Assembly (NCBI RefSeq): GCF_964355755.1
Contig: NC_092674.1
Coordinates: forward strand, 19,592,001 to 19,656,000
Source: Antedon mediterranea
Lineage: Eukaryota; Animalia; Echinodermata
Direction of reading: 5' to 3'
DNA: 64,000 nucleotides
Part shown: positions 1 to 64,000 of the stretch, piece by piece
How positions within the stretch are numbered: the first letter of the stretch is position 1
Layout of the letters: each line of letters begins with the position of its first letter
The notes under the pieces: model-generated
Told to the model about the DNA's origin: nothing
Databases searched by the model: none
Seen by the model: only the letters and a program-made list of their open reading frames with translations
Translations under genes and position numbers: made by a program

Positions 1-640
1 CTACACGAATACGTTGTCTCTGGTAGCAGATCATGAAGAAGCGGACACGCGACTTGTCATGCTGCCAATGTCCGATACGACACAGTTGTAGTTGCTTCTA
101 GGGATACAGACGTACTAGTGATTCTAGTGTCTCATTACCAAAGCATGGTATCCAAATGGATGATGACAGGGACATCCAAAAAAAGAAAGTATCTATAAAA
201 GACATTTTTCAAGCCTTGCCGGATGGTTCTGCAAAAGCACTGATTCCATTCCACACTATTAGTGGATGCGATACTACCTCATATCCAGGGAAGAGTTAAA
301 TTACATTGATACATACATACAGTAATTTAACTCTTCCCTGCTCATATCTAAGTGGTCACTCAAAGGCATCGGCATGGGAAGTATTAAACAAAAATTATGA
401 ACTAATTAAAGACCTGGGAGAAACCTATCAGTGACCAAGTTATTATGAAATCGGAAAGATTCATTTGCTACGTTTACGGTGTTGGTCAAGTTAAAAGTAC
501 CAATGAAGTTTGGCATGCCATGTTTAAAAAAAAAAAACCAGGGGCATTACCTCCAACAAGCTATGCAGTGCACCAACATATAAAAAGAGCACACTTCCAA
601 GCACTCGTATGGAAAAAAGCTGTATCGCCAATATCCAGCA
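1..640 (+). pseudogene. Degenerate AcademX transposon protein fragment (XPG/PIN-like nuclease C-terminal region)
   Basis: Frameshifted pieces translate as DHEEADTRLV, DTDVLVIL, FHTISGCDTTS and LPPTSYAVHQHIKRAHFQALVW. The same motif series occurs inside the TIR-bounded Academ element at 23463-25442. Confidence 0.7.
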
Positions 641-1158
641 TTTGTTTTGTATTGTATTTTATTGTATTGTATATTGTATAAATATTTTTGGAAAGTTTCC
701 AAACTTGCAAATAACTATTCATTATTATTCGTTATATAGATGTATTGGTATGGAGTTTTTTCCGTGATTTTGTCGTAATATTTTACCTGGAAACCCATAT
801 TGTTCCAAGGCGGTGTTCGTGAGTCCGGTAGGTTATTAAAAATCGTCTTGATTACAATTCTTAAAATCTCAAAAAATCTCACAAATCCTGAACTAAATGA
901 TTAAGTTTACAGTACTATAGATAAGAGAGAATTAAGAGAAGAGGACAGTTTGATGGATATCTGTGGATATTTCTAGCTTTTTATATTATTTTTCTAGACT
1001 ATACCTAGGCCTAGGCTAGGCATAGCCTCTGTGGCAACGGTGTCGACCCATGATATACACCAGGGAATAGAAGCCTCATACCCATTCTTCTCATTGGGTA
1101 GTAACAAAGTGCGAGGCAGCGAGGCACGCGATGCAGGGAAGGCATGCGAGGCAAGTCA

Positions 1159-3375
1159 AGGCTGGTTTCCTGTCGACGTAAGAAGTCGAATTTTGCAACG
1201 ATTCTTGCGTTTCATACGTTTCTTACGTCTCTTACGAAAGTTGAGAAAAAATTGACGTCGTTGACGTTAGTCAAGATCGTGAGAAACCGCAGAGAAACAT
1301 CTGTAGTTATGCTGCTCCCGAAAGTTGAAATTTTGGCTGTGAAACACACGTCGTATGCTTACGTCGATTTTAGTGTTGTTACGAAAGTTGAAATTTTTTT
1401 CTTACGTCGGTCGGATTTATGACGTATTTGAAACAACATCTCTGATTAGTGTTTCTTTTTAGAGCGGGTTTTATCATTTTTCGCGCAAAATGTTGAATGT
1501 TGTTATTGTAGCCTACCTGTCAGTGCAGCACACCAACATGTTATTTTCAGTAGATAAGCTAGGCCCTAGTATTAGTAAAATACTTAATTAATACTGTACG
1601 GTACCGTAGGCTACTAATAGGAATTGATTTGACCAAATAATCAAACTAGCCTAGGCTAGTAGGCCTATGTATTATTTGTATGAATCAAAATATGAATTAA
1701 TTATCCTGGTCCTCTAGGCCTAGCCTTAAATAGTTTTCAAAATTAAAAAAAGGCAAATCATTTCGAGATTCCTATTATTATTAGACCTACCTAGGCCCTA
1801 GACTAGGCATTGGCCTATTGGCCTATAAGCATATCTAATCGAGCATGAGATAGTACTACCGCAGTAAGATACCCATTATTTACAGGCCTACAGTATAATC
1901 TATATATAAATTTACGTAAGGGCAAAATTCGGTAAATCGCGCTTTACTTCTAGAATTTTTACTCGATGGTATATAAAGTTGGTTCGTACTTTCGGTACTG
2001 ATTTTAACCACCTGATGTAACCCTGTTTACTAATTAAATTAAGTTAGATAATTAGTTATTGACGATTAAAACGAATTTAGGTTCAACGATTTGCCCCAAA
2101 TAGGGGTGTTTTCCGATCGTGGTATACACTGTCTAATAATGGATGTCCATCTTGAAAAATACCCGCCACAAAAATGCGAGGAGGCTTCGCATTTTCCTAT
2201 CTCCTCCTACGATAATTGTTTTTAATAGCTGAAAACCGGTTGAACAGCTAGAGTACAGCATCATAATGTTGAAGACAGGCCGATTTTCTTTAAAAAATAC
2301 TATTTTGATTTAATATACGATTATACAAATGTATTGATTTGCGAAGAATGGAACATCCCAATCTCTCAGTCTGCCAGAGTTTGGTTTAACACAAGTAGGT
2401 AAATTTATGAGCCCTTGGTTTAACACATACGGTAGGTAAATATATGGGCCCTTTGAGAATAAACTTGAACAATACTGTAAATACCTATTATAATTACCTA
2501 TTTTTGGTCCTCATTTGAATCGAACATTTCTTACTGTGAATGTTCGTACTGTTAGATGTAATATAAAAATATATACAAATAAACTTATTACTGAGATTGT
2601 GGATAGGCTCTACTGTTAGATATATAAACACATTATTATATACAAATAACCTATACTGACAGTTCCTTCTCAACGTTTGTATTAATTAATAATTACCAAA
2701 AATATAAACGTCGTAGTAGTGTATCGTGACTATATTTCAATCGATTATGACAGTGACAGTTTTAACAAAGTATTAAATCGCAAATGTTTACTGTATTTAG
2801 AGGTATATTATTTATAGGCCTATAAAACATGAAAACAATATTTCGTTACTGAGTGCATAAAGAATATATTTAAAAATTGTTCCTCTTTGCATCTATCCGC
2901 TTTCCCATCTCTCAACCCTAAAACTCCCTGATTAGAACATGATTAGGCTAAAATTATAGTAGTAAATACATACAAATGTTATTGTCCGGCTTTATTTCAC
3001 TATAAGGACATACACATTACGTCATAACTCTTGTCGCTCATTGGTTGCTTGTTACGATTGCGCTTACGTCTCTTGCGAAAGTTGACTTCAAGTCAACTTT
3101 CGTAAGAGACGTAAGAAACGTGACGCAAGGGCGTTCATTCAAGCGTAAGATAAAAAATCCCGGTTTCCTGTAAAATCGGAAGAAAACGTCGTAACGCAAC
3201 AATGGTTAGGTCATCGGTTTCCTGTAAAATCGTTTGTCGTTACCATTTTTCTTACGTTGCGTCGATTTTATAAATTTCCGATCGTAATCGGTTTCCTGTA
3301 AAATCCGCATTTCTTACGACAAATCGACGTAGTCGCAACAAAAGTGATGTTCTTACGTCGACAGGAAACCAGCCT
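1159..3375. mobile_element. PIF/Harbinger-like non-autonomous element nested in the left TIR of the MULE-like element
   Basis: TIR aggctggtttcctgtcgacgtaagaa / ttcttacgtcgacaggaaaccagcct; 3-bp TSD TCA at 1156-1158 and 3376-3378; repeated ggtttcctgtaaaatc motifs near the right end. Confidence 0.85.
1899..2251 (+). mobile_element. Possible short non-autonomous Helitron
   Basis: Starts a|TCTATATATAAA and ends CAGCTAG after a weak palindrome (aaccggtt). The base after CTAG is A rather than the canonical T. Confidence 0.3.
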
Positions 3376-3495
3376 TCAGAAATTTATGCGAGGCATCGTT
3401 TTACCATCATCAAAAAATGCGAGGCATCATTTTATCATTTCTCAAAATTGCAAGGCAGGAAATCACCGAAATTGAAGTAGCCTAGGCCCGCTAGG

Positions 3496-4335
3496 CTAGT
3501 TTCCTTTTGCACCTGCCTTGTATTTTAACCAACTTTATCCTGAATACCACAGCTTAGAATTAGTAGGCCTACTTTAATGAAGAAAAATCACATAAAAGTA
3601 ACAATAAATCCATTAAATTGGTGATTTTACAGACGTTGTTTTTCTCGCATTTCGCACACTCAATGTTCAATATTTTGGTTTCTATGGAACGCCAAAAGAG
3701 CAAAATTAATTAGAGGGCTAAAAACTCTGTGGAATCAATTTATATTTAACGCATTATTTGGTGAAAATCAAGTACAATTTCAATAGATTTTGTCACTGTC
3801 AGTAAGGAAAAATGTTACTGTTCACCGGTGTACTGTTGATAATGTACACGGTTTCGGTAACCTTTTAAAGAATAAAATAGAAACATTCATCATAATATCC
3901 TTAGTAGGATGTCCTAGGTCTAGACTAGGTAGTGATGTTGATTTAGGATCGATTATTATTCTTTGAAAACAGAACAGTATCAGCAGTAACATATTACAGC
4001 ATTTTTATTGACAAATTAACAAATATATTGAAATAAAACGTGTTTTTCACCAATAAATGCATGAGAAATTGACGCATTCCACTGAGTTTTAGTCCTCTAT
4101 TATCGTTGCTCTTTTGGCGCTCCATAGAAACAAAAATATTGAACATTGAATAAGTGAAATTCGCGAACAGTGTGCGAGAAACACGCCTGTAAAATCATTA
4201 ATTTAAGGATTTATTTGTTACTTTTTATGTGATTCTTTCATTAAAGTACTCATGAGGTATACTTCTAAGGTGTGGTATTCACACGATAAAGTTAGTTATC
4301 AAATTTGGAGTAAAAATACAAGCGAAGGAAACTAG
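3496..4335. mobile_element. Foldback/MITE-like element with ~330-bp imperfect inverted arms
   Basis: Ends ctagtttcctt / aaggaaactag. The arms match internally, e.g. caatgttcaatattttggtttctatggaacgccaaaagagcaa versus ttgctcttttggcgctccatagaaacaaaaatattgaacattg. No clean TSD. Confidence 0.75.
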
Positions 4336-5420
4336 CGCCAGGTTTATTAGTACGTACATGGACAACAATAAATAAAAATCGTTCGTAATATACCTAGCTT
4401 ACTAAAACAGGAATAGTGTATCATTATTAAATATTACACCAATTATTATTATATCAAAATTGATTAAATTATCTTCTACATAGGCCTCTTATCTAGGTTA
4501 GGGCTAAGCATATTAGCTAAAGTTTAATTTTAGGCCTAGTATTACAATTGTCGGACGTAAGTCTTTTTTCACACGCGCTCCAGAATTCTGTCGCAATTTT
4601 TTTCTTTGCGGCATGTTATTGGATCGGCATATCAGTTACCTTTTATTCACAGCCAGTTATTGAACTTGTCCTGGCAATCGCTGTTCACCTTATTTGCGAG
4701 AGAGGTACACGTGTTGTTCCTAGAGAATGGAATGTCAAAAATGTCTTTGGCACGCCGCTCAGAGAGAAGTCTGTGCGTTGCTGCTGAAACCACGTGCTAT
4801 AGGAGGGGAATGCACCACAATCCTCTGAGCTGAGGGCTGAATCATTCCGCTACCTGCTAAATAGTAAAGAGGGATTTTCCATCTCTCGGGTCTACTGGAT
4901 CTAGGCGCAGGGGTGTGACAAAATATTATTTTCACTCTGCTTTGTTCGAGAGACATGTGAGTGAACACGCTCGAAATGCCAACAAACATTGCAGTCATTT
5001 GATGAGTGTGTCGCTATAACAATTATTGTTTATCGAAAGTTGAAGACTGTCGTTCAGATTTTTGAACCGTAGTTTGGGCACTTTTGTAAAAGTAAAAGTT
5101 GACACGATATGACTTGAATGAAAAAACAATCGTTACATAAAATAAACAACATGATGAGTGTATACATGAATCTATTTAGATACGCTTGTATCGATTGATT
5201 ATTAGGCCTATAATATAGCATAATAGCACGTTAAGATATGCCTCGCACCTTTTTGAAATTGTAAACTATATGCCTCGCATGCCTCGCACTTTTGGAAATG
5301 ATAAAATGATGCCTCGCACAAATATTTGGCATGCCTCGCTTGCCTCGCGTACCTCACTGCCTCGCACTTTGTCAACACTCCTTCTCATTGCCCTTCTCTG
5401 GGCCTAGCCAGTTGACGTGC

Positions 5421-5745
5421 ATGATGGATGTAGGTTGTCGTTATTGTTACAAACATATTGAGAACACCCCGCTTATTTTATGTTCCAGCTGTCTCAATGA
5501 ATATCATCAGCGTTGCCAGGGAGTGACAGATATTGACTTTAATGATATTATTTCATCAAGAAAAGAATGGATTTGTCTGAAATGTGTCCTTCCACATAAT
5601 GCTTCGTTTTTTGATGGATCAGCTGGTACTTGCAGCAGTGAGTCTTCAAACAGTGTGGTTTCTCCCAGTACACAACAACTTACTGGACTGCTGTATAACG
5701 CCAGAAGTGTCTGCAATAAATTAACAGAGTTGCAGCTTCTCGTGT
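5421..5745 (+). pseudogene. LINE fragment: PHD finger followed by the start of an APE endonuclease, 3'-truncated
   Basis: CxxC...CxxC..xHxxC...WxCxxC (CRYC...CSSCLNEYHQRC...WICLKC), then LLYNARSVCNKLTELQLL, the first APE motif. It abuts an opposite-strand ORF1. Confidence 0.7.
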
Positions 5746-6395
5746 ATAAAGGTATCGGTACCTTTCAGTTTTCTTTTTGCTTTATAAACTTCATTTCTTT
5801 TATTGTATTGAGCGAACTTCACAATAACTCCCCGGGGCTTGCCGTTACTTGGTTTCTTGGGGCCTAGTCTGTGACTCCTATCAATGTCATTATGATTCAC
5901 CGTAAGGTTCATTTTAGAACTAAATAATTGTGTAACAATATTATCGATATTCTCACCTACTTTCTCCTCCAGTCCGTGTATCACCAAACAGTTCCTCCTG
6001 GAATATTGTTCACTTTCATCCAGTGATTCCCTAATGTCCTCGATTTCCTGTTCCATTTTCTTCATGCGATCATTCGACTCGTCAAGTTCAAATCTAAGAG
6101 CATCCATAGTGGCTTTACTAACAATTTGCATAATATGCTCAGCCAGTTGGTCCTTGATCATCGATGTTATTTGTTTCGCTAAGTTATCCAATATGTCCGA
6201 TTTGCCATCAAATAAGAGTTTCAATTCAGATTGGATAATGCCAGCGATTTCCTTAGAGTCTATGTCGCAATTGGACTTATCTAATTTATCATTAAGGCAA
6301 GGGATGCCTTTTCCTTCAGCCTCTTTTTGGTTACGACGTGGCCTGGCTGCAGGCGAATCGTCCCTCTGTCCTCCTTTTGGCTTACCACCGCCCAT
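5721..6395 (-). pseudogene. LINE ORF1 (coiled coil plus L1/transposase-22-like RRM), CR1/L2 group, 3'-truncated
   Basis: ATG at 6395 (MGGGKPKG); motifs LDESEQYSRRNCLVIHGLEE, DIDRSHRLG and GVIVKF; no downstream ORF2. Confidence 0.8.
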
Positions 6396-6559
6396 GTTGC
6401 GGGCAAATAAAACACTGAAATCGAGTAAACAAAATTCCTTGAGGTAAATGAACAATAGTAAACGTAGGTTGCGACTATGTGTAACAATGCATTCAGCTGG
6501 TGTGACACGTGAAATGTTTGATTTCCAGGAGCGATTATTCGACACGTCTTACTCGCGTC

Positions 6560-6998
6560 GCTTCTCGATAGTATTCTAGTAGGATTCTTGTCCTTCATTC
6601 TTGCCAAGAACGTTAATGGGTTGTGGTCAAACAAAACTACAATTGGAAACGGAGTAGATCCAAGATACACTTCAAAGTGTTTGTCAACACCATTCTCGTC
6701 TGTTTGCGCCAACACAGCACCAGAACCAACATCACTGGCATCGATCATTAACGAGAGCTGTTTATCAAATTGTGGAGTCATCAACACCGGTTCGTTTGAT
6801 AACATCGCTTTTACTTTAATGAACAAATTATTTGCATTCCTCCAACCACACAAAGCTCGCATTCTTGTTCAGCAGATTCGTTAATGGAGCTACAAGCATT
6901 GAGAAACTTCTGCAAAAACGTCGATAAAACCCAGCCATTCCCAGGAACCGCATTAACTCCTGATTACTCTTTGGAACTGGGAAATCACAGACTGCCTT
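6560..6998 (-). pseudogene. Distal RT-connection/RNase H piece of the Gmr1-like Gypsy pol
   Basis: KAVCDFPVPKSNQELMRFLGMAGFYRRF, IDASDVGSGAVLAQ and DHNPLTFL. It continues the reading that stops at KVKPLSA (~12425). Confidence 0.85.
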
Positions 6999-7000
6999 AA

Positions 7001-7620
7001 AGACCCCTTCCTGCAATTTTGGACGTTTTTTGGAAAATAATACATATATATCACTTTAAAAACATTAAACCATGTCATTCCTTGTCTTAAATGTACGTTT
7101 TATGGTAAATTATGATAAAAAGTGAGAAACAATGCACTACCTAAGTAGCTCGCGGCGATCGACCTCTCTGACGTTGTATAGTTGCTGCATTAATTGTCTT
7201 TCTATTTTTGCCAGACTCCGTTGATAAAAATTGGGGAAAACCCGGTATTTTCGCTGAAAAGTTAGGAGTCTTCCATTTGTTTTGGCCTCACGATCGATCG
7301 AAAAGTGGGCGAATTACAGGTGAAAAAACAAAAATATCAATCCGCGCGCAATGCATTTTGGGATTTATAGCGGGCCGCTATAATTATTAGAATCGACTTA
7401 TTTTTCACATTTTTAACCGTTTAAAGACGAAAAAAGTTATCGCAATAGGACCATATAGTATTATTTTTACATTAATAAATATAGTTTGTGATCTTAAATT
7501 AGATCTAAAAAACGTAGGGAATGGGGCTTTAATCATATTTGACCATGATTCGATCGGAGTAAGACGCTTACACAACGAGCTCCTGAAACGCACTACTTAG
7601 CATATTAATTTTCTCTAGGC
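7001..7620. mobile_element. One end of a TTAA-inserting DNA transposon (Kolobok-like), truncated
   Basis: Gypsy coding sequence stops exactly at TTAA (6997-7000), followed by AGACCCCTTCC. No matching right TIR was found, so the right boundary is approximate. Confidence 0.4.
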
Positions 7621-7639
7621 CAATCACGACAAGCCATGT

Positions 7640-8327
7640 CACGATCTACACGAGCAAATACCAAGCCCGCTTAATTCGAAAGCGAAGACCAGCTATCGTT
7701 TGAATCGTTTGTTAAAAAAAAACTTGAATCGATTTTAAAAGGCCAAGAATCTAATAAAGCTGAGCTTTACGAAGCAATATCGTTTAATTCTGCTAGAATA
7801 GATGCCCTTGAAGATGAAAACAAGGAATTAAAAACGACTGTCACAGAGCTGACAACAACAGTTGCTAATTTACAAGGTAGTACAACTGACCTGTTGGCAA
7901 AAATTAACAAGACGGAACGCTTTTCTCGTCGTAATAACGTAAGAATTGTTTGTGTGGAAGAGAACACAAAAGAAAACTGTAAGTTAATCTTTGAGAACAT
8001 TCTTTCCGATTTTTTCACACTCGATCCCAGGCCAACAATCGAACGGGCCCACCGAGATGGTAAAAGTATGAACGGCAAGCCAAGGCATATCATTGCCCGT
8101 TTTCTCTCATACGCTTCTAAGATTGAAGTTATGAAACAACAAAGTTCTGCACTAGATAGCCAGAAATTTTATATCATAGATGATCTTCTGCTGCCGATGT
8201 ACTGGAAAAAAAGAAATGGAGATCACAAGTAAAAGAGATGTACAATAAAGGTACCAAACTTCGTTTTACGGCTGGAAAATGGCGAACTTCAACTGGCATT
8301 CCGGTAAACTTTTCGAAATTCCATTGA
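7640..8327 (+). pseudogene. LINE ORF1, frameshifted
   Basis: Coiled coil, then ERFSRRNNVRIVCVEE, IERAHRDGK and PRHIIARFLSY. Confidence 0.75.
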
Positions 8328-8783
8328 AATAGTTCCGGTAAACTTTTCGAAATTCCATTGCCATACCAGTGATCGGAATGTTGTTGTAAACACTTGGACT
8401 GTCTAAGAAACATTTCTTCTTTACAAATTCAATCCATTATTAAATTTTACAACAGACTAAGAATCTTTTATCCATTATTTTCCTTACATCTGCATACTTA
8501 GCTTAATTTGTATAAGCCTCTTGATTGATTTTATATAATAATTTTACAATAGCGTTTTCAGGAGTCTGTTCTCACATAATTGCATTGTCATAAGATGTTT
8601 AAACCACTTAAAACCATTTATTCACCTTTGTTTTATTGTTACCCCCCCCCCCCCCCCCAATTCTTAACTTGTTTCTTTATATTTACGTTCTTGTACTTTT
8701 CTGTTTTTACGTAACATTACCAGGCATCTTTTATTACATACTATTGAATAAACTGATCACATTATGTATCGTTAGATATTCTC

Positions 8784-11700
8784 ATGGACCCTTTTGACAA
8801 TATAGATGCATTCCCATTTAATCACATTATTGATAATGATGAATTCTTGCATGTCATTCACTATTACTTTTGTGACGATAGAATTGACTTTGATAGATTT
8901 AATTCTTTAATTTTTAACCCTTTTGATATTAATTTTAAAGATGTTATTAATGACAACGATGCCCAATTATTTTCCGAAAATATTGAATCTTGTGCCTATG
9001 AATATATCGATAGTCTTAACAACAAATATTCAACACAAGATTATTCATTTAGTATCTTTCACTTAAACGCACGCAGTCTTGTTAAACATTGTAACGATAT
9101 CAATGTATGCGTAGGTGCTATTAACCATGAATTCTCAGCACTATGCTTCACCGAAACTTTTTTTAATCATAATACGCCTTTTTCCTTTTATAATATTCCC
9201 AATTATAACCTCTTGCATGTTTCACGAGCTGATAGACCAGGAGGAGGCGTTGCCATTTACCTACACCAGAGATTTAAATATATTCTTCGCCCTGATTTAT
9301 CATTTATCATTACTAATGGTTCGGAATCTCTTTTCATTGAAATCGATGCACAACCCAAAAACATAATCCTTGGAGTAGTATATCGTTTGCCTGAATTATC
9401 CATTAACACATTTAATAAAGATATCTCTAATTTAATTGACACCATTAATAATGAGAAAAAAACAGCATATATTTCAGGAGACTTTAATATTAACTTGTTA
9501 AATTCCAAAACACATAAAGGTACTTCTGATTTTGTTAATACTTTATTTCAATCAAATTATTATCCTCTTATTACTAGGCCAACTAGAATTACGCGTAATT
9601 CTGCAACTTTAATCGACAATATTTTTTGTAATAATCTATACGATAACATTTCTTCCGGAATTCTATATTCGGACATCTTGGATCACTTTCCTGTTTTCTT
9701 GTTAGTACATAAATCAGAACCTCTCCAACACCTGAAACCTAAATCAAAATATATATACATAAAAAAAGTCAATGATATTTCAATTTCTGCCTTAAGTAAG
9801 TAATGATTTGTCAAATGTTGACTGGACTAGTATTTATAACTCCAATGAACCCAATGAGGCATACGCTTTATTCAACGACATATTTAGTACATTATATAAT
9901 AACAACATTAAAACCACTCGTTCCAGACGCAATATTCGGAAAGAAAAAAAAACCTTGGATAACTAAATGCTTAATTAAATCTATCGACAAAAAACACAAA
10001 TTATATAGAACATTTCTTATATCTAAAAAGCAAAAGGACAAAGATAAATATGTTAAATATCGAAATGTACTTACCAAAATCCTTCGTACTGCCCAAAAGA
10101 ATTACTTCAGTGACAAATTTGAATTCCATTAAAATAACATCCAAAAAACCTGGCAAACAATAAATGGAGTCCTTGGCAAGAAATCTCGTAAACCGTTTCC
10201 TTCTCACTTTATTAACAATGACATTGAATTAAATAATCCTCAACAAATTGCAACTGAATTCAATAATTATTTTACTAGTATAGGGCCAAATTTAGTTAAC
10301 AAAATACATGTGTTGGATAATGATAATTATACTTCTACCCTACCTCGTCCATGTGTGCACTCTCTCTTTCTTAGTCCTGTAACCGAACATGAAGTTGTCA
10401 GTATAATACTTTCCCTCAAAGATAATAAATCTCCTGGGTTTGATGGGTTTTCCAATAAAATTATTAAACGTGTTTCTAATTTTATATGCAAACCCTTAAC
10501 TCGCATTTTTAATAATTCCTTTCAAACCGGTATTTTTCCTGATTCTTTTAAAATAGCTAAAGTCATCCCTATCTACAAGAAAGAAGATTCTCATCATTTC
10601 AATAACTACAGACCAATCTCCCTACTTCCTTGTTTCTCAAAATTAATTGAAAAAATAATGCATAATCGAATTTCTTCCTTTTTAACTAAACATAACATTT
10701 TATTTAAAGGCCAATATGGTTTCAGGAAAAAGTATTCAACAGATCTTGCTTTATTAGATATTTTTGACAAAATTACAATTGCCCTGAGTAAAAATGAGTT
10801 TTCTGTTGGCATTTTCCTTGATTTATCTAAGGCCTTCGATACTATTAACCACGATATTTTAATTCATAAACTTTCAAATTACGGTATCAGAGGCCTTCCT
10901 TTAAAACTAATTAAAAGCTACCTTTTCAATCGTGTTCAGTTTACTTCCTTAAATAATTTTAACTCTTCCTATTCCCGTTTAACCTGTGGTGTTCCCCAAG
11001 GATCGATTCTTGGACCACTCTTATTCCTGATTTTTGTTAACGATATACCAAACAGCTCTAAATTACTAAATTTTATCTTATTTGCTGACGACACAAATAT
11101 TTTTTTCTCTCATCCTAAATTAAATACCTTGTTTAAAATTGTCAATGATGAGTTACTTAAAGTTTCAAATTGGCTCAAACACAATAAATTAACTCTTAAT
11201 ACATTCAAGACGAACTATATAATATTTTCTAAACGTAAAATTTCAAATTCTTTAAATGAACAAATATGCATTGATAATAAAATGATCAAACGAGTTAATG
11301 AAACACAATTTTAAGGAGTAACCATAGATGCCTCTCTGACTTGGAAACTACATATAAATAAAATCAGTAATCTAGTTTCTAGAAATGTTGGAATATTGAA
11401 CAAATTAAAACATATCTTCCCTCAAAAAACCTTATTAACCCTTTATAATACTTTAGTTTTGCCTTACCGTTCTTATGCCAATTTATGTTGGGCAATTACT
11501 CTAGATAAATTTATGCCCCTGGACAAGTCTAGAGAAAACTCAAATTGACCGCCTTTTTAAACTACAAAAACGTGCACTTCGGATTTGCGCGGGAGAATCA
11601 TTTAGAGCCCATACAAAATTACTTTTTAAAAGATTTAACGTTTTAAACATTTATGATTTAAATAAATTACAAGTTGCCTCATTTATGTACCGTTTATCTA

Positions 11701-11948
11701 ACAATTTACTGCCTTCACATTTTAATGCTTTATTTACAAGAATTGACGAACGCCATTCCTATAAAACCCGATCCTCTGTTAACAATTATATCCTTGATAA
11801 TTTAAATGTTAAGGCTCGACGATTTTCTATGTATTATTTTGGTCCCAAACTTTGGACTTCACTCTCAAATGAACTTAAACAGAAATCTTCCTTTTCTAGT
11901 TTTAAATCTAATTTCAAACACAAAATGGTGTCAGAATATGCTACATAA
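8784..11948 (+). pseudogene. LINE ORF2 (APE endonuclease plus reverse transcriptase), disrupted
   Basis: APE motifs HLNARSL, FTET, GDFN, TLIDNIF, LDHFP; RT motifs NYRPISLL, QYGFR, FLDLSKAFD, GVPQGSILGP, FADDT. Frameshifts near 9800, 10130, 11312 and 11530. Confidence 0.92.
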
Positions 11949-12337
11949 TTTTTCGCCGATCTTTTATCCTTATTTATTTGGTGGTGATACATGGCATTAA
12001 ATCCTTCACCCTGGTATTCAATAATCTCCGCTACATTGTATCGTTATACTTGTTATTATACCATATTTAATTATATTTCATATTGTACTCTAATTGTTAT
12101 CATTATCCCTTTTATCATATATTATATAATTGCCTGGTTTATCTTAACTTCTATAATTTAAATTTTTTTAATTTCTTTATTTTATGTACTTTCACTATTA
12201 TATATTCATATTTTAGTCTACTCTGTAGCAATGTTAGTATACTTATAGGCATACGGGAGTCACGACTTAAAGTTCAGTGAACTTACTTACTGTGACTTCC
12301 ATCCACTCACATTTAATATACGTTATGTAAATGTAAA

Positions 12338-12370
<33 letters not shown>

Positions 12371-13703
12371 CTAAGTGAGTGGAAAAAATAAATAAACGAA
12401 ACGAAAATTAAAAAATAAACGAAGCACTTAATGGTTTCACTTTTCCGCAACCAACTTTATGACCTAAGAACACAATTTCTGCACAGGAAAACTCACTTTT
12501 CACCAAATTTACTGTCAACTTCGCAGCTGATAACCTCTCAAACAATGCCTTAATTCTCTGCACATGAACATCCCATGTATCACTATAAACAACCAAATCG
12601 TCTATATAAGCTTCACAGCCCTCCAACCCTGAAATTATACCATTAACCAATCTCTGGAACGTGGCTGGTGCGTTTTTTAAACCGAAAGGCATGACTTTAT
12701 ATTGATAAAGACCCATAGGAGTTACAAAAGCTGACACTTCTTTCGCACGCTCTGTTAAAGGAATTTGCCAGTTACCCTTTAGAATATCAAATTTACTGAC
12801 AAACTTAGCACTACTCACACGATCAATACAGTCGTCTATCCTCGGTATAGGATATGAATCTGTAGTAGATTTAGCATTAACCTTCCGATAATCAGTACAA
12901 AAACGATACGATTTATCTGGCTTCTGAACTAATATACATGGAGAACTCTAAGTACTGCAACTAGGCTCGATTATATCATTCTTAATCCTGTAATCAATCT
13001 CATTTTGTAATATCTTCTTTGTTTTATTGGTGAACAATCAGCTGTCTTAACATCATGCTCCACTAAGTTCGTTCGACCTGGAACATCCGAAAACAACTGC
13101 AGATTTCCAAATATCAAACTAACAATTTCAACCTTACGATCACGAGATAAATGACCAACTTTCTCTTCAATGTTTGCAAGGACATCTGAATTACTGAACT
13201 TAACACATGTATCAGGATCTCCAAACTCTTCAGAATTCTCTTCAACAACACACGTAACTGGTGTTGGCGTACAGGTATCACTATTATTTCTCGCTGTGTA
13301 TGGTTTCAACATGTTTATATATGACACAGTCGCTTCTTCTTACGCCTATCTGGAGTATCTAACACATAGTCAACTTCTCCTACTCTTTCTACTACTTTGT
13401 AAGGACCTGCAAATCTTGCAGATAATGGTTGACTGTGAAGAGGCAGCATAACTAACACTTCATCACCTGAAATAAAGCTTCTCTTTTCTGATTTCCTATC
13501 AAACAATCTCTTCATTTTACCCTGAGCCTTCACAAAATTCTTTCTAGCCATCTCACGAGCATGATTTAATCGATCACGAAATTCAGACACATGATCTAGT
13601 ATCGATACAGACTCTTCTGCATTCCCTAACAGCCTTTCTTTGACTATTTTAAGAGGGCCTCGGACCGAATGACCATACACAACTCAAATGGGCTAAACCC
13701 TAA

Positions 13704-13882
13704 AGCTTGGTTCCCACTAGAACTCAACGCAAGGACGTAAACGCAACGCAAGCGTTTTAACCAATGACAAGCGAAGTTATAGACAGTTAGCAATCAAAAG
13801 CGAATAAGCCATCACTTGTGATTGGTCAATTCACTTGCGTTGCGTTACGTTCTTGCGTTGCGTCGCTAATGGGAACCACGCT
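13704..13882. mobile_element. Harbinger-type MITE inserted in the integrase
   Basis: TIR agcttggttcccactag / ctaatgggaaccacgct; TSD TAA at 13701-13703 and 13883-13885. Removing it rejoins ESL-GFSPFE. Confidence 0.9.
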
Positions 13883-16651
13883 TAAGGACTCTTGCACTGT
13901 TTCACGAACAGCGAATAACAATAAGGGAACTCCCTCATCCCATTCCTTTTCACATTGAAAACAATAGGTTTTAATAATATTCTTCAGTGTTTGATGAAAT
14001 CTCTCAAGTACCCCTTGAGACTGTGGATGGTAAGCACTTGAACTTATATGGGCAACACCTAACTGCTCTAAGACTTGTTTAAATATCTTTGACATGAAGT
14101 TTGATCCTTGATCGGACTGAACAGCTTTAGGCAATCCTACTCATGTAAAGAATTTTACCAATGCTTTAACAACATTCTTAGCTGTAATACGCCTAAGAGG
14201 AATCGCTTCTGGAAACCTACTTGATGCACACATTATTGTTAATAGATACTCATTTCCATTTTTAGTACGTGGTAGTGGTCCCACACAATCAACAATAACC
14301 CTTGAAAATGGTTCACCGAATGCAGGAATAGGCTTAAGTGGGGCTACTGTAACCTTTTGATTAGGCTTCCCCACTACCTGACACACATGACAGGATTTAC
14401 AATAGTTAGACACATCTTTTCTAAGACCTGGCCAAAAGAAATGCCTGATAATTTTGTCTACCGTTTTATTGACAGCTAAATGACCTGAAAGAAGATCATC
14501 ATGCGCAATACCAATAATATCCTGACGGTATCCACTAGGAATAACTATCTGGTGAATCTCATTCCAAACATCACTACTTGGAATATCTGGTGGCCTCCAC
14601 TTACACATAAGTATGCCATCCTTTATATAATAACAAACAGGAACAATAGACATTTCCTCTACAGAAAGAGCTTGGTGACCAAATGACACCAAATCAGGAT
14701 CTTTACTCTGCTCTGCCACTAACCTGGACCGATTGAGAACTGTTGGGCCGAAATCACACACTTTTGGGTGCTGTTGTTCGGCCTGGGCAGTGTGTGACTT
14801 GGGACCTGAGCAGACAGCCTCTTGGGAAACGCGATCCGTAATGTCTCCGTAAAAACTATTAAATATGCCATAGATCGCGTCACCGCACATGATGGAAACA
14901 CATGTGATAATTCTTTCTCTAAACACACCGTGCTTTCGTCTTCAACAGGACTCTTGCACACAACCGGTTCTACTGTCACTCTGTCTCCGGCCAAATCATT
15001 CCCCAAAAGGAGTGTGACACCCCATACTGGAAGACTCGGAACGACACCGACAACAAAATCTCCGCTAAAAATATCTGTTTCAATCCGAATTACATGAAGT
15101 GGGACTTCCTTATAACCCCCTTCAACACCTTGGATGAGCACACTTGCTCCAGCAGAAGACTCGTTTGAAAGTGACAATGCCGATTCTATTATCAGGGATT
15201 GTGACGCCCCTGTGTCTCTTAAGACACGAACTTTACTCAGATTCACATCGTTGATCAATGCTACAGAACCAGTAGAGAGGAAAAGCTTAAATAGCTTTCG
15301 CACTTTTTCCGGACCTGAAGATTGGATCAACTTCTCACTTTCATCACGTCATGACCCTCTGTCACTTTCAACGAGACTGTATTTACTAACGTGTTTGGAA
15401 GTAATTGGGGTTTCTTATTATCCCTTTAGATTTGTTTTGGAACAGCCAACAATCTGCCTTTATATGACCCTTTTTCTTGCAATAAAAACAAGTTCTTACA
15501 AATTTACTACTACTATTAACTGTAGCTTTCTGACATTGGACCTTAGAATCATCAACAGATTTGAAAACCGATTTGGTATTCACCACCTTGTGCGTGAGCA
15601 CATAATTATCGGCAACAGAAGCCACTTTCATTAAATTATCCACTTTCTGCTCCTCTAGATGTGTACGAACTTCAGTAGGGGAACAAGATTTAAACTCCTC
15701 AAATAACATAAGCCCACGAAGCTTTCCAAATTCACCCTTTACTCCTTCCGAACTACACCATCTATCAAAAAGGATCTGCTTCTTACGTGCAAATTCTGTA
15801 AAAGTTTGAAGGTTTACCGAAGTTCCTAAATTTCTGACGATACGCCTCTGGAACTAACTCATAAGCTGACAAAACAGCAGTTTTGACCGCATCATAGCTT
15901 TCACATTGATCATCAGCCAAAGCAGAAAATACCTCTTGGGCTTTACCCACAAGAGCAGTTTGTAACAACGCAGTCCAGTGTCTAGCAGGCCACTTTAATC
16001 TATTAGCAATTTTCTCAAAAGCTAAAAAATATGTCTCTACCTCGTCCTCATTAAACTTGGGAACCCATTTAATATTCTGAGTAATCTCTGAATCATTTAG
16101 GTGTAGAAACCCGTGTGGTGTGACCCATTTGGTTAGCTAATTCTAATTTCCTTAACTCAAATTCATGTTTTTCTTTTTCCATTTCTCTTTGAGTTTGCAT
16201 CTCTAGAATCTCTATTTTTCTTCTTTCAAAACATTTTCACGTTCCAACTCGATTCTAGCCAACTCGACCTCATTCCCCGCAGTTTTTACGGATTCTTGAG
16301 TAATTAAACCAACATGACTTCCAATCACATTTATCAAGTCATATTTATTCATGGAATCATTTATAGATGCTCCAACCCTAGTACCTAGGAGTCGCAAACG
16401 CTCCTCTGATAGCTGAGCTACCACCTCAATGGACATGCTATCCAAAAAAAATTCCTCGTCAAAATCACTTTCTGACATAGTTTCTATTTGAAACAAACAA
16501 ACAAAAACACAGGTTAAAATAATAACCAATATGACGATAATTTAGGCACCAGTAAAAAATTACCTGCAAAGCCCACATAGTATTAAACCTACCGTGCGCC
16601 GTGGTCTCAATAACTAGACCCCTAAAATCAAAGCCAAACCGACTTCTAGTA

Positions 16652-17461
16652 CTGGAGTACTACAAAATGATATTGACAAGTTATCACTTTGGTGTCGTGA
16701 ATCCCTAAATAGTAGTAAATGCAATGTCATGCACCTAGGATTTAATAATCCCAATCATTCTTATGAACTTGATGGGGTTATCCTAGATGAAGTAACAGAA
16801 CAAAAAGACTTGGGAGTGATTATTCATAAATTTCTTAAGACTAGTAAACAATGTGTAGCAGCAGCCAAAACAGCAAATCGAGTTTTAGGTACTATTAAAA
16901 GATCCATTAAATATAAATCAGTTGATATGATTAAATCGCTTTATATTGGATTAGTCAGGCCTCATCTCGAATTTGCAGTCCAGGCATGGTCTCCTCAACT
17001 AAGGAAAGACATTCTTTTATTAGAAAAAGTTCAGAGGAGAGCAACTAGGCTACCATCTAGTTTGCATGGCATGCCCTATGCAGATAGGTTAAAAGTTTTT
17101 AATTTAACAACCTTAGAAGAAAGACGACACAGAGGGGACATGATTCAAACATATAATTTTTTTTCTAACAAAGAGGCTATTGATAGTGATTTACTTTTTC
17201 AAAAGTCTGAATATACCGCCACTAGGGGTAAAACATAAATTGAAAAAGAATAATGCTCGATTAAATTGCCGTAGTCATTTTTTTACCCAACGAGCCGTAA
17301 ATTCATGGAATGCTCTCCCTGCCAGTACAGTAGAAGTTGACACAACCATACTATTTAAAAGACAATTTCAGAAGACGAGGGGGGCTAATAGAGGGCCACG
17401 ACCGGCCCACCAGCCTCTTGCACCACTCATTTAGAGTGGTGTACGGTGAGTTACGGTGAGT
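16652..17461 (+). mobile_element. 5'-truncated CR1-type LINE (RT C-terminus plus 3' UTR) inserted in the Gypsy leader
   Basis: MHLG, EQKDLGVII, RPHLEFAVQAWSP, LEKVQRRATRL; tandem tail (ACGGTGAGTT)x2; candidate TSD TAGTA at 16647-16651 and 17462-17466. Confidence 0.85.
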
Positions 17462-17645
17462 TAGTATCACAGGCAAGCCTACACAAGCCTAAAACAACAC
17501 AGTGTACTGGCTCGACGACCGCCAAACCTCGTTCGTTATAAAACGCCTCTAAACCTAAAACCAGCTTAGAATAAACAACTAAAATTACCATCAGTTCGAT
17601 CTACAACTACAATTCCGTACTTTGTTCACGTATGACCCCCAAATT

Positions 17646-17787
17646 TGTTACGGGCTCGCTCGTTAGGCTGAAACCAACAATAAGAACATAATAAAACACG
17701 TTGTAGTTGTCGTCCATCTTTATTCAACCCCTCTCTTTTACTCTAGAGGGCTCACTTCTGTGTGACAAACCCATCACAACTGTGACA
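17646..17787 (-). repeat. Putative 5' LTR of the Gmr1-like element with adjacent PBS-like TGGGGG
   Basis: Minus strand reads TGTCAC...AATAAA...GTAACA, then aatTTGGGGGTC, upstream of gag. There is no second LTR to confirm the length. Confidence 0.55.
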
Positions 17788-17816
17788 TGGGTAAGTGAAG
17801 TAGTTGCCGAGCGGTT

Positions 17817-18045
17817 AATAATAATACCACATTTATATAGCGCCCTTTTCATGAGTAATCATGCTCAAAGGCGCGTTACAAGGATTATTACCCCAGTATT
17901 TTTTGGGATCAAACACGTATGGAAACATACTCCCATAATGCAGCCGGTAACCAGCGCAAAGTTGTGTCTTAAATCTAACTGGGTACCCATTTATACACCT
18001 GGGTGGAGAGAGGCAACGTAAGTAAAGTATCTTGCCTACGGATAC
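17817..18045 (-). mobile_element. SINE 3' portion with an L2-like tail
   Basis: Minus strand ggcaagatactttac...cctctctccacccaggtgtataaatgggtaccc...ggcgctatataaatgtgg(tat)n. Confidence 0.7.
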
Positions 18046-18574
18046 AAGCAATAATAATATATAATAATTTATTTGGAAAACGCTTTTTGAACAGCGGCAC
18101 ACATAATAATGGTGCATCCTTAAAACAATTAAACATACAATATAAACAAATGAGTATAAAAATAAAGATAGACTAGATTAAAACAGATAATACTCAGATA
18201 AAACGGAAGTTCGATAAAACCAAATTAAAAATAAACTGTAACACTAAAACCAATTAAATGCAACCCACATACATAAGCTTGGACACTAAATTAGCATATC
18301 AATTAGTATATGAACAAAGGAATATACAGTACTTAGAATCTATGTTAAGATATACACATTCTTGATACACAGTGTCTACCAGCAAAAATAATAAGGAACA
18401 ATAGGAACCCAAATTAGGGACATCAATAAACAGGAAAGCATAGATTAAATTATTTCAGCTGTTGTGAATTATTTGATGACTGTAAACAGAATTGATATAA
18501 AAAAAAGAAAAAGAACATAGAACAAAGAAGTAAGATAACTAAACCAACTTACATACAATAAAAAATATAAAAAA

Positions 18575-18645
18575 TGCGGCGAGAGTTGGATTCGAACCTA
18601 GGTCTGACGATCGGTCCAACGTCCAACACACTGCGCCACACTGTT
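18575..18645 (-). pseudogene. Degenerate tRNA-like sequence
   Basis: Minus strand has an A-box-like TGGCGCAGTGT and B box GGTTCGAATCC, followed by TTTTT. Confidence 0.45.
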
Positions 18646-20074
18646 AAGACAGTGGAACCATAATTACGTAGCAATAAAATCGGCAAGGGTTCGAGACTCA
18701 CTCGCCCCATGGTTCTGGTGGTAGAACAAATCTTTTCGGATAGATAGATTCAGTTTATTTTTTGTTTTATGAAAATCGAATTTACAGATATCGATGATTG
18801 TTTGGCGAACCCCTGATGGATACATCTGCGTTTGTTCTCCAGTAGTCCGGTGGCAGGAAGGGGGAATCACCACCCGAAAGGGGACAAATTGCCATGCAAC
18901 TTTTCTAGACTAGAATTTTCCGTAGATTACGATCAGGATAGGAAGCGTTTTCGAGATATAAGGGGTCAAAGTTCAAAATTGACCAATTACAACAATGTAT
19001 TATGTATATGTATTATAACAAATTTATTGAAGCACAATTTGGTCTTTTATTACATTTTTATGATTATAAGTGTCTATTCAATCACCTTATGAAAAAAAAA
19101 TCCTTTGTGATTAAGGGTCAAATGTCAATATTGACCAATCATAGAATGTACCTATAAAACCAAATAAAAACTAGTATTTAATAAAAATTGGATGTTTTCT
19201 CATCCTGTTAATCAATCATACGCAATGTAAAAGAGCGAATACATCATTTCATCAGTTGACATAAGGTCAATTTCATCAGTTGACATAAGGTCAAAGGTCA
19301 ACATTTTAATACGCGTATTAGTTAACAAATAAATGCAAAGTTGTCCAAACTATGATATTAATGGTTTTACAAGTAATCAAATTATTTGATTAGTAAAGTT
19401 ATGTTATTTCATTATAATACTGTATTTAATCAAATCAGACTTCGATCAGGATAGGAAGCGAATAGGAAGAGATAAGGGTTCAAAGTTCAAAATTGACCAA
19501 TTATAACAATGTATTATAACCAATTTATTAAAGTTCAATTTGGTATTTTAATACATTTGTATGGTTATATGTATTGTATGGTGTTATTCAGTCGCCTTAT
19601 CAAACAAATACTTTGCAATTAAAGGTCAAATGTCAATATTGACCAATCACACAATTTGCATATAAAACCAAATAAAAACTAACATTTAAGACAAAATGTT
19701 ATGTTTTATCATTCTGTTAAGACATCTATCAATCATACACAATCAAAAGAGCACATTTATCATTACACAAGTTGACAAGGGTCAAAGGTCAACATTTGAA
19801 TAAATGATATACTAAATAATGCAAAGTTATTCAAACTATGAGATCAATGTTCATAAATGTAATCACGTTATTTGATCAGTGAAGTTATGGTATTTTTATA
19901 TTTTTAATAGTGCGCATTATTTTAAATGTATTAATATAATACTTTAAAATAAATAATAAAATTAATATTATGACGATTAAAATGTTATGATGTTAAAATG
20001 TTGCGCTGACCTTCAATGATTTGCCACTATACAGTTGCATTTATTAGGGCTACAATATTTGTTTTTGGAAAATA

Positions 20075-20226
20075 AACTACTATTCATCAGAACCAGAGAA
20101 TACCAATTCGTACAGGATAGGGCATAGGCAGATCCAGGTGGCCAAACTCAATCCACAACTTACTACACAGACAGACCACAATTTTTATATAGTTTGGCCC
20201 ATACAGGAAAGCCTTTCCTGTATACA
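20075..20226 (-). mobile_element. Possible miniature Helentron-type element
   Basis: 5' palindrome atacaggaaa-ggc-tttcctgtat, a short (GTCT) repeat, a partial subTIR tcctgta and a 3' end GTAGTT. Confidence 0.4.
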
Positions 20227-20239
20227 AAGGATTCTAAAA

Positions 20240-20765
20240 TAACCTATATGGATTTGCCCGAATGAACCCTCTAAGGACCCTTTTGGGATCTCTATGTGGT
20301 GTGCTACATAAGGCCCTGTATTAGAAATTAGTATGGGGTAAATAGTTCATAGATGAACTTTGGAATAAAACTAAATGTGCACCCTCAATCTTTAAATAAC
20401 ATTTATGGATTTGCCCAAATGAACCCAAGGGCCAGTCGTTCTCCATGGATGGACATTAAGCCCCATAATGGAAATATAATGGGTGACACTGCGGGTTTAT
20501 ATAGACAGGCAGAACCATGGAATAAAGCTGCCTGTGCACTCTCGATCCTTAAGGAACACTTATGGATTTGCCCAAATTAACCCAAGGGCTGGTCCTCCAT
20601 GGATGGACATTAAGCCCCATAATGGAAATATAATGGGTGACACTGTGGGTTTATATAGACAGGCACATGGAATAAAGCTGCCTGTGCACTCTCGATCCTT
20701 AAGGAACACTTATGGATTTACCCAAATTAACCCCCAAAGGCCGGTAGGGCCTACATGGATGGATA
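20240..20765. repeat. Diverged ~130-165-bp tandem repeat inside the Academ element
   Basis: tatggatttgccc-like motif recurs at ~20247, 20404, 20561 and 20711; ccatggatggacattaagccccataatgg occurs twice. Confidence 0.75.
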
Positions 20766-22080
20766 CCTGATTGAAATTGCTCAAAAGAAAGACATTGTGC
20801 TGTATAGTAATAGTATTATTCCCCTTCCACACCTCTTTGAATTAAATCCGCCCTGATAGGCTCTTATGTACAGGATTTCAAGGCAATAATCACACTTGTA
20901 TTTTTCAAACATTAGATTGAATAAAAATATCTATTATAAACAATTTGCCCTTAGAAATCTCTATGCCATGTCGTTATTTAGATGAGAAAAACAGGTCAAA
21001 GGTTAAAATTACAGAAAAATAGGTGTTTCAGTCACTTTTTGAAAAAAATGTTGCATTATGGCAAGTATAAACATATATATTGTGAACAATTTGACACCAA
21101 AATTGGCTCCTTACGACAAATATTTATTAATTTATGTTTTTATAACCTTATTCAATTATGTCAAAGGTTAATAACCACACTTCCGGTCATTTTCAAGCAA
21201 TATCATCTGTTATACTGAATATAAATGTATATCTTAGGAACAATTTGCTATTTTTAATTCTCTCCGACCTGCCGTTACTTAGATATAGCAAAAAGAGGTC
21301 AAAGGTCAAAATTGCTAACAATGGGGTTTCCGGTCAATTTTTCAAAGAAAGTTCTTTTAGAGCTAATATAAACATATACATTGTGAACAATTTGACACCA
21401 AAATTATCTCACTACGTCCAGAATTTCCAGAGATATAGCATGTTTTTATATTGGTCAATTTTGAACTTTGACCCCTTATATCTCGAAAACGCTTCCTATC
21501 CGGATCGATTACCTTCCATATTCGTAATCTACGGAAAATTCTGGTCTAGAAAAGTTGGATGGCAATTTTTCCCCTTTCGGGTGGTGATATCCCCCCCTCC
21601 TGCCACCGGACTACAGGCTATAGGCCTACTGGTATAAACTATAGTAGTTAAATAGCTGTTTTTACAAATTGTAAATATTAGTCAGTTGTATAAATTACTG
21701 AAAAAACAAATTCCTAGGAAGTATGAAACAATAGGTATTGTGTTTTGGGGTATATAACAATAGAGGTATTTACCGTATATAATTTAAATTACTTACATGC
21801 TATCTTGTTTAAAAGTGGGGTTAATTAAGTATGTTGCCTACTATATGCTGTATAATTTAAATTGTACAACTTGTAGTTCAGTTGTACAAAGTACTGAAAA
21901 GTAAATGACTAAGGAAGTATAAAACAATAGGTGTTGTGTTTCGGATATATAACAATTTAGGTATTATTTAATTTGATAGTTACATGACATCATGTATTGT
22001 CGGAAATTTTAAAAAGAGATAATTTTGTATGCACGTGCATGAGTAGGCCTATTTGATTAATAAAAAAATAAATAATAAAG

Positions 22081-22123
22081 TTGGGATCTTCCCGCGCAGG
22101 TTCGATCCCTGCTCGCAGCGCCA
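22081..22123 (+). pseudogene. 3' half of tRNA-Ser including CCA, fused to an LTR-like TGTTGTG end
   Basis: TTGGGATCTTCCCGCGCAGGTTCGATCCCTGCTCGCAGCG-CCA covers the long variable arm, T arm and acceptor strand of a Ser tRNA. Confidence 0.75.
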
Positions 22124-22124
22124 A

Positions 22125-22477
22125 TGTTGTGAATCGGCCGAGAGTGCGAAGCTACTACAACAATTATTACACAAGGCGTAGGCCTACTATAGCTTACCTT
22201 TTAGGCGGGACTGGTCTCTTGCTCCCTGGTAGCCGAGATGTGGTGTTATACCCAGAAGAGTACGAACAGTCTACTCCGATATGTGGCTGCTGGTAGTGAT
22301 AAACACTCAGGCCAGCCTAAGAGGACTAGACGTACCTTAAGTCCGTTGCTGTGTGCGTATGGCTACCCGGTGAGCAGTCCCTTAGTACTAGCTAGGCTAG
22401 TAGTGTTGAGCTTGACCCCTTGTGGCTCGTAGCTCGTAATAGTAGCATTGAGGCTTAAACTATTATTTACTGTAACA
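22125..22477 (-). mobile_element. Putative LTR remnant primed by tRNA-Ser
   Basis: Minus strand ...CACAACA-t-TGGCGCTGCGAGCAGGG has LTR-end plus PBS geometry. The far boundary (TGTTACA) is tentative. Confidence 0.45.
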
Positions 22478-22956
22478 GTGCATCTTGTTATTCCACCAAT
22501 ATTACCAATATTACCGTGGACTGGCTTATAAACCGCTCAGTCTAGGCAGCCCTCCCCCCTCCCCTTTACAGCGAACCCCCTTAACCGACTGCAAACCCCC
22601 ATCCCTGAAATGCCCAATACATCAACCTCATCTCTGATAATCCACCAAATAAGTGCCCCACACATAGGCCTACAAAAGGTTATACGTAAATTGAAAAATT
22701 CGTGAACTCGTTCGTGAATAACTCTCGATACATTCTTCGCTGTATGAGCGTACTTCGAGCGATACGTGTCTGTAAATTTCCAAGAGTTGCAAATGAATTT
22801 TCACCTGAAATCACTGGATGTAACATGATATTGACACGTGTATCACACTCATACAGTGAGCTGGTACGTGCACAAACGATTCGTACAAAGGACACCGCCA
22901 GACAACCGCGTACCTATATTGTTTAGAACACGGCAGTCAGCATGCATAAAAGTATA

Positions 22957-23396
22957 CCGTAAATCTTTTAATTATAACCATTGGTTATTGTTCTTTTTTA
23001 CTGTTTTTTAGTAGAAGGTTACTATTACTAATCCTAAATTAGGCACTTGAAAATAGTAACTCACCTCAACTATTCCGTTCAGCAAATCATAGCAAAATAA
23101 TAAAACAGTACGAATAAACAAATTTGTTTGAACTCTAACTTTATTTTATAAACTCAAAAACACTCAATCCTTCCCCACTCCCGAGATCAACATGCATTAT
23201 CTCCTTATTTTCAAAATACGGCTACATCATAAATGACCAGTCTTCAATTCATGATGTAATTTTGTCAATAGTTTTTGTGACTCTAATATTAACCCATGGG
23301 TTACTATTAGAGTAGTGGATTATTATTATAGATTTACTTATAAGGTTGGTTACTATTAGAAGGAGAGAGTGTGAGTTACTATTAGAAGATTTACGG
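22957..23396. mobile_element. Tc1/mariner-pogo-type MITE
   Basis: TA|ccgtaaatctt ... aagatttacgg|TA; repeated gttactattaga subterminal motifs. Confidence 0.8.
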
Positions 23397-23462
23397 TATA
23401 GCCTTCCGACGTACATAAAAAATGGAACGCTGCGGTTACCTACAGTATTGATGTGTGGCTAT

Positions 23463-25442
23463 TAGTAGGCATGTTAAGGTGCATATTTTAGGCAAATCCT
23501 TCAAATTGTGATAATATTTTGAAACTTTGCACAGTTATTCATTAGGGTGTCAAAAACATGAAATGGAAGGGTTGCACAAAATTTGGTCAGGGGAAAGCCG
23601 CCATTTTGGATTTCAAAATGGCGGACCCCAAATTTTCACTTTTTAGGTATATCTCTGCTAAAAAGGAGGGTCGTTAAAGCCAGCGGGAGCATGCCCAACA
23701 ATTGGACCACATTTTTTAGATTTGATGACAACAAATCAGAGTGGTTTTCATTTATTGTAACTGAAGTAGTAGAGAACATTGGCACAAATCACGGAATGTT
23801 TGTAGGGTCTTTGGGAGAGAGAGAGCTGTAACAAACCAGTAAATATACAATCGCTGATGCCATGTAACATAGAAGAGGCAGATAAACGTATGTTTGTTCA
23901 CGTTAAACTCGCCGCTGAAATTTTCCACGCATTGTCAAGACTGTACACAGTGATGTTGTTGTCAGCTTTCCACAGAATACCTGGCATCCACGAGCTTCTG
24001 ATCGAGTTTGGAGTGGGGAAGCACTTGAAGTACATCCCAATACACGAGATTGCTTCTTCTCTTGGATCACAAGCATCAGCCGCTTACTTGTTCTTTCATA
24101 CCATTAGCGGTTGTGATAGAACTTCATCTGTTTAAGGAAAAGGTAAAGATACATTTAACGAGACTTTGAAAAAGATGCCATGTATGACTCCAGTTTTTGA
24201 GAGGATGTCATTGTCTGTAGGGCATGTTAGTGAAACAAACACAGATTATCTAGAACAGTTTGTTGTAACTATGTCTACTGCAGAACATTTAATGATGCAA
24301 TACGATATCTTTTTACAACAAGAGAAAGACTATTGAAAATATCCCCCAACATCTGCGGCATTAAGAGAACATGTGAAACGGAAGCCAGGAAGTGGTACGA
24401 CTGTCTAGATGCATTCGGGGTTGAACAGGACCCAGCGAACTGGGGATAGAGGAAGGACGGCAACAAATTTAGTACAGCTTGGAGTTCATTGCTTGGAGAA
24501 CTTTCAGATGTCACAAAGGTTTTAATTCGCTTTGGACACACTGACTGTGATCTTGGATGCTGTAAATGCAGAAAGAGTAATTTACGATTTACAGAGCTGT
24601 GTGGTTGCCAGGGAAAATGTGACCTACAATAAGTGTCCGTGTTAAATGCATGTAATTATGAACATAAACAAATAGTGTAAAGCCAGTACGGGTTGAGCTA
24701 CATTCAAAATGGCCGCCATGTAATCAATGACGTTTTACTAATATGTTTGTTGACCTCAATACTATAATTATTATACTTTGTACCTAAAATTATAACTGTA
24801 GGTACCGTACTGAAACATTTTGAGTTCGCCATTTTGAAATTCAAAATGACCGCCATGCAATAAAAATGTCAGTTAAATACCAATATGTTTGGTGACCCCA
24901 TTAACATATAATTTGCACCTAAAATCAGAACTCTAGGGGCCTTTTTAGCAGAGATATACCTGAAAAATGGAAATTTGAAATCCGCCATTTTGAAATCCAA
25001 CATGGCCGCCATGGAATCAAAAATGTTAGTTATACCAGTATGTTTGGTGACCGCACTACCATATAATTTGCACCTAAAATCAGAACTTTAGGTGCCTCTT
25101 TACCAGAGAAATACCTAAAAAGTGAAAATTTGAAGTCCGCAATTTTGAAATCCAACATGGCCGCCATGCAATTAAAATGTTAGTTATACCAATATGTTTG
25201 GTGACCCCATTACCATATAATTTGCACCTAAATTCAGAACTCTAGGTGCCTATTTAGCAGAGATATACCTGAAAAGTGAACAATTTGGGTCCGCCATTTT
25301 GAAATCCAAAATGGCGGCTTTCCCCTGACCAAATTTTGTGCAACACTTCTATTTCATATTTTTGACACCCTAATGAATAACTGTGCAAAGTTTCAGAATG
25401 TTATCACAATTTGAAGTATTGGGTCACTTAACAGGCCTACTA
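23463..25442 (+). mobile_element. Internally deleted AcademX transposon
   Basis: TAG...CTA termini, ~200-bp TIRs and 3-bp TSD TAT (23460-23462, 25443-25445). Internal remnants IEEADKRMFVH, FHTISGCDRTS and a Cys-rich CKCRKSNLRFTELCGCQGKC end; ~120-bp subterminal tandem repeats at 24700-25300. Confidence 0.9.
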
Positions 25443-25465
25443 TATGAAGTATAGTGTATCATCAT

Positions 25466-27336
25466 CAGGCCCGTAGCCAGAATGCATCAGAGGGGGGTTT
25501 TCTTGACACCAAGTATTTTGCGAGCGCAGCGAGCAACTGTAGGCTGGGGGCCAGGGGGCCGCCAAGGGCCCCCGGTGGGGGTCCAGGGGGCGAAGTCCCC
25601 TGGAAGCTTTGGCTCTCAGAGCAATTTCGGTTGTTTTAATAAGCTTACAGAGACATTTTTTACCTACTAAAATCTGAGTTATGCAGAGAAATTATATAGT
25701 ACAGTATTATGGAAGTTAGTAGTACTGATCATGAAATACAGCTTTATTGTTGCAAAAAAGTATATTATATTAGGCCCTTAAATAATTTCTTATCCTATAA
25801 ACATAAAAAACAAATAATACCGTATATTTCGGTGTACAAGTCGCACCTGTGTATAAGACGCACCCATAACGGAGACGGAAATATTAGTATTTATGTAGTC
25901 GATGCATAAGACGCACTTATTTCTAGGCCGAAATTTAAACATTTTACAATCAAAACAATGGTATTTTAATAATAAAACAACGATATTTGAGACATATTTA
26001 TTAGAATCAAATGATATAATTTTGTTTGATTGCCTTTATTACATCGTAATCAGTCTCTACTTCAACTACTTAAACTGAACATTCAATGAAAAGGGAAATC
26101 CCCATATTGTTTCAGTTACGATGCACTGTGTGGGTAGGGCTAGCCTATGTCATTTAAGTAACTTTAATTTCATATTATTTAAATATATACCTTCTTATTG
26201 TGTGTATGACCATTATAAGATCAATCCAAATGATGTTCAGTTTTTTGGGCTGATAATGAACCAGGAATTTCCATGCATGCATTACAGCAATATGAGGAGA
26301 AAAGAGCACTGTGCTCCTTGCCTGGTGGCCAGCACTGTTGGCCATATACACTATGAGATTAGGGGAAGCTACTTAACACAATAACAACACACTCTTTTAG
26401 ATATTGCTTGACATACGAACTATTGCCTACATGATTATAAAATTATGTGATTGTTGACATAGAGATGTAATAAAAATAAACCACCGTGATCAAGGGAAAT
26501 AGTTATTGTGTAATTAAAATGTGACACCACCGTAATTAATGGACTCTTCCATAAATGTGTTGCGCTGTGATGCTGCATGCTGCTAGTACACACCCGCGAG
26601 TTCAGAGGGTATTACTAGGCCTGGGTAGAATATCTAATGCGTACTGTAATATTAATTAATACAGTCGAGGATGACAATTTACCTTAACTAAAAATTCAAT
26701 AAACTTGTTACCACACTGTGGTTAGACAGGAGTGAGTAACTAGCTAGGCCTACATTGCAGAGTAGTACACTATTTTTAATTAATTTAAATATTAGTAGGT
26801 AATTAAATTAATTAGGGTAACATTTAGAGGTCAAATTTGCGTGTCAAAAGTGCGTCTTATACACCGAAATATACGGTAGGCCTACGTACACGTACCAATT
26901 TAACTCAACACCATTTTTATTCAAGTTTACACAGTGAAATTCTTTGGTTTAATGAAAAATATTTCCAGGAAAAAAATTAAAATCCCCAAAAAGATTGAAC
27001 TGAACTGAACGTGATCTTATGCGTTCCGAAAAACCCGGCCGAAGCACGCTATTGGTCAGTCCATTTTTCTGTCATATTTATAACCATCATCTCTCAACAA
27101 TCTCTCGATCTCACGCTCAGCAGTGACTTTGACATCGGACAATCTGTATACTCGATCGATTTAAACATAGTCAATAGAAGTAAAATGACCAAAAAATCTG
27201 CTATAATTGATAATTAATTGCACGATTTTGGAAGTGGGGCCTTTTTTTTTCAAGGGGGGTTCGCTGGTAAAAGGGGGGTTCGCGCAAAAGGGGGGGTTCG
27301 CCCGAACCCCAAAAAACCCCCCTGGCTACGGGCCTG
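25466..27336. mobile_element. Non-autonomous hAT element
   Basis: TIR caggcccgtagccag / ctggctacgggcctg; 8-bp TSD ATCATCAT at 25458-25465 and 27337-27344. Confidence 0.9.
25820..26876. mobile_element. pogo/Tigger-like non-autonomous element nested in the hAT
   Basis: TA|ccgtatatttcggtgtacaagtcgcac ... gtgcgtcttatacaccgaaatatacgg|TA. Confidence 0.85.
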
Positions 27337-27660
27337 ATCATCATAGAGGATTATATTACCATATAATATGGTATCATGTAGGCCTACTGTAGTTTACATT
27401 ATAGCATCCGATTTCTTTTCTAGGGCTACCAGCCGATACGTACTGAACTGTATCAATACCACCTATTTACGTTGATTAATAATTAATTTCCTCAAATTGC
27501 TGTAAATAAATACAAATAGAGCTATAATAAGAATTGAATTTGCCTTCTTTCACACAAAGTGTGCTTTTTTCGGGAATTTCCCTAGGCGCGCGTACGTTCA
27601 CATTGAACTTGAACGCAAAACAAAATACCGAGTGAATGATCAAACAATCGGCGGTTAATC

Positions 27661-28636
27661 CGGCTCTAGGACACCTACCCCCTAGACAGTTACCCCCCGG
27701 ATGTTTACCACCCGGACAACTACCCCCTTAGGACAACTACCCCCCGGACAACTACTCCCCGGACAACTACCTTCTTAGGACAACTACCCCCTTAGGATAA
27801 CTACCCCCCGGGTAACTACCCCCCGGTCAACTACCCCCCGGTCAACTACCCCCGGTCAACTACCCCCCTGGTCAACTACCCCCCCCCCCCCCAATACAAA
27901 AGTAGACAAATATATAGGACCGGTTTCTGTAAAAATGAAATCATCTGTTTTTAACGGGTGTTTCGAAACTAGAGACCCGAGACCAGAGACCTGACACGAG
28001 ACCCAATACGAAAAGGGAGATCTATATTTGGGTCTCCCTTTTCGTATATTAGGGTCTCCCTTTTCGTATAGTGTAGTCTCTCTTTTCGTATAGTGGGGTC
28101 TCCCTTTTCTTATAGTGGGTCTCCCTTTTCGTATATTTAGGTCTCCCATTTCGTATATTTGGGTCTCCCTTTTCGTATATTTGGTCTCCCTTTTCGTATA
28201 TTTAGGTCTCCCTTTTCGTATATTAGGGTCTCCCTTTTCGTATAGTGGGGTCTCCCTTTTCGTATAGTGGGGTCTCCCTTTTCGTACGTGGGTCTCCCTT
28301 TTCGTATATTTAGGTCTCCCTTTTCGTATTGGGTCTCGGGTCTCTGGTCTCCGGTAGTTGTCCGCGGGGTAATTACCCGGGGGGGGGGGAATTGTCCGGG
28401 GGTAATTGTCCGGGGGAAAATTGTTCCTAGGGGTAATTGTCTGGGGGTAGTTGTCCAGTGGGTAGTTGTCCTAAGGGGGTAGTTGTCTTAAGGGGGTAGT
28501 TGTCCGGGGGGTATTTGTCCGGGGGGTAGTTGTCCTAAAGGGGTAGTTGTCCTAAGGGGGTAGTGGTCCAGGTGGTGGTTGTCCGGGGGGTAGTTTTCCG
28601 GGGGGTAAATGTCCAGGGGGTGAATATCCGGATACG
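27661..28636. mobile_element. Foldback-like element with inverted GGACAACTACCCCCC minisatellite arms
   Basis: C-rich ~15-17-bp repeats at 27668-27890 are mirrored by G-rich repeats at 28352-28630; 8-bp TSD GGTTAATC at 27653-27660 and 28637-28644. Confidence 0.8.
27972..28351. repeat. Inner ~19-21-bp minisatellite (GGGTCTCCCTTTTCGTATA) bounded by its own inverted repeat
   Basis: About 15 tandem copies, flanked by cgagacccaatacgaaaagggaga and tctcccttttcgtattgggtctcg. Confidence 0.8.
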
Positions 28637-29430
28637 GGTTAATCCATGTGTGTGAGGAGGAGGAAAAGCGGCGAATACGATCGTTTTGCTCATTGGTACC
28701 GTAGTGTGTCTTTTCCGACCAATTAGAGGTGCCATTTATCATGAATGTTATGTGCGAGAGTACCATTTCCGGCCATCTATGGGTGTCATTTAACAAAAGT
28801 CTCCCCCTCTGGGGGAGGGGAGCAATGTCCTAAATACTTAGTGTCCGAACCCCCCCCCCCCCCCCTTGACAGATCTTGGCTACGGCTCTACTAGGCCGGG
28901 AAGCTTACACAGGAAACCCTGCTGGCTATAGGCTAATGTATATCTAACACTCGGGAACGTGCGTAGGGCTGATACTTAATACAGTGTAGTCACGATTTAC
29001 ATCCGTCCTGTCCAATGTCATGCGTTGAAAGAGGCCACTACAAATTAAATCTCGTCGACAATGGTAGTACCCACTTTGAATGGCGTTTAAACATTTTAAC
29101 CTGCTGTTATGAACGTCAATGAATTTAACCATAGAGATATTATAGTGAACTATAATATCTCTATGATTTAACTCACTGATAAAAATCATTTCAAGTGATT
29201 ACAACCTTTTTTTTAAAATGTATAAATGTATGTAGTTTTATCATCTTTTTAAATTATTTGTAATGTTATTAATGTTTTGAGTTATTTTTCTTTTCTTTTT
29301 TTCTTATCTGTTAAAGTATTATTATTATTATTATGTTTTGTAAAGTGTATTTCAATAGAATGTGTATTGAAATAAATTTTGTTTTTAACAACAACAACGA
29401 CAATAAAATTTCATCTTTAGGCCTACTTGT

Positions 29431-29695
29431 TTACCTCCGCCAAAAGTTTGTTTGTTTGTTAGCAGGATTACTCAAAAAGTAATTACAAGATCTTTACCAA
29501 AATGAATATACAAATAGATATATGGTCAAGGACCATTCCATTAAATTTTGGGACCATTGTCCCAATTCTGGACCACTTTTTAGTATACTTTTCAGACCTG
29601 CTAGTGTTAAAAGATAGGACAGAATTTTTCAACAGCCGGCGAGCAGTCTTAAAGTACACAAGTATACTGAAATTGCATTTTCTCGAGAACTAGTT
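29431..29695 (+). mobile_element. Short Helentron/DINE-type non-autonomous element
   Basis: 5' ttacctccgccaa, then (GTTT)n and agcaggattactcaaaaa; 3' palindrome ttctcgagaa followed by CTAGTT. Confidence 0.55.
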
Positions 29696-29930
29696 GTCCA
29701 AAAAACTTCATTTTTGTACAAGAGGCAAGAGTTATAACTTGTGATTTGTAATTTTAAAACATAATTTGATTTAATGTGCACGTTTTTTTATGCCAGTAGT
29801 TTAAAAAACCTATTTTCTTTTCAAATTCACTCGTTTGATTTCGCGTTGCTGTTCTATTGTTAGTCAACTGAAAGTATTGTTAATTGAAAGGCTTGTTACA
29901 TAACCATTACACCAAACTCGCATACACATG

Positions 29931-31772
29931 CTTTTATTTTTTTTATTTTTTTTATTTATTACGGTATATATAAAATTACAAAAACAATAGCACATAGCTA
30001 ATAACGTTTGTATTACAATAAAAAATATTGAAATGAAATCTATAAAAACTACAATAATAAATTCGGAATATACAATTACAAAATTTCACAATTATTCACT
30101 AAAATTTAAAATATTAAGTATCTTAAAATATATACAAAATTTTGAAAAATACAATTGCACTTTTATTTTAAAAAAACGAAAAATTTACATTATAATATAC
30201 TAAAACCTATCTGCACTGTTCTTTATTTGATTATTATTATTATCTTTTAGTATAGGTGGCAACATTGCACAATTATTCACTAAAATATTCACAACATTAA
30301 AAATCTACAAAAATATATTAAATTTCGGAAAATAAAAGTTTACAGTATATATTAATATTAAACGTTGTCTGCAGTGCTCTTCATTTGATTATTTTAGGCG
30401 GTAATATTGCACAATCATTTATTATATATTTTTTTAATTTAATTTTTCACAGGAGGAATTTAATTTGTTTATAATATAGGGAATCGTTGAATTTTTATAT
30501 CGGTTAGTTTTTATTTTAGGTAATGTAAATCTATTGGGGTTACGTAATCTAGATATATTAGGTCTTTCAGCAGGCAGCATATTACGATGTCTCTCTGACT
30601 TAAAGATACCTTCTCCAAATTTTAATGTTAATTTTTCTCTACGTTCAGCAAGGCTGGTAATTTTAAGTTGAGTAAGGGCCGTATCATAGCTCTCATAGTC
30701 CTGGCCAAGTATAATTTTGCATGCTCGCTTTTGCAACCTCTCAATTTCATTGGTCTGATGCATACTCAGTCAGCGGCCGAATATAGAGTTGATAAATACT
30801 TAGCACTATATCCTCTCAATGCATAAAGAAGAAACATTCTTCTACTTGCTCTAGAGATAATACTTTTGATTTGGATATCCCAACCTAAATTGTCTTGTAG
30901 CTCAAGACCTAATAATTTCATACTATGTACAGTATCAATTTTTTCACCACTTATAGTAAATTGGGGGTAGTTTATTTGGGATTTCATTAAATTTATATTA
31001 ATAACATGGCACTTCGAAGGCTTGGGTAGCATGTCATTTTGTTTACACCAACAACTCAAAAAATCTAAATGGGATTGAAGTTCTGATGATGTACTATTAT
31101 TTTTTATATTAATTATTTCTCCCAGTGTTAGATCATCCACAAATTTCCAACGATTATCAGTGGTGTTACCCGCATCATTCACCATAACGGTAAATATGCT
31201 GGGTCCCAGTTTGGTACCCTGGGGGACCCCACACGTTATAGTTCTTAGTCCAGAACAATGTCCCTTAAATTTCATACACTGGGTGCGATTCATCAGAAAA
31301 CTGCTAATCGTTGGAATTATTGACGGTCTAACACCAGATTCTATCATCTTTGAAATAGCAACATTATGGTTTATCCTATCAAACGCAGTTGTGAAATCAA
31401 TTGTACATAATGTGGCGTAGGTCCCTGGCACATCAATATTGGATATAACCGTATTCAACATATCTACTAAGTAGTGTGTTGTACTAGTTCCTCTCACGTT
31501 ACCATACTGTTTACAATCCAATACTGGTTCGAAATCCGTTTTTAACCATCCCGCTAGGAATGATTCAAATACTCTACCCAATATTTTAGTTAGTGAAATA
31601 GGTCGTAATTGGCCAACCATTGTCGGTTTTTTAACTTTAGGTACTGGTACAATTGATGCGGTCTTCCACACAGTTGGAAACACCCCTTCGTTTAGACAGG
31701 TATTAAAGATTAAAATCAGGGGTTGTGCTATTTCAAAAGAAAACAGCTTAATGAGTTTCACCGGAATATCAG
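29931..31772 (-). mobile_element. 5'-truncated CR1/L2-group LINE (RT plus 3' UTR)
   Basis: ORF 30766-31761 has LRPISLT, QYG, IDFTTAFD, GVPQGTKLGP and KFVDD; ORF 30434-30763 has IERLQKRACKIILG; AT-rich UTR with an A-rich tail at ~29931-29960. Confidence 0.88.
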
Positions 31773-32193
31773 CTTGTAGTGAAATTAGCCTAAATCACAA
31801 ACAACATTAAGTTGTATATATATATATTTTTTTTTACCGGAGAAATCTTATGTAGGAGAATTTAAGCAGAAGGTCCGAGTTCGAGTCTCGGTTGGGGCGA
31901 CTTATTCTCATTCTCACAGATTTCCTCATCTTTATCGTTTAAAATTAATTAATTAAATTTCAGTATATCACCGGGCGGTTTAGAATTACTGTTCTTTGCC
32001 TGATTTGTTTATATATATATAAAAGTATCTCTTCGGAGATGCCGCCTCGTGAATAAAAATACTGAAAGATGAGGGCGTATCAGTTTGATCTCTGGTGCGC
32101 GTGCGTACAAATAAGGACTAGTGCTGTTTCGCCGTACCACGCCGAGAATGTTAATGAGTCGCTATCCAATCGAGTTTGAACAATACCATGAAA

Positions 32194-32265
32194 GCCCCAG
32201 TGGTGTAATGGTTAGGACAACTGCATATCAAGCAGAAGGTCCGAGTTCGAGTCACGGTTGGGGTG
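32194..32265 (+). pseudogene. tRNA-like sequence, anticodon position ATC
   Basis: Acceptor GCCCCAG/TTGGGGT, A box TGGTGTAATGG, anticodon stem CTGC/GCAG with loop ATATCAA, T arm CCGAG-TTCGAGT-CACGG, then a T run. Confidence 0.65.
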
Positions 32266-32553
32266 ACTTTTTCTCATTCTCACAGATTTCCTCATCTTTA
32301 TTGTTTCAAATTAATTAATTCAATTTCAGTATATCACCGGCCGGTTTAGAATTACTGTTCTTTGCCTGATTTGTTTATATAAAAGTATCTCTTCGGAGAT
32401 CCCGCCTCGTGAATAAAAATACTGAAAGATGAGAGCGTATCAATTTGATCTCTGGTGCGCGTGCGTAAAAATAAGGACTAGTGCTGTTCCGCCGTACCAC
32501 GCCGAGAATGTTAAAGAGTCGCTATTCAATCGAGTTTGAACAATACCATGAAA

Positions 32554-32625
32554 GCCCCAGTGGTCTAATGATTAGGACAACTGCATATCAAGCAGAAGGT
32601 CCGAGTTCGAGTCACGGTTGGGGTG
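32554..32625 (+). pseudogene. tRNA-like sequence, second family E copy
   Basis: Same as 32194-32265 with A-box substitutions. Confidence 0.6.
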
Positions 32626-32777
32626 TCTTTTTCTCACTCTCACAGATTTCCTCACCTTTATCGTTTCAAATTAATTATAAATCATACTGTAAATTATAGA
32701 AACAGTGCTCATATTCGGAACATGATCGAGCATAGCTCATTGGCGAAAGTTCCGTATTTTTTAGTTGTATGAAAAAA

Positions 32778-32849
32778 TGTCTCTGGCGGGATTCGAACCT
32801 GCAACCTCTCGCTTACAGGGCAAGTATCATACCACTAGACCACAGAGCC
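32778..32849 (-). pseudogene. tRNA-like sequence, anticodon position TGT (Thr), Pro-like D arm
   Basis: GGCTCTGTGGTCTAGTGGTATGATACTTGCCCTGTAAGCGAGAGGTTGCAGGTTCGAATCCCGCCAGAGACA followed by TTTTTT. Confidence 0.65.
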
Positions 32850-33025
32850 ATGTATGGTATTATCACAGATTTTCACCCACCAGATACATTCTCTCATACA
32901 ACAAAAGCCCTCACAATCAGTGGAGGCTTAACAAGTCAGAATAAATTCCAACTTTAATTCGCAACGGTTTTTTTAAATAATATTGTGTATATGTAAATCA
33001 ATGATATTGCGTAGCACTGTGTAAA

Positions 33026-34456
33026 TCTATATTATAAGTGAGAGAGTTTGTCTGTCTGTCTGTTTGTTTGTCTGTCTGTTTGTTTGTTTGTTCGTTATAC
33101 AAAATTTTGTTACTGCACATAATCTTACATATGGGGTATCAAAATGACCGCAATTGTACCGGGAATGTTCTAAGCTATATTTCAACATCATCCGCCACCT
33201 AGGATCCAAGTTAGGGACCAAAATGTGGTCAAAACCCCTACTTTCGATGTTTGTTCGTTATAAAAATGTCTGTTTCTGCACGTAACCATACGTATGGGGT
33301 ATCAAAATGATAGCAATTGTACCCGGAAGGTTTTAAACTACATTTCAAAAAAAATTCCCCCGACTCCTGGTTTTTTTTTGTGGGGGTGGGGGGGGGGGGT
33401 GATATCATTTTTTGCTAGGGCTGGGGGTTGTTGTAGGCTATCGAATTGTAAAATTAAACCACAAAAGTTTTACAGTATTTGAATTATCCTCAGCAAGGCG
33501 TTTGGGGAAATATAGATATAGATATACATATTTTATTCATTAACCAATATGACACCTATTCAATTACACATTTAGCAAAGTATTTAACCGTATCCAGCTA
33601 TGTATCAGTCACTTGGATTGTCTCATTACAGACATCTATTTCCTGTGTGAACATACACACGTTCTTTACTGTTACTGTGTACAACTACACACCATGCCTC
33701 CAAGGAAAAAACGTCCATTGTGGGAGAGTGGGGTTTGGGAGTTGGGGTTCAGGGGATAGTGGGGATTTTGCTTAGACCAGAATTGTGTTTGGAAATGTTA
33801 AAGTATTTAATTATCCCTGGGTAAGCGGCTGGGAGTTTGGGGTGGGGATGTAGGCCTATCACCATGACCGAAACTGTATTTGGAATGTTTTAAACTACAT
33901 TTGAAAACTGCCACTGAGGGATTATGGGTTGGGAGTGATAATAACATAATTTGTACTGGAACCGTCTTCAACACATCACCCAGTGTATCTGGGGTGTGTT
34001 TGTAGGGGGAGGAGGAAGAGCGAAAATACTGGCGTAATGAAGTAGCCTATATGCTTGGAATTGTACTAGGAAAAGTTACTATATTTGAACTGTCTAGGGG
34101 AGGAGTTAAGGTTTGTTGATTGTGACTGGTGGTGAGAGGAGAAAGAAGGCTGGGGGCCCGCAGTATCTAAATTAGATATTTTAATTATCAGCCAATATGA
34201 CACCTATTCATTTACACAATTTACAACGTACTTCAACCATTATTAGACCCATCATAGCTATGTATACTCCTCTCAATTTGAAGGTTACGTTGAATTGAAT
34301 TTGTCCATCACTGGGAAGAATTTGTTTTTAAAAAAGAGTATGGGGTGGTATTGAAGAAGGGTGGAGATTGGTGAGTATAGACATATACTGGCGTCGGGTG
34401 TTGAGAAGGCTTTAAACTAATTTTGAAACCCGCCCTGGGGCGGGTATAATTGCTAG
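33026..34456 (+). mobile_element. Canonical non-autonomous Helitron (Lep1-like architecture)
   Basis: A|TCTATATTATAAGTGAGAGAG plus (TGTC/TGTT)n; 3' GC hairpin acccgccc-tg-gggcgggt, then CTAG|T; no TSD. Confidence 0.88.
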
Positions 34457-34579
34457 TTATATATAAATCATACTGTAAATTATAGAAACAGTGCTCATAT
34501 TCGGAACATGATCTCATAATCGCGTCGAGCATAGCTCATTGGCGAAAGTTCCGTATTTTTTTTTAGTTGTATGAAAAAA

Positions 34580-34651
34580 TGTCTCTGGCGGGATTCGAAC
34601 CTGCAACCTCTCACTTACAGGGCGAGTATCATACCACTAGACCACAGATCC
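34580..34651 (-). pseudogene. tRNA-like sequence, second family D copy
   Basis: Near-copy of 32778-32849. Confidence 0.6.
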
Positions 34652-34774
34652 AAGTATGGTATTATCACAGATTTTCACCCACCAGATACATTCTCTCATA
34701 CAACAAACGCCCTCACAATCAGTGCAGGCTTAACAAGTCAGAGTAAATTCCAACTTTAATTCGCAACGGTTTTT

Positions 34775-35107
34775 TACTCGGGGTACCCGAGTCTAGTACT
34801 TACTCATTTTCTCCTTCTCCTCCATCTGGACACTATTGAGTAAAAAGTGCGATTTTTAAAGTACTACTCCTTCCTTATTAGTTGTAGTATTGAGCTGGGA
34901 TTTAGCATGAATATACTACAGGGACATGTCCTCAAATCTATAGAGCCGGATTTTTAGATTTCAATCCGGATGCAGCCATATGACGTCTCGAAAATGGTAC
35001 CATATAGCCGTATTTGGTAGGTTATTGATGTGTATGTGACGTCACATCCCGTCTTATGACGTCATTACAGCTTCTTTTGCTGCACCCCGAGTATCGCACA
35101 TTCGTGC
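34775..35107 (+). mobile_element. Helentron/DINE-type element, family C, short copy
   Basis: 5' palindrome actcggg-gta-cccgagt; subTIR tactcggggt / accccgagta; 3' hairpin gcac-attc-gtgc; T runs at both ends. Confidence 0.8.
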
Positions 35108-35374
35108 TTTTTACTCGGGGTACCCGAGTCTAGGACTTACTCATTTTCTCCTCCTCCATCTGGACACTATTGAGTAAAAAGTGCGATTTTTAAAGTACTA
35201 CTCCTCCATTATTAGTTGTAGTATTGAGCTGGGATTTGGCATGAATATACTACAGGGACATGTCCTCAAAGCTATAGAGCCGGATTTTTAATTTTTTGTT
35301 AATTAATTTGTTTAATTAAGAAGCCACAATGTGTGACACACACCACAGCGTTATGTAGTTATATGGTTATATGC

Positions 35375-35447
35375 GGCTTCTTGGCGTAGTGGTTATCACG
35401 TTTGCTTAACACGCAGAAGGTACCTGGTTCGAGCCCGGACGAAACCT
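35375..35447 (+). pseudogene. tRNA-Val(AAC)-derived sequence
   Basis: GGCTTCTTGGCGTAGTGGTTATCACGTTTGCTTAACACGCAGAAGGTACCTGGTTCGAGCCCGGACGAAACC plus TTTTT; A and B boxes intact, stem mismatches present. Confidence 0.8.
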
Positions 35448-35662
35448 TTTTGTTTAAACTTTATGGTGAAAAGTACTGTATACGCAATATGATAATTATA
35501 CACAGTATATCTTATTTTTATTATTTTTTTAAATACTTATTTTGTGTAATCGGTAATTATCACTTTTACACATGTTTATTTTTCTTTGTGCTTATTACCA
35601 TATTTATTTGTAATTTAAATGGATTAAAAAACTTTCTGTAACCCACATTTTTAGTGTAAGTG

Positions 35663-35734
35663 GGTTTCGTAGTGTAGTGATTGTCAAGTCTGCTTAACAC
35701 GCAGAAGGTCCCGGTTAGAACCCTGGCGAAACCT
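35663..35734 (+). pseudogene. tRNA-Val(AAC)-derived sequence
   Basis: GGTTTCGTAGTGTAGTGATTGTCAAGTCTGCTTAACACGCAGAAGGTCCCGGTTAGAACCCTGGCGAAACC; perfect acceptor stem, damaged B box. Confidence 0.75.
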
Positions 35735-35875
35735 ATTTTTCTTTAACTTTAACTGTATACGTCTATATACAGCTTCTTTCTCTGTACCCCGAGTATTGCA
35801 CATTCGTGCTTTTTAGGTTATATGCATGATATGCATATAACCTCTTGATTCTGTCAAAATCTTTATTTATTTATT

Positions 35876-35923
35876 AGGTTATATGCATGATATGCATATA
35901 ACCTCTTGATTCTGTCAGAATCT

Positions 35924-35962
<39 letters not shown>

Positions 35963-37313
35963 TTCTTTCCTTAGCACTATTTGTCCGTCAATTATCTTGA
36001 TATCAGTTTCATCTAACTAAGTCAATTTTTCAGAGTATATTCCTTATGGCCAGGAATCGATGTGGTTATGTTTTCACGGTGCGCAATCAAACATTACGCG
36101 GTCTACGCGCGATTTAACGAAATCACGTTTGTAATCATATCTTCACAAGCATGAATCACTTTTAAACAAAATTTGGTACTCATAAATTTCAGGTCATATT
36201 TCATCATATGGCAATACAATTACGTGCGTAGCGCATATAACGCATGCGTACGCGCGCTTAAAATGTTCAAAATTGTCAGAATATATTTTCGATGAAATTA
36301 GAGTACGTTTCAGGCAATTTTAAGCGTTTAAAAATTGCCATAAGTGCGCAGATTTTTGCACGCGCACTGCGCGTCAAACGTTATTGCGCACTGTTTTTGT
36401 CCGATTACTGTTGTATAACCTTTCTTTAACAATATCATCATATTGTATTAACTTTTCAAAGCCAAACAGCGTTATACGAGTACGTCAAAAGTGACAGGCT
36501 ACGCACGTGTAAGTTAACAAAATGGTGAAAATATGCTAAATTTTAAAATTAATATATATCGTTAGAATGCTCGGGAACACCGATTTTTTATTTCATTTTC
36601 TTGAAGTGTATGTATCATATGTATGATTTATTATCAAATAAAGAGAACAAAAGTTGATTAAGTCATCATTAATGGCATATTAAATTTACAAAAATTAATT
36701 TCGACAATCAAACAAATTATACAATTTTCTTAGGCCGAAATAACAAACTTAACATTAACTTTCTTCCTTAAGAAGTTCATATATTAAAGTTAAAAAGTAT
36801 ATAGTTTGACAGTGCATCATTTTTAAAAATCTTTAAAGATGTCATCTTAGTAAAACATTATAATTCATTACGGTATGTAATAATCTATCTGCACCAAAGT
36901 GGTTACTGCATAGTAAATACACGGAGGAATATTTCCATATTTTTTAGTCAGTTGTGTATGGCTCGGTGGTCTTTGCTCGTGTCTATAGCATTTAAGGTAC
37001 CGAGTTCGAGTCTCACCTTGGGAAACGAAACAAAATAAGATTTTTTTTTATTATCCGTATTGTTTGTTCAATTGTATTTCTTAGTGTATAGATTACACAA
37101 AATGTGGTTTATGACATTATATACGCAGAAGGATCTTTGATCGGATTATGATACCGGCTATTGTATTTGCGTTAGCAAGATCCTATCATATATTATAAAT
37201 AACTAAAGATTCTGAGAAAATCAATCAATCAAAATATCTTAAATCAATCAATTATCTTTATTTAAATCAATGCATATAACCTATAATTCGTCATAGTGAC
37301 GAATTAAATCTAG
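35876..37313 (+). mobile_element. Family A element, uninterrupted copy
   Basis: 5' palindrome aggttatatgcat-gat-atgcatataacct, (TTTA)n, body, 3' subTIR atgcatataacct, hairpin taattcgtca-tag-tgacgaatta, end CTAG; TT flanks. Confidence 0.9.
36952..37025 (+). promoter_or_regulatory. tRNA-like Pol III A/B-box module in family A (present in every complete A body)
   Basis: A box TGGCTCGGTGG (36959) and B-box/T-loop GAG-TTCGAGT-CTC (37002) at tRNA spacing; most other copies have GAGATCGAG. Confidence 0.55.
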
Positions 37314-37315
37314 TT

Positions 37316-37623
37316 AGGTTATATGCATGATATGCATATAACCTCTTGATTCTGTCAAAATCTTTATTTATTAGGTTATATGCATTATCATGCATATAAC
37401 CTCTTGATTCTGTCAAAATCTTTATTAGGTTATATGCATGATATGCATATAACCTCTTGATTCTGTCAAAATCTTTATTTATTTATTTATTAGGTTATAT
37501 GCATTATCATGCATATAACCTCTTGATTCTGTCAAAATCTTTATTTATTAGGTTATATGCATGATATGCATATAACCTCTTGATTCTGTCAAAATCTTTA
37601 TTTATTTATTTATTTATTTATTT
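37316..37623 (+). repeat. Stack of five family A 5' heads
   Basis: Five copies of aggttatatgcat(gat/tatc)atgcatataacctcttgattctgtcaaaatc separated by partial (TTTA)n; loop order GAT, TATC, GAT, TATC, GAT. Confidence 0.95.
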
Positions 37624-40454
37624 ATTCTTTCCTTAGCACTATTTTGTCCGTGCATTATCTTGGCATCAGTTTAATCTAGCTAAGTCAAGTTTTCAGAGTA
37701 TATTCCTCATGGCCAGGTATCGATGTGGTTATATTTTCACGATGCGTAATCAAAAATTACGCGGTCTACGCGCGATTTTACGAAATCACGTTTGTAATCA
37801 TATCTTCACAAGCATGAATCACAATTAAACAAAATTTGGTACTCATAAATTTCAGGTCATATTTCATCATATGGCAATACAATTACGTGCGTAGCGCATA
37901 TAACGCTTGCGTACGCGCGCTTAAAATGTTCAAAATTGTCAAAATTTATTTTCGATGAAATTAGAGTACGTTTCAGGCAATTTTAAGCGTTTAAAAAATT
38001 GCCATGAGTGCGCAGATTTTTGCACGCGCACTGCGCGTTATACGTTAATGCGCACTCTTTTTGTCCGATTTCGGTTTTACAACCTTTCTTTAATAATATC
38101 ATCATATTTTATTCACTTTTCAACGCGTAATTGCCTTATACGAGCACGTCAAAAGTGACAGGCTACGCACGTGTAAGTTAACAAAATGGTGAAAATATGC
38201 TAAATTTTAAAATTAATATAGATCGTCAGAATGCTCGGGAACACATATTTTTTATTTCATTTTCTTGAAGTGTATGTATCTTATGTATGATTTATTATTA
38301 AACTAAGGGAACAAAAGTTGATTAAGCCATAATTAATTGCATATTAAATTTAAAAAAAATCATTTCGACAATCAAACAAATTATGACATTTTCTTAGGCC
38401 AAAATAACAAACTTAACATTAACTTTCTTCCTCCAAAAGTTCATATATTAAAGTTAAAAGTATATAGTTTGACAGTGCATCATTTTTGTACATTTTTAGA
38501 GATGTCATCATAGTAAAAAATTATAATTCATTGCGGTATGTAATAATCTATCTGCACCAAAGTGGTTACTGCATAGTAAATACACGGAGGAATTTTTCTA
38601 CAATTTTTAGACAGTTGTGTATGGCTCGGTGGTGTGTGCTCGTGTCTATGGCACTCAAGGTACCGAGATCGAGTCTCACCTTGGGAAACGAAATAAGATT
38701 TTTTTTTTATTATCCGTATTGTTTGTTCAAATTTATTTCTTAGTGTATAGATTATACACATGATTTATAATGAAATCTAGATAAAAATTAACTTATGTCT
38801 TTATTATTATGTAACAACAAATGTGGTTTATGACATTATACGCATATGGATCTTTGATCGGATTGTGATACCGGCTATGGTGTTCGCGTTAGCAAGGTCC
38901 TATCATATATTATAAATAATTAAAGATTCTGAGAAAATCAATCAATCAATATATCTTTTAAAAATCAATTATCTTGATTTAAATCAATGCATATAACCTA
39001 TAATTCGTCATAGTGACGAATTAAATCTAGTTTATTTATTCTTTCCTTAGCACTATTTTGTCCGTGAATTATCTTGATATCAGTTTCATCTATCTAAGTC
39101 AATTTTTCAGAGTATATTCCTTATGGCCAGGAATCGATGTGGTTATATTTTCACGATGCGTAATCAAAAATTACGCGGTCTACGCGCGATTTTACGAAAT
39201 CACGTTTGTAATCATATCTTCACAAGCATGAATCACAATTAAACAAAATTTGGTACTCATAAATTTCAGGTCATATTTCATCATATGGCAATACAATTAC
39301 GTGCGTAGCGCATATAACGCTTGCGTACGCACGCTTAAAATGTTCAAAATTGTCAAAATTTATTTTCGATGAAATTAGAGTACGTTTCAGGCAATTTTAA
39401 GCGTTTAAAAAATTGCCATGAGTGCGCAGATTTTTGCACGCGCACTGCGCGTTATACGTTAATGCGCACTCTTTTTGTCCGATTTCGGTTGTACAACCTT
39501 TCTTTAATAATATCATCATATTTTATTCACTTTTCAACGCGTAATTGCCTTATACGAGCACGTCAAAAGTGACAGGCTACGCACGTGTAAGTTAACAAAA
39601 TGGTGAAAATATGCTAAATTTTAAAATTAATATAGATCGTCAGAATGCTCGGGAACACGTATTTTTTATTTAATTTTCTTGAAGTGTATGTATCTTATGT
39701 ATGATTTATTATTAAACTAAGGGAACAAAAGTTGATTAAGCCATAATTAATTGCATATTAAATTAAAAAAAATTCATTTCGACAATCAAACAAATTATGA
39801 CATTTTCTTAGGCAAAAATAACAAACTTAACATTAACTTTCTTCCTTCAAAAGTTCATATATTAAAGTTAAAAGTATATAGTTTGACAGTGCATCATTTT
39901 TGTACATTTTTAGAGATGTCATCATAGTAAAAAATTATAATTCATTGCGGTATGTAATAATCTATCTGCACCAAAGTGGTTACTGCATAGTAAATACACG
40001 GAGGAATTTTTCTACAAATTTTAGTCAGTTGTGTATGGCTCGGTGGTGTGTGCTCGTGTCTATGGCACTCAAGGTACCGAGATCGAGTCTCACCTTGGGA
40101 AATGAAATAATTTTTTTTTTTTATTATCCGTATTGTTTGTTCAAATTTATTTCTTAGTGTATATATTATACACATGATTTATAATGAAATCTAGATAAAA
40201 AATAACTTATGTCTTTATTATTATGTAACAGCAAATGTGGTTTATGACATTATACGCAGAGGGATCTTTGATCGGATTGTGATACCGGCTATTGTATTCG
40301 CGTTAGCAAGGTCCTATCATATATTATATATTATTTAAAGAATCTGACAAAATCAATGAATCAAAATATCTTTTAAAAATCAATTATCTTTATTTTAATT
40401 ATCAATGCATATAACCTATAATTCGTCATAGTGACGAATTAAATCTAGTTTATT

Positions 40455-41938
40455 AGGTTATATGCATGATATGCATATAACCTCTTGATTCTGTCAAAAT
40501 CTTTATTTATTTATTTATTTATTTATTTATTCTTTCCTTAGCACTATTTGTCCGTGAATTATCTTGGCATCAGTTTCATCTATCTAAGTCAATTTTTCAG
40601 AGTATATTCCTTATGGCCAGGAATCGATGTGGTTATGTTTTCACGATGCGCAATCAAAAATTACGCGGTCTACGCGCGATTTAACGAAATCACGTTTGTA
40701 ATCATATCTTCACAAACATGAATCACTTTTAAACAAAATTTGGTACTCATAAATTTCAGGTCATATTTCATCATATGGCAATACAATTACGTGCGTAGCG
40801 CATATAACGCATGCGTACGCGCGCTTAAAATGTTGAAAATTGTCAGAATTTATTTTCGATGAAATTAGAGTACGTTTCAGGCAATTTTAAGCGTTTAAAA
40901 AATTGCCATGAGTGCGCAGATTTTTGCACGCGCACTGCGCGTCAAACGTTAATGCGCACTCTTTTTGTCCGATTACTGTTGTGTAACCTTTCTTTAATAA
41001 TATCATCATATTTTATTCACTTTTCAACGCGAAACAGCGTTATACGAGCACGTCAAAAGTGACGGGCTACGCACGTGTAAGTTAACAAAATGGTGAAAAT
41101 ATGCTAAATTTTAAAATTAATATATATCGTTAGAATGCTCGGGAACACATATTTTTTATTTAATTTTCTTGAAGTGTATGTATCTTATGTATGATTTATT
41201 ATTAAACTAAGGGAACAAAAGTTGATTAAGCCATAATTAATTGCATATTAAATTAAAAAAAATTCATTTCGACAATCAAACAAATTATGACATTTTCTTA
41301 GGCCAAAATAACAAACTTAACATTAACTTTCTTCCTTCAAAAGTTCATATATTAAAGTTAAAAGTATATAGTTTGACAGTGCATCATTTTTGTACATTTT
41401 TAGAGATGTCATCATAGTAAAAAATTATAATTCATTGCGGTATGTAATAATCTATCTGCACCAAAGTGGTTACTGCATAGTAAATACACGGAGGAATTTT
41501 TCTACAATTTTTAGTCAGTTGTGTATGGCTCGGTGGTGTGTGCTCGTGTCTATGGCACTCAAGGTACCGAGATCGAGTCTCACCTTGGGAAACGAAATAA
41601 ATTTTTTTTTTTATTGTCCGTATTGTTTGTTCAAATTTATTTCTTAGTGTATATATTATACACATGATTTATAATGAAATCTAGATAAAAAATAACTTAT
41701 GTCTTTATTATTATGTAACAGCAAATGTGGTTTATGACATTATACGCAGAGGGATCTTTGATCGGATTGTGATACCGGCTATTGTATTCACGTTAGCAAG
41801 GTCCTATCATATATTATATATTATTTAAAGAATCTGAGAAAATCAATGAATCAAAATATCTTTTAAAAATAAATTATCTTTATTTTAATTATCAATGCAT
41901 ATAACCTATAATTCGTCATAGTGACGAATTAAATCTAG
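40455..41938 (+). mobile_element. Family A element, uninterrupted copy
   Basis: Head, (TTTA)n, body, then subTIR, hairpin and CTAG. Confidence 0.9.
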
Positions 41939-41942
41939 TTTA

Positions 41943-43561
41943 TTGGTTATCCGCCTCAAGCGGATAACCTTTGTTATTGTAGTGTTTCTTTTTTTTTTTT
42001 ATTATTCTTCTTTCTTTCCGCCACTTTTGTTCGCGACGTTTCTCTTCAACGTGTTAACATAACACGTTGTAACTTGGTCAACATTTAGACATTTAACTGA
42101 AGTTGTGCAGCCAAGCTTTTGGACGCTGTCAGATACGCGTAGCGTAAGTTACGCGCGATTTTCTGAAAATCTTAAATCGGTCATAACTTCAAAACCGATA
42201 AATATTTTTTAACGAAGTTTTCAGCCACGTTTTCTTCACATCAATGGCTAACTTTTTCGATCTCTACCAAATTTTTGGAGACTAGAAAATTTTCGCGTAA
42301 ATTGCGTTTGAAATTTAAAAATTCTCCAAATTTGTACACGCTGTTTCTCTGCAACGCGTTAACATAACATGTTGTAACTTGGTCAACATTTTGACATCTA
42401 ACTGAAATTGTGCAGCCAAGCTTTTGGACGCTGTCAGAGGCGCGTATCGTAAGTTACGCGCGATTTTCTGAAAATCTTAAATTGATCATAACTTTGAAAC
42501 AGATAAATATTTTTTAACGTAATTTTCAGCCACGTTTGCTTCACATCAATTGTTAACTTTTTTAACCCTAACGAATTTTGTAACATTCGAAAGTGCGCGC
42601 GTAAACGACGTTTGAAGTTTTAAAATGCTTGAAATTAATTTCTGATTAAATTAGAGCACGATTCAGGTCATTTTAAGCGTTTAAAAAATTGCCACTGGTG
42701 CGCACATTTTTACGCGCGCACGGCGCAGGGAACGCGTATGAGCATTTCTTTTACACGATTTATGTTTTTACATCTTTGGTTAACAATTTTACGTTATTTT
42801 ATTCACTATTCAACTTGAAATGGCATTCTACGAGCACGTTAAACATGACTGGTTGCGCAGAAAAACGTCAAAAAATTGTGAAAATGTTGCAAAATATGTC
42901 TACTTTTTAAAACGATACAGTTCATCAGAATGCAAGGTTACCCCTATTTTTTATTTTTATTTCTTGCAGTTTATGAATCATAGATCTGATTTATAATAAT
43001 TTTTAATGTTAAAACGTGTTTGCTGGCTACACTATTTGCATATTAAATATAATTTTGGAAATTGTTATCATCAAACAAACGATAACATTTTCAAAGAGCA
43101 AAACAATAGACATAACTGTTATATTTTTTCTTCACATGTTAATATATAAAACTTGAAAGTATGCTCTTTCATAATATGTCACTGTTTAAAATTTATGAAG
43201 ATTTCATCATAGTAAAAATTATGATTTAGTTCGATATGTAATAATCAACTTGCATCGAGGGAGTTCACGACATACCGAACGAACGAGTAATCTTTCTTCG
43301 GATTATCTTCGGCAGGTGCTCATATGACTCGATGTGTAGTGCAACCGACTTTGGTATCAGAGGTACCGGGATCGAGTCCCGTCACGGGAAAACAATTAAA
43401 TATAAGGATTTATTTGGTTGTTACACTGAAAAGGCAGTTTTAATTTCGAATAGGCTACTTTTTTGGAAAAGCCAAAAACTGAAAAGTACTTGAATGCTCA
43501 AGATATGTTTTGTTGCGGGCGGATAACCAAACTTGTCCTCAAGTGACGAGTTCAGATCTAG
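41943..43561 (+). mobile_element. Family B element, uninterrupted (most diverged B copy)
   Basis: 5' palindrome ggttatccgc-ctcaa-gcggataacc, poly-T, ~300-bp internal direct repeat, 3' subTIR gcggataaccaa, hairpin aacttgtc-ctcaagt-gacgagtt, end CTAG. Confidence 0.9.
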
Positions 43562-46442
43562 TTTATTTATTCTTTCCTTAGCACTATTTTGTCCGTGCAT
43601 TATCTTGGCATCAGTTTAATCTAGCTAAGTCAAGTTTTCAGAGTATATTCCTCATGGCCAGGAATCGATGTGGTTATATTTTCACGATGCGTAATCAAAA
43701 ATTACGCGGTCTACGCGCGATTTTACGAAATCACGTTTGTAATCATATCTTCACAAGCATGAATCACAATTAAACAAAATTTGGTACTCATAAATTTCAG
43801 GTCATATTTCATCATATGGCAATAAAATTACGTGCGTAGCGCATATAACGCTTGCGTACGCGCGCTTAAAATGTTCAAAATTGTCAAAATTTATTTTCGA
43901 TGAAATTAGAGTACGTTTCAGGCAATTTTAAGCGTTTAAAAAATTGCCATGAGTGCGCAGATTTTTGCACGCGCACTGCGCGTTAAACGTTAATGCGCAC
44001 TCTTTTTGCCCGATTTCTGTTTTACAATCTTTCTTTAATAATATCATCATATTTGATTCAGGTTTCAACTCGAAATTGCGTTATACGAGCACGTCAAAAG
44101 TGACTGGCTACGCACGTATAAGTTAACAAAATGGTGAAAATATGCTAAATTTTAAAATTAATATATATCATCAGAATGCAGGGGAACACCTATTTTTTAT
44201 TTCATTTTCTTGAAGTGTATGTATCATATGTATGATTTATTATCAAATAAAGAGAACAAAAGTTGATTAAGTCATCATTAATTGCATATTAAATTTTTAA
44301 AAAATAATTTCGACAACCAAACAAATTATGACATTTTCTTAGGCCAAAATAACAAACTTAACATTAACTTTCTTCCTTCAAAAATTTTATATATTAAAGT
44401 TAAAAGTATGTAGTTTGACAGTGCATCATTTGTATACATTTTAAAGATGTCATCATAGTAAAAAATTATAATTCATTTCGGTATGTAATAATCTATTTGC
44501 ATCAAAGTGGTTACTGCATAGTAATTACACGGAGGAATTTTTCTACAACTTTTAGTCAGTTGTGTACGGCTCGGTGGTCTGTGCTCGTGTCTATGGCATT
44601 CAAGGTACCGAGATCGAGTCTCACCTTGGGAAACGAAATAAGATTTTTTTTTTATTATCCGTATTGTTTGTTCAAATTTATTTCTTAGTGTATAGATTAT
44701 ACACATGATTTATAATGAAATCTAGATAAAAATTAACTTATGTCTATATTATTATGTAACAACAAATGTGGTTTATGACATTATACGCATATGGATCTTT
44801 GATCGGATTGTGATACCGGCTATGGTGTTCGCGTTAGCAAGGTCCTATCATATATTATAAATAATTAACGATTCTGAGAAAATCAATCAATCAATATATC
44901 TTTTAAAAATCAATTATCTTTATTTAAATCAATGCATATAACCTATAATTCGTCATAGTGACGAATTAAATCTAGTTTATTTATTCTTTCCTTAGCACTA
45001 TTTGTCCGTGAATTATCTTGGCATCAGTTTCATCTATCTAAGTCAATTTTTCAGAGTATATTCCTTATGGCCAGGAATCGATGTGGTTATGTTTTCACGA
45101 TGCGCAATCAAAAATTACGCGGTCTACGCGCGATTTAACGAAATCACGTTTGTAATCATATCTTCACAAACATGAATCACTTTTAAACAAAATTTGGTAC
45201 TCATAAATTTCAGGTCATATTTCATCATATGGCAATACAATTACGTGCGTAGCGCATATAACGCATGCGTACGCGCGCTTAAAATGTTGAAAATTGTCAG
45301 AATTTATTTTCGATGAAATTAGAGTACGTTTCAGGCAATTTTAAGCGTTTAAAAAATTGCCATGAGTGCGCAGATTTTTGCACGCGCACTGCGCGTCAAA
45401 CGTTAATGCGCACTCTTTTTGTCCGATTACTGTTGTGTAACCTTTCTTTAATAATATCATCATATTTTATTCACTTTTCAACGCGAAACAGCGTTATACG
45501 AGCACGTCAAAAGTGACGGGCTACGCACGTGTAAGTTAACAAAATGGTGAAAATATGCTAAATTTTAAAATTAATATATATCGTTAGAATGCTCGGGAAC
45601 ACATATTTTTTATTTAATTTTCTTGAAGTGTATGTATCTTATGTATGATTTATTATTAAACTAAGGGAACAAAAGTTGATTAAGCCATAATTAATTGCAT
45701 ATTAAATTAAAAAAAATTCATTTCCACAATCAAACAAATTATGACATTTTCTTAGGCCAAAATAACAAACTTAACATTAACTTTCTTCCTTCAAAAGTTC
45801 ATATATTAAAGTTAAAAGTATATAGTTTGACAGTGCATCATTTTTGTACATTTTTAGAGATGTCATCATAGTAAAAAATTATAATTCATTGCGGTATGTA
45901 ATAATCTATCTGCACCAAAGTGGTTACTGCATAGTAAATACACGGAGGAATTTTTCTACAATTTTTAGTCAGTTGTGTATGGCTCGGTGGTGTGTGCTCG
46001 TGTCTATGGCACTCAAGGTACCGAGATCGAGTCTCACCTTGGGAAACGAAATAAATTTTTTTTTTTATTGTCCGTATTGTTTGTTCAAATTTATTTCTTA
46101 GTGTATATATTATACACATGATTTATAATGAAATCTAGATAAAAAATAACTTATGTCTTTATTATTATGTAACAGCAAATGTGGTTTATGACATTATACG
46201 CAGAGGGATCTTTGATCGGATTGTGATACCGGCTATTGTATTCACGTTAGCAAGGTCCTATCATATATTATATATTATTTAAAGAATCTGAGAAAATCAA
46301 TGAATCAAAATATCTTTTAAAAATAAATTATCTTTATTTTAATTATCAATGCATATAACCTATAATTCGTCATAGTGACGAATTAAATCTAGTTAGGTTA
46401 TATGCATGATATGCATATAACCTCTTGATTCTGTCAGAATCT

Positions 46443-46481
<39 letters not shown>

Positions 46482-48101
46482 TTGGTTATCCGCCTCAAGC
46501 GGATAACCTTTGTTATTGTAGTGTTACTTTTTTTTTTTATTATTCTTCTTTCTTTCTCAGATTTTGTGTACGCGTTTTCTCTTGAACGTGTTAACATAAC
46601 ATTTTGTAACTTGGTCAACATATAGACAATTAACTGAAGATGTACTGCGAAGCTTTTTGACAATGTCAGATCCGCGTAGCGTAAGTTACGCGCGATTTTC
46701 TGAAAATCTTAAATCGGTCATAACTTCGAAACCGATAAATATTTTTTAACGAAATTTTCAGCCACGTTTTCTTCACATCAATGGCTAACTTTTTCGCTCT
46801 TCAGCAAATTTTTGAACACTAGAAAGTCTGCGCGTAAACTGCGTTTGAAATTTTAAAATGCTCCTAATTTGTGCACGCTGTTTCTCTGTAACGCGTTAAC
46901 ATAACATTTTGTAACTTGTTCAACATATAGACATTTTACTGAAGTTGTCCAGCCAAGCTTTTTGACGATGTCAGAGCCGCGTAGCGTAAGTTACGCGTGA
47001 TTTTCTGAAAATCTTAAATTGGTTATAACTTCGACACAAATGAATATTTTTTAACGTCATTTTCAGCCACGTTTGCTTCACATCAATAGTTAACTTTTTT
47101 TACGCTACCGCAACTTGTAACATTAGAAAGTGCGCGCGTAAATGGCGTTTGAAATTTTAAAATGCTTCAAATCAATTTCTGATTAAATTAGAGCATGATT
47201 CAGGTCATTTTAAGCGTTTAAAAAATTGCCACTGGTGCGCACATTTTTACGCGCGCACGGCGCAGGGAACACGTTTGAGCCTTTCTTTTACACGATTTGT
47301 GTTTTTAAATCTTCGGTTAACAATTTTACGTTATTTTATTCACTTTTCAACTTGAAATGGCGTTCTACGAGCACGTTAAACATGATAGGTTGCGCACGAA
47401 AACGTCAACAAATTGTGAAAATGTTGCAAAATATGTCTACTTTTAAAAATGAAACAGTTCATCAGAATGCAAGGTTACCCCCATTTTTTATTTTATTTTC
47501 TTGCAGTGTATTAATCATAGGTCTAATTTATTATAGTCTTGAATGTTAAAAAGTGTTTGATGGCTACATTATTTGCATATTAAATGTAATTTTTGAAATA
47601 ATTGTCATCAAACAAACATAAACATATTCAAAGAGCAAAACAATAAACATAACGTTTATCTTTTTTCTTTACATGTTAATATATAAAACTTGAATGTATG
47701 CACTTTCATAATATGTAACTGTTTAAAATTTGTGAAGATTTCATCATAGTAAAAATTATGATTTAAGTTCATTATGTAATAATCAACTTGCATCGAGGGG
47801 GGTTCACGACATACCGAATGCACGAGGACTCTTTCTTCGGATTTTCTTCAGCAGGTGCTCATATGGCTCGATGTGTAGTGCAACCGACTTTGGTATCAGA
47901 TGTACCGGGTTCGAGTCCCGTCACGGGAAAACAATTAATTAAAGGGGTTTAGTTGGTTATTACACTGAGAGGGCAGTTTTAATTTTGAATAGCCTACTTT
48001 TTTTGGAAAAGTCATAACTTGGAAGTACTTGAATACGCAAGATACGCTTTGTTGCTGGCGGATAACCAAACTCGTCCTCAAGTGACGAGTTTAAGTTCTA
48101 G
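46482..48101 (+). mobile_element. Family B element inserted in the (TTTA)n of an A copy
   Basis: Complete B head, body and CTAG end, with TTTA repeats on both sides. Confidence 0.92.
47855..47930 (+). promoter_or_regulatory. tRNA-like module in family B (present in all B bodies)
   Basis: A-box-like TGGCTCGATGT and B box GGTTCGAGTCC within the stem CGGG/CCCG. Confidence 0.55.
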
Positions 48102-51100
48102 TTTATTTATTCTTTCCTTAGCACTATTTGTCCGTCAATTATCTTGGCATCGGTTTTATCTATCTAAGTCAATTTTTCAGAGTATATTCCTTATGGCCAG
48201 GAATCGATGTGGTTATGTTTTCACGGTGCGCAATCAAAAATTACGTGGTCTACGCGCGATTTAACGAAATCACGTTTGTAATCATATCTTCACAAACATG
48301 AATCACTTTTAAACAAAATTTGGTACTCATAAATTTCAGGTCATATTTCATCATATGGCAATACAATTACGTGCGTAGCGCATATAACGCATGCGTACGC
48401 GCGCTTAAAATGTTGAAAATTGTCAGAATTTATTTTCGATGAAATTAGAGTACGTTTCAGGCAATTTTAAGCGTTTAAAAAATTGCCATGAGTGCGCAGA
48501 TTTTTGCACGCGCACTGCGCGTCAAACGTTAATGCGCACTGTTTGTGTCTGATTACTGTTGTATAACCTTTCTTTAATAATATCATCATATTTTATTCAC
48601 TTTTCAACGCGAAACAGCGTTATACGAGCACGTCAAAAGTGACGGGCTACGCACGTGTAAGTTAACAAAATGGTGAAAATATGCTAAATTTTAAAATTAA
48701 TATATATCGTTAGAATGCTCGGGAACACCTATTTTTTATTTAATTTTCTTGAAGTGTATGTATCATATGTATGATTTATTATGAAATTAGAAGAACAAAA
48801 GTTGATTAAGTCATCATTAATGGCATATTAAATTCAACAAAATTAATTTCGACAATCAAACAAATTATAACATTTTCTTAGGCCAAAATAACAAACTTAA
48901 CGTTAACTTTCTTCCTTAAGAAGTTCATATATTAAAGTTAAAAGTATATAGTTTGACAGTGCATCATTTTTTTAAATTTTTAAAGATGTCATCATAGTAA
49001 AACATTATAATTCATTGCGGTATGTAATAATCTATCTGCACCAAAGTGGTTACTGCATAGTAAATACACGGAGGAATTTTTCTCCAAGTTTTAGTCAGTT
49101 GTGTATGGCTCGATGGTCTGTGCTCGTGTCAATGGCATTCAAGGTACCGAGTTCGAGTCTCACCTTGGGAAACGAAATAAGATTTTTTTTTTATTATCCG
49201 TATTGTTCAAATTTATTTCTTAGTGTATAGATTATACACATGATTTATAATGAAATCTAGATAAAAAGTTACTTTATGTCTTTTTTATTATGTAACAACA
49301 AATGCGGTTTATGACATTATACGCAGAGGGATCTTTGATCGGATTGTGATACCGGCTATGGTGTTCGCGTTAGCAAGGTCCTATCATATATTATAAATAA
49401 TTAAAGATTCTGAGAAAATCAATCAATCAATATATCTTTTAAAAATCAATTATCTTTATTTAAATCAATGCATATAACCTATAATTCGTCATAGTGACGA
49501 ATTAAATCTAGTTTATTTATTTATTCTTTCCTTAGCACTATTTTGTCCGTGCATTATCTTGGCATCAGTTTAATCTAGCTAAGTCAAGTTTTCAGAGTAT
49601 ATTCCTCATGGCCAGGAATCGATGTGGTTATATTTTCACGATGCGTAATCAAAAATTACGCGGTCTACGCGCGATTTTACGAAATCACGTTTGTAATCAT
49701 ATCTTCACAAGCATGAATCACAATTAAACAAAATTTGGTACTCATAAATTTCAGGTCATATTTCATCATATGGCAATAAAATTACGTGCGTAGCGCATAT
49801 AACGCTTGCGTACGCGCGCTTAAAATGTTCAAAATTGTCAAAATTTATTTTCGATGAAATTAGAGTACGTTTCAGGCAATTTTAAGCGTTTAAAAAAATG
49901 CCATGAGTGCGCAGATTTTTGCACGCGCACTGCGCGTTAAACGTTAATGCGCACTCTTTTTGCCCGATTTCTGTTTTACAATCTTTCTTTAATAATATCA
50001 TCATATTTGATTCAGGTTTCAACTCGAAATTGCGTTATACGAGCACGTCAAAAGTGACTGGCTACGCACGTATAAGTTAACAAAATGGTGAAAATATGCT
50101 AAATTTTAAAATTAATATATATCGTCAGAATGCAGGGGAACACCTATTTTTTATTTCATTTTCTTGAAGTGTATGTATCATATGTATGATTTATTATCAA
50201 ATAAAGAGAACAAAAGTTGATTAAGTCATCATTAATTGCATATTAAATTAAAAAAAAATAATTTCGACAATCAAACAAATTATGACATTTTCTTAGGCCA
50301 AAATAACAAACTTAACATTAACTTTCTTCCTTCAAAAATTCATATATTAAAGTTAAAAGTATGTAGTTTGACAGTGCATCATTTGTATACATTTTAAAGA
50401 TGTCATCATAGTAAAAAATTATAATTCATTTCGGTATGTAATAATCTATTTGCATCAAAGTGGTTACTGCATAGTAAATACACGAAGGAATTTTTCTACA
50501 ACCTTTAGTCAGTTGTGTACGGCTCGGTGGTCTGTGCTCGTGTCTATGGCATTCAAGGTACCGAGATCGAGTCTCACCTTGGGAAACGAAATAAGATTTT
50601 TTTTTATTATCCGTATTGTTTGTTCAAATTTATTTCTTAGTGTATAGATTATACACATGATTTATAATGAAATCTAGATAAAAATTAACTTATGTCTTTA
50701 TTATTATGTAACAACAAATGTGGTTTATGACATTATACGCATATGGATCTTTGATCGGATTGTGATACCGGCTATGGTGTTCGCGTTAGCAAGGTCCTAT
50801 CATATATTATAAATAATTAAAGATTCTGAGAAAATCAATCAATCAATATATCTTTTAAAAATCAATTATCTTTATTTAAATCAATGCATATAACCTATAA
50901 TTCGTCATAGTGACGAATTAAATCTAGTTTATTTATTTATTCTTTCCTTAGCACTATTTTGTCCGTGAATTATCTTGATATCAGTTTCATCTATCTAAGT
51001 CAATTTTTCAGAGTATATTCCTTATGGCCAGGAATCGATGTGGTTATATTTTCACGATGCGTAATCAAAAATTACGCGGTCTACGCGCGATTTTACGAAA

Positions 51101-52350
51101 TCACGTTTGTAATCATATCTTCACAAGCATGAATCACAATTAAACAAAATTTGGTACTCATAAATTTCAGGTCATATTTCATCATATGGCAATACAATTA
51201 CGTGCGTAGCGCATATAACGCTTGCGTACGCGCGCTTAAAATGTTCAAAATTGTCAAAATTTATTTTCGATGAAATTAGAGTACGTTTCAGGCAATTTTA
51301 AGCGTTTAAAAAATTGCCATGAGTGCGCAGATTTTTGCACGCGCACTGCGCGTTATACGTTAATGCGCACTCTTTTTGTCCGATTTCGGTTGTACAACCT
51401 TTCTTTAATAATATCATCATATTTTATTCACTTTTCAACGCGTAATTGCCTTATACGAGCACGTCAAAAGTGACAGGCTACGCACGTGTAAGTTAACAAA
51501 ATGGTGAAAATATGCTAAATTTTAAAATTAATATAGATCGTCAGAATGCTCGGGAACACATATTTTTTATTTCATTTTCTTGAAGTGTATGTATCTTATG
51601 TATGATTTATTATTAAACTAAGGGAACAAAAGTTGATTAAGCCATAATTAATTGCATATTAAATTTAAAAAAATTCATTTCGACAATCAAACAAATTATG
51701 ACATTTTCTTAGGCCAAAATAACAAACTTAACATTAACTTTCTTCCTCCAAAAGTTCATATATTAAAGTTAAAAGTATATAGTTTGACAGTGCATCATTT
51801 TTGTACATTTTTAGAGATGTCATCATAGTAAAAAATTATAATTCATTGCGGTATGTAATAATCTATCTGCACCAAAGTGGTTACTGCATAGTAAATACAC
51901 GGAGGAATTTTTCTACAATTTTTAGACAGTTGTGTATGGCTCGGTGGTGTGTGCTCGTGTCTATGGCACTCAAGGTACCGAGATCGAGTCTCACCTTGGG
52001 AAACGAAATAAGATTTTTTTTTTATTATCCGTATTGTTTGTTCAAATTTATTTCTTAGTGTATATATTATACACATGATTTATAATGAAATCTAGATAAA
52101 AAATAACTTATGTCTTTATTATTATGTAACAGCAAATGTGGTTTATGACATTATACGCAGAGGGATCTTTGATCGGATTGTGATACCGGCTATTGTATTC
52201 GCGTTAGCAAGGTCCTATCATTATTATAAATAATTAAAGAATCTGAGAAAATCAATGAATCAAAATATCTTTTAAAAATCAATTATCTTTATTAAAATCA
52301 ATGCATATAACCTATAATTCGTCATAGTGACGAATTAAATCTAGTTTATT

Positions 52351-52575
52351 AGGTTATATGCATTATCATGCATATAACCTCTTGATTCTGTCAAAATCTT
52401 TATTAGGTTATATGCATTATCATGCATATAACCTCTTGATTCTGTCAAAATCTTTATTAGGTTATATGCATTATCATGCATATAACCTCTTGATTCTGTC
52501 AAAATCTTTATTAGGTTATATGCATTATCATGCATATAACCTCTTGATTCTGTCAAAATCTTTATTTATTTATTT
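52351..52575 (+). repeat. Stack of four identical family A heads (TATC loop, 54-bp period)
   Basis: Heads at 52351, 52405, 52459 and 52513, followed by four consecutive bodies of the matching gtgaattatcttgatatc subfamily. Confidence 0.95.
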
Positions 52576-55500
52576 ATTCTTTCCTTAGCACTATTTTGTC
52601 CGTGAATTATCTTGATATCAGTTTCATCTATTTAAGTCAATTTTTCAGAGTATATTCCTTATGGCCAGGAATCGATGTGGTTATATTTTCACGATGCGTA
52701 ATCAAAAATTACGCGGTCTACGCGCGATTTTACGAAATCACGTTTGTAATCATATCTTCACAAGCATGAATCACAATTAAACAAAATTTGGTACTCATAA
52801 ATTTCAGGTCATATTTCATCATATGGCAATACAATTACGTGCGTAGCGCATATAACGCTTGCGTACGCGCGCTTAAAATGTTCAAAATTGTCAAAATTTA
52901 TTTTCGATGAAATTAGAGTACGTTTCAGGCAATTTTAAGCGTTTAAAAAATTGCCATGAGTGCGCAGATTTTTGCACGCGCACTGCGCGTTATACGTTAA
53001 TGCGCACTCTTTTTGTCCGATTTCGGTTGTACAACCTTTCTTTAATAATATCATCATATTTTATTCACTTTTCAACGCGTAATTGCCTTATACGAGCACG
53101 TCAAAAGTGACAGGCTACGCACGTGTAAGTTAACAAAATGGTGAAAATATGCTAAATTTTAAAATTAATATAGATCGTCAGAATGCTCGGGAACACATAT
53201 TTTTTATTTCATTTTCTTGAAGTGTATGTATCTTATGTATGATTTATTATTAAACTAAGGGAACAAAAGTTGATTAAGCCATAATTAATTGCATATTAAA
53301 TTAAAAAAAATTCATTTCGACAATCAAACAAATTATGACATTTTCTTAGGCCAAAATAACAAACTTAACATTAACTTTCTTCCTCCAAAAGTTCATATAT
53401 TAAAGTTAAAAGTATATAGTTTGACAGTGCATCATTTTTGTACATTTTTAGAGATGTCATCATAGTAAAAAATTATAATTCATTGCGGTATGTAATAATC
53501 TATCTGCACCAAAGTGGTTACTGCATAGTAAATACACGGAGGAATTTTTCTACAATTTTTAGACAGTTGTGTATGGCTCGGTGGTGTGTGCTCGTGTCTA
53601 TGGCACTCAAGGTACCGAGATCGAGTCTCACCTTGGGAAACGAAATAAGATTTTTTTTTTATTATCCGTATTGTTTGTTCAAATTTATTTCTTAGTGTAT
53701 ATATTATACACATGATTTATAATGAAATCTAGATAAAAAATAACTTATGTCTTTATTATTATGTAACAGCAAATGTGGTTTATGACATTATACGCAGAGG
53801 GATCTTTGATCGGATTGTGATACCGGCTATTGTATTCGCGTTAGCAAGGTCCTATCATATATTATAAATAATTAAAGAATCTGAGAAAATCAATGAATCA
53901 AAATATCTTTTAAAAATCAATTATCTTTATTAAAATCAATGCATATAACCTATAATTCGTCATAGTGACGAATTAAATCTAGTTTATTTATTCTTTCCTT
54001 AGCACTATTTTGTCCGTGAATTATCTTGATATCAGTTTCATCTATCTAAGTCAATTTTTCAGAGTATATTCCTTATGGCCAGGAATCGATGTGGTTATAT
54101 TTTCACGATGCGTAATCAAAAATTACGAGGTCTACGCGCGATTTTACGAAATCATGTTTGTAATCATATCTTCACAAGCATGAATCACAATTAAACAAAA
54201 TTTGGTACTCATAAATTTCAGGTCATATTTCATCATATGGCAATACAATTACGTGCGTAGCGCATATAACGCTTGCGTACGCGCGCTTAAAATGTTCAAA
54301 ATTGTCAAAATTTATTTTCGATGAAATTAGAGTACGTTTCAGGCAATTTTAAGCGTTTAAAAAATTGCCATGAGTGCGCAGATTTTTGCACGCGCACTGC
54401 GCGTTATACGTTAATGCGCACTCTTTTTGTCCGATTTCGGTTGTACAACCTTTCTTTAATAATATCATCATATTTTATTCACTTTTCAACGCGTAATTGC
54501 CTTATACGAGCACGTCAAAAGTGACAGGCTACGCACGTGTAAGTTAACAAAATGGTGAAAATATGCTAAATTTTAAAATTAATATAGATCGTCAGAATGC
54601 TCGGGAACACATATTTTTTATTTAATTTTCTTGAAGTGTATGTATCTTATGTATGATTTATTATTAAACTAAGGGAACAAAAGTTGATTAAGCCATAATT
54701 AATTGCATATTAAATAAAAAAAAATTCATTTCGACAATCAAACAAATTATGACATTTTCTTAGGCCAAAATAACAAACTTAACATTAACTTTCTTCCTTC
54801 AAAAGTTCATATATTAAAGTTAAAAGTATATAGTTTGACAGTGCATCATTTTTGTACATTTTTAGAGATGTCATCATAGTAAAAAATTATAATTCATTGC
54901 GGTATGTAATAATCTATCTGCACCAAAGTGGTTACTGCATAGTAAATACACGGAGGAATTTTTCTACAATTTTTAGTCAGTTGTGTATGGCTCGGTGGTG
55001 TGTGCTCGTGTCTATGGCACTCAAGGTACCGAGATCGAGTCTCACCTTGGGAAACGAAATACATTTTTTTTTTATTATCCGTATTGTTTGTTCAAATTTA
55101 TTTCTTAGTGTATATATTATACACATGATTTATAATGAAATCTAGATAAAAAATAACTTATGTCTTTATTATTATGTAACAGCAAATGTGGTTTATGACA
55201 TTATACGCAGAGGGATCTTTGATCGGATTGTGATACCGGCTATTGTATTCGCGTTAGCAAGGTCCTATCATATATTATATATTATTTAAAGAATCTGAGA
55301 AAATCAATGAATCAAAATATCTTTTAAAAATAAATTATCTTTATTTTAATTATCAATGCATATAACCTATAATTCGTCATAGTGACGAATTAAATCTAGT
55401 TTATTTATTCTTTCCTTAGCACTATTTTGTCCGTGAATTATCTTGATATCAGTTTCATCTATCTAAGTCAATTTTTCAGAGTATATTCCTTATGGCCAGA

Positions 55501-58500
55501 AATCGATGTGGTTATATTTTCACGATGCGTAATCAAAAATTACGCGGTCTACGCGCGATTTTACGAAATCACGTTTGTAATCATATCTTCACAAGCATGA
55601 ATCACAGTTAAACAAAATTTGGTACTCATAAATTTCAGGTCATATTTCATCATATGGCAATACAATTACGTGCGTAGCGCATATAACGCTTGCGTACGCG
55701 CGCTTAAAATGTTCAAAATTGTCAAAATTTATTTTCGATGAAATTAGAGTACGTTTCAGGCAATTTTAAGCGTTTAAAAAATTGCCATGAGTGCGCAGAT
55801 TTTTGCACGCGCACTGCGCGTTATACGTTAATGCGCACTCTTTTTGTCCGATTTCGGTTGTACAACCTTTCTTTAATAATATCATCATATTTTATTCACT
55901 TTTCAACGCGTAATTGCCTTATACGAGCACGTCAAAAGTGACAGGCTACGCACGTGTAAGTTAACAAAATGGTGAAAATATGCTAAATTTTAAAATTAAT
56001 ATAGATCGTCAGAATGCTCGGGAACACATATTTTTTATTTAATTTTCTTGAAGTGTATGTATCTTATGTATGATTTATTATTAAACTAAGGGAACAAAAG
56101 TTGATTAAGCCATAATTAATTGCATATTAAATTAAAAAAAATTCATTTCGACAATCAAACAAATTATGACATTTTCTTAGGCCAAAATAACAAACTTAAC
56201 ATTAACTTTCTTCCTTCAAAAGTTCATATATTAAAGTTAAAAGTATATAGTTTGACAGTGCATCATTTTTGTACATTTTTAGAGATGTCATCATAGTAAA
56301 AAATTATAATTCATTGCGGTATGTAATAATCTATCTGCACCAAAGTGGTTACTGCATAGTATTTACACGGAGGAATTTTTCTACGATTTTTAGTCAGTTG
56401 TGTATGGCTCGGTGGTGTGTGCTCGTGTCTATGGCACTCAAGGTACCGAGATCGAGTCTCACCTTGGGAAACGAAATAAACTTTTTTTTTTATTATCCGT
56501 ATTGTTTGTTCAAATTTATTTCTTAGTGTATATATTATACACATGATTTATAATGAAATCTAGATAAAAAATAACTTATGTCTTTATTATTATGTAACAG
56601 CAAATGTGGTTTATGACATTATACGCAGAGGGATCTTTGATCGGATTGTGATACCGGCTATTGTATTCGCGTTAGCAAGGTCCTATCATATATTATATAT
56701 TATTTAAAGAATCTGAGAAAATCAATGAATCAAAATATCTTTTAAAAATAAATTATCTTTATTTTAATTATCAATGCATATAACCTATAATTCGTCATAG
56801 TGACGAATTAAATCTAGTTTATTTATTCTTTCCTTAGCACTATTTTGTCCGTGAATTATCTTGATATCAGTTTCATCTATCTAAGTCAATTTTTCAGAGT
56901 ATATTCCTTATGGCCAGGAATCGATGTGGTTATATTTTCACGATGCGTAATCAAAAATTACGCGGTCTACGCGCGATTTTACGAAATCACGTTTGTAATC
57001 ATATCTTCACAAGCATGAATCACAATTAAACAAAATTTGGTACTCATAAATTTCAGGTCATATTTCATCATATGGCAATACAATTACGTGCGTAGCGCAT
57101 ATAACGCTTGCGTACGCGCGCTTAAAATGTTCAAAATTGTCAAAATTTATTTTCGATGAAATTAGAGTACGTTTCAGGCAATTTTAAGCGTTTAAAAAAT
57201 TGCCATGAGTGCGCAGATTTTTGCACGCGCACTGCGCGTTATACGTTAATGCGCACTCTTTTTGTCCGATTTCGGTTGTACAACCTTTCTTTAATAATAT
57301 CATCATATTTTATTCACTTTTCAACGTGTAATTGCCTTATACGAGCACGTCAAAAGTGACAGGCTACGCACGTGTAAGTTAACAAAATGGTGAAAATATG
57401 CTAAATTTTAAAATTAATATAGATCGTCAGAATGCTCGGGAACACATATTTTTTATTTCATTTTCTTGAAGTGTATGTATCTTATGTATGATTTATTATT
57501 AAACTAAGGGAACAAAAGTTGATTAAGCCATAATTAATTGCATATTAAATTTAAAAAAATTCATTTCGACAATCAAACAAATTATGACATTTTCTTAGGC
57601 CAAAATAACAAACTTAACATTAACTTTCTTCCTCCAAAAGTTCATATATTAAAGTTAAAAGTATATAGTTTGACAGTGCATCATTTTTGTACATTTTTAG
57701 AGATGTCATCATAGTAAAAAATTATAATTCATTGCGGTATGTAATAATCTATCTGCACCAAAGTGGTTACTGCATAGTAAATACACGGAGGAATTTTTCT
57801 ACAATTTTTAGACAGTTGTGTATGGCTCGGTGGTGTGTGCTCGTGTCTATGGCACTCAAGGTACCGAGATCGAGTCTCACCTTGGGAAACGAAATAAGAT
57901 TTTTTTTTTATTATCCGTATTGTTTGTTCAAATTTATTTCTTAGTGTATATATTATACACATGATTTATAATGAAATCTAGATAAAAAATAACTTATGTC
58001 TTTATTATTATGTAACAGCAAATGTGGTTTATGACATTATACGCAGAGGGATCTTTGATCGGATTGTGATACCGGCTATTGTATTCGCGTTAGCAAGGTC
58101 CTATCATATATTATAAATAATTAAAGAATCTGAGAAAATCAATGAATCAAAATATCTTTTAAAAATAAATTATCTTTATTTTAATTATCAATGCATATAA
58201 CCTATAATTCGTCATAGTGACGAATTAAATCTAGTTTATTTATTCTTTCCTTAGCACTATTTTGTCCGTGCATTATCTTGGCATCAGTTTCATCTAGCTA
58301 AGTCAAGTTTTCAGAGTATATTCCTTATGGCCAGGAATCGATGTGGTTATATTTTCACGATGCGTAATCAAAAATTACGCGGTCTACGCGCGATTTTACG
58401 AAATCACGTTTGTAATCATATCTTCACAAGCATGAATCACAATTAAACAAAATTTGGTACTCATAAATTTCAGGTCATATTTCATCATATGGCAATTAAA

Positions 58501-59653
58501 TTACGTGCGTAGCGCATATAACGCTTGCGTACGCGCGCTTAAAATGTTCAAAATTGTCAAAATTTATTTTCGATGAAATTAGAGTACGTTTCAGGCAATT
58601 TTAAGCGTTTAAAAAATTGCCATGAGTGCGCAGATTTTTGCACGCGCACTGCGCGTTAAACGTTAATGCGCACTCTTTTTGCCCGATTTCTGTTTTACAA
58701 TCTTTCTTTAATAATATCATCATATTTGATTCAGGTTTCAACTCGAAATTGCGTTATACGAGCACGTCAAAAGTGACTGGCTACGCACGTATAAGTTAAC
58801 AAAATGGTGAAAATATGCTAAATTTTTAAATTAATATATATCGTCAGAATGCAGGGGAACACCTATTTTTTATTTCATTTTCTTGAAGTGTATGTATCAT
58901 ATGTATGATTTATTATCAAATTAAGAGAACAAAAGTTGATTAAGTCATCATTAATTGCATATTAAATTAAAAAAACATAATTTCGACAATCAAACAAATT
59001 ATGACATTTTCTTAGGCCAAAATAACAAACTTAACATTAACTTTCTTCCTTCAAAAATTCATATATTAAAGTTAAAAGTATGTAGTTTGACAGTGCATCA
59101 TTTGTATACATTTTAAAGATGTCATCATAGTAAAAAATTATAATTCATTTCGGTATGTAATAATCTATTTGCATCAAAGTGGTTACTGCATAGTAAATAC
59201 ACGGAGGAATTTTTCTACAACTTTTAGTCAGTTGTGTACGGCTCGGTGGTCTGTGCTCGTGTCTATGGCATTCAAGGTACCGAGATCGAGTCTCACCTTG
59301 GGAAACGAAATAAGATTTTTTTTTTATTATCCGTATTGTTTGTTCAAATTTATTTCTTAGTGTATATATTATACACATGATTTATAATGAAATCTAGATA
59401 AAAATTAACTTATGTCTTTATTATTATGTAACAACAAATGTGGTTTATGACATTATACGCATATGGATCTTTGATCGGATTGTGATACCGGCTATGGTGT
59501 TCGCGTTAGCAAGGTCCTATCATATATTATAAATAATTAAAGATTCTGAGAAAATCAATCAATCAATATATCTTTTAAAAATCAATTATCTTTATTTAAA
59601 TCAATGCATATAACCTATAATTCGTCATAGTGACGAATTAAATCTAGTTTATT

Positions 59654-59930
59654 AGGTTATATGCATTATCATGCATATAACCTCTTGATTCTGTCAAAAT
59701 CTTTATTTATTGGTTATCCGCCTCAAGCGGATAACCTTTGTTATTGTAGTGTTACTTTTTTTTTAGGTTATATGCATTATCATGCATATAACCTCTTGAT
59801 TCTGTCAAAATCTTTATTTATTTATTGGTTATCCGCCTCAAGCGGATAACCTTTGTTATTGTAGTGTTACTTTTTGGTTATCCGCCTCAAGCGGATAACC
59901 TTTGTTATTGTAGTGTTACTTTTTTTTTTT
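59654..59930 (+). repeat. Mixed head stack A-B-A-B-B
   Basis: A 59654, B 59710, A 59765, B 59825, B 59874; followed by bodies B (59931), B (61501) and A (63070). Confidence 0.95.
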
Positions 59931-61492
59931 ATTATTCTTCTTTCTTTCTCCGATTTTGTGTACGCGTTTTCTCTTGAACGTGTTAACATAACATTTTGTA
60001 ACTTGGTCAACATATAGACAATTAACTGAAGATGTACTGCGAAGCTTTTTGACAATGTCAGATCCGCGTAGCGTAAGTTACGCGCGATTTTCTGAAAATC
60101 TTAAATCGGTCATAACTTCGAAACCGATAAATATTTTTTAACGAAATTTTCAGCCACGTTTTCTTCACATCAATGGCTAACTTTTTCGCTCTTCAGCAAA
60201 TTTTTGAACACTAGAAAGTCTGCGCGTAAACTGCGTTTGAAATTTTAAAATGCTCCTAATTTGTGCACGCTGTTTCTCTGTAACGCGTTAACATAACATT
60301 TTGTAACTTGTTCAACATATAGACATTTTACTGAAGTTGTCCAGCCAAGCTTTTTGACGATGTCAGAGCCGCGTAGCGTAAGTTACGCGTGATTTTCTGA
60401 AAATCTTAAATTGGTTATAACTTCGAAACAAATGAATATTTTTTAACGTCATTTTCAGCCACGTTTGCTTCACATCAATAGTTAACTTTTTTAACGCTAT
60501 CGCAATTTGTAACATTAGAAAGTGCGCGCGTAAATGGCGTTTGAAATTTTAAAATGCTTCAAATCAATTTCTGATTAAATTAGAGCACGATTCAGGTCAT
60601 TTTAAGCGTTTAAAAAATTGCCACTGGTGCGCACATTTTTACGCGCGCACGGCGCAGGGAACAGGTATGAGCATTTCTTTTACACGATTTGTGTTTTTAA
60701 ATCTTCTGTTAACAATTTTACGTTATTTTATTCACTTTTCAACTTGAAATGGCGTTCTACGAGCACGTTAAACATGACAGGTTGCGCACGAAAACGTCAA
60801 CAAATTGTGAAAATGTTCCAAAATATGTCTACTTTTAAAAATGACACAGTTCATCAGAATGCAAGGTTACCCCCATTTTTTATTTTAATTTCTTGCAGTG
60901 TATGAATCATAGGTCTGATTTATTATAGTGTTGAATGCTAAAACGTGTTTGATGGCTACATTATTTGCATATTAAATATAATTTTTGAAATATTTATCAT
61001 CAAACAAACATAAACTTATTCAAAGAGCAAAACAATAAACATAACATTTATCTTTTTTCTTTACATGTTAATATATAAAACTTGAAAGTATGTACTTTCA
61101 TAAAATATCAGCGTTTAAAATTTTTGAAGATTTCATCATAGTAAAATTTATGATTTAAGTTTGATATGTAATAATCAACTTGCATCGAGGGGGTTCACGA
61201 CATACCGAATGAACGAGGACTCTTTCTTCGGATTTTCGTCAGCAGGTGGTCATATGGCTCGATGTGTAATGCAACCGACTTTGGTATCAGAGGTACCGGG
61301 TTCGAGTCCCGTCACGGGAAAACAATTAATTAAAAGGGTTTAGTTGGTTATTACACTGAGAGGGCAGTTTTAATTTTGAATAGCCTACTTTTTTTGGAAA
61401 AGTCATAACTTGGAAGTACTTGAATACGCAAGATACGCTTTGTTGCTGGCGGATAACCAAACTCGTCCTCAAGTGACGAGTTTAAGTTCTAG
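59874..61492 (+). mobile_element. Family B element, uninterrupted innermost copy, inserted in the poly-T of another B
   Basis: Preceded by a B head ending gttacttttt; followed by a T run and a B body (61501-63062). Confidence 0.9.
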
Positions 61493-64000
61493 TTTTTTTT
61501 ATTATTCTTCTTTCTTTCTCGGATTTTGTGTACGCGTTTTCTCTTTAACGTGTTAACATAACATGTTGTAACTTCGTCAACATATAGACATTTAACTGAA
61601 GATGTACTGCGAAGCTTTTTGACAATGTCAGATCCGCGTAGCGTAAGTTACGCGCGATTTTCTGAAAATCTTAAATCGGTCATAACTTCGAAACCGATAA
61701 ATATTTTTTAACGAAATTTTCAGCCACGTTTTCTTCACATCAATGGCTAACTTTTTCGCTCTTCAGCAAATTTTTGAACACTAGAAAGTCTGCGCGTAAA
61801 CTGCGTTTGAAATTTTAAAATGCTCCTAATTTGTGCACGCTGTTTCTCTGTAACGCGTTAACATAACATTTTGTAACTTGTTCAACATATAGACATTTTA
61901 CTGAAGTTGTCCAGCCAAGCTTTTTGACGATGTCAGAGCCGCGTAGCGTAAGTTACGCGTGATTTTCTGAAAATCTTAAATTGGTTATAACTTCGAAACA
62001 AATGAATATTTTTTAACGTCATTTTCAGCCACGTTTGCTTCACATCAATAGTTAACTTTTTTAACGCTATCGCAATTTGTAACATTAGAAAGTGCGCGCG
62101 TAAATGGCGTTTGAAATTTTAAAATGCTTCAAATCAATTTCTGATTAAATTAGAGCACGATTCAGGTCATTTTAAGCGTTTAAAAAATTGCCACTGGTGC
62201 GCACATTTTTACGCGCGCACGGCACAGGGAACAGGTATGAGCATTTCTTTTACACGATTTGTGTTTTTAAATCTTCTGTTAACAATTTTACGTTATTTTA
62301 TTCACTTTTCAACTTGAAATGGCGTTCTACGAGCACGTTAAACATGACAGGTTGCGCACGAAAACGTCAACAAATTGTGAAAATGTTCCAAAATATGTCT
62401 ACTTTTAAAAATGACACAGTTCATCAGAATGCAAGGTTACCCCCATTTTTTATTTTAATTTCTTGCAGTGTATGAATCATAGGTCTGATTTATTATAGTG
62501 TTGAATGCTAAAACGTGTTTGATGGCTACATTATTTGCATATTAAATATAATTTTTGAAATATTTATCATCAAACAAACATAAACTTATTCAAAGAGCAA
62601 AACAATAAACATAACATTTATCTTTTTTCTTTACATGTTAATATATAAAACTTGAAAGTATGTACTTTCATAAAATATCAGCGTTTAAAATTTTTGAAGA
62701 TTTCATCATAGTAAAATTTATGATTTAAGTTTGATATGTAATAATCAACTTGCATCGAGGGGGTTCACGACATACCGAATGAACGAGGACTCTTTCTTCG
62801 GATTTTCGTCAGCAGGTGGTCATATGGCTCGATGTGTAATGCAACCGACTTTGGTATCAGAGGTACCGGGTTCGAGTCCCGTCACGGGAAAACAATTAAT
62901 TAAAAGGGTTTAGTTGGTTATTACACTGAGAGGGCAGTTTTAATTTTGAATAGCCTACTTTTTTTGGAAAAGTCATAACTTGGAAGTACTTGAATACGCA
63001 AGATACGCTTTGTTGCTGGCGGATAACCAAACTCGTCCTCAAGTGACGAGTTTAAGTTCTAGTTTATTTATTCTTTCCTTAGCACTATTTTGTCCGTGAA
63101 TTATCTTGATATCAGTTTCATCTATTTAAGTCAATTTTTCAGAGTATATTCCTTATGGCCAGGAATCGATGTGGTTATATTTTCACGATGCGTAATCAAA
63201 AATTACGCGGTCTACGCGCGATTTTACGAAATCACGTTTGTAATCATATCTTCACAAGCATGAATCACAATTAAACAAAATTTGGTACTCATAAATTTCA
63301 GGTCATATTTCATCATATGGCAATACAATTACGTGCGTAGCGCAAATAACGCTTGCGTACGCGCGCTTAAAATGTTCAAAATTGTCAAAATTTATTTTCG
63401 ATGAAATTAGAGTACGTTTCAGGCAATTTTAAGCGTTTAAAAAATTGCCATGAGTGCGCAGATTTTTGCACGCGCACTGCGCGTTATACGTTAATGCGCA
63501 CTCTTTTTGTCCGATTTCGGTTGTACAACCTTTCTTTAATAATATCATCATATTTTATTCACTTTTCAACGCGTAATTGCCTTATACGAGCACGTCAAAA
63601 GTGACAGGCTACGCACGTGTAAGTTAACAAAATGGTGAAAATATGCTAAATTTTAAAATTAATATAGATCGTCAGAATGCTCGGGAACACATATTTTTTA
63701 TTTCATTTTCTTGAAGTGTATGTATCTTATGTATGATTTATTATTAAACTAAGAGAACAAAAGTTGATTAAGCCATAATTAATTGCATATTAAATTAAAA
63801 AAAATTCATTTCGACAATCAAACAAATTATGACATTTTCTTAGGCCAAAATAACAAACTTAACATTAACTTTCTTCCTCCAAAAGTTCATATATTAAAGT
63901 TAAAAGTATATAGTTTGACAGTGCATCATTTTTGTACATTTTTAGAGATGTCATCATAGTAAAAAATTATAATTCATTGCGGTATGTAATAATCTATCTG

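Follow-up and report, generated by a model that had tools for sequence, protein, structure and literature searches.

Layout of the array

The right part of the window, the window being the whole stretch of 64,000 nucleotides that was analysed, is occupied by a same-strand (+) nest of three families of HINE-like elements, here called A, B and C, which begins at position 34776 and runs past position 64000 (Table 1). The left junction of the array was placed by comparing the filled site (34770-34776) with a paralogous empty T-run at ~32960-32975, and the right junction falls beyond the window end. Non-HINE repeats within 2.6 kb of the array hold four further full tRNA-like sequences recognised by ARAGORN and Rfam, and tRNA source material for capture is plentiful near the array. 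No stop-to-stop frame of at least 120 amino acids was found beyond position 31794 and no RepHel frame occurs among the listed open reading frames, nor was an autonomous partner seen in the window. LINE and Gypsy-like frames are present in the window and, with the repeat anatomy, point to animal-type DNA.

The first-pass annotation described the three families as Helentron-type, and this agrees with the HINE anatomy that all three display on the + strand, where a 5' hairpin with a subterminal repeat is followed by a T-rich tract and, at the other end, by a 3' subterminal repeat and hairpin. The arm of the 5' hairpin is repeated near the 3' end in each family, and a short hairpin separates the 3' subterminal repeat from the element end in 14 A tails, 4 B tails and 2 C tails. 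T nucleotides flank every listed junction, and the comparison of the left junction with the empty T-run fits an unmodified target. Repeats inside the elements comprise TTTA tracts in A, a 305-bp tandem in B and a duplicated tRNA-Val unit in C. By this anatomy, A, B and C are classed as HINE-like, non-autonomous Helentron-type (HLE2), non-coding families, with 14 complete A bodies and 4 complete B bodies in the window.

Table 1. Elements, tRNA-derived modules and host-site features of the array (positions in the window).
Feature	Position	Strand	Remarks
Second copy of host-unit Thr tRNA-like sequence	32778-32849		ARAGORN, Rfam
Thr tRNA-like sequence in host repeat unit	34580..34651	-	ARAGORN, Rfam; 5' end ~125 bp from array left junction
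Nested array of families C, A, B	34776..64000	+	continues beyond right end of window; host site is T-run of tRNA-bearing repeat unit
Short C copy	34776..35107	+	without tRNA module
Long C copy	35113..35809	+	ends as in short C; ~100 internal bp exchanged for ~470 bp with two tRNA-Val units
tRNA-Val(AAC) derivative 1	35375..35447	+	ARAGORN; Rfam RF00005, 28.5 bits; invariant positions 15/15; T5 immediately behind
tRNA-Val(AAC) derivative 2	35662/3..35734/5	+	ARAGORN; Rfam RF00005, 43.5 bits
First complete A element	35877..37313	+	head 35877, body 35962-37313; then 13 more complete bodies, one cut by window end
Decayed tRNA relic, family A	36952..37023	+	72 nt; T-run 10-17 nt behind
Further family A relics (starts)	38615, 40029, 41519, 44560, 45973, 49099, 50513	+	72 nt each
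Remaining family A relics (starts)	51930, 53567, 54981, 56398, 57816, 59232	+	72 nt each
Stack of five A heads	37317..37626	+	each inserted in T-rich tract of preceding head
Further stacks of A heads	52352-52575, 59655-59930		
Core common to A and B	37917..38696	+	69.5% identical to 60537-61329; stops just behind tRNA relic
First complete B element	41945..43561	+	other B bodies 46539-48101, 59931-61492, 61501-63062
Decayed tRNA relic, family B	61248..61319	+	same module at 43318, 47857, 62818

Tails and matching heads pair off in stack order for 17 of 18 tails, 13 of 20 heads lie directly in the T-rich tract of the previous head, and none of the 18 complete bodies is interrupted. The insertion sites are situated ~1.0-1.3 kb upstream of the module of the host copy, and no element of the array is inserted in the T10 run that follows the A module at 12 nt. 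Other runs of at least five T, of which each body has 9-14, are not hit, and a preference for T-runs alone leaves the restriction to the head tract unexplained. It had been suggested that TFIIIC/Pol III bound at the modules could attract further insertions and so help explain self-targeting; since the elements nest within the T-rich tract of the 5' head, roughly 1 kb away from the module, such attraction is not needed, and module-guided self-targeting was rejected for this array because the junctions map to heads.

tRNA-derived modules in the three families

In family C, the two tRNA-Val(AAC) derivatives reported earlier for the long copy are borne out by both ARAGORN and Rfam, derivative 1 falling just below the RF00005 gathering score of 29 bits. 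The flanks of the two derivatives align with each other over a tandem unit of ~290 bp, and the two units are, on this alignment, taken to be an old tandem duplicate. Both modules look pseudogene-like, with several broken pairs, and derivative 2 carries A at C56 in the window copy, which breaks its B-box core. The motif GWTCRANNC, the B box of the Pol III type 2 promoter, is present at tRNA spacing (T8-G53 = 45 nt) in derivative 1 and fails in derivative 2, and a T-run terminator stands directly behind both units. The paired-box score of short C is reached by 43 of 200 dinucleotide shuffles; this copy has intact ends without a module, by which the module appears to be dispensable in C. The long form is multi-copy in public contigs of all four sequencing runs (4/4), where the summed contig depth of the tRNA segment relative to the shared 5' core of C was 0.50, 0.28, 0.11 and 0.13, depth not being equivalent to copy number, and the tRNA-bearing form accounts for a greater proportion in the runs of one organism than in those of two others.

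In families A and B, a motif pair resembling the A and B boxes was found in 14/14 complete A bodies and 4/4 B bodies when single-base variants were permitted. The location of a module near the 3' end, which had been claimed for each family, thus stands for A and B, but in C it holds for one of two copies only, one Val module lying mid-element, 362 nt before the end of the 697-nt long C. The distance from G53 to the element end is 192 nt in B, close to the ~200 bp given earlier, and 362 nt in a typical A copy, the earlier figure of ~300 bp fitting just the first A copy, which has an internal deletion.

Several features tie these modules to tRNA. Their T8-to-G53 distance is 45 nt, equal to that of the window's tRNA-Val copy, and 13-14 of the 15 invariant tRNA positions are in register in each of the seven A/B copies scored (7/7), six of which also have the Y32-T33-R37 loop pattern. 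A paired matrix for the A and B boxes, trained on the window's six ARAGORN tRNA-like sequences and not on the A/B modules, selects exactly the module site in 6/6 A/B bodies tested, a score reached by 0-4 of 200 dinucleotide shuffles, and a sequence-only model built from the same six sequences matches the T-arm part of 18/18 modules (E 5e-4 to 0.76). Watson-Crick pairing in register amounts to 42% in the A/B rows, against 12-35% for six slid controls; only this A/B-only control was relied on, as wider covariation measures took in the C-Val row and related copies. The B-box core is intact in 18/18 A/B copies, across ~31% divergence and at tRNA spacing from the A box.

The rest of the cloverleaf has decayed. 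The acceptor stem retains 1-3 of 7 pairs, A14 is absent in 7/7 scored A/B copies (one public contig has a variant with A14), and further box positions have been lost (G19 in B, T8 in three A copies, G10 in one B copy). Stem-pair tests on the seven A/B copies were individually weak (p 0.013-0.37), and folding z-scores of -1.0 to +0.3 in 5/5 tested A/B modules gave no single-strand folding signal. The covariance-model similarity that the first-pass annotation had proposed as a check did not appear: Rfam returned no RF00005 tRNA match for A or B in a search of the entire window or, even at E<=10, in 181-nt A/B stretches, the only match of the B stretch being a 15-nt T-arm to tmRNA (7.2 bits). The tRNA derivation proposed in the same annotation is upheld by the register, the 45-nt spacing, the invariant positions and the paired-box matrix, and judged by these the A and B modules are decayed tRNA relics.

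Families A and B are ~69% identical over ~780 bp through the module, after which BLAST and alignment find no homology until the element ends. Because this shared core ends at the module, a single inherited capture accounts for A and B, giving two events and not three, and the modules were likely captured twice in total from the host genome, once in the A/B ancestor and once in C. This confirms the suspected homology of the A and B modules and the separate origin of the C module, and three independent captures were rejected on the same homology. The recurrence across three families that had seemed unexpected is therefore real but smaller, and with two independent captures there is a 1-in-4 chance that both lie in sense.

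Conservation of the boxes and origin of the modules

Between A and B, the two boxes together are 0.746 identical, against a core mean of 0.681, a level that 33% of 724 control positions attain; the whole module, at 0.632, lies under the core mean. A clear excess conservation of the boxes, which had been proposed as a check, is not seen (75% vs 68%, matched by a third of control positions). Within A, 3/23 box columns vary compared with 174/1420 overall, and within B 2/23 compared with 182/1564. In public contigs, variation at >=5% affects 2/23 box places and 4/49 other module places, the two common box variants sitting at the degenerate positions 15 and 60; two further runs (X13, X15) gave only 2 and 9 matching contigs, too few for a conservation test. 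The boxes are, on these alignments, not clearly better conserved than the A/B core, and selection is not evident. The proposed function of the modules in keeping elements open or insulated or in producing small RNAs is accordingly unsupported, there being no covariance-model match for A/B and no clear excess in the boxes.

The reading that best fits these observations, and probably the correct one, is passive capture of tRNA sequence that was then amplified as a passenger by HINE-like elements. Rolling-circle capture would have brought a tRNA gene or pseudogene into an A/B ancestor, with different sequence added later behind the relic in A and in B, while one C copy would separately have acquired a tRNA-Val gene with its terminator, followed by tandem duplication. 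The families could be amplified via their ends alone by an autonomous Helentron located elsewhere in the genome, and insertion into T-runs would yield both the nesting and the common strand, the preference for the head tract possibly arising from transposase binding to the adjacent hairpin. TFIIIC may bind at intact B boxes, and nothing in the array appears to require such binding.

It is unlikely, by comparison, that element-level selection keeps the modules, with TFIIIC (with or without Pol III) on the B box holding donors open or insulated, or with a short RNA being made, so that box-bearing subfamilies are favoured. The intact B-box cores of all 18 A/B copies amid decayed stems would fit such selection, as would the abundance of long C, the T-run terminators behind the A module and behind both Val units, and the pattern of A/B divergence, in which the 18-nt block of variable loop plus B box is 84% identical (a value that 7.8% of control positions attain), the 25-nt stretch separating the boxes is only 47% identical (lowest 3.6% of controls), and a single T-stem pair, 52:62, differs in a compensatory manner (A-T in A, G-C in B). 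Under neutral decay, the chance of keeping 13-14 of 15 invariants is roughly estimated at P 0.01-0.2, for modules that were first noticed through those same boxes. Against selection stand the two-box identity, which is not above what the core offers, the degraded A box, the C56>A change in derivative 2, the module-free short C, the distance of the insertion sites from the module, and the frequency of bare B-box cores: the 34.8 kb to the left of the array contain 18, and roughly half of these do not belong to a tRNA-like sequence. A wider version would be quite unlikely: in it, tRNA genes are taken up again and again by Helentron-type elements and lose their cloverleaf, while selection for donor accessibility retains the TFIIIC B box.

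The heads of SINEs usually keep the boxes and lose the stems and cloverleaf, and the look of the A/B relic matches this; that an old tRNA-derived SINE once retrotransposed into the A/B ancestor and left its head as the relic, shaped as a SINE and neutral since, is nevertheless very improbable, as A and B have neither a SINE body nor a tail nor a target duplication in common behind the module, contig depth does not rise at the module, whereas a free SINE present in many copies at >=80% identity would raise it, and the share of contigs running on unlike past the module is 0-0.01 in two deep runs. A pattern scan of metagenome contigs gave eight loci of three distinct kinds, four in bacterial repeat context and four in animal-like repeats; the latter, two kinds (L001/L004 and L002/L006), have the same T-arm motif heading a shared repeated body, but were chosen by that very pattern, and BLAST finds no match between them and the window. 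None of the eight has such a match or an ARAGORN or Rfam tRNA match, and they were not used as support. Chance likeness in a GC-richer patch, with tRNA sequence in C only, would agree with the missing Rfam match and folding signal in A/B and with the weak stem-pair tests, but it is scarcely credible given the paired-box score, which beats shuffles in 6/6 bodies, the exact 45-nt register, the loop pattern in 6/7 and in-register pairing above all slid controls.

Comparison with known systems

In tRNA-derived SINEs, a tRNA head at the 5' end is followed by a body, a tail and a target duplication. The A/B modules are like these in keeping the A and B boxes while the cloverleaf decays, and differ in being internal, ~1 kb from the 5' end, and in having no body, tail or target duplication. 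Annotation could take tRNA-bearing HINEs for SINEs, and such elements would raise tRNA gene counts and spread many potential TFIIIC sites.

HINEs and DINE-1-like elements, such as DINE-1, HINE-Mo and the oyster Cg_HINE, are described as non-autonomous Helentron (HLE2) partners (PMC4067079, PMC7492417, PMC11417382). Known HINEs and families A, B and C have in common a 5' subterminal repeat with its inverted copy, a microsatellite or T-rich tract, central tandem repeats, a 3' subterminal repeat with hairpin, T-flanked insertion, clustering and the lack of an ORF, and poly-T targeting, clustering and host capture have been described or proposed for HINEs (PMC4067079). The present families differ in their tRNA-derived segments, in being nested deeply within the head tract like Russian dolls and in that no autonomous partner was seen. 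DINE-1 of D. melanogaster and D. yakuba has been stated to have neither Pol III sites nor any similarity to tRNA (PMC2374699), and the word tRNA is absent from the main text of PMC4067079, PMC7492417 and PMC11417382. A literature search, with Repbase notes and subscription journals outside its scope, found no HINE with tRNA modules described.

Another system with a rolling-circle link is the tRNA-Cys cluster on chromosome 5 of Arabidopsis, which overlaps annotated Helitrons and for which the authors speculate on capture, in a 2023 account that calls capture and amplification of non-coding RNA genes by rolling-circle elements unreported (PMC10701932). Both systems have co-oriented, tandem tRNA-bearing units linked to rolling-circle elements (0.3-0.4 kb in Arabidopsis), whereas A, B and C have clear element ends, are HLE2-type, contain tRNA pseudogenes and are multi-copy carriers. 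Even as passengers, the modules of A, B and C would clearly exemplify how rolling-circle elements capture non-coding RNA genes and amplify them.

The TRIMp3 elements (Cassandra, Helenus, Ajax) carry Pol III promoter sequence derived from small RNAs (PMC10886601) and, like A, B and C, are non-autonomous, non-SINE elements with small-RNA-derived promoter sequence that inflate predicted tRNA gene counts. TRIMp3 elements are LTR retroelements and need an RNA intermediate, so that a Pol III promoter has an evident job there, as opposed to A, B and C, which lack LTRs, a PBS and a PPT and would move through a DNA intermediate. The pair of short and long C, alike in their ends and without and with tRNA, is suited to testing whether a Pol III promoter benefits a DNA transposon. 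Were the B boxes under selection after all, these families would represent an unrecognised engine amplifying tRNA pseudogenes in invertebrate genomes and a Pol III-equipped class of DNA transposons, parallel to TRIMp3 among the LTR elements.

Array structure and insertion pattern

From position 34776 to the window end, self-BLAST and landmark mapping resolve a single array of three non-coding families, A, B and C, all on the plus strand, and the ORF list of the window has no frame of at least 120 aa within it. Each family has a 5′ hairpin whose arm is repeated close to the 3′ end, ahead of a short terminal hairpin; the mapped junctions are T-flanked, and in A and B a T-rich tract lies 30-60 bp 3′ of the 5′ hairpin. 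This anatomy agrees with HINEs, non-autonomous Helentron-type elements, as portrayed in the accessible portions of their descriptions (PMC4067079, PMC7492417, PMC11417382), and the hairpins, repeated arm and T-flanked ends bear out the first-pass annotation of all three families as Helentron-type. Family A comprises 15 heads (5′ parts), 14 complete bodies (the rest of a copy; 1352-1411 bp) and a further body that the window end cuts; B comprises 5 heads and 4 bodies of 1561-1563 bp, and C has two copies. At its left junction the array interrupts a T-run within a repeat unit; the other copy of this unit is empty at the paralogous site.

If each head is read as an opening bracket and each tail (3′ end) as a closing one, 17 of 18 tails pair in stack order with a head of the same family; the body that comes next, a family A body at 63070, agrees with the top open head. 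Thirteen of the 20 heads stand directly in the T-rich tract of the previous head, six follow a tail and one follows C, while none of the 18 complete bodies is interrupted and the 9-14 other T-runs per body are all unused. It had been proposed that the tRNA-derived segments (modules) help to explain this self-targeting. The insertions lie in head tracts, and the module does not mark the target, because in the host copy it is located 998 (A) or 1324 (B) bases downstream of the start of the body, and no insertion uses the T10 run that follows the A module after 12 nt. In the available part of one account (PMC4067079), HINEs are described as poly-T-targeting and clustered; the restriction to the head tract may reflect end-guided targeting. 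Such specificity for the target stands out more than the tRNA modules do.

Features of the window and of related metagenome contigs
Position	Feature	Details
8757-11948	Broken LINE	Endonuclease and RT frames
12408-15853	Fragmented Gypsy-like LTR element	RT and integrase zinc finger
18570-18650 (-)	Isolated tRNA-like relic or half	Candidate near 18590 with both boxes and T-run behind; no Rfam match
18839-21617, 23495-25420, 27664-28631	Three foldback- or MITE-like elements	Long terminal inverted repeats, internal tandem repeats
22096-22114 (+), 29884-29915 (-)	Isolated tRNA-like relics or halves	
30766-31794	Second LINE RT frame	
31862-32677	360-bp tandem, resembling a tRNA-pseudogene array	tRNA-like per unit (32194, 32554; ARAGORN Asp, anticodon ATC; 39 and 45 bits), T-run behind; fragment at 31862
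32676-33018, 34458-34775	~340-bp unit, twice; hosts array	tRNA-like on minus strand (32778, 34580; 51 and 47 bits)
33026-34456	Canonical non-autonomous Helitron (HLE1)	TC start, tetranucleotide microsatellite, 3′ GC hairpin, CTAG end; flanked by A and T
35816-64000	Near-perfect Russian-doll nesting	Insertions confined to T-rich tract of 5′ heads
40522/44976, 50928/52565	Body pairs	99.8-99.9% identity
59647	A tail without head	
L001:1615-2058, L006:1617-1900	tRNA-headed repeats, SINE-like in appearance	Animal-like metagenome contigs

Origin of the tRNA modules

The long C copy does contain the two annotated tRNA-Val(AAC) derivatives (ARAGORN and Rfam; 28.5 and 43.5 bits), although not every C copy has the module, as the short C shares the ends of the long one and lacks it. 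The sequences flanking the two Val units can be aligned to one another, so that these units represent an old tandem duplication that makes up the central repeat of long C, and a variant in public contigs that jumps back 273 bases is consistent with a third unit. A T-run lies behind each unit, which would fit a captured gene that brought its terminator along, not a retrocopy. In the second unit of the window copy C56 is replaced by A; position 35680 is G in most contigs, and the second A box is thus better in the C family than in this copy. Long C is multi-copy in all four sequencing runs compared (coded organisms A, B and C), with ratios of summed tRNA-segment depth to shared-5′-core depth of 0.50, 0.28, 0.11 and 0.13, which reflect contig depth and not copy number.

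In A and B, the annotated motif pairs were recovered in 14/14 and 4/4 bodies. Covariance-model similarity to tRNA was absent, since Rfam gave no match to these modules even with 181-nt stretches, and folding was unremarkable in all five modules examined. A paired-box matrix, trained on six tRNA-like sequences of the window, chose the site in 6/6 A/B bodies (0-4 of 200 shuffles equally high), and a sequence-only model matched every one of the 18 modules in the T-arm region, with strong matches for some only (E 5e-4 to 0.76). Of the 15 positions invariant in tRNAs, 13-14 are retained in each of the seven scored copies in the register of the window's tRNA-Val, with A14 missing in all seven; Watson-Crick pairing in register is 42% versus 12-35% in slid controls, and the acceptor stem is lost. 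Derivation of the A and B modules from a tRNA is, on these sequence comparisons, well supported despite the absence of an Rfam match or fold signal.

Self-BLAST aligns A (37917-38696) with B (60537-61329) at ~69% identity over ~780 bp. This similarity runs through the module and implies two tRNA acquisitions in the window, one of them for A and B together; behind the module, alignment finds no common sequence until the terminal motifs. The suggested homology of the A and B modules and the separateness of C therefore hold, while recurrence as three independent cases does not. The chance that two captures both lie in sense is 1 in 4, and tRNA-like sequence is frequent close by in other repeats. 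The ~340-bp and 360-bp units have a short motif in common immediately 5′ of the tRNA, and in both ~340-bp copies (n=2) a rolling-circle insertion lies 125-170 bp upstream of the tRNA 5′ end.

Passive cargo or selected promoter

The modules are real tRNA-derived cargo of HINE-type elements, probably acquired in two captures and most likely passive, while selected use by TFIIIC/Pol III, judged from sequence, would be unlikely. The excess conservation of the boxes sought for such use did not clearly emerge: in an alignment of 4/14 A and 3/4 B bodies, the two boxes are 74.6% identical between A and B against a mean of 68.1% for the shared core, a value also reached by the mask in 33% of its 724 shifted placements, and at 63% the module as a whole lies under that mean. 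Variable columns number 3/23 in the boxes and 174/1420 overall within A, and 2/23 and 182/1564 within B. In public contigs, with one A module as reference, places varying at 5% or more number 2/23 in the boxes, 4/49 in the rest of the module and 15 in the upstream 100 bases. Counting toward selection, the B-box core is unbroken in 18/18 A/B copies, by A-versus-B identity the variable-loop-plus-B-box block ranks among the top 8% of the core and the stretch between the boxes among the bottom 4%, T-stem pair 52:62 shows a compensatory difference, and both common box variants of the public contigs fall at degenerate positions. Under neutrality, the probability of retaining this many tRNA invariants is roughly estimated at P 0.01-0.2, a value biased by how the module came to notice.

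Comparison with known elements

Matching sequence came from 16 sequencing runs of eight studies and five coded organisms, none recorded as RNA, and the eight loci from a metagenome pattern scan show no BLAST relationship with the window. Pol III boxes are reportedly present in an oyster satellite akin to pearl elements, which, if so, would be a closer precedent than those that follow. In the portions of the literature that our search returned, no description of tRNA modules in HINEs or Helentrons was found, and the relevant part of one source states that DINE-1 is without Pol III sites (PMC2374699). The nearest cases, as far as the consulted excerpts describe them, are the TRIMp3 retroelements (PMC10886601) and a tRNA-Cys cluster of Arabidopsis for which capture by Helitrons has been put forward as a speculation (PMC10701932).

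Follow-up and report, generated by a model that had tools for sequence, protein, structure and literature searches.

A satellite-like array of two HINE-like transposon families in Antedon mediterranea, probably built by repeated self-insertion

Positions 35815–64000 of the window (the whole 64,000-nucleotide stretch of Antedon mediterranea DNA analysed here) are occupied by a ~28 kb array of two small non-coding transposon families, designated A and B. We consider it probable (roughly 0.8) that the array was built by about 20 separate insertions, each into the T-rich tract that follows the 5' hairpin of a copy already present. A sequence-only reading of the same DNA had described each element as a head, a T-rich tract and a body ending in a subTIR, a hairpin and CTAG, and this anatomy was found in both families. 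Tokenising the window recovered 20 heads (15 A and 5 B; h1–h20) and 19 bodies (15 A and 4 B; b1–b19), with the heads in exactly the stacks that had been claimed, of 2, 5, 1, 1, 2, 4 and 5 (Table 1). The A bodies are 1350–1409 bp long, except for the last one, which is cut to 929 bp by the window end, and the four B bodies are 1561–1563 bp. Together with 449 bp of T-rich spacer, the tokens account for 28,186 of the 28,186 bp of the array, which begins inside the 3' T-run of a host element, C. All copies are co-oriented, as had been noted: the minus strand of the window yielded no 3' half of a head, no body start and no tail. Likewise, the leftover of the right tract type that was said to precede each headless body is present just before 12 of the 12 bodies without an adjoining head (TTTA units for 11 A bodies, T8 for one B body).

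Table 1. Coordinates of the host element, head stacks, bodies and example tails in the window (Ga, Ta and Gg, head variants; W, X, Y and Z, clades of A bodies).
Feature	Position	Strand	Remark
Host element C	35108..35814	+	second member of a tandem HINE-like pair; has a palindromic head, a subTIR, a weak hairpin at the 3' end and T5
Stack 1: A heads h1 (Ga, 35815), h2 (Gg, 35876)	35815..35963	+	tracts of 3 and 10 TTTA units
b1, A body, clade W	35964..37313	+	1350 bp with internal deletion; adjoins h2
Stack 2: A heads h3–h7 (Ga, Ta, Ga, Ta, Ga)	37316..37625	+	at 37316, 37373, 37427, 37492, 37550
b2, mosaic A body	37626..39030	+	both ends clade X, middle mostly clade Y; adjoins h7
b3, headless A body, clade Y	39040..40448	+	pairs with h6 (Ta)
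h8 (Ga) + b4, complete A element	40455..41938	+	7-unit tract; b4 is clade Z (5' half W-like, 3' half Y)
h9 + b5, complete B element	41945..43561	+	divergent variant B1; T12 tract
b6, headless A body, clade X	43571..44975	+	
b7, headless A body, clade Z	44985..46392	+	1 substitution from b4; misfit with h4 (Ta) in strict parse
Stack 5: A head h10 (Gg), then B head h11 (46484)	46395..46538	+	10 TTTA units; T11
b8, B body	46539..48101	+	adjoins h11
b9, headless A body, clade W	48111..49511	+	pairs with rare Gg head h10 across B element
b10, headless A body, clade X	49525..50927	+	
b11, headless A body, clade Y	50941..52344	+	2 substitutions from b12
Stack 6: Ta heads h12–h15	52351..52577	+	all four identical; 54-bp period
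b12–b15, four A bodies, clade Y	52578..58234	+	at 52578, 53992, 55409, 56827; 6–16 substitutions apart
b16, headless A body, clade X	58244..59647	+	unmatched in strict parse
Stack 7: h16–h20 (A, B, A, B, B)	59654..59930	+	at 59654, 59712, 59765, 59827, 59876
b17 + b18, B bodies	59931..63062	+	at 59931, 61501; 6 substitutions apart; leftover T8 precedes b18
b19, A body, clade Y	63072..64000	+	incomplete at window end
Example A tail	41895..41938	+	13-bp subTIR complementary to head, hairpin with 10-bp stem, CTAG
Example B tail	48058..48101	+	subTIR complementary to head, hairpin, CTAG

By anatomy, A and B resemble HINE/DINE-1 elements, the non-autonomous Helentrons of the HLE2 group. Their subTIRs are 13–14 bp in A and 10–12 bp in B, compared with about 11–16 bp for that group, the tail copy being complementary to the head, and a microsatellite lies near the 5' end, (TTTA)n in A and poly-T in B. 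The hairpins of both families fold far better than shuffled sequences (z from -3.2 to -7.7), with z of about -7 for the head hairpins (13 bp in A, 10 bp in B), -4.2 for the tail stem-loop of A (0 of 200 shuffles as good) and -3.2 for that of B (2 of 200). B carries a 305-bp internal duplication; self-comparison of A gave no internal tandem repeat. None of the 22 ORFs of at least 120 aa in the window lies beyond position 31794. A canonical Helitron (HLE1) was rejected because the 5' TC start without inverted repeats and the A/T insertion were not found; A and B start with T(T) plus the subTIR, also sit after G and within poly-T, and share only the hairpin-CTAG end with HLE1. A classical satellite does not agree with two families, irregular head placement and neighbours that are seldom nearest relatives. 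A B-box-like motif seen by eye near the 3' third raised the idea of a tRNA-derived segment in A and B, which was dropped, as Rfam returned no tRNA in one A copy even at an E value of 5 and none in the array at 0.1.

All 19 internal insertion points lie within the spacer, and none in 26,804 bp of body containing 3,869 TT sites. At least two T precede each of the 19 internal heads, and TT follows each of the 18 complete tails. Outside poly-T, 17 of 17 heads share one junction register, with two T ahead of the head and TT behind the tail. Insertion at TT, as originally proposed, was correct in that these junctions lie in TT or T-rich DNA, but a plain TT or ATTT target cannot explain the choice of site. 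Of 14 internal T9–12 runs in A bodies none was hit, whereas two of B's five head-side T tracts were (p = 0.058).

The pieces of split tracts add up to roughly the intact length: the B tract comes to 5 + 8 - 2 = 11 (intact 11, 11 and 12), the Ta tracts to 3, 4, 3, 3, 3 and 5 (intact 4), the Ga tracts to 6, 5 and 8 (intact 7 and 7) and the Gg tract to 12 (intact 10). The head-side tract is shortened at 12 of 13 interrupted heads. Every insertion lengthens the tract by two T and no longer duplication is present, so the supposed lack of a target site duplication is valid only if these two T are the element's own. In the available text on DINE-1, such letters are argued to be the element's own ends (PMC2374699); here, the added letters may be the element's end letters or a TT duplication. 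Leftovers before A bodies measure 9 nt in 9 of 11 cases and 13 nt in two, never less. A requirement for one or more TTTA units on the 3' side of the cut was rejected, since simulated 9-nt leftovers reached a fraction of 0.29 (5–95% range, 0.08–0.56) against the 9 of 11 seen, whereas a requirement for two or more units, chosen post hoc, reproduced them (0.62; 0.33–0.89). This simple simulation fits the leftovers and the largest stack but yields ~10.5 stacks, compared with the 7 seen.

Heads and bodies were paired in last-in-first-out order and compared through a map of head variants to body clades (Ga with X or Z, Ta with Y, Gg with W), which was learnt from the seven adjacent pairs within the array, not from dispersed copies. 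Nine of the 11 non-adjacent pairs agreed in variant and all 11 in A/B type; first-in-first-out pairing, which gave 9 of 11 in type, was ruled out by its variant agreement of 4 of 11. The concordance was better than random, as the sequence-only reading had implied, with p = 0.0023 in a global shuffle, p = 0.0125 without the uniform block of four Ta heads (6 of 8 pairs agreeing) and p = 0.020 when all heads were shuffled within stacks (16 of 18 pairs). The Gg head h10 meets its W body over a whole B element, h2 (Gg) meets a W body directly, and the bodies after stack 7 run B, B, A, the order predicted by last-in-first-out. Nevertheless, the order-only test, i.e., shuffling within stacks with the innermost head fixed, was not significant (p = 0.17; p = 0.22 after the repair described below), and the pairing signal therefore comes largely from which variants occur where.

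The bracket-matching order proposed for the array is supported by the nine matching pairs, but in the strict parse two of 11 pairs are mismatched, the A body at 58244 has no partner and three spacers lack an open head. Three of 65 parses, in which two of b6, b7 and b10 are set aside, are free of both mismatches and orphan spacers. This repair was picked after seeing the data; global shuffles with the same freedom reach a clean parse in 0.00055 of cases. The repaired parse moves body b11 from h1 (Ga), with which it clashed under strict matching, to h4 (Ta), with which it agrees; there the tract of h5 sums to 13. Repairs by one body were discarded, as the best of them (b11) still leaves one mismatch and one orphan spacer. 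The parse requires one or two further heads, of Ga type, which appear to have been lost.

A Helentron-type Rep/helicase encoded elsewhere likely drives the A and B insertions. Each new copy would enter the tract just behind an earlier head, leaving the heads stacked and the bodies in mostly last-in-first-out order, by a cut that likely requires a T-rich tract to extend ~9 nt 3' of it. Co-orientation would be forced if only one strand of the target is recognised and every copy bears the tract on its own T-rich strand. If each insertion splits one tract and adds a new one, potential insertion sites would become more numerous and growth of the locus would speed up with its length. Later slippage between TTTA tracts likely deleted the one or two heads. 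Repeated co-oriented insertion behind an earlier head is thus supported by the pairing, the tract sums and the 19 of 19 sites, and is weakened by the order-only test and by the need for lost heads.

We regard it as quite unlikely that the array grew by local amplification, in which heads multiplied by slippage of a 54–61 bp unit and bodies by unequal crossover, the bracket pattern being a by-product of composition. Such amplification would suit the four identical heads at a 54-bp period, the head dimers at periods of 123 and 115, the nearest-relative status of b13 and b14, the one and two substitutions separating b4 from b7 and b11 from b12, and the mosaic bodies, as well as the result of the order-only test and the head and body counts, which are not exactly balanced. 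However, the eight tail-to-body neighbour pairs of family A differ by 0.7–6.0% and just one of them consists of nearest relatives; four of the other seven differ by 4.3–6.0%. Amplification also gives no reason for the re-summing of tracts, the pairing of h10 with a W body across B, or heads A, B, A, B, B followed by bodies B, B, A. Private substitutions (0–40 per body) give inner copies no clear youth: compared with their hosts, 5–6 have fewer, 3–5 more and 0–2 equal numbers, depending on the parse. The mosaic bodies, likely produced by conversion or template switching, show that recombination or conversion has also acted, and an account by nesting only is therefore too clean. The earlier contrast of nesting with unequal crossover is accepted for the nesting but not as a strict alternative.

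Also unlikely is that multi-head or multi-body blocks were made elsewhere, by composite transposition or rolling-circle bypass, and inserted whole. According to the accessible parts of the reports, Fusarium copies with several 5' ends do transpose (PMC5148889) and maize Helitrons with several 3' ends come from nested intermediates (PMC3288121), and a block of one head and several bodies could explain the extra bodies without head loss. Nevertheless, no multi-token block recurs near-identically; the flanks of near-identical bodies differ, and the identity of the closest pairs ends at the element ends. A concatemer would give head-body-head-body or one truncated unit repeated, not reversed matched variants, and composites would first require nesting. 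A false array assembled from reads of many dispersed copies we consider highly improbable. In favour of such an artefact, the family occurs in very many copies, and contigs from four sequencing runs never span a whole element, but a misjoin would not yield private substitutions in the bodies, rule-like spacers, a 17 of 17 register and variants matched over kilobases; the window contains no N. Among ten matching runs, these four, each with about half or more of the query words, come from one sample, possibly the source; runs X1–X6 hold small shares of the words. In that sample, 10,947 and 3,310 contigs align to a reference made of an A element and a B head, the alignment leaving out the head region, and they show a large, variable family. 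As expected of dispersed copies, 22 contigs of run X8 extend past the tail into mixed flanks. Exact search of metagenome contigs gave 0 loci each for the A-head and B-head motifs. Several active source copies at other genomic sites likely supplied the incoming copies.

If nested insertion built the array, self-insertion goes from an occasional event to a builder of satellite-like DNA, and a target carried within the element would add a fourth route from transposable element to satellite, with a parseable signature. The array would expose the target rule of HLE2 transposases (strand, register and T-rich tract length), for which the literature, in its accessible parts, gives a TT/T-rich preference only. 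In genome annotations, arrays of this kind will be labelled 1.4-kb satellites, 54-bp minisatellites or truncated copies, and will mislead copy counts and age estimates. The surprise is limited, because the parts and the basic event, Helitron self-insertion, are already known; the matched, array-building form would be the new aspect. We suggest only tentatively, and with somewhat less than even confidence, that a carried target is a general route to Helentron satellite-like arrays in animals, in which incoming copies are steered to the tract by the resident 5' hairpin and not by T-rich DNA as such, the cue is common to two families, the array's growth accelerates itself and the activity of source copies is dated by the bracket order. 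The sparing of the internal T9–12 runs in A bodies favours this reading.

Self-targeting retroelements, such as Zepp of Chlorella and DIRS-1 of Dictyostelium, form co-oriented clusters by insertion into their own kind, with a chemistry different from that of A and B. HINE/DINE-1 elements are described, in the text available, as non-coding, with 12–14 bp subTIRs, a 5' inverted repeat, a 4-nt 5' microsatellite, internal repeats, a 3' stem-loop and TT/T-rich targets (PMC4067079, PMC2374699, PMC7492417). A and B share subTIRs, palindrome, microsatellite, stem-loop, target and lack of coding capacity with these elements, and B also shares internal repeats (Thomas et al. 2014; Yang and Barbash 2008; oyster Cg_HINE). 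Unlike in the accessible portions of those accounts, the microsatellite of A and B is T-rich and is itself the insertion site, the elements end in CTAG, which the literature assigns to canonical Helitrons, and stacked heads occur with matched bodies; Thomas et al. 2014 mention, in the part available, only clustering of related insertions (PMC4067079).

The literature search gave no account of matched, array-building Helitron/Helentron self-insertion. The claim that nesting at such depth is undescribed stands in that sense, but up to five 5' ends formed by Helitron self-insertion have been published. In Fusarium FoHeli (HLE2), two to five stacked 5' ends of <200 bp were explained by insertion into a preceding copy close to its 5' end (PMC5148889, Chellapan et al. 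2016; PMC13342296), and A and B are alike in stacking short 5' ends, probably via self-insertion. As far as the available text describes, FoHeli combines stacked 5' ends with a single 3' end and moves as composites, with one nested pair and one three-copy case mentioned, whereas the A/B array keeps matching bodies, six levels deep, in two families and over >28 kb. Multiple termini of maize Helitrons (canonical HLE1; PMC3288121, Dong et al. 2011) arise from nested intermediates, the internal 3' ends being damaged, and Xenopus HelenXT233 has two alternative 5' ends (HELIANO, PMC11417382). In both, nested related rolling-circle elements give repeated ends, as is probable for A and B, but the accessible text of these reports describes no carried target and no array.

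Transposable elements are reported to become satellites in three ways: by inserting twice at a duplicated target, by forming rolling-circle concatemers or by unequal exchange (PMC5932611, PMC12628747; Xiong et al. 2016 as summarised in review PMC12628747). As in these TE-derived satellites (e.g., McGurk and Barbash 2018), a site preference in active transposition would lead to satellite-like arrays of whole elements in A and B. The reported routes, in the portions available, give head-to-tail units via a duplicated target, a circle or LTR exchange, whereas in A and B the target is internal, the heads come first and the bodies follow in reversed order.

Compared with itself, the window shows a block of repeats, each 1.4-1.6 kb long, that starts near 35810 and continues to the last base. 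When this array was tokenised, it resolved into 20 palindromic heads (15 of element A and five of element B) and 19 bodies (15 A and four B), which, together with 449 bp of spacers, accounted for 28,186 of 28,186 bp. The heads (h1-h20) stand in runs of 2, 5, 1, 1, 2, 4 and 5 along the array, and every head and body (b1-b19) lies on the plus strand, reproducing the co-oriented stacks described in the sequence-only reading. None of the 22 ORFs of at least 120 aa in the window falls in the array. We regard the array as real and, with a probability of roughly 0.8, nested self-insertion as its best explanation, accompanied by later head loss and conversion. Under this mechanism, each new copy inserted into the tract behind an earlier head, leaving the heads first and the bodies in reverse order. 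The pairing of heads with bodies, the re-summed tracts and the insertion points described below support this mechanism, which had been proposed from the sequence.

The anatomy of the two non-coding elements was also as proposed. Each begins with a head hairpin (13 bp in A, 10 bp in B) and continues with a T-rich tract ((TTTA)n in A, poly-T in B) and a body; its tail consists of a subTIR whose sequence is complementary to that of the head, followed by a stem-loop and CTAG. A and B have about 800 bp in common at 69% identity, the ends not being common. A carries a degenerate second inverted repeat, in which the second hairpin of the head and the TTTA tract pair with sequence lying some 90 bp short of the 3' end; this pairing could be relevant to the choice of the tract as a target. 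Among the three A head variants (Ga, Gg and Ta), Gg has a better second hairpin than the others and the longest tract (10 units), and may be the older form. Inspection by eye also picked out a B-box-like segment common to the bodies of both elements, with a T9-12 run after it in A; a search of one A copy against Rfam gave no tRNA match.

Seven adjacent head-body pairs yielded a conflict-free map between head variants and body clades (Gg-W, Ga-X, Ga-Z, Ta-Y, and B1 and B2 with their own bodies). Last-in-first-out matching, the strict parse, fitted this map in 9 of 11 non-adjacent pairs, as opposed to 4 of 11 for first-in-first-out, albeit the map was learnt from inside the array, which is a caveat against the nesting reading. 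The fit was better than expected when non-adjacent heads were shuffled over the whole array (P = 0.0023), when the four-head block was stripped of its three pairs that match trivially because the heads are uniform (6/8, P = 0.0125), and when all heads were shuffled within stacks (16/18, P = 0.020). The anticipated concordance held against global shuffling, but was not significant for order alone: with the innermost head fixed and the rest shuffled within stacks, where possible outcomes are few, P was 0.17. Two single cases are the clearest: h10, a head of the rare Gg variant, meets a W body across an entire B element, and the stack A-B-A-B-B is followed by bodies B, B and A.

Most brackets closed as the sequence-only reading had predicted, but the strict parse left b16 without a head, two mismatches (h4-b7 and h1-b11), and TTTA spacers after b11, b15 and b16 despite no open head. 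In an exhaustive search, all of these failures disappeared once two of the bodies b6, b7 and b10 were left out (3 of 65 valid parses), h1 still being open at the window end. Because b6 adjoins b7, both surplus bodies would be explained by a single slippage event that removed two Ga heads from a stack. The repair was chosen post hoc; given the same freedom, zero mismatches arose in 0.00055 of global shuffles and 0.22 of within-stack shuffles.

An element landing in a tract should leave pieces that re-sum to the intact length. In the strict parse, the split tracts did so within microsatellite drift: 5+8-2=11 for B (intact 11, 11 and 12), 3, 4, 3, 3, 3 and 5 for Ta (intact 4), 6, 5 and 8 for Ga (intact 7 and 7), and 12 for Gg (intact 10). 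The h5 tract totals 13 in the repaired parse, a sum that would include remains of the lost heads' tracts. The head-side piece was shortened at 12 of 13 interrupted heads. All 19 internal insertion points lie in spacers, and no insertion was found within the 26,804 bp of bodies, which hold 3,869 TT and 564 ATTT sites. Exactly two T precede the head in 17/17 heads outside poly-T, and TT follows 18/18 complete tails; the tract gains two T with every insertion, which may be end letters of the element itself or a duplicated TT. Of the 11 leftover tract pieces before A bodies, nine measure 9 nt and two 13 nt. Since the 9-nt word is absent from bodies, insertion into TTTA tracts may need nothing beyond a longer sequence target. 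None of the 14 T9-12 runs inside A bodies had received an insertion, against 2/5 B head tracts (P = 0.058), which is no more than a hint that a resident head helps insertion. Co-orientation would follow if the target, which is non-palindromic, were read on one strand. Simulation of a two-unit rule reproduced the leftovers (mean 0.62 vs 0.82 seen) and the largest stack (4.5 vs 5), and gave too many stacks (10.5 vs 7).

Plain local duplication is an unlikely alternative, from which the four-head block, of all parts of the array, does least to separate nesting. The nearest relative was the neighbour in only one of eight neighbouring A body pairs, neighbours differ by 0.7-6.0% (mean 3.2%, vs 3.7% for all pairs), and the closest pairs (b4/b7, b11/b12, b11/b15 and b17/b18) have different flanks. 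Some bodies are mosaic: b2 has X sequence at its two ends and largely Y sequence in the middle, and b4 and b7 are W-like to about column 600 and then Y. Conversion or template switching has likely acted, in the array or in source copies. The contention that nesting, rather than unequal crossover, built the array is supported by the seldom-related neighbours, but the mosaic bodies make it too absolute. Age comparison gives nesting no support: depending on the parse, inner copies carry fewer private substitutions than their hosts in 5-6 cases, more in 3-5 and the same in 0-2, and are not clearly younger. This fits fast build-up from several sources, or later conversion.

The window as a whole is AT-rich repeat DNA of eukaryotic, probably animal, character, and its left half is occupied by remnants of LINE-type and LTR-type retroelements together with tRNA-like repeats. 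The tRNA-Asp-like repeat and the tRNA-Thr-like duplicate are probably tRNA-derived SINEs or pseudogenes. The 15-bp and 22-bp arrays resemble a foldback element, or one of HINE type, that has repeats at its centre. The array starts in the 3' T-run of element C, a third HINE-like element; the three families meet at T-runs there.

Positions of features in the window
Feature	Position	Remarks
LINE-type element, broken	8757-11948	endonuclease-like and reverse transcriptase frames
LTR retrotransposon, broken	12408-15853	minus strand; SCAN and zinc-knuckle gag, integrase zinc-binding, reverse transcriptase pieces
Short arrays of 154-bp and 155-bp units	20361-20733 and 24811-25315	
15-bp and 22-bp tandem arrays	27667-28621	15-bp unit oppositely oriented on two sides
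360-bp tandem repeat	31864-32677	tRNA-Asp-like units
300-bp duplicate	32676-32973 / 34462-34775	tRNA-Thr-like segment; copies flank Helitron-like element on both sides
Canonical Helitron-like non-coding element	33027-34456	TC start after A, (GTYT)n microsatellite, GC-rich hairpin, CTAG then T
Element C	34771-35814	two head-to-tail HINE-like copies (about 340 and 708 bp); palindromic head
tRNA-Val-like segments (two)	35375-35447, 35662-35735	in second C copy
Stretch within Gg heads	35902-35922, 46421-46441	
B-box-like segment	36960-37025	equivalents in each A and B body
Second inverted repeat of A	52544-52573 vs 53864-53893	30 bp, 83%

Of ten sequencing runs listed, four contained about half or more of the words, all from one sample, which may be the source of this DNA. 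With one A element and a B head as the query, compared outside the head region, 10,947 contigs of one run (X7) and 3,310 of another (X8) aligned, with many variants. Twenty-two X8 contigs extend past the TT of the tail into mixed sequence, consistent with dispersed copies. No contig in the compared runs spans the entire query stretch; the stacks are a feature of the assembled sequence.

An array of stacked heads with matched bodies was not found described in the searchable literature, outside which lie most subscription papers and Repbase reports; within it, the array-building form, with its carried target and readable order, appears undescribed. Judged from anatomy, A and B are probably HINE members, a class whose defining link is the Rep/helicase partner. 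They share with HINE/DINE-1 elements as described (PMC4067079, PMC2374699, PMC7492417, PMC11417382) the subTIRs, of which the 5' one has an inverted repeat next to it, as well as a microsatellite, a 3' stem-loop and insertion at TT. The elements and the basic event are already known. In Fusarium, FoHeli copies with several 5' ends but a single 3' end have been proposed to arise when the element inserts into itself close to its 5' end (PMC5148889), and up to five 5' ends occur (PMC13342296). Maize Helitrons with multiple termini were derived from nested intermediates (PMC3288121), a Xenopus HLE2 has two 5' ends (PMC11417382), oyster studies report shuffled loci in which parts of Helitrons sit inside other elements (reviewed in PMC12628747; PMC8268682), and McGurk and Barbash described tandems arising by double insertion (PMC5932611).

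Follow-up and report, generated by a model that had tools for sequence, protein, structure and literature searches.

The stretch of DNA analysed, called the window here, comprises 64,000 nucleotides of the Antedon mediterranea contig NC_092674.1. Its right-hand part, 35815..64000, is occupied by an array of two non-coding repeat families, A and B, which are present as heads (the 5' hairpin ends) and bodies. The array holds 15 A heads, 15 A bodies, 5 B heads and 4 B bodies, the last A body being clipped by the window end (64000), and every head (20/20) is in the + orientation. The positions of 12 heads and 12 bodies given in an earlier sequence-only reading (24/24) agree to the base with our token parse. 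The features, with A bodies named by 5' class (G, T, C or D), are:

35084..35130 (+): paralogous empty site; left flank as 35786-35814, T run continues, element absent
35815..64000 (+): putative nested array of two non-coding families, probably Helentron-type (HLE2/HINE), about 28 kb, right edge open
35815..35861 (+): A head lying outermost (GAT loop, A variant), set within a T run that belongs to a different repeat; own body outside the window
35876..37313 (+): intact A copy; G-variant head 35876-35922, (TTTA)n linker of 39 nt, class-G body 35962-37313
37316..37596 (+): five stacked A heads; GAT 37316, TATC 37373, GAT 37427, TATC 37492, GAT 37550
37624..39030 (+): mosaic A body, class-C ends and class-T middle, adjoining head 37550
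39038..40448 (+): A body, class T; partner, TATC head 37492
40455..41938 (+): intact A copy; GAT head, linker of 27 nt, class-D body at 40529
41945..43561 (+): intact, divergent B copy, 159-165 substitutions from the other B bodies
43569..44975 (+): class-C A body; assigned to GAT head 37427 by the strict stack, with 44983 and 49523 as equally good fits
44983..46392 (+): class-D A body, differing from 40529 by 1 substitution; may be surplus (headless)
46395..49511 (+): nested pair of G-variant A head 46395, whose linker contains the intact B copy 46484-48101, and class-G A body 48109-49511
49523..50927 (+): class-C A body; may be surplus, or goes with 37316 if parsed strictly
50939..52344 (+): A body, class T; TATC head 37373 is its likely but unproven partner
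52351..58234 (+): TATC heads 52351, 52405, 52459 and 52513, then class-T bodies 52576, 53990, 55407 and 56825, which differ by 6-16 substitutions
52513..52542 (+): example of a 5' hairpin; 13-bp subterminal repeat and inverted copy, 4-nt loop, z -7.4
53939..53982 (+): example of a 3' end; 13-bp 3' subterminal inverted repeat with its start 44 nt short of the end, then a 10-bp stem-loop and CTAG
58242..59647 (+): class-C A body; head 37316, 21 kb away, is a possible but not evidenced partner
59654..64000 (+): stacked heads A,B,A,B,B (59654-59876), then bodies B 59934, B 61504 and A 63070; beyond the range of the sequence-only reading

Judged by their ends, both families are likely to be non-autonomous rolling-circle transposons of the DINE-1/HINE (HLE2, Helentron-type) kind, known here from non-coding copies. 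Such elements are described as having subterminal inverted repeats (subTIRs) of 11-15 bp, the 3' one lying some 38-60 bp short of the end, and a 5' hairpin that the 5' subTIR forms with an inverted repeat at a distance of 3-22 bp (PMC4067079). The subTIRs are 13 bp long in A and 11 bp in B, and the 3' copies of both start 44 nt before the CTAG end; the 5' hairpin (z -6.0 to -7.4) has a 13-bp stem and 3-4-nt loop in A and a 10-bp stem and 5-nt loop in B. A further stem-loop comes after the 3' subTIR, its stem measuring 10 bp in A (z -4.0) and 9 bp in B (z -2.2), and a microsatellite follows the 5' hairpin, (TTTA)n in A and poly-T in B. TT stands before each of the 20 heads and after each of the 18 complete bodies, consistent with insertion between T and T with variable terminal T's; the empty paralogue supports insertion without target duplication for the left flank alone, the right flank being outside the window. 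That the body of the outermost head also lies outside the window follows from the body ends within it, which are always followed by linker and never by the flank of the empty site. Family B carries one internal duplication of about 305 bp.

No open reading frame of at least 150 aa occurs in 35815-64000, where just two stop-to-stop frames of 103-111 aa are found. The window has 39 frames of at least 100 aa, and the 10 longer ones that were scanned gave no match to a RepHel domain. An autonomous partner would be expected to encode RepHel between the same termini and, for Helentrons in the strict sense as opposed to Helitron2, an endonuclease domain fused to it. The tRNA-like stretch in the bodies gave no tRNA match at E up to 1 (58242-61500), and neither ARAGORN nor Rfam at gathering scores reported a tRNA in the array. 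Canonical Helitrons (HLE1) were rejected as a classification, since the array elements start T-AGG or T-TGG, sit between T and T and possess subTIRs, whereas HLE1 elements start 5'-TC, target A and T and lack terminal inverted repeats. The 3' hairpin plus CTAG is the extent of the resemblance to HLE1.

We suggest, with a probability of about 0.8, that the block is a pile of such non-autonomous Helentron-type transposons, built by repeated insertion into the T-rich linker behind earlier 5' hairpins. Each new copy would enter the linker behind the hairpin of an earlier copy and push the host body downstream, leaving heads and bodies in bracket order; insertion would occur between T and T, adding two T's per event, with a RepHel transposase from another locus mobilising the copies in trans. 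What is observed in support of this model is the anatomy of the termini, the single orientation, the placing of all inner heads in linkers and an agreement between head type and 5' body SNPs beyond chance. The cleanest single nested pair is 46395..49511. Removal of the guests leaves 11/11 linkers in register with two T's added per insertion, which is no test of pairing because any pairing would be in register. Private substitutions, examined for an age gradient from host to guest, are uninformative, being dominated by how often each class is sampled.

The sequence-only reading had held that head variants predict the body subfamily across kilobases. In the donor copy head and 5' body variants are separated by about 100 bases, which would explain why they move as a unit. 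The G variant occurs only in heads 35876 and 46395, and the motifs gtccgtcaatt and cacggtgcgc both occur only in bodies 35962 and 48109 (2/15), which form a clade with 100/100 support in the whole-body tree. The range covered has 6 TATC heads and 6 gtgaattatcttgatatc bodies. GAT heads had been paired with ttggcatc bodies, but body 35962, the exception to the loop/motif rule, adjoins a GAT-loop head yet reads ttgatatc. Body 63070, of class T, fits TATC head 59765, a pair that the sequence-only reading had not listed.

When the head-to-body rule was learnt from the 4 intact (head-adjacent) copies and then applied to non-adjacent pairs, it was followed by 7/7 of those that close before the first mismatch or lie in locally balanced brackets (permutation P 0.0016), by 5/5 with the four-TATC block counted once (P 0.0064) and by 4/4 with that block dropped (P 0.014); these and the other linkage P values are optimistic because the classes were drawn by eye on the same copies. 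As the 7/7 set omits 3 pairs, two other figures are fairer: under a strict bracket parse the rule fits 8/10 non-adjacent pairs, 59765-63070 among them, missing 37373-44983 and 35815-50939 and leaving body 58242 headless, and a perfect fit with any two bodies skippable arose in 190/20000 shuffles (about 1%, P about 0.01). Family order agrees in 18/18 pairs of the strict parse, mostly trivially, A with A. The agreement of heads with 5' SNPs thus exceeds chance and is real evidence for nesting at 1.5-6 kb; the linkage being real, nesting is the likely origin of the array.

The word subfamily is valid only for about the first 125 bases of a body, because the bodies are mosaics, which may reflect later recombination or gene conversion. 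Within that stretch the head does predict the body, and over the whole length it does not: body 37624 follows a GAT head, yet its nearest relatives over the full length are TATC-type bodies (21-23 substitutions, against 45-49 to its own 5' class). The nearest neighbour agrees with head type in 7/10 cases for columns 1-125, 5/10 for 126-600, 3/10 for 601-1130 and 7/10 for 1131-1420.

The claim that linkage supports nesting independently of the counts survives at 1.5-6 kb and fails for the two longest pairings, 37373-50939 (13.5 kb) and 37316-58242 (about 21 kb), which hang on count-driven skips and carry no weight as evidence. Four random bodies would permit such a long-pair fit 62% of the time, and 6/81 two-skip parses are equally perfect. 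Head 37316 is partnered by 49523 in the strict parse, and fully concordant parses also leave it open or give it 49523 or 44983. The counts themselves are unbalanced, with at least two surplus bodies, and together with the two mismatches and one headless body of the strict parse this runs counter to nesting. The surplus bodies could stem from 3' read-through, by which a single head is copied along with several bodies, or from the loss of a hairpin head by slippage between its flanking TTTATT repeats; 3' bypass is reported in about 11.7% of events for Helraiser, an HLE1 element (PMC4778049). A single tandem duplication of the D-C body pair as source of both was ruled out (1 vs 12 substitutions, P 0.003). 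The types in stack 37316-37550 form a palindrome, so this stack cannot separate last-in-first-out from first-in-first-out, and its GAT/TATC alternation could partly be slippage of a two-head unit.

Contigs of two public runs, X8 and X10, bear on copies elsewhere; the two are not independent, because they represent one sample, which may be the source of the window. Contigs leave the element directly after CTAG and T's into unrelated AT-rich DNA (18+15 in X8, 11+16+5 in X10), which shows that there are dispersed copies and that the 3' end is correctly placed. A junction of a B end with an A body appears in one contig of each run, and one X8 contig has a body-to-body junction at high depth, contig depths not being taken as copy numbers. 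All four body 5' variants are present among X8 contigs, unlinked to heads. A scan of metagenome contigs with a 24-base head pattern gave 0 matches.

Heads and bodies might instead have multiplied separately from a few intact copies, by head slippage between TTTATT repeats and unequal crossing-over of bodies, and their matching would then reflect local relatedness, not bracket order. The four identical heads spaced 54 nt apart, the near-identical bodies 40529/44983 (1 substitution) and 50939/52576 (2), the exchange between copies visible in mosaic bodies, and the high-depth body-to-body junction, of a kind that may be common, all fit this explanation, and some tandem duplication may have occurred, given the likeness of the adjacent bodies 50939/52576 and of 53990/55407, which are mutually nearest. 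However, consecutive bodies are no closer than chance (mean 48.5 substitutions vs 52.6 in shuffles, P 0.23); G head 46395 reaches, across a whole B element, the only other class-G body, 68 substitutions from 35962; the rule holds with the TATC block removed; the D-C duplication is rejected; and the stack A,B,A,B,B is mirrored by bodies B,B,A, an order with a chance of 0.2 on its own. We therefore regard separate multiplication as improbable.

Slightly less probable again is a small number of arrivals as rolling-circle concatemers or composites, with several 5' ends per body or one head with several bodies, in place of about 19 separate insertions. Composite copies in which several 5' termini share one 3' end have been described (PMC5148889), as have, second-hand in a review, plant arrays with many 5' ends (PMC12628747), and the surplus bodies would be explained; but one circle gives identical units, and here there are two families, four 5' classes and up to 100 differences in about 1400 bases, while composite copies presuppose earlier nesting. 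An assembly artefact of a high-copy repeat, affecting the array or its surplus bodies, is very improbable: body 44983 is just one base off 40529, but most copies have private substitutions and distinct neighbours, and both junction types recur in the run contigs. Nested insertion remains our preferred reading.

The nesting architecture itself is of a known kind, and the point of interest is the strict linker targeting. All inner heads (19/19) lie behind another head in a short T-rich linker and 0 inside a body, although linkers provide 14/212 TT sites of a copy (about 7%). The T9-12-ATT tract present in 14/14 complete A bodies has received no insertion, whereas the near-identical B linker was hit in 2/5. 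Tentatively, and against our own expectation, the elements might home on themselves, the transposase picking T's beside a terminus of its own kind and not any T-rich DNA. Each insertion would then bring a new target, and the locus would therefore grow into a satellite-like array readable as brackets. In the literature consulted, HLE2 target choice is described just as 'between T and T'; if a neighbouring terminus is needed, these transposases would follow a rule of self-homing.

The array involves neither a gene nor a host function. Its interest lies in the readable insertion history of a transposon-built tandem array, which bears on how mobile elements seed satellite DNA, and in the comparison of head variant with 5' body variant as a practical test of nested insertion against tandem duplication. 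A literature search by title and start of abstract, with most subscription journals outside its scope, listed no paper on a deep two-family HINE nest with head-body linkage.

The elements resemble DINE-1/HINE (PMC4067079; oyster Cg_HINE, PMC7492417), as described there, in their 13-bp subTIRs, 5' inverted-repeat hairpin, 4-nt microsatellite behind the hairpin, 3' stem-loop, T-flanked insertion and lack of coding capacity. They differ in that family A is without central tandem repeats, the array ends read CTAG before the T's, and self-nesting is deep, a feature absent from the descriptions consulted. Plant tandem arrays of truncated Helitrons (Xiong et al. 2016, as reviewed in PMC12628747) are likewise satellite-like and composed of Helitron parts with many 5' ends, but they have just one 3' end and are attributed to the amplification of circles, whereas the bodies here are complete, heterogeneous and interleaved by family. 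Also similar are the FoHeli self-insertions of Fusarium (PMC5148889), where self-insertion of fungal HLE2 elements is reported to yield multiple 5' ends, and HelenXT233 with two left ends (PMC11417382): in both an HLE2 element is inserted near the 5' end of a relative, and repeated short 5' ends mark different subfamilies. In those cases, as described, a single 3' end carries repeated short 5' ends, with one three-copy case, whereas the Antedon array retains two families in place, with at least 20 heads and 19 bodies, so that the bracket order can be read.

From 35815 to the end of the window the sequence is made up solely of two related repeats, A and B, non-coding families of the DINE-1/HINE type (HLE2, Helentron-type) that are ~70% alike over ~800 bp. 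In each, a short 5' hairpin end (the head) is followed by a T-rich linker and the rest of the element (the body), both named here by start coordinate; a token parse counts 15 A heads, 15 A bodies, 5 B heads and 4 B bodies, every one on the + strand. The A head is a perfect 13-bp hairpin whose loop reads GAT or TATC, followed by 18 bases and then (TTTA)n, and the A body (1352-1411 bp; the last, 63070, is incomplete, cut at 64000) has a copy of the 13-bp hairpin arm 44 nt before its end, a 10-bp stem-loop and CTAG. B, with bodies of 1558-1560 bp, is built to the same plan, its terminal repeats being different and its linker poly-T. These features are shared with those listed for DINE-1/HINE non-autonomous Helentrons in the accessible parts of PMC4067079 and PMC7492417, and for HLE2 generally in those of PMC11417382. 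Each B body also holds a ~305-bp internal direct duplication of 84-86% identity (42026-42636, 46563-47172, 59948-60564, 61525-62134) that A lacks. Some 250-400 bases upstream of their 3' end, A and B bodies contain a stretch resembling by eye the A and B boxes of tRNA (for example 53574-53650 and 61255-61320, and at the same place in other bodies), for which Rfam and ARAGORN gave no tRNA match.

The window is non-bacterial, rich in repeats and 34% GC, and left of the array lie LINE-type and LTR retrotransposon fragments with endonuclease, reverse transcriptase (RT) and integrase domains, among other elements:

5310-11314, + strand: decayed LINE (PHD, endonuclease, RT)
12408-16500, - strand: decayed LTR retrotransposon (RT, integrase zinc finger)
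18839-21617, 23495-25420, 25470-27338, 27664-28640: several elements, some inserted in one another, that have long terminal inverted repeats and tandem repeats inside
30766-31794, - strand: second LINE RT fragment, decayed

Just left of the array, at 31864-35735, three pairs of tRNA-like sequences (called Asp-ATC, Thr-TGT and Val-AAC) stand in tandem or nested repeats and are likely tRNA-derived repeats. The host of the array is a repeat as well, with at least three copies nearby (34771, 35084, 35786; in 34771-35300 and 35770-35814), an inverted repeat around the target T run, and a short hairpin with CTAG behind it; it is possibly another rolling-circle element. At 35084-35130 a paralogue of the array's left flank reads on across this T run with no element in it.

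The sequence-only reading had proposed that head variants predict body subfamily across kilobases and so support nesting; its 24 coordinates are all exact in the token parse. We set four classes of A body by their first 60 bases:

Class G: 35962, 48109
Class D: 40529, 44983
Class C: 37624, 43569, 49523, 58242
Class T: 39038, 50939, 52576, 53990, 55407, 56825, 63070

Four copies still have head and body side by side, and they give the rule that a G head goes with G, a GAT loop with C or D, and a TATC loop with T. In a strict parse, where heads open brackets and bodies close them with zero skips, the rule holds for 8 of 10 non-adjacent pairs and fails for 37373-44983 and 35815-50939, and body 58242 ends up headless. 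The seven pairs whose brackets close ahead of the first mismatch or within balanced sub-brackets, a set omitting three non-adjacent pairs, all fit the rule (P 0.0016; 0.0064 counting the four-TATC block once, 0.014 omitting it), and with any two skips allowed a perfect fit arises in 190 of 20000 label shuffles, all these values being optimistic because the classes were defined on these same copies. Body 35962 reads ttgatatc after a GAT loop, contrary to the proposed pairing of GAT-loop heads with ttggcatc bodies. One fitting pair, 59765-63070, lies beyond the range of that reading and is absent from its list.

Beyond the 5' end, "body subfamily" is an overstatement, as the A bodies are mosaic. 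In 37624 a class-T middle lies between ends of class C, and 40529 resembles G over its first ~600 columns and T beyond. Nearest neighbours agree with head type in 7/10 cases at the 5' end, 3/10 in columns 601-1130 and 7/10 at the 3' end. A whole-body tree of the 14 complete A bodies (63070 excluded as partial) gives good support only to the G pair and the three full C bodies, and bodies paired with TATC heads do not form a clade.

Head 35815 must stay open, because its flank follows no body in the window, which leaves 12 heads for 14 bodies and hence at least two bodies surplus. Of 81 valid two-skip parses, six fit perfectly, and the pairs 37373-50939 and 37316-58242 recur in the three of these that keep the adjacent pairs. 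Such a long-pair fit would be permitted by four random bodies in 62% of cases. Once three bodies count as surplus, there are parses that agree just as well with 37316 left open or paired with 49523 or 44983; the two longest pairings, offered earlier as support, are therefore a reading rather than evidence. We consider that 37373 probably pairs with 50939, and that 37316 may, more doubtfully, pair with 58242.

We suggest that a RepHel transposase acting in trans would copy head, linker and body together, as a unit that would insert between T's of a resident copy's linker, adding two T's; repetition would stack heads and displace host bodies downstream, and later exchange between copies would wear down linkage along the body. 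Among the simplest origins of the surplus bodies would be 3' read-through carrying extra bodies behind one head, and bypass at the 3' end is described for the HLE1 element Helraiser in the portion of PMC4778049 available. Alternatively, slippage between TTTATT repeats may have removed a hairpin head, a loss that would produce precisely the 7-nt junction observed. A single duplication of a D-C body pair was rejected as their origin.

Nesting as such is consistent with the last head stack, A,B,A,B,B, followed by bodies B,B,A in mirror order (chance 0.2 alone). Consecutive bodies are no more similar than in shuffled order (P 0.23), and the nearest relative is adjacent for 4 of 14. Each of the 19 inner heads stands in a linker, although these insertions are not necessarily independent events, and a 27-nt linker contains 14 of the 212 TT sites of one copy. 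A T9-12-ATT tract present in all 14 complete A bodies has received no insertion; the like tract of B linkers is hit in 2/5 (Fisher P about 0.06 by our own arithmetic, for this comparison alone). Self-homing, in which the transposase would pick T's beside an existing terminus of its own kind, is a possibility.

The family is abundant in contigs of public sequencing runs (10508 contigs of X8 aligned to one copy; X8 and X10 are one sample, which may be the source of the window itself), and in these contigs dispersed copies give way to AT-rich DNA immediately behind CTAG plus a few T's. Runs X1, X2 and X4, under other organism labels, contain a related element (compared over 52508-53984 and 53870-54110) that is divergent upstream of roughly body base 32; relatives thus combine a similar body with different 5' parts.

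The head-body matching is real but modest support for an event of a known kind. As far as the consulted portions of these sources go, self-insertion of Fusarium HLE2 elements yields multiple 5' termini (PMC5148889), two left ends mark two subfamilies of a Xenopus HLE2 (PMC11417382), and nested insertion is touched on only in general terms in PMC13085455 and a preprint (10.64898/2026.09.17.752431).
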